Shown here: positions 1-53,085 of the stretch, one piece after another | Layout of the letters: every line of letters starts with the position of its first letter | Numbering within the stretch: the stretch's first letter is position 1 | NCBI GenBank assembly: GCA_964516865.1 | Contig: CAZEXD010000001.1 | Span: 1-53,085, forward strand | DNA length: 53,085 nucleotides | Origin: an uncultured Candidatus Saccharibacteria bacterium | GTDB lineage: Bacteria; Patescibacteriota; Minisyncoccia; Minisyncoccales; Staskawiczbacteraceae | Direction of reading: 5' to 3' | Notes under the pieces: model-generated | Database searches by the model: none | Seen by the model: only the letters and a program-made list of their open reading frames with translations | What the model was told of the DNA's origin: nothing | Position numbers and translations under genes: made by a program

Positions 1-2
1 AT

Positions 3-764
3 TCGCTTGTGTCTTCAACTCAATTTGATGGAAAAATTATTCCTCCCAAAGGTTATTTTTTAATTGCCAGAACACCAACAAGGGGTTCGGATATTACCTT
101 AGAAGACCTAACCCTCAGCGAAGACAATGTAATTATTCTTAAAAATCCGAATCGGGAAGGAGTTGATAAAGTCGGTTGGGGAGAGGCGCAGGATTTTGAA
201 AGCGCGCCAATAATTTGTCCAGAATATGATAAATGTCCGCCAGATGGAAAAAGTTTAGGTAGAAAATGGGATGAAATAAATAAAACTTATCACGATACTG
301 ATGATAATTTAAATGATTTTGAGGTTCAAACGCCTACTCCTCAAACCTCTTTTCCCAAGTCGTGGATAAAAGATGCCACAACCTACTCACGGCTTGGCAC
401 CAATATTAGCGTTCCTGGCGCGAGTCATTATAAATTAAAAATCCAATGGGGCGGTTATAGTTCTGATATAGATTTTTATCAAGTTCAACGCAAAACAAAC
501 GATGGTGAATGGAAAGATTGGTTAGCGCAGACAACGGAAACAGAAAAAACTTTTTACGCTGCTTATACTTTGTTAATGGATAATGTTTATTATTTTCGGG
601 TTAGGGGACAGGATAAGGAAGGAAATATCGGCGAATGGGCAGAAATAGCAATTGATCTTTCTAATGAGGTGGTTATTAATGAGGTCGCTCTTTTTGGGAC
701 AGATGCCAATGAAAATGACCAATGGATTGAATTATACAACAAAAGCATAGAGATATTAATTTAA
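3..764 (+). CDS. Surface protein, 5'-partial segment (end of one lamin-tail domain, FN3-like module, start of a second LTD); same gene as 746..2731, interrupted by a frameshift
   Basis: Frame open to window edge; KGYFLIARTP...VDKVGWGE (LTD end), YKLKIQWGG...YYFRVRGQDKEGNIGEW (FN3-like), VVINEVALFGTDANENDQWIELYNKS (LTD start), then premature TAA at 762-764. Confidence 0.6.
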   Translation, partial: SLVSSTQFDGKIIPPKGYFLIARTPTRGSDITLEDLTLSEDNVIILKNPNREGVDKVGWGEAQDFESAPIICPEYDKCPPDGKSLGRKWDEINKTYHDTDDNLNDFEVQTPTPQTSFPKSWIKDATTYSRLGTNISVPGASHYKLKIQWGGYSSDIDFYQVQRKTNDGEWKDWLAQTTETEKTFYAAYTLLMDNVYYFRVRGQDKEGNIGEWAEIAIDLSNEVVINEVALFGTDANENDQWIELYNKSIEILI

Positions 765-2731
765 GTGGTTGGAAAATTGAAGCGGGGGATAGCAAAAAAA
801 CCATTGATTTGCCACTTAAAGGCGTAATTCCGGCAAAAGGATATTTGATTTTTGAAAGAAATGACGACGGAGTTATTTCTGACGCGGTCGCTCATCAATT
901 TTTAAATGGCGAGATTGGAAAAAAAGGATATTTGTCTTTAATAAATGAAAAAGGTCGGGGAGTGGATCATTTCTATTTTCCTTATTCTTCCGGCTGGCAG
1001 AAAAAAGATTTTGTTAAAGACGATAATCATTACTCTGTGGAAAGAATTAGCCCCTATGTTTCATCTGATTCTTTGAACTGGAAAATAAATAATGGCGAAA
1101 TAATAAATGGTTTGGATAGAAACGAAAATCCTATTTTTGGCACACCGGGCAAGCAAAACAGCAATTACCAAATTTATACGCCCATAACCACGGACTTTGC
1201 TTATTTAGAAGAGGTGGTTCTTCCGGCCTCCTTAAGTCCCTATCTAATTCAATCTCAACTTTCTAGTGGCGGTACTTATATATTTGAAGATACAACCCTT
1301 ATTATTGAGCCCGGTGCGGTTTTAAAATTTAGCAGTTCCAGTGGACTGCAAGTAAAGGGAACGTTAAAGGCAATTGGAACGCCGGAACAGAAAATTGTTT
1401 TTACCTCTTTAAACGATGACGATTGGTCCGGCGACACCAATAACGATGGCAGTGCCACCTCTCCGTATCCGGGTTCTTGGCTGGGAATTTACTTTACTAA
1501 AACCAGTCGCGGTTCGGAATTGGAAAATGTTATTGTCAAATACAGCGGCAAAATTGATCCGACAGGCAGTTTTGGCGCCGGAATCAAGGTTGAAAAGAGT
1601 TCCATCTCGCTAAAAAATTCAACTATAGAGAAAAACGCTAATTATGGTTTGCGTTTAACTGGTTCTGATTCAACAATTGAAGCTGTGGAAATTTTTGACC
1701 ACACTGAACCCTTAACCACAATTTCTTGGCCCAAAGGAATAAATGTGAACGGTGGTAGTCCGGTTATAAAAAATTCACATTTCCGCAATAATTATCAGGG
1801 GCTCACTATTGGCCGTTGGTATGATCCGGAACAAAAAATCAATGTTCCGGCCTCCGCGGTTATTGAAAGCAACTATTTTGAGGGGAACAAAAACGCGGCT
1901 ATTATTTCCTCCAGTGTTTTAGACGCTGTTTTTCCGAACAATCAGATGACGAATAATAATTTTAATGGCATTGTTTTGATGGGAGATGTCAGCGAGAACA
2001 CGGTTTGGCCATCGTTTGGGTTGCCGTATATTATTAAGGACTCTATTAGAATTAATCCGGGAAAGGTTTTAACGATTGAACCCGGCGTCATAATAAAGTT
2101 TGGTTATCTGAGTGTCGGTTTTGGATTGAGTGTTGACGGTGAAATGAAAGCGCTCGGAACTCCGGAACAAAAAATTGTTTTTACTTCCTTAAATGATGAT
2201 GAATATGGTGGCGACACCAACAATAATGCTAACAACACCTCCCCGGATCCGGGCAATTGGCAAGGCATTTATTTTGGCAAAGAGAGCCAAAACTCGGAAT
2301 TAGAAAATGTAATTGTAAGATATGCCGGCGCAAAGCCCACTCCCTATGAGTTGGGAGCGGGAATAAAGGTTTATCAAGGGTTGATATCTTTAAAAAATTC
2401 AATTATAGAGAAGAATCATACCTATGGATTGCGGTTTGTGAATTCTTTTTCAACGATTGATGCGATTCAGGTTTCCGAAAACAAAACAACTGATGAAAGC
2501 ATTTATGCCGGCATACGCGGGGGAATGGGGATTAAAATTGAGGGAATAAATCCCAGAATTGCTAATTCAGTGATAACGGAAAATTATTATGGAATTTATC
2601 AAAGCAGTTGGCGGAATCCAGATACGGGAGAAAATTTTCCTTATACGCCGATTTTACAAGACGAAAATTATATCAACAACATTTGCAGCGGGAACAATGT
2701 TAATTTTTATCCCCCTGTTGTTGGACCATAA
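746..2731 (+). CDS. Continuation of the LTD surface protein: rest of LTD plus two copies of a right-handed beta-helix-like module
   Basis: The -1 frame from 746 reads HRDINLSGWKIEAGDSKKTIDLPLKGVIPAKGYLIFER (missing LTD strands; track ORF begins at an internal Met, 809). Downstream are parallel beta-helix style repeats (SISLKNSTIEKNANYGLRL / LISLKNSIIEKNHTYGLRF). Confidence 0.6.
   Translation, partial: HRDINLSGWKIEAGDSKKTIDLPLKGVIPAKGYLIFERNDDGVISDAVAHQFLNGEIGKKGYLSLINEKGRGVDHFYFPYSSGWQKKDFVKDDNHYSVERISPYVSSDSLNWKINNGEIINGLDRNENPIFGTPGKQNSNYQIYTPITTDFAYLEEVVLPASLSPYLIQSQLSSGGTYIFEDTTLIIEPGAVLKFSSSSGLQVKGTLKAIGTPEQKIVFTSLNDDDWSGDTNNDGSATSPYPGSWLGIYFTKTSRGSELENVIVKYSGKIDPTGSFGAGIKVEKSSISLKNSTIEKNANYGLRLTGSDSTIEAVEIFDHTEPLTTISWPKGINVNGGSPVIKNSHFRNNYQGLTIGRWYDPEQKINVPASAVIESNYFEGNKNAAIISSSVLDAVFPNNQMTNNNFNGIVLMGDVSENTVWPSFGLPYIIKDSIRINPGKVLTIEPGVIIKFGYLSVGFGLSVDGEMKALGTPEQKIVFTSLNDDEYGGDTNNNANNTSPDPGNWQGIYFGKESQNSELENVIVRYAGAKPTPYELGAGIKVYQGLISLKNSIIEKNHTYGLRFVNSFSTIDAIQVSENKTTDESIYAGIRGGMGIKIEGINPRIANSVITENYYGIYQSSWRNPDTGENFPYTPILQDENYINNICSGNNVNFYPPVVGP
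1301..2470 (+). repeat. Internal duplication: two ~390-nt modules (1301..1690 and 2075..2470) within the beta-helix protein
   Basis: GTPEQKIVFTSLNDDDWSGDTNNDG...SELENVIVKYSG vs GTPEQKIVFTSLNDDEYGGDTNNNA...SELENVIVRYAG; DNA blocks starting ggaacgccggaacag (1376) and ggaactccggaacaa (2156) are 780 nt apart. Confidence 0.85.
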
Positions 2732-2871
2732 AGTTTAAAAGAGAGGACTTTTGTAAAATAAAATTAATATTTTCTTTAGAAAAACGCGAAAATCGTTTTT
2801 GATTTGTTTTAATTTTAAAACAGGTCCAGCTCTTTGTTTTAAAACGATATTTTGTGATAAATTTTGAGAAA

Positions 2872-2900
2872 TTGACAACCATTTATTTTTTTGTTAAAAT
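2872..2900 (+). promoter_or_regulatory. Sigma-70-like promoter (TTGACA - 17 nt - TGT-TAAAAT extended -10)
   Basis: TTGACA at 2872-2877, 17-nt spacer, TAAAAT at 2895-2900 preceded by TGT; 34 nt upstream of ATG 2934. Such hexamers can occur by chance in AT-rich DNA. Confidence 0.4.
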
Positions 2901-2933
2901 CAGATAATTTTAAAGAAAAATTTTTAGGATTTA

Positions 2934-3629
2934 ATGGAGAAAGATAAATTTTTAAAGATAACCAATGCTGTTTACAAACTGATTGAATACTTTCCCGAAA
3001 CCGAGCCCTTGAGAAACAAAATCAAAGAAAAGGCCTTACAAATAATGGAAGGTTTGGTTGTTTTTTCGTTGCCTGATAATCCTCATCCTCATCCCCAAAA
3101 ATTGGAAAGCGGGACCGAGGCGTTAAAAGATATAGAAATATTAAAAAATTATCTCCAGTTGGGAAAATTAAATGGTTGGATAGATAATCTTAATTTACTG
3201 ATTGTTTCCAACGAATATGATAAAATTAAAGAAGAAATTAAGTCAGTGATGACAATAATAAAAAAAGCGGTTAAAGAAGATAAGCAAGAAAAAAACCAAA
3301 AAAACCCTGAAGAATTAGGATTCTCAGATTTAACTAATAAAGAAAAACAAAAAGAAACAGTTATTGGTGGTTTGCTTTCTGAGCGCCAGCAAAAAATTAT
3401 GGAGATTTTAAAAATCAAAGGAAGAATCCAGGTGGCGGATTTAAAAAAGACAATGCCCGAAGTTAGCAAAAGAACCTTTCGTCGTGACTTAGATGCACTC
3501 TTAAAGGCAGGTAAAATAAAAAGAATGGGCAATTGGAATCAGGTATTTTATCAACTTAACAATATTGAAGATAATAATATGATAGGACAAAACAATAGCG
3601 ATAATAATAGGACATTGTTAATATCCTAA
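2934..3629 (+). CDS. DeoR-type HTH domain protein (helical N-terminal region, Lys/Glu-rich linker, C-terminal winged HTH)
   Basis: SERQQKIMEILKIKGRIQVADLKKTMPEVSKRTFRRDLDALLKAGKIKRMG matches the DeoR-family HTH pattern. Confidence 0.55.
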   Translation: MEKDKFLKITNAVYKLIEYFPETEPLRNKIKEKALQIMEGLVVFSLPDNPHPHPQKLESGTEALKDIEILKNYLQLGKLNGWIDNLNLLIVSNEYDKIKEEIKSVMTIIKKAVKEDKQEKNQKNPEELGFSDLTNKEKQKETVIGGLLSERQQKIMEILKIKGRIQVADLKKTMPEVSKRTFRRDLDALLKAGKIKRMGNWNQVFYQLNNIEDNNMIGQNNSDNNRTLLIS

Positions 3630-3727
3630 ATGTCCCAATAATTGTCCTAATAAAATAAAATTTTTTCTCCTTTGTCCTACCCCATTCTCCTATCTTATTA
3701 TCTTATTCTTATTAAGTTTCCAGAGAT

Positions 3728-3756
3728 AGTTTACAGAGATCGGATCTCTGTAAACT
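3728..3756. promoter_or_regulatory. 29-nt perfect palindrome (14-nt arms, 1-nt centre)
   Basis: AGTTTACAGAGATC-G-GATCTCTGTAAACT read directly; no T-run follows, so function (operator or RNA hairpin) is unknown. Confidence 0.5.
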
Positions 3757-3778
3757 CGGGAGGAGGCAAAAGCAAAAA

Positions 3779-3863
3779 GTGGGTTAAAAAGCGAGTTGAA
3801 AAGCGAGGTAAAAAAGTGGGTTAAAAAGCGAGTTAAAAAGTGGGGTAAAAATAAAGTTAAAAA
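3779..3863 (+). repeat. Seven tandem ~12-nt units G(T/C)G(G/A)GTTAAAAA with phased A5 tracts, ending 7 nt before the sigma-factor ATG
   Basis: Units at 3779, 3791, 3803, 3816, 3828, 3840, 3852; the 19-mer gtgggttaaaaagcgagtt is exact at 3779 and 3816; no frame is open across them. Confidence 0.9.
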
Positions 3864-3869
3864 TAAAAA

Positions 3870-4376
3870 ATGGATAATAATTTAGAGAAAATGTTTAGCG
3901 AATTTTATGATCAAAACATAGATAAAATCTATCGTTTTGTGTTCCTTAAAGTTAATTCTCAGGAAATAGCCGAAGACCTAACTTCCAGGGTTTTTATAAA
4001 ATGCTGGGATGTTTTTAGGCAAAATGAGAGCAAAATTGAAAATCCCAGGGCATTTTTATACCAGATAGCCAGAAATATAATTACTGATTATTATAGGGAA
4101 AAGGGTAGGACAAATGTCATTCGCGCTGATTTTATCCCTAATTTGGCTGACCCCAGGACTAATTTTCAGGAAAAAGCCATAGTAAATGCCGACTTAGAAA
4201 GAATAAAATTGGCCATAAAAGACCTGAATGAGGACTATCAAAATGTGATTATCTGGCATTATTTAGATGACCTATCAATTAAAGAAGTGGCCCAACTTTT
4301 AGATAGGTCAGAAGAAGCAACCCGTGTCCTACTTCACCGGGCATTAGGCGCTTTAAGAGAAAGACTGACAAGTTAA
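3870..4376 (+). CDS. ECF-type RNA polymerase sigma-70 family factor
   Basis: Region 2 (IYRFVFLKVNSQEIAEDLTSRVFIKCW, YREKGR) and region 4 HTH (YQNVIIWHYLDDLSIKEVAQLLDRSEEATRVLLHRALGALRERL); 168 aa. Confidence 0.9.
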   Translation: MDNNLEKMFSEFYDQNIDKIYRFVFLKVNSQEIAEDLTSRVFIKCWDVFRQNESKIENPRAFLYQIARNIITDYYREKGRTNVIRADFIPNLADPRTNFQEKAIVNADLERIKLAIKDLNEDYQNVIIWHYLDDLSIKEVAQLLDRSEEATRVLLHRALGALRERLTS

Positions 4377-4429
4377 AATTGTTTTGGGTGCTGGGCGTTA
4401 GACATTATAGAAATAAATATAAATTAGCA

Positions 4430-4987
4430 ATGAAAATACGCTTATTTTTCAAAATTTTAATCATTTTAATAATAGCAGGGATAGGGCTATTTTTTGTCTA
4501 TAATAATGGATTTTTCAGGAAAGACGTTGAGATTCCTGTTGATTTTAGTCAAAATATCCAAAAACCAGTAATTAAACAAGATGAGGCGGCCAAAGGCGAC
4601 CCGAAACTTAAAAAACAAGTAAAGGTTGACCTATCTCGTCAAAAAGTTTTTTTATACAAAAACGGCGAATTAGTAAGAGAATTTACTATTTCCAGCGGGA
4701 AACCAGAAACGCCAACTCCTACGGGCAAATTTAGGGTTATTCACAAGCAGGATATGGTTTATTCTAAACCAACCGGATGTTGGTTAAGTTTTTGGGTTGG
4801 ATTCACTATGGATGGTAAGTATGGATTTCATGAAACTCCTATTTGTGAAGGAGAAAGGGTGGGTGAGGATAAGATAGGGATACCTGATTCTGCTGGTTGT
4901 ATTCGTCTAAAATTAGGGGAAGCCGAAGAGTTTTACAATTGGGCAGAAATAGAGATGCCGATAGAGATATACGGTCAAACCCGCTAA
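4430..4987 (+). CDS. L,D-transpeptidase (YkuD domain) with N-terminal membrane anchor
   Basis: VDLSRQKVFLYKNGELVREFTISSGKPETPTPTGKF...GFHETP...SAGCIRL (His...Cys catalytic motif). ATG at 4430 precedes the hydrophobic anchor; the track's TTG 4379 start is less likely. Confidence 0.85.
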   Translation: MKIRLFFKILIILIIAGIGLFFVYNNGFFRKDVEIPVDFSQNIQKPVIKQDEAAKGDPKLKKQVKVDLSRQKVFLYKNGELVREFTISSGKPETPTPTGKFRVIHKQDMVYSKPTGCWLSFWVGFTMDGKYGFHETPICEGERVGEDKIGIPDSAGCIRLKLGEAEEFYNWAEIEMPIEIYGQTR

Positions 4988-5057
4988 AAATAAACGAGGT
5001 CGGGTCTTGTTATTTTTGGTGTAATAAAGTGGCGGGTTTTTCGTCATAATAAGTAGA

Positions 5058-5798
5058 ATGCAAGAAAAAGAACTCATTCAAAAACTGCAGGAATTAAGAC
5101 AAATCAAACCCAGAAAGGACTGGGTGTTTTCGCTTAAAAAAGAGATAATTGGTTCCTCTTTCGCTGGAGTTTCGGCGGAGAAGGAACAACCGAAATTTGG
5201 TAGTCAAATCCTCTCTGTTTTTAATGTTATATCTAAGGCAGTTTCTCATCGTAAATTAGCCTATGCTACAGTAACCGCCTTTGTGTTCTTGGTGGCAATG
5301 GTTGGCGGATTATTTTTAATCAATCCAAGTTCCAATAATAATAAGTTTGAAACGGAATTACTGACAGCGGCTTTACAATCAAAACAGAGTTTAGAAATTG
5401 CCAATCAGAAGTTGGAAAAACTTGCCGAGATCGTCCAAAATCACGAAATAATAGACGAAAAAACCATTCAAGATGTAAAGCAAACTATTGTTGAAGCGAG
5501 TAAAACCATTACCAAAGAAATTGTTGAAAATCCAAAAGCGCTGAAAGAAATCGTTGGTTCGGTGAAACAGATAGATTCAACTAAAAAGAATTTAGAAACA
5601 TTGGGCATAATTGTGGATCCTGATTATCAATTAAACAATGTGTTGCAGCCATTGGTCCTGAACGAAATTGAAAGCTTGGAAAAAGCAAGTTTGGATGAAA
5701 GCCAGCAAATTACCCTGAAAGAAATAAAAGGACTTTATGATGAGGGGCAGTATGCGGACGCCTTGGAGAAGATTTTGTTAATCACAAGTTCAAAATAA
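5058..5798 (+). CDS. Single-pass membrane protein with helical C-terminal domain; possible anti-sigma partner
   Basis: One hydrophobic helix (LAYATVTAFVFLVAMVGGLFLI) about 75 aa from the N-terminus, coiled-coil-like tail, position in the sigma operon; no recognisable zinc anti-sigma motif. Confidence 0.4.
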   Translation: MQEKELIQKLQELRQIKPRKDWVFSLKKEIIGSSFAGVSAEKEQPKFGSQILSVFNVISKAVSHRKLAYATVTAFVFLVAMVGGLFLINPSSNNNKFETELLTAALQSKQSLEIANQKLEKLAEIVQNHEIIDEKTIQDVKQTIVEASKTITKEIVENPKALKEIVGSVKQIDSTKKNLETLGIIVDPDYQLNNVLQPLVLNEIESLEKASLDESQQITLKEIKGLYDEGQYADALEKILLITSSK

Positions 5799-5816
5799 GA
5801 AAATTAAGAGTGGTGG

Positions 5817-5846
5817 ACAGAGAATAAAATAAATCTCTGTTTATTT
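5817..5846 (+). terminator. Weak intrinsic terminator candidate
   Basis: ACAGAGA / TCTCTGT 7-bp stem with A-rich loop, followed by TTATTT. Confidence 0.35.
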
Positions 5847-6027
5847 AAATAAAAATTGGATGAGTCGCAAGGTTTCGTGGTTATTAGCTAAAGCCGCGAA
5901 ATTCGCTCCCGGGTTAGTCGATAAATCCGGAGCAAAATAAATGGTCGACGCGACGAGAAATTCGTTAAAAAAAGTCGATTTATTATTAATCAATTTAATT
6001 AAATTAAAATTCTAAAAAAATTCTAAA

Positions 6028-9000
6028 ATGAGTATACGAACAAAAATCATTACCGCAACAGCCGCTTCAATTTTGGGGGCTTTATTGCTCTCGGGAGTGG
6101 CAGTTGCTTACACTGGCATTCCTCAGGGCTTTACTTTCACGCGAAACCTGCCTGTTGGCACAGTTCATCAGGATGTGGTTTATCTGAAAGAAATTTTGAA
6201 AGCCGAGGGTTGCGGGGTCGGAATAACTAATACAACTTATTACGGTCCCAAGACCAAAGCGAATGTTCAGTGTTTCCAGAATAAATATAAATCACAGATA
6301 TCTGCTTACGCAGGTTATCAGATTGGGGCTACTGGTTTTGTTGGTACAGGTACCAGAGCAATGTTAAACGCTTTGCTTGCCGGCACAACCCCAACAACCC
6401 CAACAACCCCCAGCGCAGGTTTAACAGTGGCATTAGCCGCTGACAACCCGGCTTCGGGAACAATCGTTGATGGTCAAGCGCTATATCCGTTGGCAAAAAT
6501 AACCTTTACCAATGGCGATAGTTCTGAAGTAAAGGTTACCGGCCTGAAATTAAAGAGAATCGGTGTTTCAGCCGATGCTTCTTTAAATAACACCTATTTG
6601 TTTGACGGAGCCACAAGATTAACCGATGGGGCTGCTGTTTCGTCAACTGTTATTACTTTCAACGATACAGCAGGACTTTTCACGGTTCCAGCAGGTGGTT
6701 CAAAAACAATCACGGTGTCAGCTGACGTTAATGGAACAAGCGGAGAAACATTTGGGATTCAAGTTGTCGCTTCAACTGACGTGACAACAAACGCCAGTTC
6801 AGTTAAGGGCAATTTCCCGATAACCGGTAATCTGCACACATTAGCAAGCGGCACATTGGCTGGAGTTAACTTTAATGCAACAACAACCCCGTCAGCAGCT
6901 AACGTTGACCCTCAAGACGATTACACTGTTTGGCAAAACAGCGTAGTTGTTACAACAAGAGCGGTTAATATGACCCGCATTTCCTTCCGAAAGACCGGCA
7001 GCGTGGCAAACACTGATTTGCAAAACTTCCGGCTTTATGTTGATGGAGTGCAGGTTGGTTCTACAATTGCCAATTTAGACGCTAAGGGCTATGTAACTTT
7101 TGACCTGACTTCTGCTCCGCAGAGATTGGAGGCAGGCACAAGAGTTATCAAGTTGTTAGCCAATATTGTCGGCGGTTCTTCTTTGAACTTTACATTCCAT
7201 TTGTGGAATGTTGCCGATGTTACAGTTGTTGACACCCAGTATGGAGCCAATGTATTGCCGCAATCAGAGAGCACAACATTTTCAAAGAGGTCATCTGGGG
7301 AACAATCAGTTAACTCTGGCGTAATCACCTTTACCAAGATGGCTGATTCTCCAACTGGAAATATTGTTAACAGTGCTTCAAATGCGCTATTGGCAAAATT
7401 CCAAGTTAAAGCAGCCGGAGAAAAAATAAAGGTTGAAAGCCTTAAAGTTTCACTGGTTTGCAGCGACTCTGATGTGAGTTATTTGAGAAACGGAATGCTG
7501 TTGGCTAACGGAGTCCAGATTGGAAGCACTTCAAACTTAAAATGCACCAACCAATCAACTCCTTACACCAGCTTCAGTTTAGGTTCATCATTGATAGTTG
7601 AACCGGGAAATCCGGTAACATTGGAGGTAAAAGCTGATATTTACGATAACGATGGCACTAATGATATAGATGCTGGTGACACCCTTAAAGCCAGGATTGA
7701 AGGTTCTTCTTCAGAGAACAACGCTATTGGTCAGGTATCCGCAGCCACAATTGACGCGCCGTCATCTGATGTTGACGGCAACACTTTGACCGTGGCAACA
7801 GGCGGTTTGACCTTGTCCAAATACACTGCTTACACCAACCAATCAATGGTTCCGCCATTGACTGCTGCTAAAATTGCTCACTTTACCTTGACTGCCAACA
7901 CAACAGAGGCGGTTAATATCAACACCATTCAGATTAACTTGAATAATGTTATAAGCAGTTACGCAAGCAACCTTTATGTGAAGTTTGGCGACCAGACCAC
8001 AACTGTCAAGCCAAGCATTTCAGCTTACCAGAACAGTTGGTCTGTCAACTATACTTTGGCAGCCGGTCAGACAAAAGACCTGATTGTTTACGCAGATATT
8101 AACTCTTCTGCTTCAGGCACCGGAACAGTTGGCGCCTATATCACAGGCACAACAGCCAGTTCAGCTACTTCTGTTACAGCCGGCGGTTCAACAACCACAG
8201 ACAGCGGTCAGTCAATTGCCTTTACTACAGGCACATTTACTCCCGCAGTTGATGGTTCAACGCCATTGGCGGCAATCGTTGCCGGCGGACAGCAAGTTGT
8301 GGCGGGTAGATTCAAATTTACCACCCTGTACGAAAACTACACTCTAAAAGAAGTAAGGTTCACTCTTGGCGCCGCTGCTCGTTCAGCTGCAATTAATAAC
8401 CTTATTCTGAAAGACGGCGACACAGTCTTAGCTACGGTTCCTTATGACAACACGAATGAATACTTTAATATTACCGGATTAAATGTTTCTATTCCGGCTA
8501 ATACCACCAAAGTATTGTCCGTGGTTTATGATTTGTCTTCAAGCATATCTTCATCAACCAGCACTTCGCAGGTTGATGTTCAGCCAACCTTAGCTTATGT
8601 GAAATACGCAGACAGCCAGGGTGTTGAAACAACTAGCAGTACCACCTACTCAACCAACAAAGAGGTCTATGTGTTCAAGTCAATTCCGACTGTAAGCAAA
8701 GTTGCGGTGACAACTTCAACTTTGTCAAATCAGACAGTTGATTTGTACAGCTGGAAAATTGCTGCAGACGCCAAAGGCCCTATTGCCGTAAAACAGGTTA
8801 AATTAGACCTTACCTGGAGAGATACCTCAGGTGACAGCACGCTTTACTTGTACGCCTTCAAGCTTTATAAGGATGGTAACGATATTTCCAGCCTAGTGAC
8901 AATCACAGACGAAGACGGACACAACCTTGAAACAACAACAGCTGCTTCAGGAGCCAATGAAGACTCTTCTAAGGTTATTATCTACTGGGCAACAGAAGAC

Positions 9001-9366
9001 ACTATTTCAGCCGGCAGTTCAGCGACTTATGTTTTAAGGGCAACTGCTTCAGGATTTGCGGCAACAGCTAATAAGACAGCTGACGATGGAGTGTCAATCA
9101 ATTTGGCTGGCGATACAACGGTAAACGGCGCTACGGTTAAATACATTAACGAAACTGCTAATACTCCCGGCGGTTATATAGCTTTGGTAACATCTACCGG
9201 AGGCTCTTCTACCGACGCCAACTTTATCTGGTCTGATGTCAGCGCCTTGTCTCACCTTTATACCACCGCCTCAACAGGTAGTACCCCAACATCCAGCGGC
9301 GACTGGGCGAACGGTTATCTGGTGAAAGATTTGCCGTTGTCCTCAACCACTTGGGTTGGACCGTAA
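6028..9366 (+). CDS. Large secreted cell-surface (S-layer-like) protein: signal peptide, PG_binding_1-like domain, Pro/Thr linker, at least six beta-sandwich-like repeats
   Basis: Signal peptide ...GVAVA/YT; VHQDVVYLKEILKAEGCG...YYGPKTKANVQCFQNKYKS...GTGTRAMLNALL (PG-binding pattern); TPTTPTTPS linker; recurring ~100-130 aa modules; Thr/Ser/Ala/Gly/Val-rich; visibly more GC-rich than flanks. Confidence 0.8.
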   Translation: MSIRTKIITATAASILGALLLSGVAVAYTGIPQGFTFTRNLPVGTVHQDVVYLKEILKAEGCGVGITNTTYYGPKTKANVQCFQNKYKSQISAYAGYQIGATGFVGTGTRAMLNALLAGTTPTTPTTPSAGLTVALAADNPASGTIVDGQALYPLAKITFTNGDSSEVKVTGLKLKRIGVSADASLNNTYLFDGATRLTDGAAVSSTVITFNDTAGLFTVPAGGSKTITVSADVNGTSGETFGIQVVASTDVTTNASSVKGNFPITGNLHTLASGTLAGVNFNATTTPSAANVDPQDDYTVWQNSVVVTTRAVNMTRISFRKTGSVANTDLQNFRLYVDGVQVGSTIANLDAKGYVTFDLTSAPQRLEAGTRVIKLLANIVGGSSLNFTFHLWNVADVTVVDTQYGANVLPQSESTTFSKRSSGEQSVNSGVITFTKMADSPTGNIVNSASNALLAKFQVKAAGEKIKVESLKVSLVCSDSDVSYLRNGMLLANGVQIGSTSNLKCTNQSTPYTSFSLGSSLIVEPGNPVTLEVKADIYDNDGTNDIDAGDTLKARIEGSSSENNAIGQVSAATIDAPSSDVDGNTLTVATGGLTLSKYTAYTNQSMVPPLTAAKIAHFTLTANTTEAVNINTIQINLNNVISSYASNLYVKFGDQTTTVKPSISAYQNSWSVNYTLAAGQTKDLIVYADINSSASGTGTVGAYITGTTASSATSVTAGGSTTTDSGQSIAFTTGTFTPAVDGSTPLAAIVAGGQQVVAGRFKFTTLYENYTLKEVRFTLGAAARSAAINNLILKDGDTVLATVPYDNTNEYFNITGLNVSIPANTTKVLSVVYDLSSSISSSTSTSQVDVQPTLAYVKYADSQGVETTSSTTYSTNKEVYVFKSIPTVSKVAVTTSTLSNQTVDLYSWKIAADAKGPIAVKQVKLDLTWRDTSGDSTLYLYAFKLYKDGNDISSLVTITDEDGHNLETTTAASGANEDSSKVIIYWATEDTISAGSSATYVLRATASGFAATANKTADDGVSINLAGDTTVNGATVKYINETANTPGGYIALVTSTGGSSTDANFIWSDVSALSHLYTTASTGSTPTSSGDWANGYLVKDLPLSSTTWVGP

Positions 9367-9419
9367 TTTTCCGGAAAGAACCCTTTGCTTGCTTGTGGGA
9401 AGCTGAAAGGGATAAAAAA

Positions 9420-9454
9420 CAAAGACCCCGCCTTTAATGGCGGGGCTTTGTTTT
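9420..9454 (+). terminator. Rho-independent terminator of the surface-protein gene
   Basis: CAAAGACCCCGCC-TTTAAT-GGCGGGGCTTTG followed by TTTT. Confidence 0.8.
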
Positions 9455-9481
9455 ACACGGATTAATACTGATTCTACGGAT

Positions 9482-9892
9482 TTATACTGATAATTTGTTT
9501 TGTTTTTTAGTGTGAATAAGTCGTTTGATTATTAGTTTTTTAGGAGTAAACCCAACCAACAATCCTAATTCGTATTTTGAACCCTTTAGATAACCCCAAA
9601 ACTGTTTTAGGTCTTCGTTGGTTATAAAAGGCTTGGATTTTATTTCAATTATTATTCTATCGTTTACTATGATATCTGGAAAGTAAATACCTACTTTTTT
9701 ACCTTTGTAATTAATATTAATTTGTTTTTTATTTTCAACAGTAAAGCCTATTAAAACCAGCTCATGGGAGAGTGAGCGATGTATTATTTCTTCCTTTATT
9801 CCGCCGGCTAAAGAATTATAGACATTAAAACACGCCCCTCTTATTTTATAGGACTCATTTTCATGTAACAATTTTTTTTCTTGGTTTTGCAT
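9482..9892 (-). CDS. GxxExxY-family protein (PD-(D/E)XK nuclease-like small protein)
   Basis: ESYKIRGACFNVYNSLAGGIKEEIIHRSLSHELVLIGF...YFPDIIVNDRIIIEIKS...LGLLVGF follows the family layout, including a D...E-x-K core. Confidence 0.8.
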   Translation of the reverse strand: MQNQEKKLLHENESYKIRGACFNVYNSLAGGIKEEIIHRSLSHELVLIGFTVENKKQININYKGKKVGIYFPDIIVNDRIIIEIKSKPFITNEDLKQFWGYLKGSKYELGLLVGFTPKKLIIKRLIHTKKQNKLSV

Positions 9893-9930
9893 ATCCGTAT
9901 TAATCAGCTAAAATCCGTATAAATCCGTGG

Positions 9931-12381
9931 CTAATAAGGTAATGTTTTCAAAAACTCCTCAATATCAGCTTTTGCCGCAGGTTCTATTTTTAAGATTTCC
10001 AGAGCTGTTTCCCGCGCTTTTTTATATTCGCCAAGTTCTTTATATATAAAAGCTAAAGTAGCGTAATATTGGATGTTTTTTTTATCCATTTTTATTAACG
10101 ATTCATAAATAGGAGCAAGTTTTTTGTAATTTTTGGCGGTTGTATACACAATTGCCAGCTGGCTGTATGATTGCTGATTATCGTAGGAATATCCCTTTTC
10201 TTTAGCCAGTTCAATATCTTTTTCTCCTTCTTGCTCTTCGTTTAGCGCGATTTCAGACAGCCCGAGATACCAGTAGCAGGAGCTAAGATTGTCTTCCAAA
10301 ACAAGGCACTGCCCGGCTTTTTCTTTCATTTTTTTAAAGTCGGCTGAGGCAAAATAAGCTTCTGCCAAGCCCATTAAAACTTCCTGGCGTTTGGGGCTTA
10401 ATTTTTGGGCTTTTGCCAGATAGTTCTCGCTCTTTTCCAAAAGCGATTTTTTTATTTCAGGATTTGTCTCCCTGGCTATTAAAACATTATTAAACTGGGC
10501 TAATAGAATCCAGCTTCTTGTGTAATTTGGGTGTATTTTTGCGCTGTATTTTAAGGCGTCTATTGATTTTTTTATGTATTCTAATTCGTTGTCTTTAATA
10601 TAATTTTCGCAACTCTTTACATTATCCACATATTTTAAACGCAAAAAAGAATCAAGAAAACTTTTTTGGCTGAATAATTTTTCAAAATCCTGCAATTTTT
10701 TATCGCAAACCAAGTCCTCTGCTTTGTTTATTTCTGCGTTTATTAAGAGCGGTTTTAGGTTGTATTTCCACAAAAACAATATCAGTAAAACTAATAAGGT
10801 GGTGATAATGATTTTTTTATGTTTTAATATTTTTCCGCTGAAATTACGCTGATTACTACGCTGATTTTCGCTGAGATTTTCGGCGTTCTTCCGCGTGGCC
10901 ATCAGTGTTGAATCAGCGGTGCCTGGTAAAGTCAGGTGTAGGGAATAGCCAATTATAAAAAAGAGCATTATATGAGTCGTAACGCTGTTAAATTCAAAAA
11001 ATAAATCTGTAAAATAAGCGATAAAGATTGCCTGTATGGCGTGGGCTGATATCTGTGTTTCTTTTTGTTCTGTTCTGTGTTTTGATCTGTGTAGCCGCCA
11101 GAATAGATAACCAAAGAAAAAAAGATAAACTAATAAAAACGGCAATCCGTATTGCACGGCGATATCCAAAAATATATTGTGGGCTCGGTCCCACCAGTCC
11201 TCGGTGGTTTTAATAAGATATGGCAAAGAAGGGTCGTAATATTTGTCAAACGCGATTGATTGGTTTTCCGGACCCCAGCCCAAAATTGGTTTTTCTTGTA
11301 TCGCCTTAAAAAATGTCTGCCAGGCGGAAAAACGGGTTTTAGTCAAATCTTGCACAGTCTCTTTAACAGATAATCGGTTGGCGATAAAAGATAATTTTTG
11401 ATTGTTTTTAATGAAATCGGGGAGGTTAGTTGTAGTGTTTAAATATAAAATAGCGGCGGCGAGCAAGGTTAAAATTAAAAAACCCGCTATTTTTATTTTC
11501 GCTCCCTCAGAACTTCGCGGCAGAAACTTTTTGCACAGCAAAAAAATAGATTTTTTTTGTCTTGCCATAGATTGGATAATTTGTTGGGAATTTTGTTTTT
11601 GCCCGTTTTGTAAAGGCAATTTTTTAACCGGATAAAAGAGAAAAAAGTAAAGCAAGCCGACGGCTAACCCAAGATAGCCGGAACGGGAACCAGAGATAAA
11701 AAGTCCAAACAAGAACACTGCAAGAGACAAGACATAAAAAAGTTTTTTTATTCCCCTTTCTTTTATAACGAAAGATAGAGCCGGGAAAAATAAAAGCAGC
11801 AGATAAATCGCCAGAAGTATAGGGCTGGATAGGGTAGAGGGCGGTCTGCTCTCGTAAGGAATAAAAATTTTAGGCAGAAGATTGTAATACTGTATCGCGG
11901 CAAAAAGCACGGCTATAATGCCAATGCAAAAAGAAAAGTCCCAAAGTTTTTTCCAATCTTTTTCTTTTGCGATTAGAAATAAGATTGCCGCGAATAGAAT
12001 ATAAAAAGCAAAATTTATAAATCCTCCGGAGCGGTGGGGCGACGTCCATAAACTAAACAAAACATCGCGCGAAAATATTGTTGACAAAAGAGCAAGCAGA
12101 AAAACTGCGCAAAAAATCCAAAAAATCATTTTTTGGCCGGCAATCCTTTCTTTTATTTGGTTTATAAATTTGTTTTCAAAGATTATTTGCCAGATAAAAA
12201 CAAGCAAAATAATAGAAAAAACAATTCTAAAAACAATTGCTTTTCCCCATTCCGGGGGGAAAAAATAAGGCGGAAGCGCTAAAATCGGCAAAGCTAAAAT
12301 TATAAAAAATCCGGTTAAATATAACCAATGAAGTTTATTAGAATGAGTGGGCATTGTTGTTTGAGTTAGGTTAATAGCCAA
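9931..12381 (-). CDS. Wzy_C (O-antigen ligase / O-oligosaccharyltransferase family) polytopic membrane protein with C-terminal TPR domain
   Basis: Many TM helices; SGSRSGYLGLAVGLLYFF and WGPENQS...WWDRAHNIFLDIAVQYGLPFLL match Wzy_C signatures; one more TM, then TPR-like repeats (YYATLAFIYKELGEYKKARETALEILKIEP). Confidence 0.8.
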   Translation of the reverse strand: MAINLTQTTMPTHSNKLHWLYLTGFFIILALPILALPPYFFPPEWGKAIVFRIVFSIILLVFIWQIIFENKFINQIKERIAGQKMIFWIFCAVFLLALLSTIFSRDVLFSLWTSPHRSGGFINFAFYILFAAILFLIAKEKDWKKLWDFSFCIGIIAVLFAAIQYYNLLPKIFIPYESRPPSTLSSPILLAIYLLLLFFPALSFVIKERGIKKLFYVLSLAVFLFGLFISGSRSGYLGLAVGLLYFFLFYPVKKLPLQNGQKQNSQQIIQSMARQKKSIFLLCKKFLPRSSEGAKIKIAGFLILTLLAAAILYLNTTTNLPDFIKNNQKLSFIANRLSVKETVQDLTKTRFSAWQTFFKAIQEKPILGWGPENQSIAFDKYYDPSLPYLIKTTEDWWDRAHNIFLDIAVQYGLPFLLVYLFFFGYLFWRLHRSKHRTEQKETQISAHAIQAIFIAYFTDLFFEFNSVTTHIMLFFIIGYSLHLTLPGTADSTLMATRKNAENLSENQRSNQRNFSGKILKHKKIIITTLLVLLILFLWKYNLKPLLINAEINKAEDLVCDKKLQDFEKLFSQKSFLDSFLRLKYVDNVKSCENYIKDNELEYIKKSIDALKYSAKIHPNYTRSWILLAQFNNVLIARETNPEIKKSLLEKSENYLAKAQKLSPKRQEVLMGLAEAYFASADFKKMKEKAGQCLVLEDNLSSCYWYLGLSEIALNEEQEGEKDIELAKEKGYSYDNQQSYSQLAIVYTTAKNYKKLAPIYESLIKMDKKNIQYYATLAFIYKELGEYKKARETALEILKIEPAAKADIEEFLKTLPY

Positions 12382-12425
12382 TAGTCAGTGGTCTATGGCG
12401 GGTGGTTTGGTCAAGGGTCTATGGT

Positions 12426-12758
12426 CTATGGCGGGTGGTCTTTAATTTTTGAAAAATTGTTCCAGGATTGTTTTAGACGATAAAGTTGCTTTCCAATAAT
12501 TTCATATTCTTTGATTAATTCCTCAGATAATTGTTCATTAATATTTTTACTATAAACATCTCGACACTGACATAAACTTACTTGTGTTTCATTCGTTTCT
12601 GCCATAGCATCGTCTAAATATTTTTGAAATCCGGCTTTTTGGTGTTTTTTAGCAAATCCTTCTGCAATTAATCGCGGTATTGCTTTACAGGAGCGGGAGA
12701 TTTGATCTTTTAAATCATATTTTTCATTGTTGGGGAGGCGAGGAATAATCTCTTTCAT
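12426..12758 (-). CDS. Four-helix-bundle protein (23S rRNA intervening-sequence protein family); homologous reading frame continues upstream to 12857 without a canonical start
   Basis: EKYDLKDQISRSCKAIPRLIAEGFAKK...ETNETQVSL matches the family. The 33 in-frame codons upstream encode KKITTYHDLDVYQRANKTSVLI (helix 1) but contain no ATG/GTG/TTG. Confidence 0.8.
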   Translation of the reverse strand: MKEIIPRLPNNEKYDLKDQISRSCKAIPRLIAEGFAKKHQKAGFQKYLDDAMAETNETQVSLCQCRDVYSKNINEQLSEELIKEYEIIGKQLYRLKQSWNNFSKIKDHPP

Positions 12759-13034
12759 TATCAGAACGCTTGTTTTATTGGCTCTTTGATAAACATCTAA
12801 ATCGTGGTAGGTTGTTATTTTTTTTATTGTTAGGTATGGTTTATTTTTGTTTTTTATTTAAAACAACATTAATACTTATTGCCATTACTCAAAAACCATT
12901 AACTAACCCCATACAGACCATTGACCATTAACCAAACTTACTACCACCGCCCATTAACTATCTACTAAACTCTTTATTTTCCCTTAATTCTATGATACAA
13001 TAATTTATTAAAATAACAACAAAAAAGAGGAAAA

Positions 13035-13484
13035 ATGAAGAAAATAGTTATTACCTCTGGCTATTTTAATCCATTGCACATCGGCCATATAAACTTATTT
13101 AGAGAAGCCAAGAAATTAGGCGATATTTTGGTTGTGATAGTCAACAATGATGAGCAGGTAAAGCTAAAAGGAAGCGTTCCCTTTATGTCGGAATCAGAAA
13201 GAATGGAAATTATAAAAGCGATAAGATATGTTGACGAGATTTTTCTGTCTATAGATAAAGATAAAAGCGTGACAGAAAGTTTGAAAGCGGTTGCTCAGAA
13301 ATACGTCGGCAATGAATTATTTTTTGCCAAAGGCGGAGACAGAAACGCGGACAATATTCCCGAAAGTGAAAAGCAGATTTGCCAAAAATATAATATAAAA
13401 ATAGTAAACAATGTCGGCGGAGATAAAGTGCAAAGTTCATCTTGGCTTTTAGCCAGGGTAAAAACAAATGAAAGACAATTTTAA
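13035..13484 (+). CDS. Cytidylyl/adenylyl-transferase family protein (TagD / RfaE domain II-like)
   Basis: HxGH motif in GYFNPLHIGHINLF; about 150 aa nucleotidyltransferase size; Shine-Dalgarno-like aagagga upstream. Confidence 0.7.
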   Translation: MKKIVITSGYFNPLHIGHINLFREAKKLGDILVVIVNNDEQVKLKGSVPFMSESERMEIIKAIRYVDEIFLSIDKDKSVTESLKAVAQKYVGNELFFAKGGDRNADNIPESEKQICQKYNIKIVNNVGGDKVQSSSWLLARVKTNERQF

Positions 13485-14190
13485 AAAAATAGGAATTTTA
13501 GGATACGGAGAAATTGGCAAGGCAATTGCCAAGTTTTATAAAAATCCAAAAATTAAAGATTTAAATAGAGATGATGGATTAGAAGGCGTGGATATTTTGC
13601 ATATTTGCATTCCATGGTCTAAAAAATTCGTTAGCATAGTCGCTAAAGAAATTCAAAGAATAAAACCAAAACTTACCATAATTCACTCAACCGTGGCTTT
13701 GGGCGAGACAAAAAAATTATCAGATAAATTTAGGGGAATGGTGGTCCACAGCCCCGTGCGCGGCGTTCACCCTTATCTTTATCAAGGTATAAAAACTTTT
13801 GTAAAATATATCGGCGCTGATAACAAAAAAGCCGCAAAAATGGCAAAAAAACATTTGGAGAGTTTAGGAATTAAAACAAAAGTTTTTTATCCTTCAGCGA
13901 CAACCGAAGCATTAAAACTGTGGGACACCACTCAATACGGCTGGTTTATAGTTTTAAATAAAGAAATTAAAAAATGGTGCGATAAAAATAGTTTAGATTT
14001 TGAAGCAGTTTATACAGACGCCAACAAAACCTATAACGAGGGCTATAAAAAATTAGGCAGGCCAGAAGTGGTAAGGCCCTATTTAAAATACATAGAAGGA
14101 AAAATAGGCGGCCATTGTATAATTCCCAATTGTCGTATTTTAAAGAGCGAAATCGCCAAGCTTATCTTGCGTAAAAATATTTCATATTGA
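13468..14190 (+). CDS. Short NAD(P)-binding protein related to the UDP-glucose/GDP-mannose dehydrogenase family
   Basis: GILGYGEIGKAIA Rossmann motif; TTEALKLWDTTQYGW and GGHCIIPN resemble the family's central helix and catalytic-Cys motifs, but only 240 aa. Confidence 0.4.
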   Translation: MKDNFKKIGILGYGEIGKAIAKFYKNPKIKDLNRDDGLEGVDILHICIPWSKKFVSIVAKEIQRIKPKLTIIHSTVALGETKKLSDKFRGMVVHSPVRGVHPYLYQGIKTFVKYIGADNKKAAKMAKKHLESLGIKTKVFYPSATTEALKLWDTTQYGWFIVLNKEIKKWCDKNSLDFEAVYTDANKTYNEGYKKLGRPEVVRPYLKYIEGKIGGHCIIPNCRILKSEIAKLILRKNISY

Positions 14191-14201
14191 GTTGAAAAAC
14201 A

Positions 14202-15686
14202 ATGAAGTTGAATATAAAAAAACTCTTTTTAGAAAATATCGGAATTAGACAAACAATTTTAAAAAACACTTTTTGGTTATTTTTAGCCGAAGTTGTAGTC
14301 AGGTTTTTAGGCCTGATTTTGATTATTTATATTGCCAGAGTTTTAGGCGCTACCGAATATGGCAAATTTGTTTTTGCGCTTTCTTTTGTTTCAATAATAT
14401 CTATTTTTTCTGATTTAGGAATTGTAGATATCTCTACTAGAGAATTTTCGCGCGACAGGGATAATGAAAAGAAATTTACCGGCATTTTTACTTTAGAACT
14501 TTTTCTTTGCTTTCTCTCTCTTTTTATCATATTTATTAGTTCTTTTTTTATTACCTCTGACCCTAAAATTCAAAAAATAATTTGGATTTTAGCTATTTTT
14601 GTTTTAAGTAATAGTTTACTTGACATTATTTTTTCTTTTTTAAGGGCAAGACAGAAAATGGAATATGAAGCCGCAATTAAAATTTTGCAATCTTTGTTTA
14701 ACACCGTAATAGTGCTTTCTATTATTTTTTGGATTCCATCTATTGAGAATTTAAGCTACGCCTATTTAACTTCAAATTTAATAGTTCTATTTTTGGTTTT
14801 GTTCTTTTTTAACTATTACTTTCAACCTCTAAAATTAAAATGGGAAAAATATTCATTAAATATTTTAAAAATTTCTTGGCCTTTAACCCTTGGTTTTATC
14901 TCAACTTGGTTTTATCTTCAACTAAATTCTTTTATGTTGGGTTATTTCGGTTTAATTACCGAAAACGGATGGTATGGAGCTGCTTCTAAAATCGCCACTG
15001 CCGTCATTCTACCCTCCTTTTTAATTGTTAAGAGTTTTTATCCAACGCTGAGCAAATTTTTTACTTTTTCAAAAGAAAAATTTCAAAAAACATGGAATTA
15101 TCTAATAAAGTCAATGATATTATTAGCCATACCTTTAGTAATAGGAGGAATAACATTATCTTCAAAAATTATAAGTTTTCTTTATGGCAGCGCTTTTGCC
15201 CCTTCTATTCCTATTTTCCAATTTTTGATATTTATAGTTGGCATCGGCTTTTTAAATTTTCCTTATAGTGTAATTCTTATTGTGGCGGAGAAGCAGAAAA
15301 ATAATTTTGAGTTGATTATGGCCGGAGCGATTATAAATATAATTTTGGATTTTTTCTTAATACCACTATACGGAGTTAATGGAGTATTGGTGGCTATGAC
15401 AATTGCTTCTCTCATTGTTCTTTTTTCAACAATAGTTCTTGTTAAATATCAAAATCAAACATCCATTTTTGTGTTTAATAAGAGAATAGTGAAGACGACC
15501 ATAATTTCTTCTTTTTCCACTTTAATAATGTATTTTGTTATAAGTTGTCCGTTGCTTTTTCGTTTTAATATTGTTTTATTATTTTTTATTGGAGTATTTG
15601 TTTATTTTTTTGTTTTGTTTATTTTATACAGGATTTTTTTTAAAATTAACTTAAAATTTCTTTTCTCAACATTAAAAAATCAATAA
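14202..15686 (+). CDS. wzx: Wzx-type oligosaccharide flippase (MOP superfamily)
   Basis: 494 aa, multi-pass hydrophobic, typical N-terminal LKNTFWLFLAEVVVRFLGLILIIYIARVLG pattern, glycan-locus context. Confidence 0.7.
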   Translation: MKLNIKKLFLENIGIRQTILKNTFWLFLAEVVVRFLGLILIIYIARVLGATEYGKFVFALSFVSIISIFSDLGIVDISTREFSRDRDNEKKFTGIFTLELFLCFLSLFIIFISSFFITSDPKIQKIIWILAIFVLSNSLLDIIFSFLRARQKMEYEAAIKILQSLFNTVIVLSIIFWIPSIENLSYAYLTSNLIVLFLVLFFFNYYFQPLKLKWEKYSLNILKISWPLTLGFISTWFYLQLNSFMLGYFGLITENGWYGAASKIATAVILPSFLIVKSFYPTLSKFFTFSKEKFQKTWNYLIKSMILLAIPLVIGGITLSSKIISFLYGSAFAPSIPIFQFLIFIVGIGFLNFPYSVILIVAEKQKNNFELIMAGAIINIILDFFLIPLYGVNGVLVAMTIASLIVLFSTIVLVKYQNQTSIFVFNKRIVKTTIISSFSTLIMYFVISCPLLFRFNIVLLFFIGVFVYFFVLFILYRIFFKINLKFLFSTLKNQ

Positions 15687-15697
15687 TCTTTTAAAAA

Positions 15698-16579
15698 ATG
15701 AAAAATCCATTAGTTTCAGTAATTATTCCAACCTACAACAAGAAAACATATGTCGTAAAAGCAATTGATAGTGTTTTAAATCAAACTTATAAAAACATAG
15801 AGATAATAGTAATTGATGACGGTTCAACAGATGGAACAGATAAGATGATTTCTGGGCTTAGTAAAAAAAATTCTAAATTTATCTTTTTAAGAAACGAGAC
15901 TAATTTAGGATTTGTTAAAACTTTAAATAAAGCAATAAGCAGGGCAAAGGGAAAATATATTGCCAGATTAGATGACGACGACATTTGGATTGATTCTCAA
16001 AAATTGGAAAAACAAATTAATTTTCTTGAATCGCATCCAGATTATGTATTAATAGGAAGCGGAATTATTGTCATAAAAGAAAAAGATGACTCCGAAATTA
16101 CCCGATTTCTTTTTCCGGAAGAAGATGAGGATATAAGAAGAACGCTTTTGATAGAAAATTTATTTGCTCACAGTGCTGTTGTTTTTTTAAAAAGCGCCTT
16201 TGAAAAAGTTGGAGGATATGATGAAGAGTTTGGTTTTTTTGCTGATAAAGATTTGTGGTTAAAATTAGGCAAAGTTGGAAAAATGCACAATTTGCCGGAA
16301 TACGGCGTTTGTTATTTAGATAAAGAATCATTTTGTGAATATAATGAGAGAAATTTAAAAATTCGCCGAAACTTAAAACAAAATTTATATTTAAGAAAAA
16401 AACATAAAGACAGTTATCAAGGTTATTTAAAAGCTGTTTTATTCTGTTGGGCAAGTTATTTTTATTCTTTTCTGCCTTTCCGCCAGCAAATTAAGCCAAT
16501 TTTGTTTAAAATAAGAATATTACTTTTGGGTCGTCCTGCTTATAAAATTCAAATTAAATCGAAAAATGACAATAAATAA
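15698..16579 (+). CDS. Family 2 glycosyltransferase
   Basis: VSVIIPTYNKKTYVVKAIDSVLNQTYKNIEIIVIDDGSTDGT and ARLDDDD (DxD). Confidence 0.85.
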   Translation: MKNPLVSVIIPTYNKKTYVVKAIDSVLNQTYKNIEIIVIDDGSTDGTDKMISGLSKKNSKFIFLRNETNLGFVKTLNKAISRAKGKYIARLDDDDIWIDSQKLEKQINFLESHPDYVLIGSGIIVIKEKDDSEITRFLFPEEDEDIRRTLLIENLFAHSAVVFLKSAFEKVGGYDEEFGFFADKDLWLKLGKVGKMHNLPEYGVCYLDKESFCEYNERNLKIRRNLKQNLYLRKKHKDSYQGYLKAVLFCWASYFYSFLPFRQQIKPILFKIRILLLGRPAYKIQIKSKNDNK

Positions 16580-17324
16580 AATAATATTTCTTTTAAGGAA
16601 AAGATTGCCCGAACCGATAAAAAAACCTCTTCGTTGGATTTATCATAAATGGAACATAAGGATAGATAAAGATACGCTAAACTTTTTAAAAAAATATTAT
16701 AATCTTCCAGAAAAAGATGTTTTTCGTCTTTTGAGAACTGGGGGAAAATTAAGCGCCGATTTTTGGTTTTGTTCCAATCCAAAAACAGAGGAAGAGGTAA
16801 TAAGATTTTATGAAGAAAATCCTTTTTATGTTTTTAATCTTATTTTTTGGCATGGTACCTCATATCAAAGAAAGTTGCGCGCAGAATTGATTGATTTGGC
16901 GACAGGAAGAGTTTTGGACTACGGCGGCGGAACAGGCGATTTGTCTTTAAAACTTGCCCAAAAGGGATTAAAGGTAGATTACGCGGACCTTCAGGGGAAA
17001 ACATTTAATTTTGCCAGAAGTTTTTTAAAAGAAAATAATCTAAATATTAATATGATTAATTTAAGTAAAACCGGAATTTCAAGGCGGTACGACACTATTT
17101 TTTGCATAGATGTTATAGAGCATGTTAAAAATCCCAAATCTTTGCTTAAAAATTTAGTTCAACATTTAAAAAAGGATGGCAGATTAATAATAACCGCTTT
17201 GCACCCCGATATATCTAAAGGGGCGCCGATGCATTTTGAAATCAATTTTGATGCGGAGGAGTATTTAAAATCGCTTGGTATGGAAAAGACGAAAGAGCCA
17301 TTTTTGTGGATTAAAAAATTCTGA
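16566..17324 (+). CDS. Class I SAM-dependent methyltransferase
   Basis: Motif I VLDYGGGTGDLSLKLAQKG; DTIFCIDVIEHV. Confidence 0.75.
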   Translation: MTINKIIFLLRKRLPEPIKKPLRWIYHKWNIRIDKDTLNFLKKYYNLPEKDVFRLLRTGGKLSADFWFCSNPKTEEEVIRFYEENPFYVFNLIFWHGTSYQRKLRAELIDLATGRVLDYGGGTGDLSLKLAQKGLKVDYADLQGKTFNFARSFLKENNLNINMINLSKTGISRRYDTIFCIDVIEHVKNPKSLLKNLVQHLKKDGRLIITALHPDISKGAPMHFEINFDAEEYLKSLGMEKTKEPFLWIKKF

Positions 17325-17347
17325 AAAACTTTAAAATTATTTCAAAA

Positions 17348-18739
17348 ATGAAAACAAAAAAATTTAGAATTTGTGTTATTGGAACAGGTTATGTCGGATT
17401 GGTGACAGGAACTTGTTTTGCTGAAATTGGTCATAGAGTTATTTGTGTAGATAATAACAGAGAAAAGATAGAAAAACTTCAAAAAGGGTTATCGCCAATT
17501 TACGAGCCCGGACTTGATAAGTTGATTGCCAAAAACAAAAAAGCAGGCAGGTTGTTTTTTGGCACAGAAATTAAAGAAGGCGTTAAAAATTCAGATGTTA
17601 TTTTTATTGCTGTTCATACTCCCACAAAAGAAAATGGAGAAACTGATTTGCGTTTTGTGGAAGCAGTGGCAAAGGAAGTGGCAAAAGCAATGCAAAACTA
17701 TAAAGTGATAGTGAGTAAAAGCACAATGCCGGTAAAAACAGGGCAGAAGATAAAAGAAATAATGAAAAAGTTTGCCGGAAAAGGGATAAATTTTGATGTA
17801 GTTTCCAATCCGGAATTTTTAAAAGAGGGCACCGCGGTTGAAGATTTTTTGAAGCCGGATAGAATTGTGATTGGAGTGGAAAGCAAAAGAGCCAAAAAGA
17901 TTATGCAAGAATTGTATAAACCGATAAGGGCGCCAATTATTTTTACCGATATTGAATCAGCCGAAATTATAAAACACGCCTGCAACGCTTTTTTAGCGAC
18001 AAAGATATCGTTTATTAATGCCATTGCCAATATTTGCGAAAAAAATGGGGCTGATGTGCAAGAAGTGGCGATGGCTATAGGATTAGATAAGAGAATAGGG
18101 AATAGTTTTTTGAGGGCGGGATTGGGGTTCGGCGGTTCTTGTCTTCCCAAAGATATTAACGCTTTTATAAAAGTGGCAGAAAAATCAGGTTATGATTTTA
18201 GACTTTTGAAAGAGGTAAAAAAAATTAATACAAAACAAAGAGAAAATTTTATTAAAAAAATAATAGAAAATTTAGAGGAATTAAAAGATAAAAAATTGGC
18301 GATATTGGGGTTATCTTTTAAACCAAATACTGATGATATGAGAGAAGCTCCTTCAATTGATGTTATCAATAAGTTAGTTGAAAAAGGGGCGATAATCAAA
18401 GCTTACGATCCTGTAGCGATAGAAAAAGCCAGAGGTATTTTCGGCAGTAAAATTATTTATTGCCTTAATCCGTATCAGGCGGTTAAAGATTCAGACGCTT
18501 TGATTATTCTAACCGATTGGGATGAATTTAAAAATATGGATATAAAGAAGATTAAAAAATTATTAAAAATGCCGATAATTTTTGACGGCAGAAATATTTT
18601 TGAGCCCCAAAAAATGGCGAAATTAGGCTTTAAATATTATTCTTTCGGCAGGCAAGGGGACAGTTCTTTCGGCAGGCAAGGGGACAGACCTGGGACTGTC
18701 CCCAACCAACATGGCAAGACCAACAAGACAATTTTATAA
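17348..18739 (+). CDS. ugd: UDP-glucose 6-dehydrogenase with element-derived C-terminal extension
   Basis: ICVIGTGYVGLVTG, GFGGSCLPKD catalytic-Cys motif, full three-domain length. The last ~30 codons (SFGRQGDS SFGRQGDRPGTVPN...) are read through a duplicated 24-mer and a REP hairpin. Confidence 0.85.
   Translation: MKTKKFRICVIGTGYVGLVTGTCFAEIGHRVICVDNNREKIEKLQKGLSPIYEPGLDKLIAKNKKAGRLFFGTEIKEGVKNSDVIFIAVHTPTKENGETDLRFVEAVAKEVAKAMQNYKVIVSKSTMPVKTGQKIKEIMKKFAGKGINFDVVSNPEFLKEGTAVEDFLKPDRIVIGVESKRAKKIMQELYKPIRAPIIFTDIESAEIIKHACNAFLATKISFINAIANICEKNGADVQEVAMAIGLDKRIGNSFLRAGLGFGGSCLPKDINAFIKVAEKSGYDFRLLKEVKKINTKQRENFIKKIIENLEELKDKKLAILGLSFKPNTDDMREAPSIDVINKLVEKGAIIKAYDPVAIEKARGIFGSKIIYCLNPYQAVKDSDALIILTDWDEFKNMDIKKIKKLLKMPIIFDGRNIFEPQKMAKLGFKYYSFGRQGDSSFGRQGDRPGTVPNQHGKTNKTIL
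18640..18687 (+). repeat. Exact tandem duplication of 24 nt (ttctttcggcaggcaaggggacag x2)
   Basis: Copies at 18640..18663 and 18664..18687; each ends with the left arm (ggggacag) of the REP hairpin. Confidence 0.95.
18680..18703 (+). repeat. REP-like hairpin, copy 1 (GGGGACAG-ACCTGGGA-CTGTCCCC)
   Basis: 8-bp GC-rich stem, 8-nt loop; identical 24-mer recurs at 19358..19381; immediately upstream of the RAYT gene. Confidence 0.9.
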
Positions 18740-19352
18740 GGGAGGATTTTGGCATATATTAAACCGAGGAATTGATAAAATGGATATTTTCCGCAGCAAA
18801 GAAGATTATAATTTTTACCTTTATAAAATAAAAGAATCTTTTAATAAATATCCGGTTGGAATTTGCGCGTTCAACTTTCTTTCAAATCACATTCATTATT
18901 TAATAAAACAAACAAGAGAAGAAATTCCACCAAATAAATTCATTGCAAGCGTTCACACAAGTTTAGGTAATTATATTAATCGGAAATATACAAGAGTTGG
19001 ACATCTGTTTCAAAATAGATGCAAGATTAAAGATATTAAAGAAGACAAACATCTTTTAGTCATATCTGTTTATATAAATTTGAATAAAGTTTTAGAAGAA
19101 TTACAAAAGAGAAAGAAAACTACTATTTTAAAAAGCGAGTTGCAAAAATTATTAAAGTCAGCCGAAATTGATCCATGGAGTAGCTATCCTGTATATTTAG
19201 GGATAAGAGAAGATGGCATTACGGAATGTGAGTTTATTTTATCGCTTTTATCAGATGATATTAAAAAAGCAAGAAAAGAATATAAAAAATTCGCCGAAGA
19301 ACTTCTTACTTCGGGTTATTTCTTAAAGACAAGAGATTTATTGTTTGAATAA
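18711..19352 (+). CDS. REP-associated tyrosine transposase (RAYT; IS200/IS605 Y1 HUH family)
   Basis: MARPTRQFYKGGFWHILNRG; HUH motif in LSNHIHYLIK; GHLFQNRCK; VYINLNKV (YI.LNP-like). Confidence 0.8.
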   Translation: MARPTRQFYKGGFWHILNRGIDKMDIFRSKEDYNFYLYKIKESFNKYPVGICAFNFLSNHIHYLIKQTREEIPPNKFIASVHTSLGNYINRKYTRVGHLFQNRCKIKDIKEDKHLLVISVYINLNKVLEELQKRKKTTILKSELQKLLKSAEIDPWSSYPVYLGIREDGITECEFILSLLSDDIKKARKEYKKFAEELLTSGYFLKTRDLLFE

Positions 19353-19357
19353 TAAAC

Positions 19358-19381
19358 GGGGACAGACCTGGGACTGTCCCC
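19358..19381 (+). repeat. REP-like hairpin, copy 2
   Basis: ggggacagacctgggactgtcccc, identical and in the same orientation as 18680..18703, 5 nt after the RAYT stop. Confidence 0.9.
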
Positions 19382-19390
19382 ATTGAACCT

Positions 19391-20323
19391 ATGTGCATAA
19401 AAAAGATATTAATTACAGGTTCCTCTGGGACGATTGGCACCCGGCTTTTTGAAAAACTTTTGGAAAAAAACTATCAGGTTGTCGGTTTTGATAAAAAGAA
19501 GAATAAGTGGTATAAACATTTAGATGAATTGACTATAAAGGGAAATCTCTTAAATAAAAAAGATTTATTAAAAATCCCCAAAGGCATTAATTTAATAATT
19601 CATTTGGCGGCTAATGCCCGCGTTTATGATTTGGTGGTAAACCCGGATTTGGCTTTGGAAAATGTGATTTCTACCTACAATATTTTAGAATTTGCGCGCA
19701 AGAATAATATAAAAAAATTTATTTTCTCTTCTAGCAGAGAAGTATACGGCAACAGAAAAAAAGCGATTGCTAAAGAAAAAGAAGTTGATATTCAGTTATG
19801 CGAAAGCCCTTACGCCGCCAGCAAAATTTCAGATGAGGCGCTGATTTATTCTTTTTCAAAATGTTATGGCATAGATTATATTATTTTTCGTTTATCCAAT
19901 GTTTATGGAATGTATGATGAGAGCGACAGATTTATTCCTTTGATGATTAGAAAAATGCGCAAGAACGAAGATGTAGAGATTTATGGCAAAAACAAGCTTT
20001 TAGATTTTACCTATATTGACGATTGCGTAGAAGGTATAATTAAGGGAATTGAAAGATTTTCTTACGCAAAAAATAACACTTTTAACATCGCCAGCGGCAA
20101 GGGCGAAAAGTTAATTAAAGTTGCCCGGCTTCTTAAAAAAAGTTTAAACAGTAAAAGCAAAATTTTCATAAAACAAAGTCGTCAAGGCGAGGTAATTCAA
20201 TTTATCGCCGATATTTCTAAAGCAAAAAGATTGTTTAATTATATACCAAAGATTAATATAAACAGAGGAGTTAAGCTTTCAACAAAATGGTATTTTCACT
20301 ATGATTCCCTTGAACAGAATTAA
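19391..20323 (+). CDS. NAD-dependent sugar epimerase/dehydratase (SDR)
   Basis: ILITGSSGTIGTRLFEKLL; catalytic YAASK. Confidence 0.8.
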   Translation: MCIKKILITGSSGTIGTRLFEKLLEKNYQVVGFDKKKNKWYKHLDELTIKGNLLNKKDLLKIPKGINLIIHLAANARVYDLVVNPDLALENVISTYNILEFARKNNIKKFIFSSSREVYGNRKKAIAKEKEVDIQLCESPYAASKISDEALIYSFSKCYGIDYIIFRLSNVYGMYDESDRFIPLMIRKMRKNEDVEIYGKNKLLDFTYIDDCVEGIIKGIERFSYAKNNTFNIASGKGEKLIKVARLLKKSLNSKSKIFIKQSRQGEVIQFIADISKAKRLFNYIPKININRGVKLSTKWYFHYDSLEQN

Positions 20324-21785
20324 AAATATTTTATTAATTGAAAAATCCGGTTCTCTTTCCGAAAAAACAATAAAAGGAAGCGTGTGGCTTCTTCTTTTAC
20401 GCGTTGTTGATCAATTTCTTCGTTTTGTAAAGATAATTATTTTAGCCAGAATTTTATCTCCAAACGACTTTGGTCTTTTTGGAGCTTCTTTGGCTGTTTT
20501 TGCTATGGCGGAATCTTTTTCTCAAACAGGTTTTCAGCAGGCTTTAATTCAAAAAAAAGAAAATGTTAAAAATTATCTTAATACAGCTTGGACTATTCAA
20601 ATAATAAGAGGCCTTATTTTATCTATTATTTTATTTATTACCGCACCGTTAGCGGCCAATTTTTTTAAAACTCCTCAGATAGCGTTGATGATAAGAATTT
20701 TAGCGCTTTCAACTTTTTGTTCTAGTTTTACCAATATTGGCTTGGTTTATTTTCAAAAAGAACTGCAAATGCATAAGTATTTTATGTATCAATCTATAGG
20801 AGGTTTGTTAGATTTTTTAGCCACTGTGACTATAGTATTAATATGGCCTACTGTGTGGGCCCTTATTTTCGGTTTCTTAATGGGCAATATTTTTAAAATT
20901 ATAATCTCTTACAAAGTACACCCTTATCGTCCAAGATTTAAAATTAGTTTTACAAAAGCAAAAGAGCTTTTTAATTTTGGAAAATGGATTTTTAGTTCCA
21001 ACATTATTGGTTTTTTTATACTTCAAGGAGACAGTATTTTTATAGGTAAATTATTAGGAATGGCGTCTCTTGGTTTTTACCAGGTGGCGTATAAAATAGC
21101 GAGTTTTTTAAATACAGAAATAATTTTTGGCACTCTTTTTCCCGCTTATTCAAAAATACAGGATAATAAAGATGCGCTTAAAAAAGCATATTTTAACACG
21201 CTTAAAATATCATTTTTTATTTTTATGCCTATGGCCGGAGGGATTTTTGTGATATCAAATGATATAATAAAAATATTTTTTGGCGATAAATGGCTCCCGG
21301 CTGCGGTTCCTTTAAAATTTTTAATATGGTCCAGCCTGTTATGGGGTATTGTGACAATAACAGCCCCTTTAATTCAAGCTGTTGGAAAGCCAAAAATAGA
21401 AACATTTTGGAACGGAGTGAGATTTGCGCTTCTGTTACTTTTTCTCTACCCATTTGTTGCTATTTATGGAATATCCGGCGCCGCTTTGGTAGTTTTATTA
21501 AGCGTTTTTGTGTCAAGTGTTGGTTTTGTATTGTCGGCACTAAAGATTATTGGGGCAAAGATTAAAGATTTTTGGAAGATAATGGCAATTCCTTTTATTT
21601 CTACAATAATAATGATATTAATTGTTTGGCAAAGCGATTTAATATTTTTTGGGAGGATTAATCTTTTTTACAAAATAATATTGGGCGGGTTAATTTATTT
21701 TTTATTGATGTATATCGCAGAGAAAAAAAATTATTATCAAATAACCCCGCTTTTTAAAAGAATTTTATTTTTGTTTAAAGAATAA
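20301..21785 (+). CDS. wzx: Second Wzx-type flippase / polysaccharide biosynthesis protein (MOP superfamily)
   Basis: 494 aa multi-pass membrane protein; KGSVWLLLLRVVDQFLRFVKIIILARILSPNDFGLF is the typical family N-terminus. Confidence 0.7.
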   Translation: MIPLNRIKNILLIEKSGSLSEKTIKGSVWLLLLRVVDQFLRFVKIIILARILSPNDFGLFGASLAVFAMAESFSQTGFQQALIQKKENVKNYLNTAWTIQIIRGLILSIILFITAPLAANFFKTPQIALMIRILALSTFCSSFTNIGLVYFQKELQMHKYFMYQSIGGLLDFLATVTIVLIWPTVWALIFGFLMGNIFKIIISYKVHPYRPRFKISFTKAKELFNFGKWIFSSNIIGFFILQGDSIFIGKLLGMASLGFYQVAYKIASFLNTEIIFGTLFPAYSKIQDNKDALKKAYFNTLKISFFIFMPMAGGIFVISNDIIKIFFGDKWLPAAVPLKFLIWSSLLWGIVTITAPLIQAVGKPKIETFWNGVRFALLLLFLYPFVAIYGISGAALVVLLSVFVSSVGFVLSALKIIGAKIKDFWKIMAIPFISTIIMILIVWQSDLIFFGRINLFYKIILGGLIYFLLMYIAEKKNYYQITPLFKRILFLFKE

Positions 21786-21820
21786 GACTTTTAATTACAA
21801 AAGAATAATAAATCAAAAAA

Positions 21821-24007
21821 ATGAAAAACATTAAAATTTTAGCTACTATTGGGCCTTCCTCATTTAAAAAGGAGATTATTCAAAAAATGGATTCTTTTGG
21901 CGTAGATTTGTTCCGGCTTAATCTTTCTCATACAAAAATTGAAGATTTTAAAAACTTTGTTAAAGAAATTAAGCAATGGACAAAAAAACCAATTTGTATT
22001 GACACGGAAGGGGCTCAAATTAGAACCGGTAAATTTAAAAAAGACAAAATTTTGGCTCAGAATAATTCTATTGTTTCTTTGGTTCCTGCCGAAATTTTGG
22101 GCGACAAAAAAAACATTCCTCTTTATCCTATTATTCCCCACAAAGTTTTAAAAGAAGGAGATATTCTTTATTTGGATTTTCATAATGTAATAATTCAGGT
22201 GATAAAAATTAACGGCAAGGAGGTTAAAGCCAGAATATTGGAAGGAGGATGGGTGGGGTCAAACAAAGGAGTAAATATGGATAGACCTCTTGATTTGCCG
22301 GCTTTTACGAAGAAGGACTTGGCAATTTTTCAAATAGCAAAAAAAGAAGAAATGAATTATATCGCTTTATCTTTCGCCTCCAGAAAAGAAGACATTGAAG
22401 AATTAAGAAAAATTTTTCAATACCCCATTTTTGTTATTAGCAAAATAGAAAGCAGGAAGGGAGTAGAAAATGTGGAAGAAATTTGTCGATATAGCGATGC
22501 TATTTTAATTGACAGAATGGATTTGTCTCGCGATATACCCTTGCAAAAAATAGGCTTGGCCCAAAAATCTATTTTAGATACCGTAAAAAAAATTAAGAAA
22601 CCTGTTTTTGTGGCTACAAACCTTTTGGATGCAATGATGGAAAACTTTCAACCGACAAGGAGCGAAATTAATGATATCACCAATATTTTATTATCAGGCG
22701 CCTCAGGTTTGGTTTTGGCGGCGGAAACAGCCATTGGAAAACATCCAGCCGAGTGTGTCAGAATGGCAAGTGGGATAATAAAAGAGGTAATAAGATATCA
22801 AAAGGAAAAAGATAAAAAATATTTAACTTCGATTTACGATTATAATTTAATTGAACCTCACGGAGGCGAATTGGTGCAAAATATTATTAATAAAGAAGCG
22901 ATTCAAAACATCGATAAATTGCCAAAATTAAAAATTTCAAAAGAGACAATATTGGATGTAGTTCAAATTGTGGAAGGAACGTATTCGCCGCTGAGAGGAT
23001 TTATGGATTTCAAGAATTTAATTTCGGTTTTAGATAATTATAGGCTTTCAAATGGAATAATTTGGACTTTGCCGATTTTGTTGCAAGCGACTAAAAAAGA
23101 GATTAAATTTAAAGAAGGGGAAACCGTCGCTCTTTTGGAAGAAACTGGAAAAGAGGTATTTGCTTTAATAAATGTTTCTGAAATTAAGAAAATTGATTTA
23201 GAAAAAATAGCCAAAAAGTGGTTTGGGACAACTGATAAATCGCACCCTGGGGTGGTTAATTTCAAAAAGAAAGGAGATTATATAATAGCTGGAGAAGTTT
23301 TTTTAATTGAGAAACCAAATTCTTACGCTGAGTTTTATGCTTTAACCCCGAAGCAAAGTAGGGAAATTTTTAAGAACTTTGGTTGGCAAAAAATTGTAGG
23401 GTTTCATACCAGGAATGTTATTCACCGAGGGCATGAATTTATCCAGAAAGAAGCTTTAAAGAAAGCCGACGCCGACGCTTTGTTTATAAGTCCTGTTATT
23501 GGTCCCAAGAAAAAAGGTGATTTTACTGCTCAAGCGATTGTTTCGGCATACGAAGTGATGATTAATAAAAAATACTATCATCCTTATTCGGCAATTATTG
23601 GAGCATTTGCGACATATTCAAGATATTCAGGACCGAGAGAGGCGGTTTTTACCGCTTTGTGCAGAAAAAATTTCGGATGTAGTCATTTTATTGTTGGTCG
23701 TGATCATACGGGTGTAGGCAATTTTTATAAACCGGATGCCTCGCAGAAGATATTTCAAAAAATAGGCGATATTGGTATTGTTCCCTTATTTTTTAACACT
23801 GCTTATTTTTGCAAAAAATGCGGTCAGGTGACAGATTATTGTAGGCACGGAGAGGAATCAAAAATAACTATTAGCGGTACAAAAATAAGGAATTGTTTGA
23901 TAAACAATGAAAAAATACCCGATTATCTGATGCGAAATGATATTAGTAAAATGCTCAAAGATATGTACAAATCTAATAAAGATATTTTATTTGAAAAAGG
24001 AGAATAA
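21821..24007 (+). CDS. sat: Fusion protein: pyruvate-kinase-like barrel (about aa 1-335) + complete sulfate adenylyltransferase (ATP sulfurylase, about aa 340-728)
   Basis: PK motifs ILATIGPSS, FRLNLSHT, ISKIESRKGVEN, ATNLLDAM, PTRSEINDITN, LAAETAIGKHP. Sat motifs GFHTRNVIHRGHEF (QxRNxxHxxH-like) and IVGRDHTGVG. One uninterrupted ORF. Confidence 0.8.
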   Translation: MKNIKILATIGPSSFKKEIIQKMDSFGVDLFRLNLSHTKIEDFKNFVKEIKQWTKKPICIDTEGAQIRTGKFKKDKILAQNNSIVSLVPAEILGDKKNIPLYPIIPHKVLKEGDILYLDFHNVIIQVIKINGKEVKARILEGGWVGSNKGVNMDRPLDLPAFTKKDLAIFQIAKKEEMNYIALSFASRKEDIEELRKIFQYPIFVISKIESRKGVENVEEICRYSDAILIDRMDLSRDIPLQKIGLAQKSILDTVKKIKKPVFVATNLLDAMMENFQPTRSEINDITNILLSGASGLVLAAETAIGKHPAECVRMASGIIKEVIRYQKEKDKKYLTSIYDYNLIEPHGGELVQNIINKEAIQNIDKLPKLKISKETILDVVQIVEGTYSPLRGFMDFKNLISVLDNYRLSNGIIWTLPILLQATKKEIKFKEGETVALLEETGKEVFALINVSEIKKIDLEKIAKKWFGTTDKSHPGVVNFKKKGDYIIAGEVFLIEKPNSYAEFYALTPKQSREIFKNFGWQKIVGFHTRNVIHRGHEFIQKEALKKADADALFISPVIGPKKKGDFTAQAIVSAYEVMINKKYYHPYSAIIGAFATYSRYSGPREAVFTALCRKNFGCSHFIVGRDHTGVGNFYKPDASQKIFQKIGDIGIVPLFFNTAYFCKKCGQVTDYCRHGEESKITISGTKIRNCLINNEKIPDYLMRNDISKMLKDMYKSNKDILFEKGE

Positions 24008-24014
24008 GACAAAA

Positions 24015-24539
24015 ATGATAATTTGGTTTACCGGGCTTTCCGGTTCGGGCAAAACAACATTGGCAAGATATTTAAAAGAGATTTTAGAAAGAAATGGTTT
24101 TTCTGTTTTTCATATTGATGGAGATGTTTTTCGCACTCAGTATAAGAAAGAAAACAGATTTTGTCGCAAAGACATTATAGAAAATAATAGGAATATAATT
24201 TCTTATTGTTCGCAATTGAAAAAAAATTATGATTTTTTGCTTGTTTCGGTTATCGCTCCCTATCAAAAGACGAGAGACGAGGCAAGAAAAATTTTTCAAA
24301 AGGAATATTTGGAAATATTTTTAAATTGTCCCTTGGAGATTTTGATAAAAAATGATGTAAAAGGATTGTACAAAAAAGCGAAAAAAGGAGAAATTAAAAA
24401 TCTAATTGGTTTCTCCCAAAACTCTCCTTATGAAAAACCACAAAAACCAGATTTAGAAATAAGGACAGATAAAACCAATATAGAGGAGTCCTTAAAGCAG
24501 ATAATAGATTTAATTAAGAAAAATGGAATCTCAATCTGA
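24015..24539 (+). CDS. cysC: Adenylylsulfate (APS) kinase
   Basis: MIIWFTGLSGSGKTTLARYL P-loop, about 175 aa, directly after sat; ATG 24015 preferred over the track's 23937 start. Confidence 0.8.
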   Translation: MIIWFTGLSGSGKTTLARYLKEILERNGFSVFHIDGDVFRTQYKKENRFCRKDIIENNRNIISYCSQLKKNYDFLLVSVIAPYQKTRDEARKIFQKEYLEIFLNCPLEILIKNDVKGLYKKAKKGEIKNLIGFSQNSPYEKPQKPDLEIRTDKTNIEESLKQIIDLIKKNGISI

Positions 24540-25269
24540 AAAAATAATATTAGTTGCAGATTATGGTCGGTCAGGGCAGGGCTGGCTTTCTTATATGCTC
24601 TGTTATATTTTAAATGCCCGATTTATTGAACCATATGATTTTTTAAAAGGTAGAAAGTATTCCAAATCCGATTATGTTTTTAACCTCACTCAGGGAAATT
24701 TGCCGGACAGAGAAAAGACTTGTTATTCAATGGTGGTGAAAACTCACGAGTTTCCCGCACCCGATTTTAATTTAACAGATAAGGTGATTTTTTTAACTCG
24801 CGACCCGAGAGATGTGGCTGTTTCTGCTTATTATATGCACTTATTTTATGAAAAAAAATACAGGAAATTAAGAAGTTTTTTAGGAAGGATAGTGAGTTTA
24901 ATAAGAAGTATTAGAATAATAAATTATATTCGCACAGCTAAGGGTTGGAAAAAGTATTTTCAAAAATGGCAAGAAGTGCCGTATTATTTTGTAAGATACG
25001 AAGATTTATTGTTAAAAACTAAAGAAACCTTAAATGGTATTTTGGATTACCTTGGCGTTTCGGTAAAAGAGAATATTATTGAAGAAGCCGTTAATAAATT
25101 TTCTTTTGAAAAAATAACCGGTAGAAAAAAAGGAGAAGAAGACCCAAACAACCCCGAATTTAGAAAAGGTATTATTGGAGATTACAAAAATCATTTTTCA
25201 AAATCAGAATTAATAATCTTTAAATTAATCTGCGGGAAAGAAGCAAAAAAGGCAGGTTATAATTTATAA
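24523..25269 (+). CDS. PAPS-dependent sulfotransferase (Sulfotransfer_1-like)
   Basis: 5'-PSB loop-like YGRSGQGWL, 3'-PB motif LTRDPRDVAVSAYY, and RKGIIGDYKNHFS (RKGxxGDWKNxF-type). Confidence 0.85.
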   Translation: MESQSEKIILVADYGRSGQGWLSYMLCYILNARFIEPYDFLKGRKYSKSDYVFNLTQGNLPDREKTCYSMVVKTHEFPAPDFNLTDKVIFLTRDPRDVAVSAYYMHLFYEKKYRKLRSFLGRIVSLIRSIRIINYIRTAKGWKKYFQKWQEVPYYFVRYEDLLLKTKETLNGILDYLGVSVKENIIEEAVNKFSFEKITGRKKGEEDPNNPEFRKGIIGDYKNHFSKSELIIFKLICGKEAKKAGYNL

Positions 25270-25271
25270 AT

Positions 25272-26012
25272 ATGATTAATTTTCAAGAATACGCTGATTA
25301 TTACGATTTGTTATATCAAGACAAGGATTACAAAAAAGAATGTGATTTTTTGCTTTCCGTTATTAAAAAGCATTCTCCCATAGAAGTAAGAAGTATTTTA
25401 AGTTTGGGTTGCGGAACAGCCAATCACGATATTATTTTAGCCAGAAAAGGATTTAAAATTACAGGTATAGATAGGTCAAAAAAGATGATTAAAATTGCGG
25501 AGGAAAAAGCAAAAAAAGAAAATTTAGACATTGAATTTAAAATAGCCGATATTACAGATTTTAAAATTAATAAAAAACTTGATTTTGCAATGGCAATGTT
25601 TAATGTTGTTGGTTATTTAACAGAAAATATGCAGATGGAAAAAATGTTAAAGAATATAAATAGAGTTTTAAAAAAGAGCGCTTTGTTTGTTTTTGATTGC
25701 TGGTACGGGCCGGCAGTTTTAAAAAGCCGTCCCGAAAATAGAGAAAAAGAAATTAGAAAAGGATTTATAAGAAAGACAACTCAAAAATTAGATATAGAAA
25801 AAAGTATTATTGATATAAATTTTGAAATGTTAGAGAATGGAAAATTTTTAGCCAAGGAAAACCACAAAATGAGATTTTGGTACCTAAAAGAATTAGAATA
25901 TTTTTTGGAAGAAAATGATTTTGAATTGATAAAAGTTTGCAATTTTTTAGATTTGAATTCAAAAATTTCAGAAGATAATTGGAATATTTTTGTCATAGCC
26001 AGAAAAAAATAA
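25272..26012 (+). CDS. Class I SAM methyltransferase (TylM1/DesVI-like layout; possible sugar N-methyltransferase)
   Basis: YADYYDLLYQDKDYKKE...ILSLGCGTANHDIILARKGFKITGIDRSKKMI; MFNVVGYL. Confidence 0.75.
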   Translation: MINFQEYADYYDLLYQDKDYKKECDFLLSVIKKHSPIEVRSILSLGCGTANHDIILARKGFKITGIDRSKKMIKIAEEKAKKENLDIEFKIADITDFKINKKLDFAMAMFNVVGYLTENMQMEKMLKNINRVLKKSALFVFDCWYGPAVLKSRPENREKEIRKGFIRKTTQKLDIEKSIIDINFEMLENGKFLAKENHKMRFWYLKELEYFLEENDFELIKVCNFLDLNSKISEDNWNIFVIARKK

Positions 26013-27214
26013 TGAAAAAGAACATAGGCATTTTATTTTCATCTTCCCGTAAAATGGGAGTTTTCCAGTATGGATTAAGCATTGTTGAGGCATTAGTAAA
26101 TTTTACTGACAATTTTGATTTTACTATTTTATATTTTGATTTAGAAAACCCGAAAGATTTTTTAAAAGTTAAAAGTTTAGAAAAAGCAAAACTTGTTTCT
26201 TTAAATGGCAAGCAAAACAATTTTTTAGAAAAGATTAAATTTGCCTTAAATTGTTTTTTGGCAAAACCAGTATTTATAACCAATAAAAAAAACAAAGAGA
26301 TATTAAAGGAGGCAAAAATAGACCTTCTAATTATTCCTTTTCCGCTTTTGCTGGGCTTTGAAAACAAAATACCCTATATTGTTTCGGTTCCAGATATGAT
26401 GCACAGGTATTATTCTTATTTTTCCGAGTATTCTTTCAAAAATAGAATTATTCGTGATATAGTTTATAAAGTTGCAGTAAAACATTCAATTTTAACTATT
26501 GTTGATTCTCAGTGGGGGAGCAATGACTTGCAGAAATTTTACAAAACCCCAAAAGAAAAAATCCATATTGTCCCTTATTTGCCGCCAGGTTATGTTTGGC
26601 AATATAAAGATATGGATTTAATTGAGGCGACTAATTTGTTAAGAAAATATAATTTGCCTGAAAAATTTATTTTTTATCCAGCGCAATTCTGGGAGCATAA
26701 AAACCACTTAAATCTTATAAAATCAATAAAAATATTAGAAGAAAAATTTAAAGAAATTATTCCCTTAGTTTTAGTGGGTGACGAGAAAGCCAATTCTAAA
26801 AATTATAATAATATAATAAAGTTAGCAGAAAGATTAAATATAAAAAACAGAGTATGGCACTTAGGTTATGTTGAGGACAAAGAAATGGTGGCATTATATA
26901 AAAAAGCCATTGCTTTAGTTTTTCCTACCTTAATTGGTCCTACCAACATTCCGCCTTTGGAATCAATGGTTTTGGGTACTCCTGTTCTATGTTCCAATTT
27001 ATTTGCTATGCCAGAACAGGTTGGCGATGCTGGTATTCTTTTTGACCCCAAAAGCCCAGAAGATATGGCAGAGAAAATTTACAAGGTTTGGACAGATGAA
27101 GATTTAAGAAAGAAAATGATTGAAAAAGGATATCAAAAAGTAAAAAATCTTACATTTGAGAATTACGCTCAAATGTGGATTTCTGCAGTTAAAAAAGCAT
27201 TAAGTAATTTATGA
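26012..27214 (+). CDS. Family 4 (GT-B) glycosyltransferase
   Basis: C-terminal LVFPTLIGPTNIPPLESMVLGTPVLCSNLFAMPEQVGDAGILFDP; TAATG overlap with the upstream stop favours ATG 26012. Confidence 0.75.
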   Translation: MKKNIGILFSSSRKMGVFQYGLSIVEALVNFTDNFDFTILYFDLENPKDFLKVKSLEKAKLVSLNGKQNNFLEKIKFALNCFLAKPVFITNKKNKEILKEAKIDLLIIPFPLLLGFENKIPYIVSVPDMMHRYYSYFSEYSFKNRIIRDIVYKVAVKHSILTIVDSQWGSNDLQKFYKTPKEKIHIVPYLPPGYVWQYKDMDLIEATNLLRKYNLPEKFIFYPAQFWEHKNHLNLIKSIKILEEKFKEIIPLVLVGDEKANSKNYNNIIKLAERLNIKNRVWHLGYVEDKEMVALYKKAIALVFPTLIGPTNIPPLESMVLGTPVLCSNLFAMPEQVGDAGILFDPKSPEDMAEKIYKVWTDEDLRKKMIEKGYQKVKNLTFENYAQMWISAVKKALSNL

Positions 27215-27633
27215 CAAAAGAAACTGAAACAATAAAAGATAAAAAAGGCAATATTATTGCCATAATTATTTACAACGATTTTCATAAAGAAGGGACTAAT
27301 TTTTTCACTCCTTCTGATTTTTCCCAACAATTGGCTTTTATTTCAAGAAAAGCCGGTGAAAAAATTCCAGCCCATACTCATAATATTATCAAGAGAGATA
27401 TTTTTTATACCCAAGAAACTTTATTTATTAAAAAAGGAAAAATAAAAGTGAATTTTTACAATAACGATAAAAATTATTTTGACTCAAGAATTCTAAATGA
27501 AGGTAATACCATTCTTTTGGCGTCGGGTGGACACGGTTTTGAATTTTTAGAAGACAGCGAGTTAATAGAAATAAAACAAGGTCCCTATCTAAACGATGCT
27601 GACAAGGTTAGATTTAATGGTATTGAAAAATAA
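27211..27633 (+). CDS. Small cupin-fold sugar-nucleotide-modifying protein (WbuC / ketoisomerase-like), copy 1
   Basis: 140 aa; PAHTHN (HxH) and GGHGFEFLEDSELIEIKQGPY; paralogue of 30770..31183; ATGA overlap with the upstream gene. Confidence 0.5.
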   Translation: MTKETETIKDKKGNIIAIIIYNDFHKEGTNFFTPSDFSQQLAFISRKAGEKIPAHTHNIIKRDIFYTQETLFIKKGKIKVNFYNNDKNYFDSRILNEGNTILLASGGHGFEFLEDSELIEIKQGPYLNDADKVRFNGIEK

Positions 27634-27636
27634 AAT

Positions 27637-28758
27637 ATGATACCGGTGAATAAACCATTATTTATAAGCGATGAAAAAAAGTATTTAGCTGAATGTATTG
27701 ATTCTGGATGGATTTCATCTGAGGGTCCTTTTGTTAAAGAATTTGAAGAAAAATTCAGTAAATATGTTGGAAAAAAATATGGTGTTGCTGTTTCTTCGGG
27801 AACAGCGGCTTTGGAAGTGGCTGTCGGCGCTATTGGTTTAAAACCGGGAGAGGAAGTCATAATGCCAACTTTTACAATAATTTCTTGCGCTTTGGCTGTT
27901 GTAAATTACGGCGGAGTGCCAGTTTTTGTTGATTCAGAGCCAGATACCTGGAATATGGACCCAAACAAGATAGAAGAAAAAATTACCAAAAAAACAAAAG
28001 CGATAATGCCAGTTCATATTTATGGTCACTCTTGCGATATGGATAAGATTTTAAGAATTGCTAAAAAATATAAATTAAAAATTATTGAAGATGCGGCCGA
28101 AGCCCATGGTGCAGAATATAAAGGGGAAAAATGCGGTTCTTTTGGAGATATTTCCTGTTTTAGTTTTTACGCCAATAAAATAATTTCTTGCGGAGAAGGC
28201 GGAATGGTTTTGACTGACAATAAAAATTATTTTGAAAAAGCCAAAGATTTAAGAAATTTGGCTTTTGGCAAGAAAAAAAGATTTATTCACAAAGAACTTG
28301 CCAGAAATTATAGAATGACAAATTTACAGGCGGCAGTGGGAGTAGCCCAGCTTAAAAATATTGAAAAATTAATAAAAATAAAACGAAATAACGCAAAAAC
28401 CTATACAGAATTATTAAAAAACATTAAGGGATTGCAGTTGCCGGTAGAAAAAGATTATGCGAAAAATGTTTATTGGATGTACGGAATTGTTTTGGATAAA
28501 TCAACCGGTTTTACCGCCGAAACTTTTGCTGAAAAATTAGCAAAAAAAGGTATTCAAACAAGACCATTTTTTTATCCTTTACATCTGCAACCTTGCTTAC
28601 AAAAATTTATCAAAAAAACAAAAGAAAAATATCCAGTTGCTGAAAAATTGGCAAAACAAGGTCTTTATTTGCCCTCCGGTCTTGGCTTGAAAAAAGAGGA
28701 AATTGAGATAATATGTAGTATTATTAAAGAATTGTTAAAAAATGATAGACCTAACTAA
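27637..28758 (+). CDS. DegT/DnrJ/EryC1-family PLP aminotransferase, GDP-perosamine-synthase-like
   Basis: MIPVNKP...KYLAECIDSGWISSEGPFV..., SFYANKIISCGEGGMV (PLP Lys), YRMTNLQAAVGVAQL resemble Per/RfbE as I recall it; adjacent to gmd. Confidence 0.7.
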   Translation: MIPVNKPLFISDEKKYLAECIDSGWISSEGPFVKEFEEKFSKYVGKKYGVAVSSGTAALEVAVGAIGLKPGEEVIMPTFTIISCALAVVNYGGVPVFVDSEPDTWNMDPNKIEEKITKKTKAIMPVHIYGHSCDMDKILRIAKKYKLKIIEDAAEAHGAEYKGEKCGSFGDISCFSFYANKIISCGEGGMVLTDNKNYFEKAKDLRNLAFGKKKRFIHKELARNYRMTNLQAAVGVAQLKNIEKLIKIKRNNAKTYTELLKNIKGLQLPVEKDYAKNVYWMYGIVLDKSTGFTAETFAEKLAKKGIQTRPFFYPLHLQPCLQKFIKKTKEKYPVAEKLAKQGLYLPSGLGLKKEEIEIICSIIKELLKNDRPN

Positions 28759-29683
28759 AAAAAAGATTTTAATTACAGGAGCCAATGGTTTTGTGGGAAA
28801 GCATTTAGTTAAAAACTTGTTAGAAAAGAGAAAGGTTCCAAAAGAAAATCTATATTTGCCCACTATTGAAGAATTAGATTTAAGATATCGGGAAAATTGC
28901 CAAAAAGCCGTCAAAGGACAGGAGATAGTTATTCATTTGGCGGCAAAGGTTGGTGGTATTGGATTTAATTTAGAAAAACCCGGAGAGCTGTTTTATGATA
29001 ATTTGATAATGGGAGCTCATTTAATGGAAGCGGCAAGACAAGCCGGGGTGGAAAAATTTGTTTCAATAATAACAGTTTGCGCTTATCCAAAATTTACACC
29101 CGTTCCTTTTAAAGAAGAAAATCTCTGGAATGGTTATCCTGAAGAAACAAACGCTCCTTATGGTTTGGCAAAAAAAATGCTTTTGGTGCAAGGTCAGGCA
29201 TATAGAAAACAATATAATTTTAACGCAATTTCTCTTTTACCTCTGAATATGTATGGACCGGGAGATACTTTTGACCCGGAAAGGTCTCATGTGATAGCGG
29301 CGCTGATTAAAAAAGTTTACGAAGCAAAAAGAGATAAGAAAAACTTCATTGAGGTGTGGGGGACAGGTAAAGCGACCAGAGGATTTTTATATGTGGAAGA
29401 CGGCGCCGAAGGAATTTTGTTGGCAACAGAAAAATATGACAAGCCAGAACAGGTTAATCTGGGTTCTGATTTTGAAATATCAATAAAAGATTTGGCTGAA
29501 TTAATTTGTAAACTTATGGCTTTTAAAGGCGAAATCCGCTGGAACAAAACAAAACCGGATGGTCAGCCAAGAAGGTATTTAGATGTTTCCCGCGCCAAAA
29601 AAGAATTTGGTTTTGAGGCAAAGACAGATTTTGTTGAAGGATTAAGAAAGACAATTAAATGGTATGAAGAAAATCCTATTTAA
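28742..29683 (+). CDS. fcl: GDP-L-fucose synthase (GDP-4-keto-6-deoxymannose 3,5-epimerase/4-reductase)
   Basis: [44 protein letters not shown]; next to gmd. Confidence 0.8.
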
Positions 29684-29715
29684 CTTTAATTACAATTAAA
29701 ATTAATTTATTAAAT

Positions 29716-30777
29716 ATGCCTATAAAAAAAGCATTAATAACCGGAGTTACGGGTCAAGACGGGTCTTATTTAGCAGAATTTTTAATTTCCAAAGGTTATG
29801 AGGTTCATGGAATTGTTCGTCGGGCGAGCACTTTTAACACTTCAAGGATAGACCATATTATTGTTGACGAACAACATACACCGGGCGCAAAGTTTTTCTT
29901 TCATTATGGCGATATGATTGATAGTACAACCTTAATTTCTTTGATTCAGAAAATTCAGCCAGATGAAATCTATAATTTAGCCGCCCAATCACATGTTAAA
30001 GTGTCCTTTGAAATACCTGAATACACAGCCAATGCTGACGCTTTAGGAACTCTGCGATTATTGGAAGCAATTCGGTTTTTGGGTTTGGCTGATAAAATAA
30101 AATTCTATCAGGCATCTACAAGCGAAATGTTTGGAAAAGCACCAGCACCCCAGTCAGAAAAAACTCCTTTTTATCCACGGAGTCCTTATGCGGCAGCGAA
30201 ACTTTATGCTCATTGGATAACAATAAATTATCGCGAGGCCTATAAAATTTTTGCTGTTAATGGCATACTTTTTAATCATGAAAGTCCAAGAAGGGGAGAA
30301 ACATTTGTAAGCAGAAAAATTACTCGAGGTATTGCTCGAATAAAAGCCGGTTTAGAGAAAAAAATTTATTTAGGGAATATTGACGCTAAGAGAGATTGGG
30401 GGTTTGCGCCTGAGTATTGCGAAGCAATGTATAAAATGCTTCAAGAGAATAAACCAGACGACTATGTAATTGCTACCAGAGAAACACACTCTGTTAAAGA
30501 ATTTTTGGAGGAAGCGTTTAAATATGCCGGACTTGGGGATTGGAAACAATATGTAGAAGTTGACCCTCGTTATTTAAGGCCAACGGAAGTGGAGGTTTTA
30601 GTTGGCGATGCTTCAAAAGCAAAAGAAAAACTTGACTGGGAACCAAAAATAAAATTTAAAGATTTAGTAAAGATAATGATAGACGCAGATTTTAGGAAAT
30701 TAAATTTAGTTCCGCCCGGCGAAGGGGATAAAATTTTAAAAGAAAAATTTCCCAATCGCTGGTGGATTATTGATTAA
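29716..30777 (+). CDS. gmd: GDP-mannose 4,6-dehydratase
   Basis: [85 protein letters not shown]. Confidence 0.9.
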
Positions 30778-31183
30778 GATGAAAACTGAAAAAATAATAG
30801 ATAAAGATTTAACTTTGGCAATTATAATTAGAGACGCTGACTGGGAAGAAGGATTAAATTTTGCTTCAGCCGAGGAAGATTACCAACAAGTGGGATTTTG
30901 GAATTATAATAAAGGTCAAAAATTACAGGCACATTTGCATTTGATTGCGCCTCGGCAGGTATTAAAAACACAGGAGATTATTTTTGTAAAACAAGGAAAA
31001 ATGAGAGCTGATATTTATTCAGAAAAGGAAAAATTTTTACAATCAATTGAATTAAAAGCAGGGGATACCTGCATCTTCCTTAATGGCGGCCATGGTTATG
31101 AGATATTAGAAAACAATACAAAGGTTTTAGAAATTAAAAATGGTCCCTATATTGGTCCAGATAAAGACAGAAAAAGAATATAA
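30770..31183 (+). CDS. Small cupin-fold protein, copy 2 (paralogue of 27211..27633)
   Basis: QAHLHL (HxH), [24 protein letters not shown]; same length and motif spacing as copy 1. Confidence 0.5.
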
Positions 31184-31186
31184 TTT

Positions 31187-31903
31187 ATGATAAAATATTC
31201 TTTTAAAGATATTATAATTCATGGCATAGGAGGTCGCATTAAGCGAACTTATTTTAGAATATATGAATTATTTTTTCCAAAATTGAAAATAAATGAAGAA
31301 TTATTGAAAAAAATTATAAAAGATTATGATTTGGAAAGATTGACGCTTAAGCTCAAAGATAAATATAATAATCTTTCTTTAAAGGAGGGTGATAATGCAG
31401 AATATTTTAATAATATATTAACCTATAATTTTACTGATAAATATTTGCCGAATAATTATTTTTTTCTTTACCCGCCCAATGTAGCAGTAATAGATTTTCT
31501 TGTAAAAAACATAAACAAAGAAAGTATTATTATTGATTATGGATTTGGACTGGGAAATCTTGAAATTTATTTAAAAGAGATTGGATTTAAAAATGTTCTT
31601 TGTTATGATAATTATTCTCAAATAAGTAAAGAGACGATTATAAGTTATTTAAGAGATTTTAAAGCGGAAAATATCATTCTTTCAAAGGACCAGTGTTTAA
31701 AACTAAAAAATAAAGTAGCTATTTGTATATGTTATTTTTGGTCTAAATTAGAAAGGGAAATTATTGAAAAAGAAATCAATAACCAAGAATTAGAATATAT
31801 TTTATTGGATTATCATTATGCTCCAAGGCGTATTAAAAATTTTAAAATAGCAGGAATATATGATAATTTGTTAATAGTTTTTAAAAGAAATGAAAAAAAT
31901 TAA
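31187..31903 (+). CDS. Hypothetical protein, possibly methyltransferase-like Rossmann fold
   Basis: Only a weak motif I-like IIIDYGFGLGNLEIYLKEIGFKNVLCYDN; otherwise unrecognised. Confidence 0.3.
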   Translation: MIKYSFKDIIIHGIGGRIKRTYFRIYELFFPKLKINEELLKKIIKDYDLERLTLKLKDKYNNLSLKEGDNAEYFNNILTYNFTDKYLPNNYFFLYPPNVAVIDFLVKNINKESIIIDYGFGLGNLEIYLKEIGFKNVLCYDNYSQISKETIISYLRDFKAENIILSKDQCLKLKNKVAICICYFWSKLEREIIEKEINNQELEYILLDYHYAPRRIKNFKIAGIYDNLLIVFKRNEKN

Positions 31904-32984
31904 TCAAATAGAACCCTTAATAGAAGAAGAGGAGAAAAGAGCGATAAGGGAATATTTAGATTCGGGGGGTTGGCTTACTGAATTTAAAAAAACAAAGGAG
32001 TTTGAAGAGATTATCGCTGGTTATGTCGGCGCAAAATATGCGGTGGTAGTCAGCAATGGAACAGTAAGTTTGACTGCGGCTCTAATGGCTTTGGGAGTTG
32101 GCAGGGATAATGAAGTTATTGTTCCTGATTACACAATGATTGCTTCGGCCAATGCCGTTGTTTTAGCCGGAGCCAAGCCAATATTGGTTGATATAAAAAA
32201 AGAGGATTTATCTTTAGATTTAGATTTAGTTCAAAAAGCTATTACCTCAAAAACAAAAGGATTAATTTTAGTAAGCATTAATGGTAGATGCCCACGGGTA
32301 GAAGAGTTTGTTGATTTTTGCAGAAAAGAAAAATTATTTTTAATAGAAGACGCGGCTCAGTCGCTGGGTTCAAGGTATAAAGGCAGACATCTTGGAACAT
32401 TTGGAGATGCGGGAAGTTTTTCTTTTTCAATGCCCAAAATAATAACCACTGGTCAGGGCGGGGCAGTGGTTACCGATAATGAAGAGATATATAAAAAGAT
32501 ATTGAAAATAAAAGATTTTGGCAGGTCAAAAAGCGGGATAGATTATCATGAAATTATGGGCTATAATTTTAAATTCACTGATTTACAAGCGGTAATTGGT
32601 ATTGCTCAAATGAAAAAAATAGAATGGAGGGTTAAAAGAAAAAAAGAAATTTATAAATTATATTACAACTTGCTAAAAGATATTCCAGAAATTGAATTTA
32701 TTGAAACTAATTTAGAAGACACTCCTCCTTGGTTTATTGATATTTTAGTTCCGGCTGAAAAAAGAGAGTCTTTAATATCTTTTTTAAATGAAAATAATAT
32801 CGGCACCAGACCATTTTATCCAGCTATCCATACTCAGCCGCCCTATTCTTGGGTAAGGGGTGATTTTAAAAACTCAGATAATATATCAAAAAGAGGATTG
32901 TGGCTGCCTTCTTCTCTGTCTTTAAATGAAAATGACATTGAATATATTTGCAAATTGATAAAAGAATTTTTTATTAAAAAATGA
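31890..32984 (+). CDS. DegT-family PLP aminotransferase (second copy)
   Basis: VVVSNGTVSLTAALMALG, FSFSMPKIITTGQGGAVVTDN (PLP Lys), FKFTDLQAVIGIAQM. Confidence 0.8.
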   Translation: MKKINQIEPLIEEEEKRAIREYLDSGGWLTEFKKTKEFEEIIAGYVGAKYAVVVSNGTVSLTAALMALGVGRDNEVIVPDYTMIASANAVVLAGAKPILVDIKKEDLSLDLDLVQKAITSKTKGLILVSINGRCPRVEEFVDFCRKEKLFLIEDAAQSLGSRYKGRHLGTFGDAGSFSFSMPKIITTGQGGAVVTDNEEIYKKILKIKDFGRSKSGIDYHEIMGYNFKFTDLQAVIGIAQMKKIEWRVKRKKEIYKLYYNLLKDIPEIEFIETNLEDTPPWFIDILVPAEKRESLISFLNENNIGTRPFYPAIHTQPPYSWVRGDFKNSDNISKRGLWLPSSLSLNENDIEYICKLIKEFFIKK

Positions 32985-34039
32985 AAATACTTTTTATTGC
33001 TTGTAAATATGACTATGGAAAACCAGAGCTAGGTTTTAGTTTTGAATATTTTAATCTTTATGACGCTTTGGTAAAAATGGACAATAAAAACAATGAGGTT
33101 GTCTATTTTCCTTTTGATGAGATAGCAAGTCAAGTTGGTATAGAAAAAATGAATGAACGATTATTAGAAGTTGTAGAAAAAGAAAAACCTCAATTATGTT
33201 TATTTTTTCTTTTTGTGGAACAAATAAAAAAAGAAACCGTAAAAAAAATAACAGAAAAAGGATTTTTAACTATGAATTGGTTTGCCGATGATTTATGGAG
33301 ATTTTATAATTTTAGCAGATATTGGGCGCCATACTTTAACTGGGTTTCTACTGACCAGCCTTGTCGATTAAAAGATTATTATAAGATAGGATATAAAAAT
33401 GTTGTTATTGGAGGATGGGCATGCAATCACAATATTTATAAGCCCTTGAATTTACCTAAAATTTATGATGTTACTTTTGTCGGACAGCCCCACGGAAATC
33501 GAAAAAAAATTGTCGCTCAAATAAAAAAAGCCGGCATTAAGATTGAATGTTTTGGCCGCGGTTGGCCAAACGGAAAGGTTTCCCAGAAAGAAATGGTTAA
33601 AATTTTTTCACAAAGTAAAATAAATCTTAATTTTTCTAAATGCTCTGGCAGATTAACCCCAAGATATTTTGCCCAGATATTTTTAAGGAAAGAAGATAGA
33701 AAAATTAGATTAAATAATCCAAAATACTGGGTTCCAAACCTAAAATCAGTTTTAGCGCGGCGGCAAAAGGAAATAAAGGGAAGAATTTTTGAAATCCCCG
33801 GTTGTCGCGGATTTCTTTTAACCGATTATGCCCCCGGGTTGGAAAAATATTATGAAATTGGTAAGGAAATAGAGTGTTTCTATGATATTAAAGACCTGAT
33901 TGAAAAAATAAAATATTATTTAGAGCATGAAGAGGAACGAGAAAAAATTGCCTTTAATGGCTATAAGAGGACTTTTAGAGACCATACTTATGAAAAAAGA
34001 TTTAATGAAATATTTAAAATAATTGGTTTAATAAAATGA
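32981..34039 (+). CDS. CgeB-like glycosyltransferase (DUF3880 / Glyco_trans_1_2-like)
   Basis: C-terminal IFEIPGCRGFLLTDYAPGLEKYYEIGKEIECFYDIKDLIEKIKYYLEHEEEREKIAFNGYKR resembles the CgeB family. Confidence 0.5.
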   Translation: MKILFIACKYDYGKPELGFSFEYFNLYDALVKMDNKNNEVVYFPFDEIASQVGIEKMNERLLEVVEKEKPQLCLFFLFVEQIKKETVKKITEKGFLTMNWFADDLWRFYNFSRYWAPYFNWVSTDQPCRLKDYYKIGYKNVVIGGWACNHNIYKPLNLPKIYDVTFVGQPHGNRKKIVAQIKKAGIKIECFGRGWPNGKVSQKEMVKIFSQSKINLNFSKCSGRLTPRYFAQIFLRKEDRKIRLNNPKYWVPNLKSVLARRQKEIKGRIFEIPGCRGFLLTDYAPGLEKYYEIGKEIECFYDIKDLIEKIKYYLEHEEEREKIAFNGYKRTFRDHTYEKRFNEIFKIIGLIK

Positions 34040-34872
34040 AAAATTCTTTAGTTTCGGTTATTGTTCCCACTTACAACAGGGAAAAATATATTACTAAGGC
34101 GTTAGAAAGCATTTTTTCGCAGTCATATCAGAATTTTGAGGTTATTATCGTTGACGACGGCTCTACTGATAACACCAAAGAAGTTATAAAGCCTTATCTT
34201 AAAGACCAAAGGGTTAAATATCTTTTCCAAAAAAATCAAAGAGTAAGCAAAGCAAGAAACAATGGAATTAGAATAGCCAAAGGAGAATATATTGCTTTGT
34301 TGGACTCTGACGATTATTGGATTGACTCTAAAAAATTAGAGAAACAAGTTTCTTTTTTTGAAAAAAATCCTGATTATGTAATAACCAGCGGCGGAATCAT
34401 TAGAGTTAATGAATTTGGGGAAGAGATTTCCTGCGTTTTAAATCCAGAAAATGACAAAACCATTAGAGAGGGTATGCTTTTTTCCTGTCTTTTTGCTCCT
34501 TCGGCGGTTATGTTTAGAAAAAACGTTTGGGAAAAAATAGGCGGCTTTAATGAAAAATCTGATCTTTCTGAGGATTGGGAATTTTTTATGGAGGCCTGTA
34601 GATTGGGAAAAGGATATAATTTCCAAGATTATTTTGTGAGATATCTACAAGGCGGTCAAAACAGGTCTATTTTTAATCGCCGGCAAAATTTAAAGTATAA
34701 TCTAAAACTAATTGCAAAATATAAAAATATTTATCCTCACTATCCAAAAGCGCGAATTATTCATTGGTGTTATTATCTTTATTCTTTTATACCTTTTAAA
34801 AACCATTTACTTTTTCTTTTTTCAAAAATAAAAAGAATGGTTTTCGGAAAACCATTCTACCGAGAATCTTAA
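34036..34872 (+). CDS. Family 2 glycosyltransferase (paralogue of 15698..16579)
   Basis: VSVIVPTYNREKYITKALESIFSQSYQNFEVIIVDDGSTDNT, LLDSDD; shared WIDSKKLEKQVSFFEKNPDY block with the first GT2. Confidence 0.85.
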   Translation: MKNSLVSVIVPTYNREKYITKALESIFSQSYQNFEVIIVDDGSTDNTKEVIKPYLKDQRVKYLFQKNQRVSKARNNGIRIAKGEYIALLDSDDYWIDSKKLEKQVSFFEKNPDYVITSGGIIRVNEFGEEISCVLNPENDKTIREGMLFSCLFAPSAVMFRKNVWEKIGGFNEKSDLSEDWEFFMEACRLGKGYNFQDYFVRYLQGGQNRSIFNRRQNLKYNLKLIAKYKNIYPHYPKARIIHWCYYLYSFIPFKNHLLFLFSKIKRMVFGKPFYRES

Positions 34873-34879
34873 ATACCTC

Positions 34880-35899
34880 TTAATATAACGAATTAGTGAT
34901 TTCTTGAACAAGGGTGTCGGAGAAACATTTGGCTGAAAAAGGATAGATTTTATCGCTTTGAATAAAATTTTTTATAGCGTCCAGATAAGATAGATATTTT
35001 TTATCCGGCATACTTTTAATGTAATCGTAAAGTTCTTCATAATTTTTAAAATTTCTTTTATCAATAAAGGTATTTTCAGGAATATAATCAGTAATATTGG
35101 GTGCTCCCAAATAAATTGGCACACAGCCTCCAAAAAAACAATCAAATATTTTTTCGGTAATATAGTCGGGAAACTGGGCGTTTTCGTAACAAAGAGCAAA
35201 TTTGTAACTATCGTAAATTTCTTTTTTATTTTTTGCTGAACCGCGCCAGGAAGGAAAATTTGGTCTTAAAAGCTTGGCAAGAAATTTTAAGCGATTGAGA
35301 TGGAAAAATTTATCTTTAAAATAATGCCTGTCCCAACCTTCTCCATATAAATCAAAGTCACTGGGATGGTTTTTTTCAAACCATCTTATTGCCTTTATTC
35401 TTTCAGAATAGAGTTCTTTGGGATGGGATTGTAATTTATGGCTGAAAATTCCGACGCAAAGTTTATTTTTTTTGCTTAAATTAAAATCTATTGTTTCTGG
35501 TATTTTTTGGCTGTAGCTTAATCTAAAATATTTTTTGTTATCAACCAAACCTGTATTCCAGGTAAATATTTTTTCAAAATAGCGGTGATACTTTATTTCT
35601 TGGTTCCTTTCATTTTTTATAGGCGATTCGTAGATTATTAAAAATTTTTTTACATAAAGATGTTTTTTAATAATCTGATGTATTTTTCTAGGGATGTCTT
35701 GAAAAAGGAGAGCGTAATTTGTCTCTGTTTTTTTGAAGTAATCATAGGTATTTAAATCTATATTTTTTTCTAAAAACCTTTGTTTTAGAAGATGGTAAGG
35801 ATATAAAGCATTATCTCGATTGTTGTCGCTTTTTAAATTAAAAATATCATTTTTATAAAGAAATTTGGGACAAAGAAAGTATATTTTTGTTATTGGCAT
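34880..35899 (-). CDS. GT10-family alpha-1,3/4-fucosyltransferase-like protein
   Basis: FALCYENAQFPDYITEKIFDCFFGGCVPIYLGAP matches the GT10 signature (F.L.FEN...DY.TEK....G.VP...G); only minus-strand gene inside the locus. Confidence 0.7.
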   Translation of the reverse strand: MPITKIYFLCPKFLYKNDIFNLKSDNNRDNALYPYHLLKQRFLEKNIDLNTYDYFKKTETNYALLFQDIPRKIHQIIKKHLYVKKFLIIYESPIKNERNQEIKYHRYFEKIFTWNTGLVDNKKYFRLSYSQKIPETIDFNLSKKNKLCVGIFSHKLQSHPKELYSERIKAIRWFEKNHPSDFDLYGEGWDRHYFKDKFFHLNRLKFLAKLLRPNFPSWRGSAKNKKEIYDSYKFALCYENAQFPDYITEKIFDCFFGGCVPIYLGAPNITDYIPENTFIDKRNFKNYEELYDYIKSMPDKKYLSYLDAIKNFIQSDKIYPFSAKCFSDTLVQEITNSLY

Positions 35900-35934
35900 A
35901 TGATTTTTGAGATATTTTTTATTTTATTTTTATT

Positions 35935-35963
35935 TTGAAATTTAGTCAATTTTGTGTTAGATT
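35935..35963 (+). promoter_or_regulatory. Promoter-like TTGAAA - 17 nt - TGT-TAGATT, 6 nt before ATG 35970 (possible leaderless mRNA)
   Basis: Hexamers and spacing read directly; chance occurrence in AT-rich DNA cannot be excluded. Confidence 0.3.
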
Positions 35964-35969
35964 CAAAAT

Positions 35970-37091
35970 ATGGCTCAAAAAATTGTTTTTTTTCTTCCTT
36001 CTTTAGAGGCCGGGGGAGCGGAAAAAAATACAATAAATATATTAAAAGAGTTAAGTAAAAAACCTTATAAACTTATTCTTCTTTTGGCTAAAAAGAAGGG
36101 TTTTTTTCTTTCAGATGTGCCAGATAAGGTTTTGATAGCAGATTTAAATAGTTATTTTTTATTACCTCTTTTTTTTAAGGTACTTTTTTATCTGCGCAGA
36201 GAAAAACCGGATATTTTTGTTTCTACTTTTCCTCGTTTTAATTTAATAAATATCTTAGCAAAAATATTTTCTGGCGCCAAAACTAAATTAGTGATAATAG
36301 AACAAACAACGCCATCGCAACTTTGGATTACAACCAAAAGTTTTTCGCATAAAATCATTGCTTGCTTTTTTCTTCCTTTTTTAATAAAATGGTTGTATCC
36401 AAAATCTTCTTTAATTATAGCTGTTTCAAAAGTGGTTAAAGAGGACCTTACGAGATTTATCGGCAAAAAAAAGAAAATTGAAGTGGTATATAATCCGATA
36501 ATAAATGATGATATTTATAAATTGGCAAAAGAAAAAATTGATCATCCTTGGTTTTTAGATAAAAAAATTCCTGTTATTATAACTGCCGCTCGTTTTGTAA
36601 AAGCAAAAGATTATCCTACTTTATTAAAAGCTTTTGCTAAAGTATTAAAGAAAAGAGATGGCCGCTTATTTATTTTGGGCCAAGGAGAGGATAAGATAAA
36701 AATTAAAAAATTAATTAAAGGGCTGGGATTAGAAGAAAAAGTTTTGATAAAAGATTTTCAAAAAAATCCTTATAAGTATTTTTATAATTCTTCTGTTTTT
36801 ATTGTTTCTTCCCAAAGAGAGGGTTTTTCTAATGTGATAGTTGAAGCAATGGCTTGCGGTTTGCCGGTAATTTCAACCCAATGCGCAGGACCTAAAGAAA
36901 TTATTACCGATGGGGAAAACGGTATTTTGGTTCCTATGGGAGATGAAAATTCTTTAGCCCAAGCGATAATAAAAGTTTTAGATAATCCTTCTTTAAAAGA
37001 GAAACTTATCAGAGAAGGAAAAAAAAGAGCAGAGGATTTTTCAATAATAAGAAGCGTTTCTAAATATGAGAAACTTTTTCAAGAATTATAA
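35970..37091 (+). CDS. Family 4 (GT-B) glycosyltransferase
   Basis: FIVSSQREGFSNVIVEAMACGLPVISTQCAGPKEIITDGENGILVP (E-x7-E region). Confidence 0.8.
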   Translation: MAQKIVFFLPSLEAGGAEKNTINILKELSKKPYKLILLLAKKKGFFLSDVPDKVLIADLNSYFLLPLFFKVLFYLRREKPDIFVSTFPRFNLINILAKIFSGAKTKLVIIEQTTPSQLWITTKSFSHKIIACFFLPFLIKWLYPKSSLIIAVSKVVKEDLTRFIGKKKKIEVVYNPIINDDIYKLAKEKIDHPWFLDKKIPVIITAARFVKAKDYPTLLKAFAKVLKKRDGRLFILGQGEDKIKIKKLIKGLGLEEKVLIKDFQKNPYKYFYNSSVFIVSSQREGFSNVIVEAMACGLPVISTQCAGPKEIITDGENGILVPMGDENSLAQAIIKVLDNPSLKEKLIREGKKRAEDFSIIRSVSKYEKLFQEL

Positions 37092-37094
37092 AAA

Positions 37095-38483
37095 ATGATT
37101 GATATTTATCAGAAAAAAAATTTAATAATTTGCTTTGGAATAGTTTTGTTAATTTTGCTTGGACTTGCAGTTTTTTTTGATAAAGCGTTGGCAGTCGGAC
37201 TTCTTCTTTTGGTTTTTCTTTCTTTCATTACTTTTTTGTTGCTTTTTAATTTTGGGATGAAAGATAAAAAATTGTATTTGCTAATTTTAATCGTCCTTTT
37301 TGTTCATTTAGCCGCTGTTTTATTTATTTATTACACGGGGTTTAGACCTTTTGGAGGGGGGGCTGATTATGAAGGATATAATAAAACCGCTATAGAATTG
37401 GCCCAGGGGCTTAAAAAAGGATTTTTTTCTTTAGAGGGATTGTATTTCAATCATTATTTTCCGGTAGTTATCGGTGTGATTTATTTTTTCACTTTGCCAA
37501 AAATGATAGTGGGTCAGATTTTTACAGTTTTTCTGGCGATTTGGGCAATTATTTTTATTTACTTGATAGTCCGGGAAGTTGGTGGGTCAGAAAAATGGGC
37601 TTTTTTTACCGGATTGATGGTAAGTTTTTATCCCAGTTATATTTATTTTGGCAGTTTATTGCTTAAAGACACATTGGTCATTCCTCTTGTATTAGCGTGC
37701 CTTTTAATTATTATAAAAATTTTGAAAAATTTCAGCGCCCTAAACTTTATTTTATTTTTTCTTTTGTTGACGAGTCTGATACATTTTAGGTTTTATGTTG
37801 GTTTTGCAATGATGTTCAGTTTTATTATTTGCTGGTTTCTTATATCAAACCAAAAAACATGGGATAAGATAGTCTATGGAATGGCAATGATTTTTATATT
37901 GGGTTTTTCTCCTCAGCTTTTGGGGTATGGCTATTACGGTGTAATACCTTTAAATACTTTTCTTAATAAACAAACAATTATAACATATAGAGAAATAGTT
38001 TATGCTCCCACCCCTTCCACCACCCCTTCTGCTCCCACCCCTTACACCCTTTCTGCAACCACCCATTCTGGCACAGGATCTTCTTTTGTCGTAAAAGCAG
38101 GTTTTGATAGTACTTTTAATTTTATAAAAAATTATTTTTTATCCTTTATTTACGCGCTTTTAGGACCTCTTCCTTGGCAATTAGTTAAACGTCAGCATTA
38201 TTTTTCTTTAATAGAGACCATTCCTTGGTATTTTTTAATAATTATTTCTTTTTATGGATTTATAAAACTTATAAAAAAACAAGGGTTTTTGAAAACAATA
38301 AAAGATTACAAAACCATTCTTCCTTTATTGATGTTTGGTTTAATGGCTTTGGGAGCGCTTTCGCTTTTTATTAATAATTATGGAATTATTGTGCGAATCC
38401 GTATTCCTGTTTTTATTTCCTTTTTGTGTATCATGGCTTTTAATTTTAAAAATTCAGAAAAATATTTTTTAAAAATCATATGA
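37095..38483 (+). CDS. Polytopic membrane protein; candidate Wzy-type polymerase or GT-C-like transferase
   Basis: 462 aa, many TM helices, acidic first loop (GGGADYEGY), exposed Pro/Thr/Ser loop (APTPSTTPSAPTPYT); no diagnostic motif recognised. Confidence 0.35.
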   Translation: MIDIYQKKNLIICFGIVLLILLGLAVFFDKALAVGLLLLVFLSFITFLLLFNFGMKDKKLYLLILIVLFVHLAAVLFIYYTGFRPFGGGADYEGYNKTAIELAQGLKKGFFSLEGLYFNHYFPVVIGVIYFFTLPKMIVGQIFTVFLAIWAIIFIYLIVREVGGSEKWAFFTGLMVSFYPSYIYFGSLLLKDTLVIPLVLACLLIIIKILKNFSALNFILFFLLLTSLIHFRFYVGFAMMFSFIICWFLISNQKTWDKIVYGMAMIFILGFSPQLLGYGYYGVIPLNTFLNKQTIITYREIVYAPTPSTTPSAPTPYTLSATTHSGTGSSFVVKAGFDSTFNFIKNYFLSFIYALLGPLPWQLVKRQHYFSLIETIPWYFLIIISFYGFIKLIKKQGFLKTIKDYKTILPLLMFGLMALGALSLFINNYGIIVRIRIPVFISFLCIMAFNFKNSEKYFLKII

Positions 38484-38515
38484 GAACATTTTTAGTCACT
38501 GGAGGAGCGGGGTTT
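38480..38515 (+). pseudogene. Orphan 12-codon N-terminus of an SDR epimerase (MRTFLVTGGAGF), ATGA-coupled to the upstream gene and cut by the GIY-YIG cassette
   Basis: ATG 38480 overlaps the TGA of 37095..38483; the Rossmann motif LVTGGAGF is followed directly by the cassette's left inverted repeat. Confidence 0.5.
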
Positions 38516-38798
38516 ACCCGCCCGCATCGCCAGCGAGCACCTTCTTTTATACTTATGTTCTTGAAAGTTTAAAAGATAGAAAGTTATATGTCGGTTGGAC
38601 AGATGATCTTAAAAAAAGGATTGAGGAACATCGGCAAGGAAAGGTTCCCTCGACGAAATATAGATTACCAATAGAGCTTATCTATTTTGAAGCCTGTTTA
38701 TCTAAAGAGGCGACAATAAAAAGAGAGAAATATTTTAAAACAGGGTTTGGAAGAAGATTTTTGAAAAATCGACTCGCTGCCTCGCGTGGCGGGCGGGT
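38516..38798 (+). mobile_element. GIY-YIG cassette bounded by GC-rich imperfect inverted repeats
   Basis: Left ACCCGCCCGCATCGCCAGCGAG (38516-) vs reverse complement of right end ACCCGCCCGCCACGCGAGGCAGCGAG (-38798); encloses a GIY-YIG ORF. Confidence 0.6.
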
Positions 38799-38808
38799 CG
38801 GTTCTTAG
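38542..38808 (+). pseudogene. GIY-YIG nuclease-family ORF lacking any canonical start codon (absent from the ORF track)
   Basis: FFYTYVLESLKDRKLYVGWTDDLKKRIEEHRQGKVPSTKYRLPIELIYFEACLSKEATIKREKYFKTGFGRRFLKNRL; frame open from 38473 to TAG 38806-38808 with no ATG/GTG/TTG before the GIY motif. Confidence 0.7.
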
Positions 38809-38816
38809 AACGTTTT

Positions 38817-39749
38817 ATGAATATTTTAAAAAACAAAACAATTTTGGTAACAGGGGGCGCCGGATTCATTGGTAGTCATCTGGTTGATAGATTAATAAAA
38901 GATGGTTATCGGGTGATAGTTATAGATAATCTTTCAACCGGCAAGAAAGAAAATATCAATCCGCAGGCGGATTTTTATCAACTTGATATTTGCGATTTTG
39001 AGAAAATAAAACCAATTTTTCAAGGAGTTGATGGCGTCTTTCATTTAGCCGCTATTCCTCGAGTGCCTTTATCTATTAAAGATCCAGTTGGTACTTCTCG
39101 GGTAAATATATTGGGTACAATTAATATTTTTAAAGCGTCAATTGAAAATGGTGTTAAAAAAGTTGTTTTTGCTTCTTCCTCCTCTGTTTATGGTAATCAA
39201 AAACGCTTACCCCTTAAAGAGACGATGATTCCAGCTCCTTTGAGTCCTTATGGTTTGCAAAAACTTGTTGGTGAAAAATTTGCTAAACTTTTTACGCAAC
39301 TTTATAAAATTCCTATTATTTCTTTGCGTTATTTTAATGTTTACGGTCCTCGGATTGACTTTAATTCTGATTATAGTTTAGTTCTTGGAAAATTTTTAAG
39401 ATTAAAAGCAGAAAAAAAACCTCTGACAATTTTTGGAGACGGAGAACAAACAAGAGGTTTTTGTTTTGTTGACGATGTTGTGGAGGCAAGCATTAAAGCG
39501 ATGAAGAGCGATAAATTAAATGGCGGAGTGATAATTAATATCGGCCAGAAAAAAAGCTATTCAATCAACTATTTAGCCAAACTCATAGGCGGCGAGATTG
39601 TTTATTTGCCCCCGCGACCCGGCGATCCTCTTCATACTCGGGCGGATATTTCGTTAGCAAGAAAACTTTTAGATTGGGAGCCCAAAATTGATTTTAATGA
39701 GGGGGTTGAAATTACGAAAAAATGGTTTCAAGAAAGCTATGGAGAATAA
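38817..39749 (+). CDS. NAD-dependent sugar-nucleotide 4-epimerase/dehydratase (GalE/WbpP-like SDR)
   Basis: ILVTGGAGFIGSHLVDRLIKDGYRVIVIDNLSTG, SPYGLQKLVGE, YFNVYGPR. Confidence 0.85.
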   Translation: MNILKNKTILVTGGAGFIGSHLVDRLIKDGYRVIVIDNLSTGKKENINPQADFYQLDICDFEKIKPIFQGVDGVFHLAAIPRVPLSIKDPVGTSRVNILGTINIFKASIENGVKKVVFASSSSVYGNQKRLPLKETMIPAPLSPYGLQKLVGEKFAKLFTQLYKIPIISLRYFNVYGPRIDFNSDYSLVLGKFLRLKAEKKPLTIFGDGEQTRGFCFVDDVVEASIKAMKSDKLNGGVIINIGQKKSYSINYLAKLIGGEIVYLPPRPGDPLHTRADISLARKLLDWEPKIDFNEGVEITKKWFQESYGE

Positions 39750-40905
39750 AAAAATTAAAATATGTCATGTTGCTTCAGCCGACATTACGGTAAAATTTTT
39801 ATTGCTTCCGCAATTAGAATTTCTGAAAAAGCAGGGATATGATGTTTCGGTTGTTTGTTCTTTGGGCAAATGGATAAAAGATATAGAAAGTAAAGGAATA
39901 AAAGTAAAAATAATAAGAATTACAAGAAACATAACCTTCCTCAGAGATACAATTAGCCTTGTAAAATTATTTTTTTATTTTAAAAAAGAAAAATTTGATA
40001 TAATTCACACTCATACTCCAAAACCCGGCCTTTTGGGTCAGTTGGCTGGCAGGTTAGCCGGCGCGCCAATAATTGTAAACACCATTCACGGTTTATACTT
40101 TCAAAAAAGTTCATCGTTATTTAAAAAAAGTTTTTTTTCTTACATAGAAAAAATTTCAGCACTGTGTTCTGATTTAATTTTTTCCCAAAACAAAGAAGAC
40201 ATAAGCACGATAATAGATAAAAAAATAGCCCCCCCCAATAAAGTAATTTATTTAGGAAACGGGGTAGATATAAATAAGTTTAATTTTAAAAGATTTTCCA
40301 AAGAATTTATAGAAAATAAGAAAAAACAGCTTGGTATTGATTCTAATCTTAAAGTTGTGGGGACTGTTGGAAGATTGGTAAAAGAAAAAGGACATCTTGA
40401 ATTGTTTTCTGCGTTTAAAAAGGTTTTATCGTTTTATACTCAAACATTACTTTTAATAGTTGGTCCGGAAGATTTAGAAAAAAAAGATTCTTTTAACAAA
40501 AATTTGGTTAGAGAATATGGAATAGAGAAAAATACAATTTTTTTGGGCGAAAGAGATGATGTTGATGAAATTTATCCTTTGATGGATTTGTTTGTTTTGG
40601 CATCGCATAGAGAGGGTTTTCCCAGAACAGTGATAGAAGCCATGGCAACGGAAAGGCCGATTATTGCTACGAATATACGAGGATGTAGGGAGGCGATTGA
40701 AGATGGTATTACCGGTAAATTAGTTGAATCCGGCAATTCCCAAGAATTGGCTGAAGCTATAATATTTTTTCTAAAGAATCCAGAAAAGGCACGAGAATTT
40801 GGATTAAATGCCAGAAAGAAAGCCGAAAAAGATTTTAATGAAGAAATAGTTTTTGATAAAATAAAAGAATGTTATGATAAAATTATTTCTCAAAAGATTG
40901 TTTGA
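39739..40905 (+). CDS. Family 4 glycosyltransferase (PglA/WbuB-like position next to the initiating transferase)
   Basis: ICHVASADITVKFLL..., VLASHREGFPRTVIEAMATERPIIATNIRGCREAIEDGITGKLV; ATG 39739 preferred over the track's 39688. Confidence 0.8.
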   Translation: MENKKIKICHVASADITVKFLLLPQLEFLKKQGYDVSVVCSLGKWIKDIESKGIKVKIIRITRNITFLRDTISLVKLFFYFKKEKFDIIHTHTPKPGLLGQLAGRLAGAPIIVNTIHGLYFQKSSSLFKKSFFSYIEKISALCSDLIFSQNKEDISTIIDKKIAPPNKVIYLGNGVDINKFNFKRFSKEFIENKKKQLGIDSNLKVVGTVGRLVKEKGHLELFSAFKKVLSFYTQTLLLIVGPEDLEKKDSFNKNLVREYGIEKNTIFLGERDDVDEIYPLMDLFVLASHREGFPRTVIEAMATERPIIATNIRGCREAIEDGITGKLVESGNSQELAEAIIFFLKNPEKAREFGLNARKKAEKDFNEEIVFDKIKECYDKIISQKIV

Positions 40906-41476
40906 TGTTTTTGTTTCTGTGGTTGCGTTAATTATATTATTGCCGCTTTTTTTAATAATCGCTATTTTAATTAAGATTGATTCTAAAGAACCTGTATTTT
41001 TTAGGCAAGAAAGGATAGGTAAAAACGGAGAACCATTTTATATTTTAAAATTTAGGACTATGATTGAAGGAGCGGTAGATAAGGGTTTGGGATATACTGT
41101 GGCTCAAAACGACGAAAGAATAACAAGAATTGGTAAATTTTTAAGAAAGTGGGGGATTGATGAATTTCCTCAATTAATAAATGTTTTAAAAGGAGAAATG
41201 AGTTTAGTGGGTCCAAGACCGACTTTGAGATATCAGGTTGAGAAATATACTGATTTTCAAAAAAAAAGATTGCAGGTTAAGCCGGGAATAACCAGTTGGG
41301 CTTTAATTCACGGTAGAAACTTGCTTTCTTGGGAAGAAAGGATAAAATACGATGTTTGGTATATAGAAAATTGGTCTTTGTGGTTGGATATAAAAATAAT
41401 ATTAAAGACATTTTATCTAATTTTTATTAAACAAGAAGGAGTTTACGGCAAAGATGGCATAAACGACCCCTTTTAA
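40874..41476 (+). CDS. Small monotopic phosphoglycosyl transferase (PglC/WbaP-C-terminal 'bacterial sugar transferase' family), glycan initiator
   Basis: KRLFDVFVSVVALIILLPLFLIIAILIKIDSKEPVFFRQERIGKNGEPFYILKFRTM, DEFPQLINVLKGEMSLVGPRP. Confidence 0.9.
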   Translation: MIKLFLKRLFDVFVSVVALIILLPLFLIIAILIKIDSKEPVFFRQERIGKNGEPFYILKFRTMIEGAVDKGLGYTVAQNDERITRIGKFLRKWGIDEFPQLINVLKGEMSLVGPRPTLRYQVEKYTDFQKKRLQVKPGITSWALIHGRNLLSWEERIKYDVWYIENWSLWLDIKIILKTFYLIFIKQEGVYGKDGINDPF

Positions 41477-41609
41477 TTCTTTGATAACTCTTTTAAACAA
41501 ACAAATAAGTAAAAAATAAGACAGTAAAATTAGTCAAAACAAATAATAATAAAAATTAAAAAACAACAAAACAACAAATACAAATAAAAAATAATTAAAA
41601 TTAACTTCA

Positions 41610-41633
41610 GTTCTATGGTTCGGTCCGTCGAAC
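41610..41633. promoter_or_regulatory. Imperfect 24-nt palindrome GTTCTATGGTTCGGTCCGTCGAAC
   Basis: 10 nt upstream of ATG 41644; same half-site word (TTCTATGG) as the perfect palindrome at 42182..42203. Confidence 0.5.
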
Positions 41634-41643
41634 TAAAAATAAA

Positions 41644-42171
41644 ATGCCAAATTTTCATCTAAACGACTTACCTAAAGAGAAAAGAATTCAAATGATAGGC
41701 GAATTCTATGATACAATAGATTCATTAAGAAATAGAAACGAAGTTCGTCTTTTTTTCAAAAGTTTGTTAACCGCTGATGAAATCGCCACGTTGATGAGAA
41801 GAATAGAGATAGCAGTGCTTTTGTCCGCCAAATTTACATATGACGAAATAATTGAAATTTTAGGGGTTAGTAAAGGTAAAATCTCTAACGTTCATAAAAA
41901 TTTATTACAGGATGACAGCGGATATAAAATAATTGTTAAAAGATTAATTGAAAATCGCAAGCAACGATTAAGAAGAATTAAAAAAGAAAACAAAGGAAAT
42001 TTGTCGCTGTTTGAGGTTATAAAAAAGAAATACTCTGGTCATTTTCTTTTACAAAATCTATTAGATGCGGCAATAGAGAAATTAGAAGAAGATGATAAAT
42101 CTTTAGAAAGAGAAGCAGTGCTTTTTACACCTTCAGCAACTTTTTTTAAAATTAATAAAAACAAAAGGTAA
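41644..42171 (+). CDS. TrpR/YerC-YecD-like DNA-binding protein
   Basis: LTADEIATLMRRIEIAVLLSAKFTYDEIIEILGVSKGKISNVHKNL fits the Trp-repressor-like HTH pattern. Confidence 0.5.
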   Translation: MPNFHLNDLPKEKRIQMIGEFYDTIDSLRNRNEVRLFFKSLLTADEIATLMRRIEIAVLLSAKFTYDEIIEILGVSKGKISNVHKNLLQDDSGYKIIVKRLIENRKQRLRRIKKENKGNLSLFEVIKKKYSGHFLLQNLLDAAIEKLEEDDKSLEREAVLFTPSATFFKINKNKR

Positions 42172-42181
42172 TTATAAGTAA

Positions 42182-42203
42182 TTCTATGGATCGATCCATA
42201 GAA
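42182..42203. promoter_or_regulatory. Perfect 22-nt palindrome TTCTATGGATC|GATCCATAGAA
   Basis: Read directly; lies between the TrpR-like gene and the acyltransferase-aminotransferase-dehydratase genes. Confidence 0.55.
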
Positions 42204-42241
42204 CCAAAATGATAAAATATTAAAATGATAAATTATGATAA

Positions 42242-42646
42242 ATGATAAAAAATAATAAAAAATGGCGGAAGCCGATAATTAGAGAAGGGAAGCTAACGAA
42301 ATGGAACTGGATGGTGCAAGGGATTAAAAGTTTTAAGTTGGGCAAAAAGGTTGATATTGGCGCTTTTACTTATATAAATGCAAAGGAGGGAGTGACTATT
42401 GAAGACGGGGTGAAGATAGGATCCCATTGTTCCATATATTCTGTTTCTACTATTGATAATAAAAAAGGGAAGGTTATTCTTAAAAAAAATTGCAAAGTTG
42501 GCGCCAATTCCGTTATTATGCCAGGTATTACAATAGGAGAAAATTCAATTGTCGGCGCGTTAAGTTTTGTCAATAAAGATATACCGGATAATGTTATAGC
42601 TTACGGAATACCGGTGAAAATAATTAAAAAATTGGACAATGTATAA
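42242..42646 (+). CDS. Left-handed beta-helix (hexapeptide) acyltransferase, PglD/WbpD-like role
   Basis: Hexapeptide repeats: VDIGAFTYINAKEGVTIEDGVKIGSHCSIYS...KVGANSVIMPGITIGENSIVGALSFV. Confidence 0.7.
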   Translation: MIKNNKKWRKPIIREGKLTKWNWMVQGIKSFKLGKKVDIGAFTYINAKEGVTIEDGVKIGSHCSIYSVSTIDNKKGKVILKKNCKVGANSVIMPGITIGENSIVGALSFVNKDIPDNVIAYGIPVKIIKKLDNV

Positions 42647-43769
42647 AATTCCTCTTGCAAAGATAGACATTACGGAAAAAGAAAAAAAAGCGGTAGAAAA
42701 AGTTTTAAATAACTCATATTTAAGTTTGGGAAAAAAATATCTTGAATTTGAAAAAATAATGGCGAGGTTTTCCAGCGTAAAATATGCCATAGCGGTAAAC
42801 AGCGGAACGAGCGGTTTGCATTTAATTATCAGGGCGCTGGGAATAGGAGAGGGAGATGAAGTAATAACAACGCCATTTTCTTTTATTGCTTCTTCAAATT
42901 GTATTTTGTATGAAAAAGCAAAGCCGGTTTTTGTGGATATCGATGAGAAAACTTTTAATATCAATGTTTCGAAAATTGAAGAGAAAATAACCAAAAAAAC
43001 AAAAGCGATTTTAGCGGTTGATGTTTTTTCTCAACCCGCTGATTGGAACGAATTAGAAAAAATAGCAAAAAAATATAATCTTTTATTGATTGAAGATTCT
43101 GCCGAAGCTTTGGGGTCTGAGTATAAAGGAAAAAAGTGCGGCAGTTTCGGAGACGCTGCTATTTTTGCTTTTTATCCTAATAAACAAATTACCACCGGCG
43201 AGGGGGGAATGATTTTGACTAATAATAGAAAAATATATAATTTATGCAGGAGTATGGCAAATCAGGGAAGAAGAATAAAAAACGGCAAATGGTTGGAACA
43301 TATAATGTTGGGCTATAATTACCGTTTGGATGAAATGAGTTGTGCCTTAGGCATAGCTCAAATGGAAAGGATACAAGAAATTTTAGAAAAAAGAAAAAAG
43401 GTAGCTGATTTATATAACAAAAAACTAAAGTCAGTAAAAGGGTTAGAAACTCTATATATAAAACCGGGCAATAAAATAAGTTGGTTTGTTTATGTGGTAA
43501 AGTTATCTGAGACTTTAATCGGTAAGAGAGATGAAATTATTAAAAGAATGGCAAAAAGAGGAATACAATGCGGCAATTACTTTCAATCAATCCACCTACA
43601 ATCTTTTTATAGAAAAGAATTTTCATATAAGATAGGCGATTTTCCAGTCGCGGAAAACCTAAGTAAAAGAACATTGGCTCTGCCGTTTTTCAATAATCTA
43701 ACTGAAAAAGAAATAGATTTTGTAGTTAGGAGTTTAAAAGAGATTATAAAAAATTATACCCAAGAGTAG
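42639..43769 (+). CDS. DegT-family aminotransferase (PglE-like, third copy)
   Basis: AIAVNSGTSGLHLIIRALG, FAFYPNKQITTGEGGMILTN (PLP Lys), YRLDEMSCALGIAQM. Confidence 0.85.
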   Translation: MYKIPLAKIDITEKEKKAVEKVLNNSYLSLGKKYLEFEKIMARFSSVKYAIAVNSGTSGLHLIIRALGIGEGDEVITTPFSFIASSNCILYEKAKPVFVDIDEKTFNINVSKIEEKITKKTKAILAVDVFSQPADWNELEKIAKKYNLLLIEDSAEALGSEYKGKKCGSFGDAAIFAFYPNKQITTGEGGMILTNNRKIYNLCRSMANQGRRIKNGKWLEHIMLGYNYRLDEMSCALGIAQMERIQEILEKRKKVADLYNKKLKSVKGLETLYIKPGNKISWFVYVVKLSETLIGKRDEIIKRMAKRGIQCGNYFQSIHLQSFYRKEFSYKIGDFPVAENLSKRTLALPFFNNLTEKEIDFVVRSLKEIIKNYTQE

Positions 43770-43813
43770 AATTCTAATTCGCTAAAGTTTTTTTATCTTG
43801 AATTAAATAAAAA

Positions 43814-45664
43814 ATGATTAATATTTTCAAGAAAACAGCCAGAACCAGATTTTTGTTTTTTGTCATTTCTGATATGGTTTTGATTATTTCTGCCGTGCTA
43901 TTATCCTTTCTCATAAGGTTTGATTGGAATGTTCCGGCAAATTACTCCCCTTTTATTTTAAAGACAGCGGCGCTTGCTATTATTTTCATAATTCCGATAT
44001 TTTATTTTTCGAAACTTTATTCTTTTTCTTGGTCTTATGTCAGCACCAACGAATTGATTTCTTTATTTAAAGCAATTACTCTTTCTTTTTTCTTTTTAGG
44101 TATTACCATTTATATCTCCAAAGATTTTCCTTTTTTCACCAATTTCCCGCGTTCCACTCTTTTTATAAGTTATTTTTTAGTTTTTATTTTTTGCGGCGCA
44201 ATTCGTTTTGCTAAAAGAATTTGGTTACAGATATTTGGGTTAGGATTAATAAAAGAAAAAGAAAAAACTTTAATCGCCGGCGCCGGTGATGCTGGCGAAC
44301 AAATTTTAAGAAGTATTTTAATGTCAAAAAAAAGTCCTTACTTGCCTGTTGGTTTTGTTGACGATAATCCGATAAAACAAAAGACAATAATTCATGGTAT
44401 TAAGGTTTTGGGAAAAACCAATGATATTCCCAAAATAGTGAAAAATTATCAAGTAAAACAGCTTATTATTGCTTTTCCTTCAGCTGGCGTTTCAATAATT
44501 AGAAAAACGGTTGAATTAGGAAGAAAAGCAGGGTTGAAAAAAATTAAAATTATTCCGCCAATAACTGAAATTATAAATAGTGGTATTTCTTTAAAAAATC
44601 TTAAAGAAATTGAAGTAGAAGATTTATTAGGGAGAGAGCCGGTTGATTTAGAGTTAAAGGAAATTGAAAAATTTATTAAAGACAAAATTATTTTGGTTAC
44701 CGGCGCCGCCGGTTCAATTGGTTCTGAGTTGTCAAAACAAATTGCAAGGTTTAAACCATCTTTACTTTTGTTATTAGACCAAGATGAGACGGGAATTTTT
44801 AATATTTCTGAGGAATTAGAAGATAATTTTCCATCTTTAAAAATCCAAGCGTTAGTGGCGAATATTAGAGACGAACAAAAAATAAAAGCAATATTTAAAG
44901 AGTTTAAACCAAATGTTGTTTTTCATGCCGCTGCTTACAAACATGTTCCTTTGATGGAAAAACATCCCGATGAGGCAGTAAAAAACAATATTTTTGGGAC
45001 GAAAATATTGGCAGAGATTAACCTTGATTATGGAGTAGAAAAATTTATTAATATCTCTACTGATAAGGCAGTAAATCCAACCTCTGTGATGGGGGCAACA
45101 AAAAGAGTCGCGGAAATGATTTGTCAGGCGCTTAATCAAAACGCTAAAACTAAATTTATTTCCGTTAGATTTGGTAATGTTTTGGACAGCCGGGGAAGTG
45201 TAATTCCAATTTTTCGAGAACAAATAAAAAAGGGAGGACCGGTTGAGGTAACTCATTCCGAAATGAAGAGATATTTTATGCTAATATCCGAAGCTTGTCT
45301 TTTGGTTATGCAAGCTGGAGCCATTGGTAGGGGCGGAGAGGTTTTTATTTTGGATATGGGAGAGCCAATTAAAATTTTGGATTTGGCAAAAGAAATGATA
45401 AAATTGTCAGGTTTTGAACCGGATAAAGACATACCAATAGTGTTTACCGGAATAAGGCCCGGCGAGAAGTTATTCGAGGATATTTTAATAGCGGAAGAGG
45501 GCGCCGTCGCTACTAAAAATGAAAAAATATTTACTGCTAAACTTAATGATATAAATCAGGAAAATTTGAACAAACAAATAAAAGAACTGGAAAGATCGCT
45601 TTCGGCCGGGAAAAAAGAAATTGTGGAACATCTTAAAAAAATAGTACCTCTTTACAGGCCATAA
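43814..45664 (+). CDS. Membrane-anchored UDP-HexNAc 4,6-dehydratase (CapD/PglF/WbpM family)
   Basis: N-terminal TM helices, ILVTGAAGSIGSEL, AAAYKHVPLME, ISTDKAVNPTSVMGATKRVAE, VRFGNVLDSRGSVIP. Confidence 0.9.
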   Translation: MINIFKKTARTRFLFFVISDMVLIISAVLLSFLIRFDWNVPANYSPFILKTAALAIIFIIPIFYFSKLYSFSWSYVSTNELISLFKAITLSFFFLGITIYISKDFPFFTNFPRSTLFISYFLVFIFCGAIRFAKRIWLQIFGLGLIKEKEKTLIAGAGDAGEQILRSILMSKKSPYLPVGFVDDNPIKQKTIIHGIKVLGKTNDIPKIVKNYQVKQLIIAFPSAGVSIIRKTVELGRKAGLKKIKIIPPITEIINSGISLKNLKEIEVEDLLGREPVDLELKEIEKFIKDKIILVTGAAGSIGSELSKQIARFKPSLLLLLDQDETGIFNISEELEDNFPSLKIQALVANIRDEQKIKAIFKEFKPNVVFHAAAYKHVPLMEKHPDEAVKNNIFGTKILAEINLDYGVEKFINISTDKAVNPTSVMGATKRVAEMICQALNQNAKTKFISVRFGNVLDSRGSVIPIFREQIKKGGPVEVTHSEMKRYFMLISEACLLVMQAGAIGRGGEVFILDMGEPIKILDLAKEMIKLSGFEPDKDIPIVFTGIRPGEKLFEDILIAEEGAVATKNEKIFTAKLNDINQENLNKQIKELERSLSAGKKEIVEHLKKIVPLYRP

Positions 45665-45670
45665 AAATTT

Positions 45671-45698
45671 TTGTAAAAAGATATTTTTGTGTTAAAAT
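45671..45698 (+). promoter_or_regulatory. Promoter-like TTGTAA - 16 nt - TGT-TAAAAT
   Basis: Same extended -10 word (TGTTAAAAT) as at 2892-2900; 24 nt upstream of ATG 45723. Confidence 0.4.
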
Positions 45699-45722
45699 TA
45701 AAATGCGATAATTTTAATTTTT

Positions 45723-47354
45723 ATGAAGCATCTGCTTAAAAATAAAAAAATCATATTTTTCGGTCTCTTTGCTTTATCGTTTTTTTTTGTTACTCCCGCC
45801 GAGGCAGTCAATCTTAATGATTCGATAGTTTTTAATGTTGATTCGTCATACGACGCAACCGCCAGGTTCAATTTAGAAGCTACTTTAATTAAAACTACTT
45901 CAAAACTTTATTTTTATATTGAAAAAAGCTGGTGGGATTCTCAGATTTATGCCAAGCAAAACGAGATTCTTAATAATTTAGAGATTTTATCTCAGGAATT
46001 TGAAAACAAGATTTATCCTGTTTTAACCTCTGTCTTTGGTTCTGAGTGGAATCCTGGCATCGATTCCGATAGCAAAATTACTATTTTATTCCATTTAATG
46101 AAAGGGGAAGCCGGCGGATATTTCAGAACAAATGATGAATACCTAAAACTACAAGTACCAGATTCCAACGAACGGGAAATGGTTTATTTGCCCATTAACC
46201 AATTAGATAATAGTTATAAACTAAAAGTTATTTTGGCTCACGAACTTGTTCATTTAATAACCTTCAACCAAAAAGATAAAATGTTTGGTCTTAGCGAGGA
46301 AACGTGGTTAAATGAAGCACGAGCCGAATATTCAGCCACCATCTTGGGCTATAACGATAATTATACAGGAAGTGTTCTTCGAGAAAGAATGAGAGATTTT
46401 TTAGAAAACCCCTCCGATTCATTAACAGAGTGGCGCGAAAATAAATATGATTATGCGGTGATAAATGCCTTTACCCATTATGTGGTTGATCATTATGGCG
46501 TTCAAATCTTAATTGATTCTTTAAAGACAAAATCAGTCGGCATACCAAGCATTAATGAAGCACTGAAAAAAAACGGAATTAAAAAAGATTTCTCTCAAAT
46601 ATTTACTGATTGGACAGTGGCTGTGGTAGTGAATAATTGTTCTTTTGGTAATGAATACTGTTATTTAAATCCCGATCTAAGCAGTGTGCGCATTGTTCCC
46701 AATTTAAACTTTTTGCCTTTTGGCGGCCAGAGTTCTTTGTTTGTGGCAAATATCACCAAAAACTGGGCGGGAAATTGGCAGAAAATTTTTGGAGGAAGCG
46801 GCAATCTTAAATTAGAATTTAGTAGTTTAAAAGGACTTAACTTTAAAGTGCCATATTTAATCCAAACCAAAAGCGGCGAAACCTCTTTAAATTTTTTATC
46901 ACTTGATGAAAACCAAAAGGGCGAAATTTCACTTAGTGATTTTGGGGCGCAAAATATGACATTAATCATTATTCCCTCTTTACAAACAAAATTATCAGGT
47001 TTTGACGGAAATGAGTTAACTTATCCTTATTCTTTTACTATTTCTGTTTCAGGCCAACAAAGGGGAAACCCCTTAATTCCTGTCGGATTTGCTTTTAATA
47101 AAAATCTTTATTACGGAATAAAGAGCGAAGATGTTATTTATTTAAAAATTATTTTGGCTGCCGAGGAATGCGTTTCCAACTTGGCAAACACCAATTATTT
47201 CGGCCCTGCAACCTTGAGGGGAGTAAAATGCTTCCAAAATAAATATAAATCTGAGATTTCGGCGGCCGCTGGTTATGCTATTAGGAGTACTGGTTTTGTG
47301 GGCATTGGGACAAGAATGAAGCTAAATAGTCTATTGGGCTTGACAGGGGAATAA
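45723..47354 (+). CDS. Secreted gluzincin-type (peptidase MA-like) protein with C-terminal PG_binding_1-like domain
   Basis: Signal peptide ...VTPAEA/V; AHELVHLITFNQKDKMFGLSEETWLNEARAEY (HExxH ... WLNE); C-terminal VIYLKIILAAEECVSNLANTNYFGPATLRGVKCFQNKYKSEIS...GIGTRMKLNSLL. Confidence 0.65.
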   Translation: MKHLLKNKKIIFFGLFALSFFFVTPAEAVNLNDSIVFNVDSSYDATARFNLEATLIKTTSKLYFYIEKSWWDSQIYAKQNEILNNLEILSQEFENKIYPVLTSVFGSEWNPGIDSDSKITILFHLMKGEAGGYFRTNDEYLKLQVPDSNEREMVYLPINQLDNSYKLKVILAHELVHLITFNQKDKMFGLSEETWLNEARAEYSATILGYNDNYTGSVLRERMRDFLENPSDSLTEWRENKYDYAVINAFTHYVVDHYGVQILIDSLKTKSVGIPSINEALKKNGIKKDFSQIFTDWTVAVVVNNCSFGNEYCYLNPDLSSVRIVPNLNFLPFGGQSSLFVANITKNWAGNWQKIFGGSGNLKLEFSSLKGLNFKVPYLIQTKSGETSLNFLSLDENQKGEISLSDFGAQNMTLIIIPSLQTKLSGFDGNELTYPYSFTISVSGQQRGNPLIPVGFAFNKNLYYGIKSEDVIYLKIILAAEECVSNLANTNYFGPATLRGVKCFQNKYKSEISAAAGYAIRSTGFVGIGTRMKLNSLLGLTGE

Positions 47355-47415
47355 TAATTTGCTAATATTAAACTGTGAGTGCGATTCGCCTTCGGGCGAA
47401 AACTCTACAAAGTGG

Positions 47416-47454
47416 ACAACAGACCTTACTTAAGCAAGGTCTGTTGTTTTTTTA
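47416..47454 (+). terminator. Strong rho-independent terminator
   Basis: ACAACAGACCTT-loop-AAGGTCTGTTGT (12-bp stem) followed by a T-run. Confidence 0.8.
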
Positions 47455-47513
47455 TTTTATTTTTATTTTGTATTATATTTATATTTTGTATTTATTTATT
47501 TTTTATTCATTAT

Positions 47514-47550
47514 TATCGTATTAATTTGCCATGGCAGAATTATCACGATA
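47514..47550. promoter_or_regulatory. Imperfect long palindrome centred on TGCCATGGCA, outer arms TATCGT / ACGATA
   Basis: Read directly; about 70 nt upstream of the PaaX-like gene; related to 48222..48257. Confidence 0.45.
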
Positions 47551-47617
47551 TAATAAAGTTAGAGTTTTATTTATTATTTTGTTTTTAAATTTAAAAACTA
47601 TATGATTAAAAAATTAT

Positions 47618-48193
47618 ATGACTAAATATAAATTCTATTTTCGGAAACCAAAATCAGAAATTGTAAAAGATATTCTTCTTTGGTTATTTATGGGTGGCGC
47701 TATTTATATTGCTGCTACTTCTCCTTATTTTGCCTTTAATTTATGGAAAAATTTTAGAAAGTGGTCGAAAGGTAAAAAGAAAAGAGTTTATGATACATTT
47801 TACAGGTTGCAAAAAGAGGGATGTATTGAAACTACAGAGAAAAACCATCAAATTTATATTAAACTTACCCAAAAAGGACGAGAAAAAGCAGGCTGGTTGC
47901 AAATTGATAATTTAGAAATTAAAAAACCAAAAAAATGGGATAAAAAGTGGAGGATTGTTATTTTTGATATTTCTCAACTCAAAAAGGTTTATAGAGAGGC
48001 CTTTAGAGGAAAATTAAAAGAATTAGGATTTTATCCACTTCAAAAAAGCGTTTGGATTACTCCTTTTGAATGTTGTAATGAAATTAAATTATTAAAAGAA
48101 TTTTTTGGTTTGACAGAAAAAGAAGTAAGATTAATTGAAGCAATAAATATAGGTGAAGACGATTATTTAAAGAAAGTTTTTAAATTAATATAA
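47618..48193 (+). CDS. PaaX-like protein (N-terminal TM/wHTH region + Cas2-like ferredoxin-fold domain)
   Basis: YDTFYRLQKEGCIE...; KKWDKKWRIVIFDISQLKKVYREAFRGKLKELGFYPLQKSVWITPFE matches the PaaX / Cas2-fold motif (W.G.W..v.fDiP...R...R..L...Gf..lq.SvW..P). Confidence 0.5.
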   Translation: MTKYKFYFRKPKSEIVKDILLWLFMGGAIYIAATSPYFAFNLWKNFRKWSKGKKKRVYDTFYRLQKEGCIETTEKNHQIYIKLTQKGREKAGWLQIDNLEIKKPKKWDKKWRIVIFDISQLKKVYREAFRGKLKELGFYPLQKSVWITPFECCNEIKLLKEFFGLTEKEVRLIEAINIGEDDYLKKVFKLI

Positions 48194-48221
48194 ATGGGAT
48201 AAAGATGTTTTTTTGTTATTC

Positions 48222-48257
48222 ATCGTGTTAACAAAGCCATGGCATTACTAACACGAT
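48222..48257. promoter_or_regulatory. Long palindrome: 9-bp arms ATCGTGTTA / TAACACGAT around GCCATGGC
   Basis: Read directly; 29 nt downstream of the PaaX-like stop; could equally be a terminator-like hairpin. Confidence 0.5.
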
Positions 48258-48329
48258 AATTTTAAATAATTAAAATTTTAGACATTGCATTGTAATTACA
48301 TTATTATTTGTAATTTATTTTTGTTCTTC

Positions 48330-48358
48330 TTGATTGTATATCTTAATTTATTTATAAT
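48330..48358 (+). promoter_or_regulatory. Near-consensus sigma-70 promoter TTGATT - 17 nt - TATAAT
   Basis: TTGATT 48330-48335, 17-nt spacer, TATAAT 48353-48358; predicted start about 48365. Confidence 0.45.
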
Positions 48359-48363
48359 GAAAT

Positions 48364-48453
48364 TGGCTGGGGGACAGCACTCACAAAACACTTTGAATTG
48401 GAGTTTAACTCCCCAGCCACTTAAAATCACCTCAGAGGTGATTTTAATTTTTC
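48364..48453 (+). ncRNA. Candidate ~90-nt structured RNA (stand-alone sRNA or terminator-type leader of murB)
   Basis: 9-bp closing stem TGGCTGGGG (48364-72) / CCCCAGCCA (48411-19) around nested small helices, then hairpin AAAATCACC-loop-GGTGATTTT plus T-run (48423..48453); the track ORF 48285..48518 here looks spurious. Confidence 0.35.
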
Positions 48454-48507
48454 TTTTAGTTGTTAGAATTGATTATTTTGTTTATACTTTATATATTAAG
48501 AAAAAAA

Positions 48508-49458
48508 ATGAAATTTAGAAAAATTTTTTTAGGCGTTAAAAATAATGTTTTGTTAGGTCGCTATACTACTTTTAAAATTGGAGGACCGGCAAAATATTTT
48601 TTTATAGCTAAAAGCAAAGAAGATTTAATTAAAGCCATTAAAACGGCAAAAAAGTTTAATTTACCATTTTATATTTTAGGTGGAGGAAGCAATTTATTAG
48701 TGTCAGATAGAGGATATAAGGGAATAGTAATCAAATATCAAGCATCAAACATCAAATATCAAAAAGAAGGAGAAATTTTTGCGCAAGCAGGAACACCATT
48801 ACAAAAAATTGTTAGTTTAACACAAGAAAAATCATTAACCAATCTGGAGTGGGCAGTAGGAATTCCTGGAACCATCGGCGGCGCTATTTACGGAAATGCG
48901 GGAGCGTTCGGTTCGTTTATCGCCGATAACATTAAAAAGGTGGAAGTTTTAGATACAAAAAATATGAAAATTAAAAATTTTTCAAAAGAACAATGCAGAT
49001 TTAAAAATAAAGAAAGTATTTTCAAAAAAAATAAAAGCCTCGTTATTTTATCGGTTCTCTTAAAACTAAAGAGGGGAAGAAGAGAAAAAATTAAAGAGAA
49101 AATAAAAAACTTTTTAACATATAAAGAGATGAATCAACCCTTAAATTTTCCTTCAGCCGGCTGTGTGTTTAAAAATTACCAAAAACAGGTTAAAAACAAA
49201 AAATTAGTAAAAGAATTTCCGGAATTAGAAGAATTTAATAAAAGGGGATTAATACCGGCATCTTATTTAATTGACAAAAGCGGGTTAAAAGGGAAGAAGG
49301 TCGGGGGCGCTAAAATTTCTGAAAAACACGCTAATTTTATTATAAACACGAATGGCGCTAAGGCAAAAGATGTAATAAAATTAATGAAATTAGTAAAAGA
49401 AAAAGTAAAAAATAAATTTGGCATTAAATTAGAAGAAGAAATCCAATACCTTAAATAA
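48508..49458 (+). CDS. murB: UDP-N-acetylenolpyruvoylglucosamine reductase
   Basis: RYTTFKIGGPAKYFF, YILGGGSNLLVSD, GIPGTIGGAIYGNAGAFG, SAGCVFKN, AKISEKHANFIIN; ATG 48508 preferred over 48460. Confidence 0.9.
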   Translation: MKFRKIFLGVKNNVLLGRYTTFKIGGPAKYFFIAKSKEDLIKAIKTAKKFNLPFYILGGGSNLLVSDRGYKGIVIKYQASNIKYQKEGEIFAQAGTPLQKIVSLTQEKSLTNLEWAVGIPGTIGGAIYGNAGAFGSFIADNIKKVEVLDTKNMKIKNFSKEQCRFKNKESIFKKNKSLVILSVLLKLKRGRREKIKEKIKNFLTYKEMNQPLNFPSAGCVFKNYQKQVKNKKLVKEFPELEEFNKRGLIPASYLIDKSGLKGKKVGGAKISEKHANFIINTNGAKAKDVIKLMKLVKEKVKNKFGIKLEEEIQYLK

Positions 49459-49486
49459 ATTTTTTAATTTAATTTTCAATATAATT

Positions 49487-49870
49487 ATGGAAATTATTAT
49501 TAAAACAAGAAATATAAAACCAACTGAATCATTAAATGATTTTATTGAAGAAAAAATTGGAGGACTTAAGAAATTTATAAATATTTTTCAAAAACCGCAA
49601 ATAGAAAAAAAGCCGTTGGGTCAATTTTTTGTGGAAATAGAAAAAGAAACAAAACATCATCAGACTGGTCCATATTTTAGAGCCGAAGTGCAAGTTCATT
49701 TGCCCGGCAAGACTTTAAGAGCCGAGGCGAGAAGCAGTGATTTAAAAATGTCAATTGCTAAAATAAAAGATGAAATGCAACAAGAAATAAAAAAATACAA
49801 ATTAAAAAAAATTGATTTAGAAAGAAAAAAAGCAAGAAACATTAAAAAGGCGCTGCGCCTAACTCTTTAG
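49487..49870 (+). CDS. hpf: Ribosome hibernation promoting factor (HPF/RaiA family)
   Basis: MEIIIKTRNIKPTESLNDFIEEKIGGLKKF... typical family N-terminus and size. Confidence 0.75.
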   Translation: MEIIIKTRNIKPTESLNDFIEEKIGGLKKFINIFQKPQIEKKPLGQFFVEIEKETKHHQTGPYFRAEVQVHLPGKTLRAEARSSDLKMSIAKIKDEMQQEIKKYKLKKIDLERKKARNIKKALRLTL

Positions 49871-49917
49871 CCATTTTTAAAATAAGAAAGAATAACAACT
49901 TAATACATTTTATTGCT

Positions 49918-49945
49918 TAATAACTAATAACTAATAATTAATAAT
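49918..49945 (+). repeat. Heptamer microsatellite (TAATAAY)x4
   Basis: taataac taataac taataat taataat read directly, 15 nt upstream of the pdaD ATG. Confidence 0.85.
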
Positions 49946-49959
49946 TAACACCTAATACT

Positions 49960-50502
49960 ATGTTACCAACAAAATTTTTTTTCACTAAAGGCGTAGGGGT
50001 CGCCAAAGAGAAATTAAGTTCTTTTGAACTAGCTTTAAGAAGCGCGGGGATTGAGAAATTTAATTTAGTTCCCGTTTCTAGTATTTTGCCACCCGGTTGC
50101 CAAAAAATTCCACGAGAAAAGGGTTTAACCTATTTAAAACCAGGAGAAATTGTTTTTTGCGTAATGGCAAGAAACGAAACCAACGAACCAAACAGATTAA
50201 TAGCAGCCTCAATTGGTTGCGCTATGCCAGCTGATAATGGTCAATATGGTTATCTTTCCGAACATCATTCTTTCGGCGAAACAGAAGAAAAAGTCAGCGA
50301 CTACACCGAAGATTTAGCGGCCACAATGCTGGCAACAACTTTGGGCATTGAATTTAATTCAGAAAGCGCCTGGGATGAGAAAGAAAAAGTTTTTAAAATG
50401 TCGGGGAAAATTGTTTACACCTCCAACATTACCCAAACCGCCGAAGGGAACAAAAATGGTTTATGGACAACGGTGGTGGCGGCGGCAATTTTCGTGCCTT
50501 GA
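49960..50502 (+). CDS. pdaD: Pyruvoyl-dependent arginine decarboxylase
   Basis: [42 protein letters not shown], including the VSS self-cleavage site; 180 aa. Confidence 0.85.
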
Positions 50503-50576
50503 GTTGCTTGAAGGGGTACTTTGTAAGAACGCAAGAACTTTTTCGGTGCCCGTTTTCGCAGAAAAAGATGATTTCA

Positions 50577-50600
50577 AAAACCGCCCGATCGGGCGGTTTT
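50577..50600 (+). terminator. Rho-independent terminator
   Basis: AAAACCGCCC-GATC-GGGCGGTTTT. Confidence 0.8.
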
Positions 50601-50622
50601 AATCAAACGCATAAGATCAAAA

Positions 50623-51713
50623 ACATATTGGAAAACTCCGGGGTTTAAGACCTATGGAGTTTTTTAATCATATCCATTGTAAGTATACTGGTATTAGAGG
50701 TTTCGTCACCCTCTACAATGATTATTTTAAACACCGGTATATGATTCAAGCAAAAGCAAAAAAGAAGGCTGAGATTGTCTCTTTCTTTGAGAAATATGGT
50801 CTTGATGCCACTATCTCAGCCTTCAAGATTAGTAAATCATCAATTTACGCTTGGCGCAAGACCCTAAGACAAAATCAAGGTCGAATTGAATCCTTAAATG
50901 AGAAGTCTAAAGCTCCTAAAAATCCAAGAAAGAGCAAAATTAATCCAGCCATCAAAGAATTCATCAGGAATTATCGGAAAGAGCATCCCAGAATTGATAA
51001 AGAGAAGATAAAACCAGAATTAGATGCCTTTTGTAAGAAAATAGGGATTAAAACTATTTCTGAACCAACCATTGGCAGAATTATCAAAGAACTTAAAGAA
51101 AAAGGTGAAATACCTAAGAAATTCAAGGTTTCTTTCTACGGTAAAACAGGAAAGATAGTTATTCGAGAATTAAAACCCAAAAAGCCAAAATTGAGAAGAA
51201 AAGGATATCACCCTGAGAAGCCAGGAGATCTAATCCAAATAGATGCTATTGTTAAGTTCATCTGGGGATTAAAAAGATATATTATCACTGCTATCTATTT
51301 AAAATCAGAGTTTGCCTTTGCTCGGGCCTATAGCCATTTATCCTCTAAATCAGCTGCTGATTTCTTTGAGAAACTTCAAAAGGTAGCTCCCTTTTCTGTT
51401 AAAAGGGTCCAGACCGATAACGGAGCTGAATTCCATAAAAGATTTAGAGATAATCTGGAAAAGAAAGGAATCATTCAGTTTTTCAACTATCCCCGAAGAC
51501 CCCAAATGAATGCCCAGATAGAAAGCTTTAACCGAACAATTCAAGAAGATTTTATTGACTGGAATTTAGATCTTTTAGCTACTGATATCAACACTTTCAA
51601 TCAGAAATTAGTTGATTGGCTATTGTGGTATAATACCAAAAGAGCCCATTCTTCCTTGAATAATCAAAGTCCCTTACAATACCTGATAAACAACCTTGGA
51701 TTTTCCAATATGT
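50623..51713 (+). mobile_element. Insertion sequence (rve/DDE transposase, IS481/IS3-like) with 13-bp perfect terminal inverted repeats
   Basis: ACATATTGGAAAA at 50623-50635; its reverse complement TTTTCCAATATGT at 51701-51713; the match extends inward imperfectly (CTCCGGGGTT vs TCCAAGGTT). Confidence 0.6.
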
Positions 51714-51736
51714 TAGTATCCTATGCATCCTATTGA
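50741..51736 (+). CDS. DDE (rve integrase-core) transposase
   Basis: HTH (SKSSIYAWRKTL), LIQIDAI (D), VQTDNGAEF (D), NAQIESFNRTIQEDF (E), WYNTKRAHSSL; start 50741 or 50654. Confidence 0.8.
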   Translation: MIQAKAKKKAEIVSFFEKYGLDATISAFKISKSSIYAWRKTLRQNQGRIESLNEKSKAPKNPRKSKINPAIKEFIRNYRKEHPRIDKEKIKPELDAFCKKIGIKTISEPTIGRIIKELKEKGEIPKKFKVSFYGKTGKIVIRELKPKKPKLRRKGYHPEKPGDLIQIDAIVKFIWGLKRYIITAIYLKSEFAFARAYSHLSSKSAADFFEKLQKVAPFSVKRVQTDNGAEFHKRFRDNLEKKGIIQFFNYPRRPQMNAQIESFNRTIQEDFIDWNLDLLATDINTFNQKLVDWLLWYNTKRAHSSLNNQSPLQYLINNLGFSNMLVSYASY

Positions 51737-51780
51737 CATTTAAAATTTTATATGATATCATTAATAATATAAATAAAAAT

Positions 51781-53085
51781 ATGAAAGGGCTAACCAAAAT
51801 AAATAAAAAAATCGTTCTTAAGCTTTTTCTAATATTGCTTTTTTGCGGCATATTTTTTAGCGTTTTTTTGCAAAATATTTTAGCCGAACAGAGCTTGCAG
51901 AAAATATACGACCAAGATTGGGACGTGGACGATTGGGCGGTAATTTGGGATCGCGACGGAACCCCCTTACATTCACAAGGCCAACGGCACGATGATTATG
52001 TTTATTGGAATAAAAACGTAGATGTTCGGGTTTATGCCGGAGAAAAATTGCTGTATGAGAGCCGGCGTAAGGCATATCTTTTGATAAATTATTTAGACAA
52101 CAACAAAAACCTTATTCGTCAATATACCTTTGGTGCATATGAAAAAAGGGAGGTTAATTTAGAAAGCGATGGATATATCAGATTCCCGCAGGGGGCATAT
52201 GCGTCAGAGTATAACAAACTTGTTTTGGCAAAGAATGTTATTCCCGCCCTAACTGCTTCTTGTTCCGCCTCTCCCAATCCTGCTAATACCAACCAAACAG
52301 TGACTTTCAGTTCCTCGGTTAGCGGCGGCAGTGGTTCTTACATTTATTCCTGGACAGGCGCATGCACTGGCTCTAGCGCTAACTGTGACAATTCTTTTTC
52401 CACTGCCGGAACCCACACTGCTTATCTCACTGTCACTTCCGGAACCCAAACCGCTTCAACCAATTGTTCAGTTAATGTAAATCAAACCTGCACTCCGAAT
52501 AGTTACAGACAATGTTATAACGACGATGTTTATTGGTACGATTCTTGCGGCGTGAGAGGTTCTTTATATCAGACTTGTGGTCAGAGTGGCTGGACTGATA
52601 ACTATCGCTGTTCCTGTAACTGGCTGCAACGTCAATGGGCAAACAGAGGTTGTTCCAGCACTGCTTGTTATGAGACCCTTAATTGGTCCAATTACGAGTA
52701 TTGTTCTCAGGGTTGCCAAAACAACCAATGTGTTTCTCTCCCTTCTTTAACTGTTTCCTGTTCCGCTTCACCCAATCCTGCTAATACCAACCAAACAGTG
52801 AATTTCATTTCTCAGGTTAGCGGCGGCAGTGGTTCTTACAGGTATTCCTGGACAGGCGCATGCACTGGTACAGGAGCAAATTGTTCCACCTCTTTTTCCT
52901 CAGCCGGAACTCGCACCGCCACTGTGATCGTGACTTCCGGAACTCAAACAGCGTCGGCCAATTGTTCGGTTAATGTTCAAACGCCGGTTCCCACCCTTAC
53001 CGCTTCTTGTTCCGCCTCTCCCAATCCTGTTAATACCAACCAAACAGTGAATTTCATTTCTCAGGTTAGCGGCGGCAGTGGTTCT
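51781..53085 (+). CDS. Secreted/anchored protein with PKD/Ig-like Cys-containing repeats and a Cys-rich insert; 3'-partial; absent from the supplied ORF track
   Basis: My codon-by-codon translation from ATG 51781 found no stop through 53085 (435 codons). N-terminal hydrophobic anchor LKLFLILLFCGIFFSVF; repeats SCSASPNPANTNQTV.F.S.VSGGSGSY.YSWTGACTG...TSGTQTAS.NCSVNV. Confidence 0.75.
   Translation, partial: MKGLTKINKKIVLKLFLILLFCGIFFSVFLQNILAEQSLQKIYDQDWDVDDWAVIWDRDGTPLHSQGQRHDDYVYWNKNVDVRVYAGEKLLYESRRKAYLLINYLDNNKNLIRQYTFGAYEKREVNLESDGYIRFPQGAYASEYNKLVLAKNVIPALTASCSASPNPANTNQTVTFSSSVSGGSGSYIYSWTGACTGSSANCDNSFSTAGTHTAYLTVTSGTQTASTNCSVNVNQTCTPNSYRQCYNDDVYWYDSCGVRGSLYQTCGQSGWTDNYRCSCNWLQRQWANRGCSSTACYETLNWSNYEYCSQGCQNNQCVSLPSLTVSCSASPNPANTNQTVNFISQVSGGSGSYRYSWTGACTGTGANCSTSFSSAGTRTATVIVTSGTQTASANCSVNVQTPVPTLTASCSASPNPVNTNQTVNFISQVSGGSGS
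52249..52479 (+). repeat. PKD-like coding repeat, copy 1 (231 nt)
   Basis: Long near-identical stretches shared with 52747..52977, e.g. cccaatcctgctaataccaaccaaacagtga and gttagcggcggcagtggttcttac. Confidence 0.85.
52747..53085 (+). repeat. PKD-like coding repeats, copy 2 (52747..52977) and partial copy 3 (52996..window end)
   Basis: Copy 3 repeats cttcttgttccgcctctcccaatcct...caaacagtgaatttcatttctcaggttagcggcggcagtggttct almost exactly. Confidence 0.85.

Follow-up and report, generated by a model that had tools for sequence, protein, structure and literature searches.

Three components recur together across genomes: a large surface protein that binds the wall, a transferase resembling WaaL whose TPR arm is external, and a long sugar-synthesis island of variable content. 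As the best reading, we tentatively suggest that this trio serves to glycosylate surface protein in an ultra-small Parcubacteria (CPR) cell that has neither an outer membrane nor lipid A; glycan would be transferred to protein, and the surface protein would be coated with complex, partly sulfated glycans. Gene content, fold, conserved catalytic residues, predicted topology and conserved synteny around a variable middle are directly supported by the data.

The window, i.e. the whole stretch of 53,085 nucleotides analysed here, is one whole contig, and its source is a Candidatus Staskawiczbacteria-like bacterium within the Parcubacteria (Patescibacteria/CPR); the closest genome loci and the named sources of the closest homologues are from Staskawiczbacteria, Nealsonbacteria and other Parcubacteria. 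All genes listed by a first-pass annotation of this DNA were recovered in place by ORF calls, translations, Pfam and NCBIfam.

Conserved gene order around the transferase

The genes flanking the glycan island, and the transferase gene, are as follows:

2934..3629, + strand: DeoR-type HTH protein (Pfam HTH_DeoR), in the same relative position in 22/27 orthologous loci
3870..4376, + strand: ECF-type sigma-70 factor (Sigma70_r2, Sigma70_r4_2), seen in L001, L003 and L004 among others
4379-4987: YkuD L,D-transpeptidase (Pfam)
5058..5798, + strand: 246-aa single-pass membrane protein
6028..9366, + strand: 1112-aa secreted surface protein (signal peptide, PG_binding_1-like domain, AF2 model, homologues)
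9425..9446, no strand: GC-rich hairpin, similar to a bidirectional terminator (stem of 7-8 base pairs including 7 G-C; T-runs on both strands), just 3' of the surface-protein stop codon
9931..12381, - strand: Wzy_C protein (WaaL-like, 12 TM) with TM13 and an extracytoplasmic TPR tail (Pfam, AF2, Foldseek, profile, topology)
45723..47354, + strand: 543-aa secreted HExxH (zincin-like) protein with a C-terminal wall-binding domain (weak NCBIfam HExxH matches)
48460-49458: MurB (Pfam)

Synteny was counted at the loci of Wzy_C-TPR orthologues in species-representative genomes. A homologue of the 1112-aa protein lies downstream of, and convergent to, the orthologue in 34/37 loci, and the ECF sigma factor and the 246-aa membrane protein follow in 25/27. 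At least three glycan gene types are found on the far side of the Wzy_C-TPR gene in 37/42 loci, and glycan genes on the surface-protein side in only 1/59. Because this synteny is kept across dozens of species, the layout is conserved and not a chance neighbourhood. The proposed pairing of enzyme and surface protein is therefore borne out as strongly conserved across species while the glycan genes vary; for example, two loci carry a nonulosonic-acid set (L001, L004) and another a transketolase/RmlD set (L003).

On the surface-protein side, the conserved block has the HTH protein as its outer member. The 246-aa protein had no match in Pfam or NCBIfam; as its gene comes next after that of the ECF sigma factor in the block, it may be an anti-sigma factor. 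The Wzy_C gene itself is flanked by PDDEXK_3 and 23S_rRNA_IVP genes.

The Wzy_C-TPR enzyme resembles a ligase

The first-pass annotation had described the product of 9931..12381 as a Wzy_C-family membrane protein with a TPR tail, and Pfam bears this out (Wzy_C 81.7 bits, E 6e-23; several TPR matches). Translation likely starts at the ATG at 12354, giving 807 aa (P0001). In the predicted topology, 12 TM helices are followed by a thirteenth, and the TPR tail, an external domain of ~270 aa with four conserved Cys residues, shares the outer side with the catalytic loop.

When the AF2 model (pLDDT 87.5) was compared with the PDB by Foldseek, the sole membrane-protein match was WaaL (7tpg_B, TM-score 0.68, identity about 14%), and a profile of the family likewise matched 7tpg alone among PDB sequences (E 1.8e-6). 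Hhalign of the profile with E. coli WaaL gave E 0.0033 over 168 columns at a low probability (9.7%) and placed the conserved R224, R341 and H392 on WaaL R215, R288 and H338, residues that are functionally important in WaaL and also conserved in PglL (PMC3643930). No similarity to the E. coli polymerases WbbH/Wzy (E 0.19) or WzyE (E 0.62) was found by hhalign, and PglL_A (PF15864) and Wzy_C_2 had no Pfam match in the protein. Thus, of the proposed comparison with WaaL, PglL and Wzy, the likeness to WaaL stood, and that to PglL_A and to E. coli Wzy/WzyE did not. Since WaaL is the only solved relative, the Arg/Arg/His residues are conserved and similarity to E. coli Wzy/WzyE was not found, the enzyme resembles a ligase and not a polymerase, and we regard it as a candidate for the transfer of glycan en bloc, as either an O-OTase or a ligase. 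The missing PglL_A and Wzy_C_2 matches and the low hhalign probability are counter-points to a protein O-OTase.

An explanation that we regard as improbable is that the enzyme is the repeat-unit polymerase (Wzy) of a Wzx/Wzy polysaccharide and that the attachment enzyme is encoded elsewhere. Some Wzy polymerases have Wzy_C-type loop motifs, and the island encodes two Wzx proteins and, because its 462-aa membrane protein is GT-C-like, no other Wzy candidate. However, polymerases usually track their repeat unit, whereas Wzy_C-TPR homologues are 33-58% identical and constant in length and architecture across loci with differing glycan genes, which is how a ligase or OTase tolerant of different glycans would be expected to behave, rather than a repeat-specific polymerase. 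Moreover, the gene lies outside the variable island, the window contains no Wzz or other chain-length regulator, and it is the catalytic region of E. coli WaaL, not WbbH or WzyE, with which the profile aligns.

The surface protein as candidate acceptor

The 1112-aa protein consists of a PG_binding_1-like domain (residues ~31-120), a Thr/Pro linker (119-131) and then about 8-9 beta-sandwich domains. The PG_binding_1 match is slightly below the Pfam cutoff (20.5 bits, cutoff 23), and many homologues have a precomputed PF01471 match. The protein is acidic (pI 5.0), and Ser and Thr make up 24.6% of its residues compared to 9.8% in the other window proteins. Its description as a Thr/Ser-rich repeat protein holds for composition; repeats are evident in structure, the AF2 model (pLDDT 84.8) being a chain of all-beta domains, and not in sequence, where self-BLAST found none. 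The S-layer label that it had been given was not supported: Foldseek returned generic Ig-like domain arrays only, and nothing pointed to an S-layer lattice.

The 1112-aa protein has more than 1000 homologues, the best 120 of which are 45-73% identical to it. Across 37 surface-protein homologues, Ser and Thr account for 22.5-28% of residues, and in 14/37 a (T/S-P)n or poly-Thr linker follows the wall-binding domain. With these features, and being secreted and acidic, the protein is a candidate glycan acceptor. Two observations are counter-points with regard to the acceptor: the protein at the acceptor position in L017 is Asp/Glu-rich and not Thr/Ser-rich, and the linker is confined to the 14/37 homologues.

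A lipid A-core acceptor is unlikely, because the organism is a CPR bacterium of the Parcubacteria type and a published analysis of Parcubacteria genomes describes them as without lpxC, kdsA and lipid A (PMC5220378); this supports the expectation that the enzyme has no such acceptor. Among the 49 window ORFs of at least 100 aa, Pfam gave no match to Lpx/Kdt (the contig window being the scope of the lpx/kdt search), Wzz, LCP, ABC exporter or STT3/PglB families, in agreement with the absence of lipid A/core genes, Wzz, ABC exporter and STT3/PglB noted previously.

The acceptor could instead be the wall or the membrane, which we consider rather unlikely. Here, the island would make an anchored glycopolymer (a secondary cell-wall polymer, capsule or LTA-like polymer), Wzy_C-TPR would ligate the completed glycan, carried on undecaprenyl pyrophosphate, to peptidoglycan or, in the manner of TacL, to a glycolipid, and the surface protein would be adjacent because its wall-binding domain docks on that wall or polymer. 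TacL, a member of the O-antigen-ligase family, ligates teichoic acid from an undecaprenyl-pyrophosphate-linked polymer to glycolipid in Streptococcus pneumoniae, which has no outer membrane (PMC5727136). Peptidoglycan genes (MurB and the YkuD L,D-transpeptidase) adjoin the island, both flanking secreted proteins have a PG_binding_1-like domain, the conserved initiation block could yield a conserved linkage unit, and a polymer would need another ligase because the window is without an LCP ligase. By contrast, conservation is strong in the wall-binding domain but the greater part of the glycan island is variable, the closest conserved neighbour of the enzyme is the convergent protein gene outside the glycan operons, and WsfB, a putative protein O-OTase, is reported to have a TPR tail. 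Unlike in S. pneumoniae, the window contains no teichoic-acid or choline genes, nor were glycolipid-anchor genes found in it; this comparison with TacL is by description. TacL is not known to have a TPR tail. The two genes would also be expected to adjoin if the surface protein does no more than bind a wall polymer that the island produces.

Content of the glycan island

The island spans 13035-45664 (32.6 kb) and consists of:

13035..14190, + strand: 149-aa cytidylyl/adenylyltransferase-like protein and 240-aa Rossmann protein, one or both upstream in 35/50 orthologous loci
14202..21785, + strand: variable part 1, with Wzx#1, GT2, methyltransferase, Ugd, Y1_Tnp-like insertion, NDP-sugar epimerase/dehydratase and Wzx#2 (Pfam)
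21821..25269, + strand: sulfation module, with a pyruvate-kinase barrel/PUA_2/ATP sulfurylase fusion, APS kinase and Sulfotransfer_1 sulfotransferase (Pfam, NCBIfam)
25272..35899, + strand except GT10: variable part 2, starting with methyltransferase, GT4, WbuC-like cupin and DegT, Fcl-like GDP-fucose synthase and Gmd, and continuing with a second cupin, a 238-aa unknown, DegT, Glyco_trans_1_2, GT2 and GT10
34880-35899, - strand: the GT10 fucosyltransferase
35970..45664, + strand: distal block, its first half GT4, GT-C (PMT_2-like) 462-aa protein, epimerase and GT4, its second half PglC-like PGT, TrpR-like insertion, hexapeptide acetyltransferase, DegT (PglE/PseC-like) and CapD/PglF-like membrane dehydratase
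40874-41476, + strand: the PglC-like initiator, a 200-aa phosphoglycosyltransferase (Bac_transf)

The middle of the island is variable and its ends are conserved. The 13035..14190 pair, with 64-69% median identity among loci, opens the glycan side divergently from the Wzy_C-TPR gene, and the gene order of 35970..45664 is repeated in 3/5 other genomes examined for the far end of the island (L087, L088, L089). The genes of 14202..21785 are patchily common to related loci; the sulfurylase fusion recurs in L006 and L021, and the latter has the whole sulfation module. Within the island, paralogues are 43% (GT2a/GT2b), 38% (the two cupins) and 34-37% (the DegT genes) identical.

Most of the inventory in the first-pass annotation was reproduced by Pfam and NCBIfam: the PglC-like initiator, LbH/hexapeptide acetyltransferase, DegT, CapD and Ugd; the GDP-fucose branch (Gmd, Fcl-like enzyme, GT10); the PAPS/sulfotransferase module; two Wzx; and seven glycosyltransferases, all Leloir enzymes (two GT2, three GT4, one Glyco_trans_1_2, one GT10). 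Its two to three methyltransferases are two clear ones, and its nearly uninterrupted 33 kb are mostly glycan genes interrupted by the Y1_Tnp-like (18711-19352) and TrpR-like (41644-42171) genes. Two Wzx beside a single initiator may mean that the island has more than one product, which is a counter-point to the preferred reading.

The 462-aa membrane protein (37095-38483) had been called Wzy/GT-C-like. The GT-C part of this label was retained, and Wzy was rejected on the grounds that the family matches PMT_2 (22/30 members) and PMT (10/30) in Pfam and that some members carry the NCBI name 'glycosyltransferase family 39 protein'. The protein is a second, independent candidate for extracytoplasmic glycosylation. 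It could be the protein O-glycosyltransferase (PMT_2/GT39-like), decorating the Thr/Pro-rich linker with single sugars taken from a polyprenyl-phosphate donor like actinobacterial Pmt, with Wzy_C-TPR serving another glycoconjugate; we view this division of labour as very improbable. The family, in which D91 in the first outer loop is an invariant Asp, is always found within the glycan island beside a GT4. Nevertheless, the window protein itself scores below the Pfam cutoff (19.9 vs 26.1 bits) and has no similarity to E. coli ArnT, no polyprenyl-phosphate sugar synthase was identified among the island GT2 proteins, both of which resemble ArnC in the generic GT-A N-terminus only, and none of 83 loci examined has a GT-C homologue less than 10 kb away from its Wzy_C-TPR gene.

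Proposed pathway

For the preferred reading, transfer of glycan by Wzy_C-TPR to the surface protein, we suggest four steps, in which we infer the sugar identities, the protein acceptor and the role of the TPR arm. (i) A PglF/E/D-like trio would make a UDP-sugar of the 2,4-diamino-2,4,6-trideoxyhexose type, whose sugar the small PglC-like phosphoglycosyltransferase would load onto undecaprenyl phosphate; (ii) seven cytoplasmic glycosyltransferases would add fucose, amino-deoxy sugars and uronic acid, and methyltransferases and the PAPS-dependent sulfotransferase would decorate the glycan; (iii) Wzx would flip the lipid-linked glycan to the external face of the membrane; and (iv) the WaaL-fold Wzy_C enzyme would take it off undecaprenyl pyrophosphate and attach it en bloc to hydroxyl residues of the surface protein encoded by the neighbouring gene, and possibly of other proteins with the same wall-binding domain. 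The extracytoplasmic TPR arm would hold the protein substrate.

Comparison with known systems

The closest parallels are the slg loci of Paenibacillus alvei (WsfB/SpaA) and Geobacillus stearothermophilus (WsaB/SgsE). The suggested S-layer O-OTase type fits in that the putative S-layer O-OTase WsfB likewise combines Wzy_C with a C-terminal TPR, while for WsaB a separate TPR protein is encoded upstream (PMC2943079); the likeness to WsfB and WsaB is by described architecture only. As here, the hosts have no outer membrane, and a single locus combines a Wzy_C-family transferase with a phosphoglycosyltransferase and glycosyltransferases that build the glycan on a lipid carrier; in G. stearothermophilus the cluster also adjoins the S-layer gene (PMC6254364). 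The small cytidylyltransferase (tagD) and AsnB homologue of the P. alvei locus are paralleled by the gene 13035-13484 and by Asn_synthase genes in L086 and L088. Unlike the slg loci, the present one is from a CPR host, its acceptor candidate, a PG_binding_1-anchored Ig-like array, belongs neither to the SLH-anchored nor to any other known type of S-layer protein, and its initiator is of the PglC/diNAcBac type instead of a Gal-1-P transferase. Export is via Wzx and not, as in G. stearothermophilus, an ABC transporter, and the island is of far greater size (33-53 kb), is conserved at its ends and variable in the middle, and includes a PAPS sulfation module.

With the PglL/PilO O-OTases of Neisseria, Acinetobacter and Burkholderia, the enzyme shares the Wzy_C core and the R/R/H residues common with WaaL, and its gene is beside a presumed acceptor gene, as is usual for PglL (PMC3643930). 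Tolerance for varied glycans, which the conservation of the enzyme next to islands of changing content suggests, is a further likeness, and the diNAcBac-type initiation module recalls Neisseria pgl at the family level. The enzyme differs from PglL/PilO in lacking PglL_A and Wzy_C_2 matches and in having the extra thirteenth TM helix and the external TPR domain; the neighbour is not a pilin and there is no outer membrane. WaaL (structure 7TPG/7TPJ; E. coli WaaL) is the only solved relative by profile and fold; in contrast to it, the present enzyme has a TPR tail, is encoded outside a core-oligosaccharide (waa) cluster and is not expected to have a lipid A-core acceptor.

The distal edge

The proposal that a second secreted protein with the same anchoring domain closes the locus was confirmed: the wall-binding domains of the 543-aa and 1112-aa proteins are 59% identical over 90 aa (E 5e-29). 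In 10 loci, full-length homologues of the 543-aa protein lie at most ~1.6 kb from a Wzy_C-TPR gene, and at eight of these loci the distance is about 350 bp or less. In L087 and L089, a ~565-aa homologue separates CapD from MurB; in L088 it comes after CapD at the end of the locus. The 543-aa protein is thus a recurrent partner of Wzy_C-TPR genes and, adjoining MurB, a marker of the distal edge of the island.

The Wzy_C-TPR protein has the fold of an O-antigen ligase

The gene at 9931-12381 on the minus strand, which is flanked by PDDEXK_3 and 23S-IVP genes, encodes a protein of 807 aa (likely start ATG 12354) that matches Wzy_C in Pfam over residues 219-420 (81.7 bits against a cutoff of 31.7, E 6e-23). 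PF04932 is precomputed in all but one of the 120 homologs listed, the exception (P0035) being a protein of 519 aa that covers just 62% of the query. In a Foldseek comparison of the AF2 model (pLDDT 87.5, pTM 0.85) with the PDB, the WaaL O-antigen ligase 7tpg_B (target-normalised TM-score 0.68, E 5.7e-4) is the sole membrane-protein match at E <= 1e-3, the rest being TPR superhelices, and 7tpg alone is matched when the family profile is run against all PDB sequences (E 2.6e-5 and 1.8e-6). Moreover, R224 (at least 90% conserved in the family) and R341 and H392 (both invariant), which sit in the motifs GSR, RFSAW and WWDRAHN, align with R215, R288 and H338 of E. coli WaaL and with the corresponding motifs of Cupriavidus WaaL. 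These WaaL residues, equivalent to R224, R298 and H349 of NmPglL, are important for WaaL function and are conserved in PglL (PMC3643930). We therefore place the enzyme in the O-antigen ligase/Wzy_C superfamily (PF04932, WaaL fold), each of the three features expected of a member being present.

Hydropathy and the positive-inside rule give a topology of 12 transmembrane helices, a K/R-rich cytoplasmic linker and a thirteenth transmembrane helix, followed by a TPR tail of 270 aa with four conserved Cys that is predicted, like the catalytic loop, to lie outside the cell. TPR_19, TPR_14 and TPR_17 match at residues ~730-803 (Pfam), and the AF2 model has a helical repeat tail at residues 539-807.

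The comparison by profile and structure with WaaL and Wzy that the first-pass annotation had named as a check favors WaaL: in addition to the 7tpg fold, the family profile aligned by hhalign with E. coli K-12 WaaL at E 0.0033 over 168 columns versus E 0.19 for WbbH (the O16 Wzy) and E 0.62 for WzyE. With these two E. coli polymerases as the comparison, with the enzyme conserved beside differing glycan islands and with no Wzz in the window, we regard a function as Wzy repeat-unit polymerase as improbable. PglL_A (PF15864), which marks the proteobacterial PglL-type O-OTases, and Wzy_C_2 both gave no match to it at E <= 0.01 in Pfam. As for WaaL proper, which goes with a lipid A-core acceptor pathway and a place in a core-oligosaccharide (waa) cluster, no Lpx, Kdt or Waa family was found among the 49 window ORFs, and the enzyme is encoded between a surface-protein gene and glycan genes of the Wzx type. 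The earlier statement that Lpx/Kdt, Wzz, ABC exporter and STT3 families are lacking holds for every scanned ORF (n=49), and published genome analysis describes Parcubacteria as devoid of lpxC, kdsA and lipid A (PMC5220378).

Two similarities were set aside. A phmmer search with the single enzyme sequence against PDB sequences returned TPR proteins only, WaaL being reached by the family profile, and TPR superhelices (OGT, SPY and others), which dominate the Foldseek list for the full model, are taken to reflect generic TPR similarity and not to point to a protein substrate.

Wall-binding secreted proteins accompany the enzyme

The protein of 1112 aa encoded at 6028-9366 on the plus strand has a signal peptide, 4 Cys, a pI of 5.0 and a Ser+Thr content of 24.6%, versus 9.8% in the other window proteins. 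Its PG_binding_1 domain scores just below the threshold (20.5 bits versus 23) and is precomputed in many homologs. The protein is, then, secreted, wall-anchored, acidic and low in Cys, as S-layer proteins are. The family has more than 1000 homologs; the best 120 of these are 45-73% identical and nearly all full-length. Ser+Thr amounts to 22.5-28% across 37 family members, and in 14 of the 37 the wall-binding domain is followed by a linker of the (T/S-P)n or poly-Thr type. Its description as a repeat protein is borne out by the structure, a string of beta-domains in the AF2 model (pLDDT 84.8), but not by the sequence, in which self-BLAST detects no repeats. The label "S-layer" fares less well: S-layer proteins are absent from the top 50 Foldseek PDB matches of the model, which include PrgB, alpha-2-macroglobulins and integrins and are all generic proteins built of several Ig/MG-like domains. 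Because only generic Ig/MG-domain arrays are returned, the S-layer identity stays putative.

A strong, GC-rich hairpin resembling a bidirectional terminator lies at 9425-9446, just 3' of the stop codon of this gene, and fits a separately terminated, probably highly expressed surface-protein gene. The window is a whole contig (53,085 bases) with a G+C of ~0.32. G+C rises to 0.42-0.44 over the gene (window 6001-10000) versus ~0.30 in neighboring genes, probably due to a composition rich in Ala, Gly, Thr, Ser and Val and not to foreign origin.

At the other end of the locus, a secreted HExxH protein (45723-47354) has 90 C-terminal residues that match the wall-binding domain of the 1112-aa protein at 59% identity (E 5e-29). 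This protein had been seen as closing the locus, and its position at the edge is correct, but it is more than a boundary: in 10 loci a full-length homolog lies no more than ~1.6 kb from a Wzy_C-TPR gene (in eight, no more than ~350 bp), four of the ten belonging to a distant paralog group. Proteins with the wall-binding domain are recurrent partners of the Wzy_C-TPR family. In a complete Nealsonbacteria genome (CP179888.1; locus L017, 12302-16639), the place of the Thr/Ser-rich protein is taken by a shorter, Asp/Glu-rich protein of 667 aa that retains the wall-binding domain and has a coiled coil in addition, and an HExxH wall-binding protein directly adjoins the Wzy_C-TPR gene; here the position is kept and the character of the protein has changed.

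A variable glycan island between two fixed ends

In a scan of one genome per species the enzyme has at least 582 relatives; 80 loci were kept and searched by tblastn with all window proteins. The nearest genome locus is that of a Staskawiczbacteria MAG (L006, 52% identity among the 80 loci kept). The few homologs of the enzyme and the surface protein that carry a source name are from Candidatus Staskawiczbacteria, Parcubacteria or Patescibacteria. The lineage is the Parcubacteria group within the Patescibacteria group.

Neighborhood of the Wzy_C-TPR gene in orthologue-like loci (at least 32% identity, 59 loci; denominators are loci with enough flank)
Surface-protein homolog downstream, on the opposite strand: 34/37
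246-aa single-pass membrane protein (5058-5798 in the window): 25/27
ECF sigma factor: 25/27
DeoR protein: 22/27
Three or more glycan gene types upstream: 37/42
Glycan genes on the surface-protein side: 1/59

Three loci with distant homologs (L001, L003 and L004; 39-50% identity) have one gene order in common: an LTD protein, a DeoR HTH protein, an ECF sigma factor, a ~250-aa protein matching no family, a PG_binding_1 protein of ~1170-1190 aa, the Wzy_C-TPR gene convergent to it, and a divergent gene for a 147-aa cytidylyltransferase-like protein (L001, L004) or Wzx (L003), after which the glycan genes follow. The glycan content varies, with a NeuB/radical-SAM nonulosonic-acid set in L001 and L004 and a transketolase/RmlD set in L003, and the GT10, two cupin and 238-aa protein genes of the window have no counterpart by tblastn in any compared locus. 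The far end is again conserved: L087 and L088 share the series GT4, GT-C-like protein, epimerase, GT4, Bac_transf, hexapeptide acetyltransferase, DegT, CapD and a wall-binding protein of ~565 aa, with two additional genes after the GT-C-like protein in L088, and in L089 Glycos_transf_4 and GNAT stand in place of Bac_transf and the hexapeptide acetyltransferase. MurB comes next in the window and likewise in L087 and L089; L088 stops short of that point. The island ends lie ~53 kb apart on contig JACPYG010000006.1 versus 33 kb in the window. As both the near and the far end are conserved, the macro-architecture is that of two fixed ends around a variable middle, and each fixed end carries a wall-binding secreted protein.

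In the window, positions 9-2731 encode a lamin-tail-domain (LTD) protein, truncated at the start of the contig, and a right-handed beta-helix protein of 640 aa, both ahead of the regulators. L003 likewise has an LTD protein at this place, indicating that further surface proteins are part of the conserved neighborhood.

In another 24 loci the Wzy_C-TPR protein is a more distant relative, with 24-28% identity. Surface-protein synteny is found in just 1/11 of these, which are set apart as a separate paralog family. This family (L067-L085, Patescibacteria) also lacks the sigma-factor synteny, is often beside glycan genes (11/24 loci) and in four loci is followed directly, on its own strand, by an HExxH wall-binding gene.

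Gene content of the island

The 49 window ORFs of at least 100 aa were scanned against Pfam and NCBIfam, and all elements listed in the first-pass annotation were recovered.

Genes of the glycan island (13035-45664, 32.6 kb)
Export and transfer: two Wzx flippases; seven Leloir glycosyltransferases
Sugars: Ugd; Gmd, an Fcl-like enzyme and a GT10 fucosyltransferase
Amino sugars: three DegT aminotransferases, counting that of the initiation set below; two WbuC-like cupins
Decoration: two methyltransferases; ATP sulfurylase, APS kinase and sulfotransferase
Initiation: PglC-like 200-aa Bac_transf, hexapeptide acetyltransferase, DegT and CapD/PglF-like dehydratase

The island does comprise 32.6 kb of glycan genes but is not as uninterrupted as first described, because Y1_Tnp-like and TrpR-like genes intervene. 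In the putative initiation module, the initiator scores 241 bits to Bac_transf over its 200 aa; the dehydratase scores 388 bits to Polysacc_synt_2 and has a membrane/CoA_binding_3 region at its N-terminus; the DegT protein scores 409 bits, with PseC, under its cutoff, as top NCBIfam match; and the acetyltransferase matches Hexapep, with 63 bits to NeuD/PglB/VioB versus a cutoff of 161. At the family level these assignments are a good fit to a PglF/E/D/C-type (diNAcBac) module, the identity of the sugar being putative.

Paralogs occur within the island: GT2a and GT2b (15698-16579 and 34036-34872) are 43% identical, the two WbuC-like cupins (27211-27633 and 30770-31183) 38%, and the three DegT proteins 34-37% to one another, which suggests duplicated amino-sugar branches. 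The ATP sulfurylase is part of a fusion (21821-24007) in which a pyruvate-kinase barrel (residues 2-313) precedes PUA_2 and sulfurylase (344-713), and the APS kinase and then the Sulfotransfer_1 gene come after it. The fusion is full-length in L021 (69% identity) and occurs in L006, cut there by the locus end, while L030 has a sulfurylase that lacks the kinase domain. To our knowledge, no such fusion has been described; it might supply ATP or pull the reaction forward.

The membrane protein of 462 aa at 37095-38483 had been taken for a Wzy, a reading rejected on the GT-C/PMT_2 matches of its family: it appears GT-C-like, with a PMT_2-like match below cutoff in Pfam (19.9 bits versus 26.1) and a D91 in the first outer loop that is invariant in the family. 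That this protein, and not the Wzy_C-TPR enzyme, is the protein glycosyltransferase of the locus appears improbable; 22/30 of its homologs match PMT_2 and 10/30 PMT (best E ~4e-8), but it has no similarity to E. coli ArnT, and no polyprenyl-phosphate sugar synthase is identifiable. The two GT2 proteins were considered as ArnC/GtrB-like synthases and rejected, their match being confined to the generic N-terminal GT-A region; because of this, and because the 462-aa protein is unlike ArnT, a three-component GT-C system is unsupported.

A proposed model for O-glycosylation of the surface protein

From the gene content, modeled fold, conserved residues, predicted topology and synteny, which the analysis establishes, we tentatively favor en-bloc O-glycosylation of the adjacent surface protein by the Wzy_C-TPR enzyme; the sugar identities, the protein acceptor and the role of the TPR region are what we infer. 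In this scheme, (i) the PglC-like enzyme would load a diNAcBac-type sugar onto undecaprenyl phosphate, (ii) the lipid-linked glycan would be extended, methylated and sulfated in the cytoplasm, (iii) Wzx would flip it outward, and (iv) the Wzy_C-TPR enzyme would hand it to the adjoining surface protein, which the TPR arm may bind.

Alternatively, the enzyme could join the glycan to a glycolipid or the wall, for which TacL provides the precedent (PMC5727136), and the surface protein would merely dock on the wall. We consider this unlikely.

Several known systems support en-bloc O-glycosylation. The published description of P. alvei WsfB, a Wzy_C protein that ends in a TPR, matches the architecture of the enzyme here, and a TPR protein is encoded beside the WsaB gene (PMC2943079). 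[quoted passage not shown] As in the slg locus, the enzyme stands beside a cluster with an initiating phosphoglycosyltransferase, glycosyltransferases, nucleotide-sugar genes and an exporter, conserved here in related genomes. Unusual features are the PG_binding_1-anchored Ig-like domain array as candidate acceptor, the fixed-end, variable-middle island and the sulfation module. Read as O-glycosylation, the system operates in the manner already known from slg and PglL, but in a new radiation.

What the cell envelope of CPR/Patescibacteria consists of is acknowledged to be an open question; one genome analysis calls it unresolved and mentions a glycosylated S-layer merely as speculation (PMC5220378). 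Our full-text literature search found CPR/Patescibacteria nowhere linked with O-antigen ligases, and Patescibacteria co-mentioned with oligosaccharyltransferases in a single, unrelated paper. The locus provides a concrete cross-genome hypothesis, involving the wall protein family, the transferase family and a variable island between fixed anchor points, which at the level of sequence appears well supported by comparative genomics and is open to metaproteomics or to reconstitution in E. coli with no need to culture the organism. If true, protein O-glycosylation of the Wzy_C-OTase type would extend to a major uncultured radiation, which would be an added source of glycan-tolerant O-OTases and rare sulfated bacterial glycans. 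More doubtful, though possible, is a general O-glycosylation system across the Parcubacteria, perhaps much of the CPR, in which a TPR-armed WaaL-fold enzyme would coat a conserved, peptidoglycan-docked Ig-array wall protein with hypervariable, partly sulfated glycans from an island of 30-50 kb whose ends are fixed and whose middle can be swapped. Such a system would amount to an "O-antigen on protein" for ultra-small cells devoid of an outer membrane and would be likely to help determine how these cells attach to hosts and are recognized by phages.

Other genes in the window

No LCP family matched among the scanned ORFs (n=49). No tRNA or Rfam family was found in the window, so nothing points to integration at a tRNA gene. 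Six small genes break the conserved gene orders, are missing or nearly missing from related loci and look like local insertions:
9482-9892 (minus strand), PDDEXK_3
12426-12758 (minus strand), 23S_rRNA_IVP
18711-19352, Y1_Tnp-like
41644-42171, TrpR-like
47618-48193, PaaX-like
50654-51736, rve transposase

A pyruvoyl-dependent arginine decarboxylase (PvlArgDC) is encoded just outside the island at 49960-50502. Finally, an ORF at ~51802-53085 on the plus strand, which has no stop codon and runs off the contig end, encodes a Cys-rich product with a signal peptide and PKD/Ig-like repeats of 83 aa (249 nt; direct repeats start at 52241, 52739 and 52988) and is another surface protein.

What the first reader, a model, noticed from the sequence alone, without database searches (positions are those of the whole stretch)
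21821..24007. Pyruvate-kinase-like barrel fused in-frame to a complete ATP sulfurylase
One 728-aa ORF joins two domains that I do not know as a described architecture.
- About aa 1-335 carry most pyruvate kinase A/B-domain signatures: ILATIGPSS, FRLNLSHT, ISKIESRKGVEN, ATNLLDAM, PTRSEINDITN, LAAETAIGKHP.
- They lack the C-terminal allosteric domain and have IDRMDLSRDIP where canonical enzymes have RGDLG.
- About aa 340-728 are a full sulfate adenylyltransferase (HTRNVIHRGH, GRDHTG).

APS formation is thermodynamically unfavourable and APS kinase releases ADP. A tethered PEP-dependent kinase could regenerate ATP or remove ADP locally and pull PAPS synthesis. This would be useful in an energy-limited fermenter. 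Alternatively the barrel has a new PEP-dependent activity.
Basis: partly seen in the sequence, partly recalled or inferred. Interest (0 to 1): 0.78.

Follow-up and report, generated by a model that had tools for sequence, protein, structure and literature searches.

The report
Pyruvate-kinase barrel fused to ATP sulfurylase
One gene in a sugar-coat gene cluster joins the catalytic core of the glycolytic enzyme pyruvate kinase to the enzyme that activates sulfate; the fusion recurs in many bacterial phyla, I found no description of it, and it most likely recycles ADP to ATP on the spot to keep 'active sulfate' (PAPS) production running.

Summary
Window 21821-24007 (+) is one 728-aa ORF. It holds a pyruvate-kinase A+B barrel without the allosteric C-domain, a ~20-aa linker, then a complete PUA_2 + ATP-sulfurylase enzyme.

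It is not an assembly chimera:
- The same architecture appears in all 119 other clusters among the top 120 protein hits.
- It is a single ORF in 79 of the 80 best genome loci, from more than 15 phyla.

The PK barrel belongs to a distinct clade that keeps every canonical catalytic residue. Its own signature is DTEGAQxR / DRGDLS / TN / AAE. The clade occurs as PK-ATPS, PK-ATPS-APS kinase, PK-APS kinase, or alone, usually beside an APS kinase gene. Neighbours are sulfotransferases and polysaccharide genes, not sulfate-reduction genes.

In the window the fusion sits in a ~36-kb glycan island. An APS kinase gene follows 7 nt downstream (start codon 8 nt after the stop), then a PAPS-type sulfotransferase.

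Best reading (confidence about 0.6): a PAPS-supply module with built-in PEP-driven ADP-to-ATP recycling, matching the PK/PEP system chemists add to in-vitro PAPS cascades. No activity was measured.

Nine literature searches and two reviews of ATPS architectures do not mention it. Verdict: a new variant of a known kind; interest about 0.66.

The parts
21821..24007 (+). PK-barrel / ATP sulfurylase fusion gene (728 aa)
   Evidence: ORF list and translation; Pfam and NCBIfam; AlphaFold2 model with pLDDT 89.4 and pTM 0.74
21824..22759 (+). Pyruvate-kinase A+B domains (aa 2-313 by Pfam; the last barrel helix runs to about aa 329). Catalytic residues present: R32 N34 S36 H37 D61 T62 R68 K149 K208 E210 D234 T266 R280 E302.
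   Evidence: Pfam PF00224 1.7e-63; PDB alignments to S. aureus and mosquito PK; invariant columns; residue table; Foldseek to PKM2/PykF over about 340 columns at rmsd about 3 A
22001..22300 (+). B-domain 'lid' of the PK part (about aa 61-160), an all-beta insertion between barrel strand 3 and helix 3
   Evidence: Secondary structure of the model; alignment to canonical PKs
22517..22519 (+). Codon ATG = M233, where the clade and all canonical PKs have the Gly of the alpha6' R-G-D-L motif. This change is specific to this sequence.
   Evidence: role of the alpha6' helix from PMC3467265
22808..22852 (+). Poorly conserved linker (about aa 330-344) that replaces the PK C-domain
   Evidence: 26% mean pairwise identity against about 51-54% in the two domains; pLDDT dip at about aa 331-340
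22850..23311 (+). PUA-like N-terminal domain of ATP sulfurylase (aa 344-497)
   Evidence: Pfam PF14306 9.4e-40
23336..23959 (+). ATP-sulfurylase catalytic domain (aa 506-713), with FHTRNVIHRGH (H529 where solved enzymes have Gln), GRDHTG, and a CxxC...CxH zinc-type motif
   Evidence: Pfam PF01747 3e-74; PDB 8a8d 4.9e-95 and 1v47; Foldseek TM 0.92, rmsd 2.2 A; motif census
24015..24539 (+). APS kinase (cysC), 174 aa. The likely true start is ATG 24015, 8 nt after the fusion's stop codon (7 nt intergenic), with AAAGGAG at 23996-24002. The longest-ORF start at 23937 is probably too early.
   Evidence: Pfam APS_kinase 3.3e-43; TIGR00455 171 bits against a cut-off of 138.7
24523..25269 (+). PAPS-dependent sulfotransferase (Sulfotransfer_1), overlapping the end of cysC by 17 nt
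   Evidence: Pfam 5.2e-23; PDB matches to cytosolic SULTs at 2e-12
9931..45664 (.). Surrounding Wzx/Wzy-type glycan biosynthesis island. It holds a Wzy_C/TPR ligase, two flippases, GT2/GT4/GT10 transferases, UDP-Glc dehydrogenase, GDP-Man dehydratase plus GDP-fucose synthase, three DegT aminotransferases, two methyltransferases, Bac_transf and a PglF-like dehydratase.
   Evidence: Pfam and NCBIfam scans

Best explanation
The gene encodes a two-enzyme 'active sulfate' supply module for glycan sulfation.

Proposed steps:
1. The C-terminal half is a normal Thermus/Methanothermococcus-type ATP sulfurylase: ATP + sulfate -> APS + PPi.
2. The APS kinase gene immediately downstream converts APS to PAPS: APS + ATP -> PAPS + ADP.
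3. The next gene, a SULT-like sulfotransferase, uses the PAPS on a sugar of the polysaccharide built by the surrounding cluster.
4. The N-terminal half is a catalytically competent pyruvate-kinase core (A barrel plus B lid) whose allosteric and tetramerising C-domain has been replaced by the sulfurylase. It uses PEP to rephosphorylate the ADP released by APS kinase.

This recycling does two things. [quoted passage not shown] The net reaction is sulfate + ATP + PEP -> PAPS + PPi + pyruvate.

Shown here: domain content, conservation of catalytic residues, recurrence of the fusion, and its gene context.
Inferred: that the PK part is active with PEP and ADP, and that this benefits PAPS synthesis.
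For: 1. Both domains are complete and confidently folded.
2. All canonical PK ligand residues are invariant across 42 full-length homologues and about 120 representatives clustered at 50% identity: Arg/Asn/Ser/His of RxNxSH, Asp61/Thr62, Arg68, Lys149, Lys208, Glu210, Asp234, Thr266, Arg280 and Glu302.
3. The PK half is as conserved as the ATPS half: 53.5% against 50.9% mean pairwise identity.
4. The PK-barrel clade is linked to PAPS synthesis in four independent gene arrangements:
   - PK-ATPS, 86 of the top 150 representatives;
   - PK-ATPS-APSK, three of the 150, plus P0030, P0037, P0093 and P0104;
   - PK-APSK without ATPS, P0156 and P0238;
   - stand-alone barrels, of which 37 of 71 have a same-strand APS kinase gene within 150 nt.
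5. Among the two ORFs on either side of the fusion in 79 genome loci, the commonest families are APS_kinase, Sulfotransfer_1/3, CysQ-like Inositol_P and polysaccharide genes. CysH and sulfite reductase are not among the 25 commonest families listed.
6. In the window, fusion, cysC and sulfotransferase are separated by 7 nt or overlap.
7. Biochemical precedent from PMC9885120: adding PK and PEP was necessary for PAPS synthesis by PAPSS1 in vitro, because it removes ADP. [quoted passage not shown]
Against: - No activity data exist for any member.
- The clade carries invariant departures from canonical PK close to the active site: DTKGPEIR->DTEGAQIR, ARGDLG->DRGDLS, TQ->TN, SGE->AAE. The last removes the Ser whose hydroxyl lies at the ATP gamma-phosphate site. 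Substrate specificity or cation dependence may therefore differ.
- This particular protein has Met in place of the conserved Gly of the alpha6' helix, which could weaken its PK activity.
- Recycling ADP does not change the unfavourable equilibrium of the sulfurylase step itself.
- I could not check whether the host genomes also encode a canonical pyruvate kinase.
Confidence: 0.6

Rival explanations
1. The barrel is an active PEP-dependent phosphotransferase, but with a changed acceptor or reaction. Examples would be phosphorylating AMP, PAP or another nucleotide of the sulfation cycle, or another PEP-dependent chemistry, rather than simple ADP-to-ATP recycling.
For: The clade carries invariant substitutions around the active site, at positions equivalent to rabbit-muscle K114E, P116A, E117Q, A292D, G297S, Q328N, S361A and G362A. 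The Ser lost at 361/362 normally sits at the ATP gamma-phosphate site. The fused sulfurylase also has an altered sulfate pocket, FHTRN for FQTRN and GRDHTG for GRDHAG.
Against: Every residue known to bind PEP, Mg2+, the monovalent-cation site and the nucleotide phosphates is retained: R32, N34, S36, H37, D61, T62, R68, K149, K208, E210, D234 and T266. A separate APS kinase is nearly always present, so the barrel is not needed for 3'-phosphorylation. The only ADP-producing partner, APS kinase, is its most constant neighbour.
Confidence: 0.17
2. The barrel is a non-catalytic regulatory or scaffolding domain. It would sense PEP or ADP (carbon and energy state), or provide A-A dimer contacts, much as the APS-kinase-like C-terminal domain of fungal ATP sulfurylase became an allosteric PAPS sensor.
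For: There is precedent for a degenerate enzyme domain acting as an allosteric module on ATPS (PMC4220642). The inter-subunit Arg of the PK A-A interface (R280) is conserved. The window protein carries the unusual G233M change.
Against: The catalytic Lys, Glu, Asp and Thr and the whole B-domain lid are invariant across highly diverged members, and conservation equals that of the ATPS half. Degenerate sensor domains normally lose such residues. Stand-alone barrels and PK-APSK fusions exist without any ATPS to regulate.
Confidence: 0.12
3. The fused PK is simply the organism's housekeeping glycolytic pyruvate kinase. It happens to be fused to Sat in a reduced genome, with no specific role in sulfation.
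For: The closest relatives are CPR/Patescibacteria (Staskawiczbacteria, 72% identity), which have small genomes. I could not test for a second, canonical PK.
Against: The fusion and the stand-alone clade members sit in sulfation and polysaccharide clusters in more than 15 phyla, including organisms with 4-14 Mb assemblies. The clade lacks the regulatory C-domain and forms a group separate from the canonical 470-490-aa PKs.
Confidence: 0.08
4. Assembly chimera, or a frameshift-masked pair of adjacent genes.
For: None found.
Against: An identical protein lies on a separate Logan contig. 79 of 80 genome loci and all 119 other clusters among the top 120 hits have the same continuous ORF. GC content is even across the gene.
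Confidence: 0.01

Closest known systems
Canonical pyruvate kinase (EC 2.7.1.40; e.g. E. coli PykF 1PKY, S. aureus 3T05, PKM1/2)
   Same: Same A-domain TIM barrel and B-domain lid. About 35-40% identity, about 340 aligned columns at rmsd about 3 A. All PEP, Mg2+, cation-site and nucleotide-phosphate ligands are present.
   Different: No C-terminal allosteric or tetramer domain; it is replaced by the sulfurylase. Clade-specific motifs are DTEGAQxR, DRGDLS, ATN and LAAE. Scores fall below all NCBIfam PK cut-offs. The genomic context is sulfation, not glycolysis.
Homodimeric zinc-type ATP sulfurylase (Sat) of Methanothermococcus thermolithotrophicus (8A8D) and Thermus thermophilus (1V47)
   Same: 40% and 38% identity, TM 0.92-0.93, rmsd about 2.1 A. 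The HxxH motif, the GRDH motif and the CxxC...CxH motif are all present.
   Different: Carries an N-terminal 330-aa PK barrel. His replaces the Gln of FQTRN in 163 of 164 fused sequences, and Thr usually replaces the Ala of GRDHAG.
Bifunctional PAPS synthases (Aquifex ATPS-APSK 2GKS; metazoan APSK-ATPS PAPSS1/2) and the diatom/oomycete APSK-ATPS-pyrophosphatase triple fusion
   Same: The same logic: enzymes that pull or complete sulfate activation are joined physically to ATPS (PMC3734648 and PMC4220642). Some relatives of this protein are PK-ATPS-APSK in one chain.
   Different: The added helper here acts on ADP/ATP through PEP, not on PPi or APS. In the window APS kinase is a separate gene. 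Neither review lists a PK partner.
GTPase-coupled sulfate adenylyltransferase CysDN / NodPQ
   Same: Functionally analogous idea: APS synthesis is tied to the spending of a second high-energy phosphate (background knowledge; mentioned as a third class in PMC3734648).
   Different: The folds are unrelated (PAPS-reductase-like CysD plus EF-Tu-like CysN). Coupling there is allosteric and mechanistic, through GTP hydrolysis. Here it would work through the substrate and product pools, or by channelling.
Engineered PAPS cascades with PK/PEP ATP regeneration
   Same: Same set of activities: ATPS + APSK + PK + PEP. PK was needed to avoid ADP accumulation and to obtain PAPS (PMC9885120).
   Different: That is an artificial mixture of separate enzymes. 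Here the combination is encoded naturally, as one chain or as an operon.

Membership tests
Pyruvate kinase (PF00224 + PF02887; TIGR01064) | A-domain (beta/alpha)8 barrel with inserted B-domain lid | tested here: met
   PF00224 1.7e-63 over model positions 2-328 of 328; Foldseek to PKM2/PykF; model secondary structure
Pyruvate kinase (PF00224 + PF02887; TIGR01064) | Catalytic and ligand residues (rabbit-muscle R72, N74, S76, D112, T113, R119, K206, K269, E271, D295, T327) | tested here: met
   R32, N34, S36, D61, T62, R68, K149, K208, E210, D234 and T266 are present and invariant or nearly invariant. The mapping to rabbit numbering is by motif alignment and from memory.
Pyruvate kinase (PF00224 + PF02887; TIGR01064) | C-terminal alpha/beta domain (allosteric site, C-C tetramer interface) | tested here: not met
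   No PF02887 hit. The sequence after aa about 330 is linker followed by PUA_2.
Pyruvate kinase (PF00224 + PF02887; TIGR01064) | Curated whole-protein score cut-off | tested here: not met
   TIGR01064 scores 265.9 against a cut-off of 306.4. All other PK models also fall below their cut-offs.
Pyruvate kinase (PF00224 + PF02887; TIGR01064) | alpha6' helix motif RGDLG(I/V/M)E | tested here: not met
   The window has RMDLSRD and the clade has RGDLSR(D/E). Asp is retained, the second Gly is replaced by Ser, and the first Gly is replaced by Met in the window only.
Pyruvate kinase (PF00224 + PF02887; TIGR01064) | PEP + ADP -> pyruvate + ATP activity | not testable with these tools
   Needs an enzyme assay.
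ATP sulfurylase / sulfate adenylyltransferase, Sat type (PF14306 + PF01747; TIGR00339, NF003166) | PUA-like domain plus catalytic nucleotidylyltransferase domain, above curated cut-offs | tested here: met
   NF003166 scores 409.2 against 387 and TIGR00339 scores 334 against 322.95; Pfam; 8a8d at 4.9e-95
ATP sulfurylase / sulfate adenylyltransferase, Sat type (PF14306 + PF01747; TIGR00339, NF003166) | Signature motifs QxRNxxHxxH and GRDHAG | tested here: inconclusive
   RN, HxxH and GRDH are present. However, Gln is replaced by His (H529) and Ala by Thr (T630), whereas all five best solved ATPS have FQTRN and GRDHAG.
ATP sulfurylase / sulfate adenylyltransferase, Sat type (PF14306 + PF01747; TIGR00339, NF003166) | ATP + sulfate -> APS + PPi activity | not testable with these tools
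   Inferred from homology and from the adjacent APS kinase and sulfotransferase genes.
Bifunctional PAPS synthase (ATPS and APS kinase in one chain) | APS kinase domain (PF01583) in the same polypeptide | tested here: not met
   In the window cysC is a separate ORF that starts 8 nt after the stop codon. The feature is met in relatives P0030, P0037, P0093 and P0104.
CysDN/NodPQ GTPase-coupled sulfurylase | CysD (PAPS_reduct-like) and CysN (EF-Tu-like GTPase) subunits | tested here: not met
   No such Pfam or NCBIfam hits in the fusion or among the scanned ORFs of the window.

The most novel reading that the evidence does not exclude
The C-domain-less PK barrels form a previously unrecognised, dedicated third component of prokaryotic PAPS synthesis, found in more than 15 phyla. 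In the fused form, nascent ATP made from PEP would be handed directly to a sulfurylase with a remodelled sulfate pocket (His for Gln, Thr for Ala). Sulfate activation would then be effectively PEP-driven. That would be a third solution to the unfavourable APS equilibrium, alongside pyrophosphatase pull and the CysN GTPase.
Probability: 0.3. Interest if true: 0.8.

Novelty: new variant of a known kind. Interest (0 to 1): 0.66.

Why it matters
Three reasons.

1. **Sulfate activation.** APS formation is one of the most unfavourable steps in central metabolism. The known ways around it are PPi hydrolysis, APS phosphorylation and GTP coupling. A natural, widespread coupling to a PEP-driven ATP regenerator would add a new entry to that list. 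It would also give a glycolytic enzyme core a second, dedicated job.

2. **Sulfated glycans in uncultured lineages.** The fusion marks glycan-sulfation clusters in many uncultured groups, including CPR, Omnitrophota, Planctomycetota and marine Bacteroidota. It could therefore serve as a genomic marker for bacterial sulfated polysaccharides.

3. **Biocatalysis.** PAPS supply is the cost bottleneck in enzymatic synthesis of heparin and chondroitin. A single polypeptide, or a three-domain relative, that makes PAPS from sulfate and PEP with catalytic amounts of adenine nucleotide would be directly useful.

The hypothesis can be tested with one recombinant protein and a standard coupled assay.

Tried and rejected
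- **Single-sequence genome scan.** The scan of genome contigs with the protein alone found nothing. Repeating it with alignment A1 gave 556 confirmed stretches.
- **Assembly chimera or frameshift.** Rejected.
- **Local composition anomaly or tRNA-linked island at the gene.** None found.
- **'PK motif RGDLG lost, so the domain is dead'.** Rejected. The clade has RGDLS with an invariant Asp, and only the Gly-to-Met change is private to this sequence.
- **Assimilatory sulfate reduction context.** CysH and sulfite reductase are not among the 25 commonest neighbour families listed.
- **ATPS genes near the PK-APSK fusions.** None within the 8-11 kb loci available.
- **Is the His-for-Gln change confined to fused sulfurylases?** No. 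One unfused ATPS directly upstream of a stand-alone PK has FHTRN (L144) and another has FQTRN (L129). The meaning of the change stays open.
- **Literature.** Nine full-text searches and two reviews of ATPS architecture gave no description of a PK-ATPS or PK-APSK protein.
  - Reading model coordinates to measure the distance between active sites, or modelling the oligomer.
Full report
**1. Observation**

Window 21821-24007 (+) is a single ATG-started ORF of 728 codons with no internal stop. Pfam finds three domains:
- a full-length pyruvate-kinase barrel domain, PF00224, at aa 2-313, matching model positions 2-328 of 328, E = 1.7e-63;
- a PUA_2 domain at aa 344-497;
- an ATP-sulfurylase domain at aa 506-713.

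There is no PK_C domain. NCBIfam places the C-terminal half above the curated cut-offs of two sulfate adenylyltransferase models. The N-terminal half hits every pyruvate-kinase model but scores below their cut-offs, as expected when the roughly 140-aa C-domain is absent.

An AlphaFold2 model built on 42 homologues is confident (mean pLDDT 89.4, pTM 0.74). In Foldseek the C-terminal half superposes on the ATP sulfurylases of Methanothermococcus thermolithotrophicus and Thermus thermophilus (TM 0.92-0.93, rmsd about 2.1 A). The N-terminal half superposes on the A+B domains of PKM2/PykF (about 340 columns, rmsd about 3 A). No solved chain covers both halves.

**2. The join is real and common**

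- The identical protein is encoded on a separately assembled Logan contig.
- In the 5.8-billion-protein collection, all 119 other clusters among the top 120 hits (46-73% identity, full length) have the same PK + PUA_2 + ATP-sulfurylase content. Four of them add a C-terminal APS kinase.
- A scan of one genome per GTDB species confirmed 556 stretches. The best 80 are all full-length matches. They come from CPR/Patescibacteria (Staskawicz-, Nealson-, Colwell- and Saccharibacteria), Bacteroidota, Ignavibacteria, Bdellovibrionota, Omnitrophota, Verrucomicrobiota, Planctomycetota including anammox genera, Chloroflexota, Acidimicrobiia, Alphaproteobacteria, Elusimicrobia, Marinimicrobia, Nitrospinota, Gemmatimonadota and Acidobacteria.
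- With my own ORF calling, 79 of those 80 loci carry both halves in one ORF.
- The closest relative (72% identity) is from a Candidatus Staskawiczbacteria MAG, so the window is probably from that CPR lineage.
- Sources name these proteins only 'sulfate adenylyltransferase' or 'pyruvate kinase'.

**3. Gene context**

In the window the fusion lies in a co-directional run of genes inside a glycan island of about 36 kb (9.9-45.7 kb). The island contains:
- a Wzy_C/TPR ligase and two Wzx-type flippases;
- GT2, GT4 and GT10 (fucosyl-) transferases;
- UDP-glucose dehydrogenase, GDP-mannose dehydratase and GDP-fucose synthase;
- three DegT aminotransferases and two methyltransferases;
- a Bac_transf initiating transferase and a PglF-like dehydratase.

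Immediately downstream of the fusion is an APS kinase gene. The longest ORF starts inside the fusion, but the conserved protein starts at ATG 24015, which is 8 nt after the TAA stop and is preceded by AAAGGAG. That 174-aa product passes the TIGR00455 cut-off. A SULT-like, PAPS-dependent sulfotransferase follows, overlapping cysC by 17 nt.

The same association holds elsewhere. Among the two ORFs downstream of the fusion in 79 loci, the commonest Pfam families are APS_kinase (29), Sulfotransfer_1 (17) and Sulfotransfer_3 (14). Upstream they are Sulfotransfer_3 (25), Sulfotransfer_1 (19), APS_kinase (8) and CysQ-like Inositol_P (6), followed by polysaccharide genes. PAPS reductase and sulfite reductase are not among the 25 commonest families listed. 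The module therefore feeds sulfation, not sulfur assimilation or dissimilation.

**4. The PK barrel is a distinct, sulfation-linked clade**

I searched 1.84 billion 50%-identity representatives with the PK part alone. The top 150 were classified as follows:
- 86 PK-ATPS;
- 3 PK-ATPS-APSK;
- 2 PK-APSK with no sulfurylase (P0156, P0238);
- about 25-30 complete stand-alone barrels of 324-360 aa;
- single cases of PK-CBS and phosphodiesterase-PK-ATPS;
- ordinary 470-490-aa pyruvate kinases only at the bottom of the list.

The alternative architectures are each most similar to PK-ATPS members, whereas the canonical PKs group with one another.

A residue table shows two things. Both groups keep R32, N34, S36, H37, D61, R68, K149, S184, K208, E210, R232, D234, T266, R280, E282 and E302. 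By motif alignment and textbook knowledge, these correspond to the PEP, Mg2+, monovalent-cation and nucleotide-phosphate ligands of rabbit-muscle PK. The sulfation-linked clade, however, has its own invariant signature:

| Position | Sulfation-linked clade | Canonical PKs retrieved |
|---|---|---|
| cation-site loop | D[TS]EG[AS]QxR | DLQGPKxR |
| alpha6' helix | DRGDLS | ARGDLG |
| after the catalytic Thr | TN | TQ |
| before the conserved Glu | AAE | S[GAE]E |

The PK half is at least as conserved as the sulfurylase half (53.5% against 50.9% mean pairwise identity). The linker is not conserved (26%). This pattern indicates an active enzyme rather than a decaying or purely structural domain.

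From PMC3467265:
- The alpha6' helix is conserved in all PKs and is contacted across the A-A dimer interface by the Arg of PTRAE. That Arg is R280 here and is invariant.
- The Ser of SGE places its hydroxyl at the ATP gamma-phosphate site. That Ser is Ala in this clade.

From memory, Thr at the position after Asp61 and Thr after Arg68 are typical of K+-dependent PKs, whereas the Glu/Lys switch position is Gln here. Cation dependence is therefore uncertain.

**5. The most constant partner is APS kinase**

A metagenome scan seeded with 16 stand-alone barrels returned 80 loci: 71 stand-alone PK ORFs and 9 fusions.
- In 37 of the 71, a same-strand APS kinase gene lies within 150 nt. This holds for 20 of the 35 loci that have at least 600 nt on both sides.
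- Several others have cysC 0.7-1.6 kb away, with a TauE-family permease in between.
- Two loci have an unfused sulfurylase gene directly upstream of the PK (L129, L144).

These loci are related to one another and come mostly from marine samples, so the counts are not independent events. Even so, taken with the PK-APSK and PK-ATPS-APSK fusions, they tie the barrel to the only step of PAPS synthesis that releases ADP.

**6. Mechanism proposed**

Steps:
1. ATPS: ATP + sulfate -> APS + PPi.
2. CysC: APS + ATP -> PAPS + ADP.
3. PK barrel: ADP + PEP -> ATP + pyruvate.
4. Sulfotransferase: PAPS + glycan-OH -> glycan-O-sulfate + PAP.

Net for steps 1-3: sulfate + ATP + PEP -> PAPS + PPi + pyruvate.

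The benefit is kinetic as well as energetic. [quoted passage not shown] In an engineered cascade, PAPS was practically missing unless PK/PEP removed the ADP (PMC9885120).

What is shown here: the domains, the residue conservation, the recurrence and the gene context. What is inferred: PK activity, its acceptor, and any channelling. I put the confidence at about 0.6.

**7. Rivals**

- **Altered acceptor or new PEP-dependent chemistry (0.17).** Kept alive by the clade-specific active-site substitutions and by the altered sulfate pocket of the fused sulfurylase.
- **Non-catalytic sensor or scaffold (0.12).** There is a precedent in the fungal APSK-like allosteric domain. The complete conservation of the catalytic residues and the existence of stand-alone and PK-APSK forms argue against it.
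- **Housekeeping PK fused by accident (0.08).** Unlikely given the clade's consistent sulfation context and its presence in large genomes. I could not scan whole genomes for a second PK.
- **Assembly artefact.** Excluded for practical purposes.

**8. Caveat specific to this window**

Of the 42 aligned full-length homologues, only this protein has Met (ATG, 22517-22519) for the first Gly of R-G-D-L. Its closest relatives (71-73% identity) have Gly. The contacts made by that Gly in canonical PKs are through the backbone. The change may be tolerated, but it could lower PK activity in this particular organism.

**9. An unexplained feature of the sulfurylase half**

All five best-matching solved sulfurylases read FQTRN and GRDHAG. 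Of 164 PK-fused sequences with the motif, 163 read FH[TS]RN. For the second motif, 145 read GRDHTG, 10 have Ala and 6 have Ser. From memory of the yeast ATPS-APS structure, that Gln side chain and that Ala amide bind the sulfate group. The His form also occurs in one unfused sulfurylase next to a stand-alone PK (L144), while another such neighbour has Gln (L129). The change is therefore associated with the PK partnership but is not strictly tied to fusion. Its meaning is open; possibilities include sulfate affinity or APS release.

**10. Comparison with what is known, and novelty**

Reviews of ATPS architectures list six forms: monofunctional ATPS, APK-ATPS, APK-ATPS-pyrophosphatase, ATPS-APK, APR-ATPS and the GTPase-coupled class. 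Neither review contains the word 'pyruvate'. Nine full-text searches found no description of a PK-ATPS or PK-APSK protein.

- The protein is a member of the Sat-type ATP sulfurylase family by curated cut-offs.
- Its N-terminal half works like, and is homologous to, pyruvate kinase. It fails the family's definitions on the C-domain, the curated score and the exact alpha6' motif. It is best called a PK-barrel clade rather than 'a pyruvate kinase'.
- The whole is a new variant of a known kind: a sulfate-activating multi-enzyme with an attached 'pulling' helper. The helper is of a type I did not find reported.

**11. Verdict**

Interest is 0.66. The feature is widespread, I found no description of it, it is easy to test, and it is of practical value for PAPS biocatalysis. 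The components themselves are familiar, and no biochemistry exists yet.

Noticed in passing
window 23405-23407 (H529) and 23708-23710 (T630); also P0002-P0264: PK-fused ATP sulfurylases have FH[TS]RN in 163 of 164 sequences with the motif, and mostly GRDHTG. All five best solved ATPS have FQTRN and GRDHAG. Both positions are sulfate ligands in yeast ATPS (from memory). The significance is unknown.
   Followed up: partly
window 22517-22519: Met replaces the otherwise invariant first Gly of the PK alpha6' R-G-D-L motif. It is unique to this sequence among the 42 aligned homologues, including relatives at 71-73% identity.
   Followed up: partly
window 23937-24539: The longest-ORF start of cysC (23937) overlaps the fusion by 71 nt. 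The conserved start is ATG 24015, with a Shine-Dalgarno-like AAAGGAG at 23996-24002, so the annotation should use 24015.
   Followed up: yes
window 9931-45664: A large Wzx/Wzy-type glycan island. It has genes for GDP-fucose synthesis, a GT10 fucosyltransferase on the minus strand (34880-35899), three DegT aminotransferases, two methyltransferases and the sulfation module. This implies a methylated, sulfated, fucose- and amino-sugar-containing surface polysaccharide in a probable CPR bacterium.
   Followed up: partly
window 18711-19352: A 213-aa ORF inside the glycan cluster with a weak IS200/REP-associated tyrosine-transposase-like match. Pfam Y1_Tnp gives 1.3e-6. NCBIfam NF047646 gives 28.6 bits, below its cut-off of 80.
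   Followed up: no
window 6028-9366: A 1112-aa ORF with no Pfam family, in a stretch of higher GC (0.42-0.44, against about 0.31 in the rest of the window).
   Followed up: no
window 50654-51736: An rve-type integrase / IS transposase (HTH_32 + rve + rve_3) near the end of the window.
   Followed up: no
P0236 (1151 aa), P0136 (478 aa), P0231 (1051 aa): Other unusual PK architectures surfaced: type I phosphodiesterase/nucleotide pyrophosphatase-PK-PUA_2-ATPS, PK barrel-CBS, and a canonical-type PK-PK-adenylate kinase protein.
   Followed up: no
L085 2313-2996; L088-L095: In one group of marine loci a TauE/SafE-family anion permease gene sits between the stand-alone PK barrel and APS kinase. It may be the sulfate importer of the module.
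   Followed up: no
P0128, P0161, P0172, P0193: Clade-signature PK barrels with C-terminal tails of 157-301 aa that match no Pfam family and do not match the sulfurylase by phmmer. They may be frameshifted fusions or further unknown partner domains.
   Followed up: no

What the first reader, a model, noticed from the sequence alone, without database searches (positions are those of the whole stretch)
21821..25269. Complete sulfate-activation plus sulfotransferase module embedded in a glycan operon (sulfated surface glycan?)
sat (fused), cysC (GLSGSGKTT) and a Sulfotransfer_1-type enzyme (YGRSGQGWL, RDPRDVAVSAYY, RKGIIGDYKNHFS) are packed with 8-nt gaps or overlaps. They run straight into a methyltransferase, a GT4 and sugar-nucleotide genes (TAATG and ATGA junctions).

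No sulfite or PAPS reductase genes occur in the window. This argues that PAPS is made as a sulfuryl donor, not for assimilation. Sulfated bacterial glycans are uncommon; known examples include rhizobial Nod factors, mycobacterial sulfolipids and some cyanobacterial EPS. Such a pathway would be an unusual investment for a reduced genome.
Basis: partly seen in the sequence, partly recalled or inferred. Interest (0 to 1): 0.7.

Follow-up and report, generated by a model that had tools for sequence, protein, structure and literature searches.

The report
Pyruvate-kinase-fused sulfate activation glycan cassette
A small, uncultivated bacterium carries, inside a surface-sugar operon, the genes to make "active sulfate" (PAPS) and attach it to a target. 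Its sulfate-activating enzyme is fused to a pyruvate kinase domain, a widespread layout we found described in no paper, which probably powers sulfation with phosphoenolpyruvate.

Summary
Window 21821-25269 holds three tightly packed + strand genes: an ATP sulfurylase fusion, APS kinase (true start probably 24015) and a Sulfotransfer_1 enzyme. They run directly into methyltransferase, GT4 and nucleotide-sugar genes of a Wzx/Wzy-type glycan locus. No PAPS or sulfite reductase is in the window.

It is a pyruvate kinase (PK) barrel that lacks the PK C-terminal domain, followed by PUA_2 and ATP-sulfurylase. All PK catalytic positions checked are invariant in 119 homologues.

The architecture occurs in at least 80 species-level genomes from 15 or more phyla, nearly all metagenome-assembled. 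About 119 clusters at 50% identity span the domain junction. It sits next to APS kinase in 44 of 80 loci and near sulfotransferases in at least 36 of 80, typically among glycan or nonulosonic-acid genes. Only 1 of 80 loci has a CysH-like motif nearby. Two unfused cassettes (PK, Sat, CysC and sulfotransferase as separate genes) and variants with APS kinase as a fourth domain support a functional link.

Best reading: a PAPS factory for cytoplasmic glycan sulfation, in which PK recycles ADP to ATP using PEP. The PK role and the acceptor are inferred, not shown. I found no literature on the fusion.

The parts
21821..24007 (+). PK-PUA_2-ATP sulfurylase fusion protein (728 aa)
   Evidence: Pfam PF00224, PF14306 and PF01747. 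Passes NCBIfam Sat cut-offs (NF003166 409>387; TIGR00339 334>323) but no PK cut-off. AF2 model pLDDT 88.
21824..22759 (+). Pyruvate-kinase (beta/alpha)8 barrel plus B-domain (aa 2-313). No PK_C domain.
   Evidence: Pfam 215 bits; best PDB matches are pyruvate kinases at 1e-45 to 1e-49. R32, N34, S36, H37, D61, R68, K208, E210, D234, T266 and E302 are invariant in 119 homologues. The window has a rare G233M.
22832..22858 (+). Flexible inter-domain linker (aa 338-346)
   Evidence: The only segment with pLDDT below 50 in the AF2 model.
22850..23959 (+). PUA-like and ATP sulfurylase catalytic domains (aa 344-713)
   Evidence: Best PDB match is 8a8d, Methanothermococcus ATP sulfurylase, 2.5e-94. 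HTRNVIHRGHE and GRDHTGVG are conserved family-wide.
24015..24539 (+). APS kinase (CysC), 174 aa
   Evidence: PF01583 3e-43. TIGR00455 171 bits, above the 138.7 cut-off. AAGGAG lies just upstream of the ATG at 24015.
24523..25269 (+). Soluble PAPS-dependent sulfotransferase (Sulfotransfer_1), 248 aa
   Evidence: PF00685 5e-23. Invariant GRSGQG, KTH, RDPRD..S and RKG..G in 34 homologues. AF2 pLDDT 93; SULT fold.
25272..26012 (+). SAM-dependent methyltransferase, co-conserved downstream of the sulfotransferase
   Evidence: Pfam Methyltransf_25/11. Same position in Staskawiczbacteria loci L001 and L002.
26012..27214 (+). GT4 glycosyltransferase (ATG at 26012 overlaps the methyltransferase stop: TAATG)
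   Evidence: PF00534 8e-31; junction read.
27211..28758 (+). Small WbuC-like cupin (weak hit) plus DegT-family sugar aminotransferase
   Evidence: TIGR04366 7e-7, below cut-off. PF01041 8e-122. The pair recurs in related loci as c34+DegT.
28742..30777 (+). Fcl-like reductase/epimerase and GDP-mannose 4,6-dehydratase (GDP-6-deoxyhexose supply)
   Evidence: TIGR01472 541 bits, above the 415 cut-off. NF047922 272 bits, below the 500 cut-off.
20301..21785 (+). Wzx-type flippase immediately upstream (35-nt gap)
   Evidence: PF13440 1e-77. Same position in L001.
40874..41476 (+). Polyprenyl-phosphate glycosyl-1-phosphate transferase that initiates the lipid-linked glycan
   Evidence: PF02397 6e-72. 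TIGR03025 296.7 bits, above the 295.55 cut-off.
9931..12381 (-). Wzy_C-domain plus TPR membrane protein (polymerase, ligase or O-oligosaccharyltransferase candidate)
   Evidence: PF04932 6e-23. Conserved beside the locus in L001 and L002.

Best explanation
The three genes form a dedicated PAPS-producing and PAPS-using cassette that sulfates a sugar of a lipid-linked or nucleotide-activated glycan on the cytoplasmic side, before the adjacent Wzx flippase exports it.

Proposed steps:
1. The ATP-sulfurylase domain makes APS and PPi from ATP and sulfate.
2. CysC phosphorylates APS to PAPS, releasing ADP.
3. The pyruvate-kinase domain fused to the sulfurylase uses PEP to turn that ADP back into ATP. 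This keeps the local ATP/ADP ratio high, pulls the very unfavourable sulfurylase equilibrium through CysC, and prevents the inhibitory enzyme-ADP-APS complex of APS kinase. The net reaction is ATP + sulfate + PEP -> PAPS + PPi + pyruvate.
4. The 248-aa soluble sulfotransferase transfers sulfate from PAPS to the glycan. The neighbouring methyltransferase and GT4 act on the same unit.

Shown here: domain identities, conserved catalytic residues, operon structure, and conserved co-localisation across phyla.
Inferred: PK activity and its coupling role, the carbohydrate acceptor, and the cell-surface destination.
For: 1. Domain assignments and curated cut-offs.
2. PK catalytic, metal and nucleotide-contact positions are invariant in 119 fusions at 46-100% identity, which indicates selection for catalysis.
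3. The architecture is conserved in 80 of the 80 best genome loci from 15 or more phyla. About 119 clusters at 50% identity span the PK/PUA junction.
4. Neighbours within 10 kb: APS kinase in 44 of 80 loci (41 within 500 nt), a sulfotransferase in at least 36 of 80, a CysQ-like gene in 8 of 80, and any of these in 64 of 80. The other top neighbour families are NDP-sugar epimerases, DegT, CMP-sugar synthases, NeuB, GT2 and GT4.
5. Rosetta-stone evidence: two unfused cassettes carry a stand-alone PK gene in the same block as Sat, CysC and the sulfotransferase (L089; L091, which also has a CysQ-like gene). Some relatives add APS kinase as a fourth domain (P0030, P0037, P0093 and P0104).
6. Same gene order in Staskawiczbacteria relatives.
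7. [quoted passage not shown]
8. The sulfotransferase keeps the 5'-PSB, 3'-PB and catalytic His motifs and has no membrane segment in its model, so it must act in the cytoplasm.
Against: - There is no biochemical data for any family member.
- The window protein has Met instead of the near-invariant Gly233, next to the Mg-binding Asp234.
- In the AF2 model the domains are joined by a disordered linker and pTM is only 0.62, so there is no structural evidence for channelling.
- 36 of 80 loci lack a nearby APS kinase, and 16 of 80 show none of APS kinase, sulfotransferase or CysQ within 10 kb.
- The fusion-type PK domains carry family-specific substitutions relative to canonical PKs (E63, A65, Q66, N267, D231, S236, A300-A301). 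These could signal a changed substrate or cation requirement.
- The sulfotransferase's nearest sequence and fold relatives are small-molecule cytosolic SULTs, not known carbohydrate sulfotransferases.
- No pyrophosphatase, CysQ or sulfate transporter is present in the window.
Confidence: 0.6

Rival explanations
1. Assimilatory sulfate reduction: Sat and CysC make PAPS for a PAPS reductase and sulfite reductase encoded elsewhere, and the sulfotransferase is incidental.
For: Sat and CysC are also the first steps of assimilation. Only 53 kb of the genome was seen. One of the 80 related loci (L069, Methylococcaceae) has an ORF with the CysH motif ECGxH next to the fusion.
Against: No reductase is present in the window. 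cysC overlaps the sulfotransferase gene by 17 nt. In 79 of 80 related loci no CysH-like motif is nearby, and the neighbours are sulfotransferases and glycan genes. A CysQ-like PAP phosphatase, which is needed after sulfotransfer, accompanies the fusion in 8 loci.
Confidence: 0.05
2. The cassette makes PAPS, but the sulfotransferase modifies a non-carbohydrate acceptor such as a small metabolite, a lipid or a protein tyrosine, and is merely located in the glycan locus.
For: The best PDB sequence and fold matches are all cytosolic small-molecule SULTs (E about 1e-12; TM 0.5-0.6). Bacterial glycopeptide sulfotransferases Teg12 and Teg14 are weaker matches. There is no curated NCBIfam family.
Against: The gene is translationally coupled between cysC and a methyltransferase/GT4 block. 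The same sulfotransferase clade sits beside NDP-sugar C-methyltransferases, DegT aminotransferases and flippases in distant taxa. TM scores of only 0.5-0.6 show that the acceptor-binding part differs from SULTs.
Confidence: 0.15
3. The PK domain does not regenerate ATP. It is a regulatory or oligomerisation module (for example sensing PEP), or it catalyses a different phosphoryl or sulfuryl transfer.
For: It lacks the PK C-domain and fails all NCBIfam PK cut-offs. It carries invariant family-specific substitutions near the active site. The window copy has G233M. Fungal ATP sulfurylases are known to carry a degenerate APS-kinase-like allosteric domain, a precedent for a recruited non-catalytic kinase fold (own knowledge).
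Against: Every canonical catalytic residue checked is invariant over 119 sequences down to 46% identity, which is unusual for a purely structural domain. Two unfused cassettes use a separate PK, one of them full length with PK_C. The B-domain lid is retained and confidently folded.
Confidence: 0.15
4. The PK domain is simply the cell's glycolytic pyruvate kinase, fused by chance to a neighbouring gene in a compact genome.
For: CPR genomes are compact, and gene fusions and overlaps are common. The whole genome was not available to look for a second pyk.
Against: The same fusion, with the same junction, occurs in large genomes: a 14-Mb Caldilineaceae contig, 4-Mb Rhodospirillales chromosomes, Planctomycetota and Bacteroidota. 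The fusion type always lacks the allosteric C-domain. It is embedded in variable glycan loci rather than with core metabolism genes.
Confidence: 0.05

Closest known systems
Bifunctional PAPS synthases (metazoan PAPSS1/2; bacterial Sat/CysC fusions such as Aquifex aeolicus, PDB 2gks)
   Same: A homo-oligomeric Sat-type ATP sulfurylase works with APS kinase to make PAPS as a sulfuryl donor. Some relatives of the window protein even carry APS kinase as an extra C-terminal domain.
   Different: In the window CysC is a separate gene. The fused partner is an N-terminal pyruvate-kinase barrel, which no characterised PAPS synthase has.
CysDN / NodPQ sulfate adenylyltransferase (GTPase-coupled)
   Same: It solves the same thermodynamic problem, driving APS formation by coupling to hydrolysis or transfer of a second high-energy phosphate. 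In rhizobia NodPQ feeds the NodH sulfotransferase for a glycolipid.
   Different: The sulfurylase fold is unrelated (CysD, PP-loop) and is coupled to a GTPase. Here a Sat-type enzyme is tethered to a PEP-using kinase, and the proposed coupling is indirect, through the ATP/ADP pool.
Stramenopile APS kinase-ATP sulfurylase-pyrophosphatase fusions (own knowledge; not tested here)
   Same: A helper enzyme that pulls the sulfurylase equilibrium is fused to it.
   Different: The helper removes PPi, whereas here the helper would remove ADP and regenerate ATP. The lineage and domain order also differ.
Bacterial glycan sulfation systems: NodH (Nod factor), Mesorhizobium loti KpsS (fucosyl sulfotransferase), mycobacterial Stf0 (review PMC11625862)
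   Same: A cytoplasmic PAPS-dependent sulfotransferase is encoded with glycan-synthesis genes. The window locus also encodes a GDP-6-deoxyhexose pathway and a GT10 fucosyltransferase-like gene.
   Different: The window sulfotransferase belongs to an uncharacterised clade of about 250 aa, closest to eukaryotic cytosolic SULTs. No demonstrated homology to NodH, KpsS or Stf0 was obtained. The host is a CPR bacterium.
In vitro PAPS synthesis with PK/PEP ATP regeneration (own knowledge of biocatalysis practice)
   Same: The same three activities (ATPS, APSK, PK) are combined so that ADP is recycled with PEP.
   Different: That is an engineered mixture of separate enzymes. Here it appears as a natural single polypeptide or operon.

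Membership tests
Sat-type ATP sulfurylase (PF01747 / TIGR00339) | PUA-like N-domain plus catalytic domain with QxRNxxHxxH and GRD(H)xG motifs; score above curated cut-off | tested here: met
   HTRNVIHRGHE and GRDHTGVG are present and family-invariant. NF003166 scores 409 (cut-off 387) and TIGR00339 scores 334 (cut-off 323). PDB 8a8d matches at 2.5e-94.
Pyruvate kinase | (beta/alpha)8 A-domain with inserted B-domain, and catalytic Lys/Glu/Asp/Thr plus Arg/Asn/Ser/Asp cation and PEP site | tested here: met
   PF00224 scores 215 bits over profile positions 2-328 of 328. K208, E210, D234, T266, R32, N34, S36, D61 and R68 are invariant. The barrel and beta-rich lid are modelled at pLDDT of about 90.
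Pyruvate kinase | C-terminal allosteric/tetramerisation domain (PK_C, PF02887) and full-length equivalog score | tested here: not met
   No PF02887 hit. TIGR01064 scores 266, below the 306 cut-off, and all other PK models are also below cut-off.
Pyruvate kinase | PEP + ADP -> pyruvate + ATP activity | not testable with these tools
   Requires an enzyme assay.
APS kinase (CysC) | P-loop GxxGxGK(S/T), DGD motif, score above curated cut-off | tested here: met
   GLSGSGKTT and HIDGD are present. TIGR00455 scores 171, above the 138.7 cut-off.
PAPS-dependent sulfotransferase (Sulfotransfer_1) | 5'-PSB loop, 3'-PB motif (RxxxxxxS), catalytic His, C-terminal RKGxxGxxK | tested here: met
   GRSGQG, RDPRDVAVS, KTH and RKGIIGDYK are present, and the core residues are invariant in 34 homologues. 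PF00685 scores 82 bits, above the 22 cut-off. SULT fold.
Carbohydrate sulfotransferase (NodH/Stf0/KpsS/heparan-type) | Demonstrable homology to, or shared acceptor-binding architecture with, a characterised glycan sulfotransferase | tested here: inconclusive
   The listed top 50 fold hits and the best sequence hits in PDB are cytosolic small-molecule SULTs; the weaker sequence hits include retinol dehydratase and the glycopeptide sulfotransferases Teg12/14. No glycan sulfotransferase is among them. Only genomic context points to a glycan.
Bifunctional PAPS synthase (Sat-CysC on one chain) | ATP sulfurylase and APS kinase domains on one polypeptide | tested here: not met
   The window genes are separate: stop at 24007 and ATG at 24015. 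Four relatives do carry the APS kinase domain.
Assimilatory sulfate reduction operon | PAPS/APS reductase (CysH) and sulfite reductase linked to sat/cysC | tested here: not met
   No such Pfam hit in any window ORF tested. The ECGxH motif is absent from the window and present in only 1 of 80 related loci. The rest of the genome was not available.
Wzx/Wzy-dependent glycan locus | Initiating polyprenyl-P glycosylphosphotransferase, Wzx flippase, Wzy_C-type protein, glycosyltransferases, NDP-sugar enzymes | tested here: met
   PF02397/TIGR03025, PF13440 (two copies), PF04932, GT2/GT4/GT10, GMD, DegT and a UDP-Glc dehydrogenase.

The most novel reading that the evidence does not exclude
The PK-Sat fusion, with its unfused and four-domain variants, is a PEP-driven PAPS synthase. 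That would make it a third natural solution to the energetics of sulfate activation, alongside the CysN GTPase and pyrophosphatase. It would also be the signature enzyme of a laterally spread glycan-sulfation cassette in 15 or more mostly uncultivated phyla, including ultra-small CPR bacteria. Such a cassette could account for the chemically detected but genetically unexplained sulfated glycoconjugates in environmental biofilms and sludge EPS. A more radical sub-reading is that the PK-like domain, with its invariant non-canonical residues, has a new substrate such as another nucleotide or a sulfuryl/phosphoryl donor chemistry.
Probability: 0.45. Interest if true: 0.8.

Novelty: new variant of a known kind. 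Interest (0 to 1): 0.62.

Why it matters
1. Sulfated bacterial glycans are considered rare and their genetics are poorly known. Reviews and EPS studies say so explicitly (PMC11625862; PMC10483923). A recognisable, widespread cassette gives a genomic marker to find the producers, including CPR bacteria, for which I found no report of sulfation.

2. A natural fusion or operon of ATP sulfurylase with pyruvate kinase points to a way of driving the very unfavourable sulfate activation step that I found described nowhere. It is directly testable with purified protein.

3. PAPS supply and ATP regeneration limit enzymatic production of sulfated polysaccharides, so a self-recycling PAPS synthase may be useful.

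4. Public sources name these proteins either 'sulfate adenylyltransferase' or 'pyruvate kinase'. Metagenomic surveys may therefore miscount them as markers of sulfur cycling or of glycolysis.

Tried and rejected
- Literature: four searches on a PK/ATP-sulfurylase fusion or on sulfotransferases in CPR found nothing relevant. A Nitrospinota genomics paper that mentions both enzymes does not describe the fusion.
- Acceptor from structure: the AF2 model of the sulfotransferase is confident, but the PDB fold search returned only cytosolic SULTs at TM 0.5-0.6. The acceptor therefore cannot be inferred.
- P0239 (sulfotransferase plus Methyltransf_13): I considered this a fusion hinting at an NDP-sugar acceptor. 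In L088 the next gene carries the rest of the C-methyltransferase, so it may be a read-through or frameshift. I use it only as adjacency evidence.
- Promoter and terminator scan of 19000-28000: it gave no more than the AT-rich background and no intergenic terminator inside the module, so it is uninformative.
- Alignment-container trick to annotate 39 neighbour clusters in one Pfam call: abandoned because that mode reports only aggregate counts. Representatives were scanned ten at a time instead.
- The motif 'IDRGDLS' is shared by fused and unfused cassette PKs, whereas the three canonical PKs aligned show ARGDxG. It is suggestive of a subfamily, but the unfused PKs are only 28-31% identical to the fused domain, no closer than ordinary PKs. 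I do not claim common descent.
- A first MAFFT run timed out.
- HMM counts differ slightly between two ORF-calling schemes: L029 and L076 were lost in the second. The counts are therefore lower bounds.

Full report
**1. Observation**

The stated interval contains three + strand ORFs.
- 21821-24007 (728 aa).
- 23937-24539, whose real start is most likely the ATG at 24015.
- 24523-25269 (248 aa).

Pfam assigns the following:
- To the first ORF, a pyruvate-kinase barrel (PF00224, aa 2-313, 1.7e-63), a PUA-like domain (PF14306, aa 344-497) and ATP-sulfurylase (PF01747, aa 506-713, 3e-74).
- To the second, APS kinase (3e-43).
- To the third, Sulfotransfer_1 (5e-23).

I read the junctions directly.
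- Fusion stop at 24007, an AAGGAG just upstream of the ATG, and the cysC ATG at 24015, giving a 7-nt gap.
- A 17-nt overlap between cysC and the sulfotransferase gene.
- A 2-nt gap to the methyltransferase.
- TAATG at 26010-26014.
- ATGA at 27211-27214.

The only correction is that the 'fused' sat is fused to a pyruvate-kinase domain.

**2. Surroundings**

Pfam and NCBIfam annotation of the window's substantial ORFs shows a glycan locus of about 35 kb, almost entirely on the + strand. It contains:
- a cytidylyltransferase;
- two Wzx-type flippases, one of which ends 35 nt before the fusion gene;
- GT2, GT4 and GT10 glycosyltransferases;
- a UDP-glucose dehydrogenase;
- GDP-mannose 4,6-dehydratase, which passes its equivalog cut-off, and an Fcl-like enzyme;
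- three DegT aminotransferases;
- a small polyprenyl-phosphate glycosylphosphotransferase with an acetyltransferase, an aminotransferase and a PglF-like dehydratase;
- on the opposite strand, an 816-aa Wzy_C plus TPR protein.

No PAPS/APS reductase, sulfite reductase, CysQ, pyrophosphatase or sulfate permease was found. The CysH motif ECGxH is absent from all six frames. GC content of the module (0.32-0.34) matches its neighbours.

**3. The fusion protein**

The ATP-sulfurylase part is orthodox.
- It exceeds the curated NCBIfam cut-offs for sulfate adenylyltransferase.
- It keeps the HxxH and GRDH motifs.
- Its closest solved structure is the Methanothermococcus enzyme (8a8d, 2.5e-94).

The N-terminal 313 residues align end to end with the A and B domains of solved pyruvate kinases (1e-45 to 1e-49), but the PK C-terminal domain is missing. 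This is why every NCBIfam PK model is below cut-off. It may also be why public sources call homologues sometimes 'sulfate adenylyltransferase' and sometimes 'pyruvate kinase'.

In an alignment of 119 full-length homologues (46-100% identity), the following are invariant:
- the PK catalytic Lys (K208);
- the metal ligands (E210, D234);
- the proton-relay Thr (T266);
- the PEP, cation and nucleotide contacts (R32, N34, S36, H37, D61, R68);
- E302.

A set of family-specific residues that differ from canonical PKs is invariant or nearly so: E63, A65, Q66, D231, S236, N267 and A300-A301. The window copy is unusual in having Met where 117 of 119 homologues have Gly233.

An AlphaFold2 model (pLDDT 88, pTM 0.62) shows a complete barrel plus lid and a well-folded PUA/sulfurylase. 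They are joined by a disordered linker at residues 338-346.

**4. Distribution**

- The 120 best hits among 5.8 billion proteins all have the same three-domain architecture. Four of them add an APS-kinase domain.
- A scan of one genome per GTDB species returned 80 loci. All are full-length matches at 41-72% identity. They come from Patescibacteria (Staskawicz-, Nealson-, Colwell- and Saccharibacteria), Bacteroidota, Ignavibacteria, Bdellovibrionota, Planctomycetota (including anammox genera), Omnitrophota, Verrucomicrobiota, Nitrospinota, Acidimicrobiia, Chloroflexota, Marinimicrobia, Alphaproteobacteria, Elusimicrobia, Gemmatimonadota and others. Nearly all are MAGs.
- A 105-residue query spanning the PK/PUA junction retrieved 153 clusters at 50% identity with E of 1e-3 or better. 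About 119 of the 150 listed match across the junction.

The architecture is therefore rare but phylogenetically very widespread. The closest relatives of the window protein are Candidatus Staskawiczbacteria (69-72%), which have the same gene order. The window therefore most likely comes from a related CPR bacterium.

**5. Neighbourhoods**

I clustered ORFs within 10 kb of the fusion in the 80 loci and annotated the commonest clusters.
- APS kinase occurs in 44 of 80 loci (41 within 500 nt).
- A recognisable sulfotransferase occurs in at least 36 of 80. This count includes an unannotated family with GKSGGT and RDPRGVLNS motifs.
- A CysQ-like phosphatase occurs in 8 of 80.
- At least one of these three occurs in 64 of 80.

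The other frequent neighbours are NDP-sugar epimerases/dehydratases (25 loci), DegT (19), SDRs (14), CMP-sugar synthases (13 and 8), NeuB (13), GT2 (11), UDP-GlcNAc 2-epimerase (11), ABC exporters (11), GT4 (10) and B12-radical-SAM enzymes (9).

Only one locus has a CysH-like ORF.

Look-ups starting from the sulfotransferase gave three further loci.
- L090 has flippase / unknown / PK-Sat / CysC / sulfotransferase / C-methyltransferase / DegT.
- L089 is unfused: TauE-type permease, CysC, Sat, a stand-alone 447-aa PK and the sulfotransferase.
- L091 is also unfused: a full-length PK with PK_C, a CysQ-like gene, the sulfotransferase, CysC and Sat, followed by DegT, methyltransferase, GT4 and Wzy_C.

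The same enzyme set thus occurs as separate genes, as a two-enzyme fusion and as a three-enzyme fusion. This is classic evidence for a functional partnership.

**6. The sulfotransferase**

It belongs to a clade of about 250-aa proteins known only from metagenomes (148 hits). Many lie on the same contigs as the fusion. There is no NCBIfam family.

The PAPS-binding and catalytic motifs are invariant. The AF2 model is confident (pLDDT 93) and soluble. The nearest solved relatives by sequence (E about 1e-12) and by fold (TM 0.5-0.6) are eukaryotic cytosolic SULTs.

The acceptor therefore cannot be read from the protein. The carbohydrate assignment rests on operon structure and conserved context.

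**7. Mechanism proposed**

Established knowledge, summarised in PMC3734648:
- APS formation is strongly endergonic and must be pulled by downstream reactions.

A pyruvate kinase tethered to the sulfurylase, and in some relatives to the kinase as well, would convert the ADP released by CysC back to ATP at the expense of PEP. This would raise the local ATP/ADP ratio, pull both steps and relieve the inhibition. The net reaction is ATP + sulfate + PEP -> PAPS + PPi + pyruvate.

PAPS is then used by the soluble sulfotransferase on a cytoplasmic glycan intermediate, and the adjacent flippase exports the product. The Wzy_C protein may polymerise the glycan or transfer it. In a monoderm CPR cell the target would plausibly be a protein or a wall polymer.

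Shown: domain identities, residue conservation, operon coupling and cross-phylum co-localisation.
Inferred: PK activity and its coupling role, the acceptor, and the final destination.

**8. Rivals**

- Assimilation is unlikely, because there are no reductase genes here or in 79 of 80 related loci, and cysC is translationally coupled to the sulfotransferase.
- A non-glycan acceptor remains possible (about 0.15).
- A non-catalytic or re-purposed PK domain is possible (about 0.15) given the missing C-domain, the family-specific substitutions and G233M. Against it are the invariance of all catalytic residues checked and the unfused cassettes that carry ordinary-length PKs.
- An accidental fusion of the housekeeping PK is contradicted by the presence of the same fusion in large genomes and by its location in variable glycan loci.

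**9. Comparison with known systems and novelty**

PAPS synthesis linked to a glycan sulfotransferase is a known kind of system: NodPQ/NodH, KpsS and Stf0 (PMC11625862). Sat-CysC fusions are also known (PDB 2gks).

What is different here:
- the pyruvate-kinase partner;
- the uncharacterised sulfotransferase clade;
- the host range, which includes CPR bacteria.

Four literature searches found no description of any of these. Work on environmental EPS reports abundant sulfated glycoconjugates and states that the bacterial pathways are not well known (PMC10483923).

I therefore rate this a new variant of a known kind, with moderate to high interest. It is biochemically testable and useful as a genomic marker, but so far supported only by sequence and context.

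Noticed in passing
window 18711-19384: An IS200-like Y1 transposase ORF (Pfam 1.3e-6) sits inside the glycan operon, between the UDP-glucose dehydrogenase and an epimerase. It is followed immediately by a GC-rich hairpin with an 11-bp stem at 19355-19384.
   Followed up: no
window 50654-51736: An rve-type integrase/transposase gene lies near the end of the window, after murB, a ribosome hibernation factor and a pyruvoyl-dependent arginine decarboxylase (49960-50502).
   Followed up: no
window 6028-9366: A 1112-aa ORF with no Pfam hit occupies the only GC-rich stretch of the window (0.44 against about 0.30 elsewhere).
   Followed up: no
window 14202-15686 and 20301-21785: Two Wzx-type flippase genes occur in one locus. 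The Staskawiczbacteria relative L001 also has two. This suggests a composite locus or two glycans.
   Followed up: partly
window 9931-12381 (- strand): An 816-aa Wzy_C plus TPR protein is conserved beside the locus in relatives. In a cell without an outer membrane it may be a polymerase or an O-oligosaccharyltransferase rather than an O-antigen ligase.
   Followed up: no
window 22517-22519 (aa 233 of the fusion): The window protein has Met (ATG) where 117 of 119 homologues have Gly, directly before the Mg-binding Asp of the PK active site. This could reduce PK activity in this particular organism.
   Followed up: partly
L089 4420-8765 and L091 4777-9398: Unfused sulfation cassettes carry stand-alone pyruvate kinase genes. 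L089 also has a TauE-family anion permease next to APS kinase, and L091 has a CysQ-like phosphatase. Both stand-alone PKs carry 'IDRGDLS', like the fused domains.
   Followed up: partly
L018:8074-9036; L014:8080-9021: A family of about 320 aa with no Pfam hit lies next to CysQ/PK-Sat/CysC in Bacteroidota and Ignavibacteria. It has sulfotransferase-like GKSGGT and RDPRGVLNS motifs and a weak match to the CurM sulfotransferase (E 0.29). It is probably an unannotated sulfotransferase family.
   Followed up: partly
window 27211-27633 and 30770-31183: Two small paralogous ORFs (140 and 137 aa) each precede a sugar-modifying gene. They have only a sub-threshold WbuC-cupin match. The first is conserved next to DegT in related loci.
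   Followed up: partly
window 41644-42171 and 47618-48193: A Trp-repressor-like protein and a PaaX_M (Cas2-like domain) protein flank the bacillosamine-type genes at the end of the glycan locus.
   Followed up: no
L069:3044-3916: This is the only one of the 80 related loci (Methylococcaceae) with a CysH-like ECGxH ORF next to the PK-Sat fusion. It may be an assimilatory use of the fusion.
   Followed up: no
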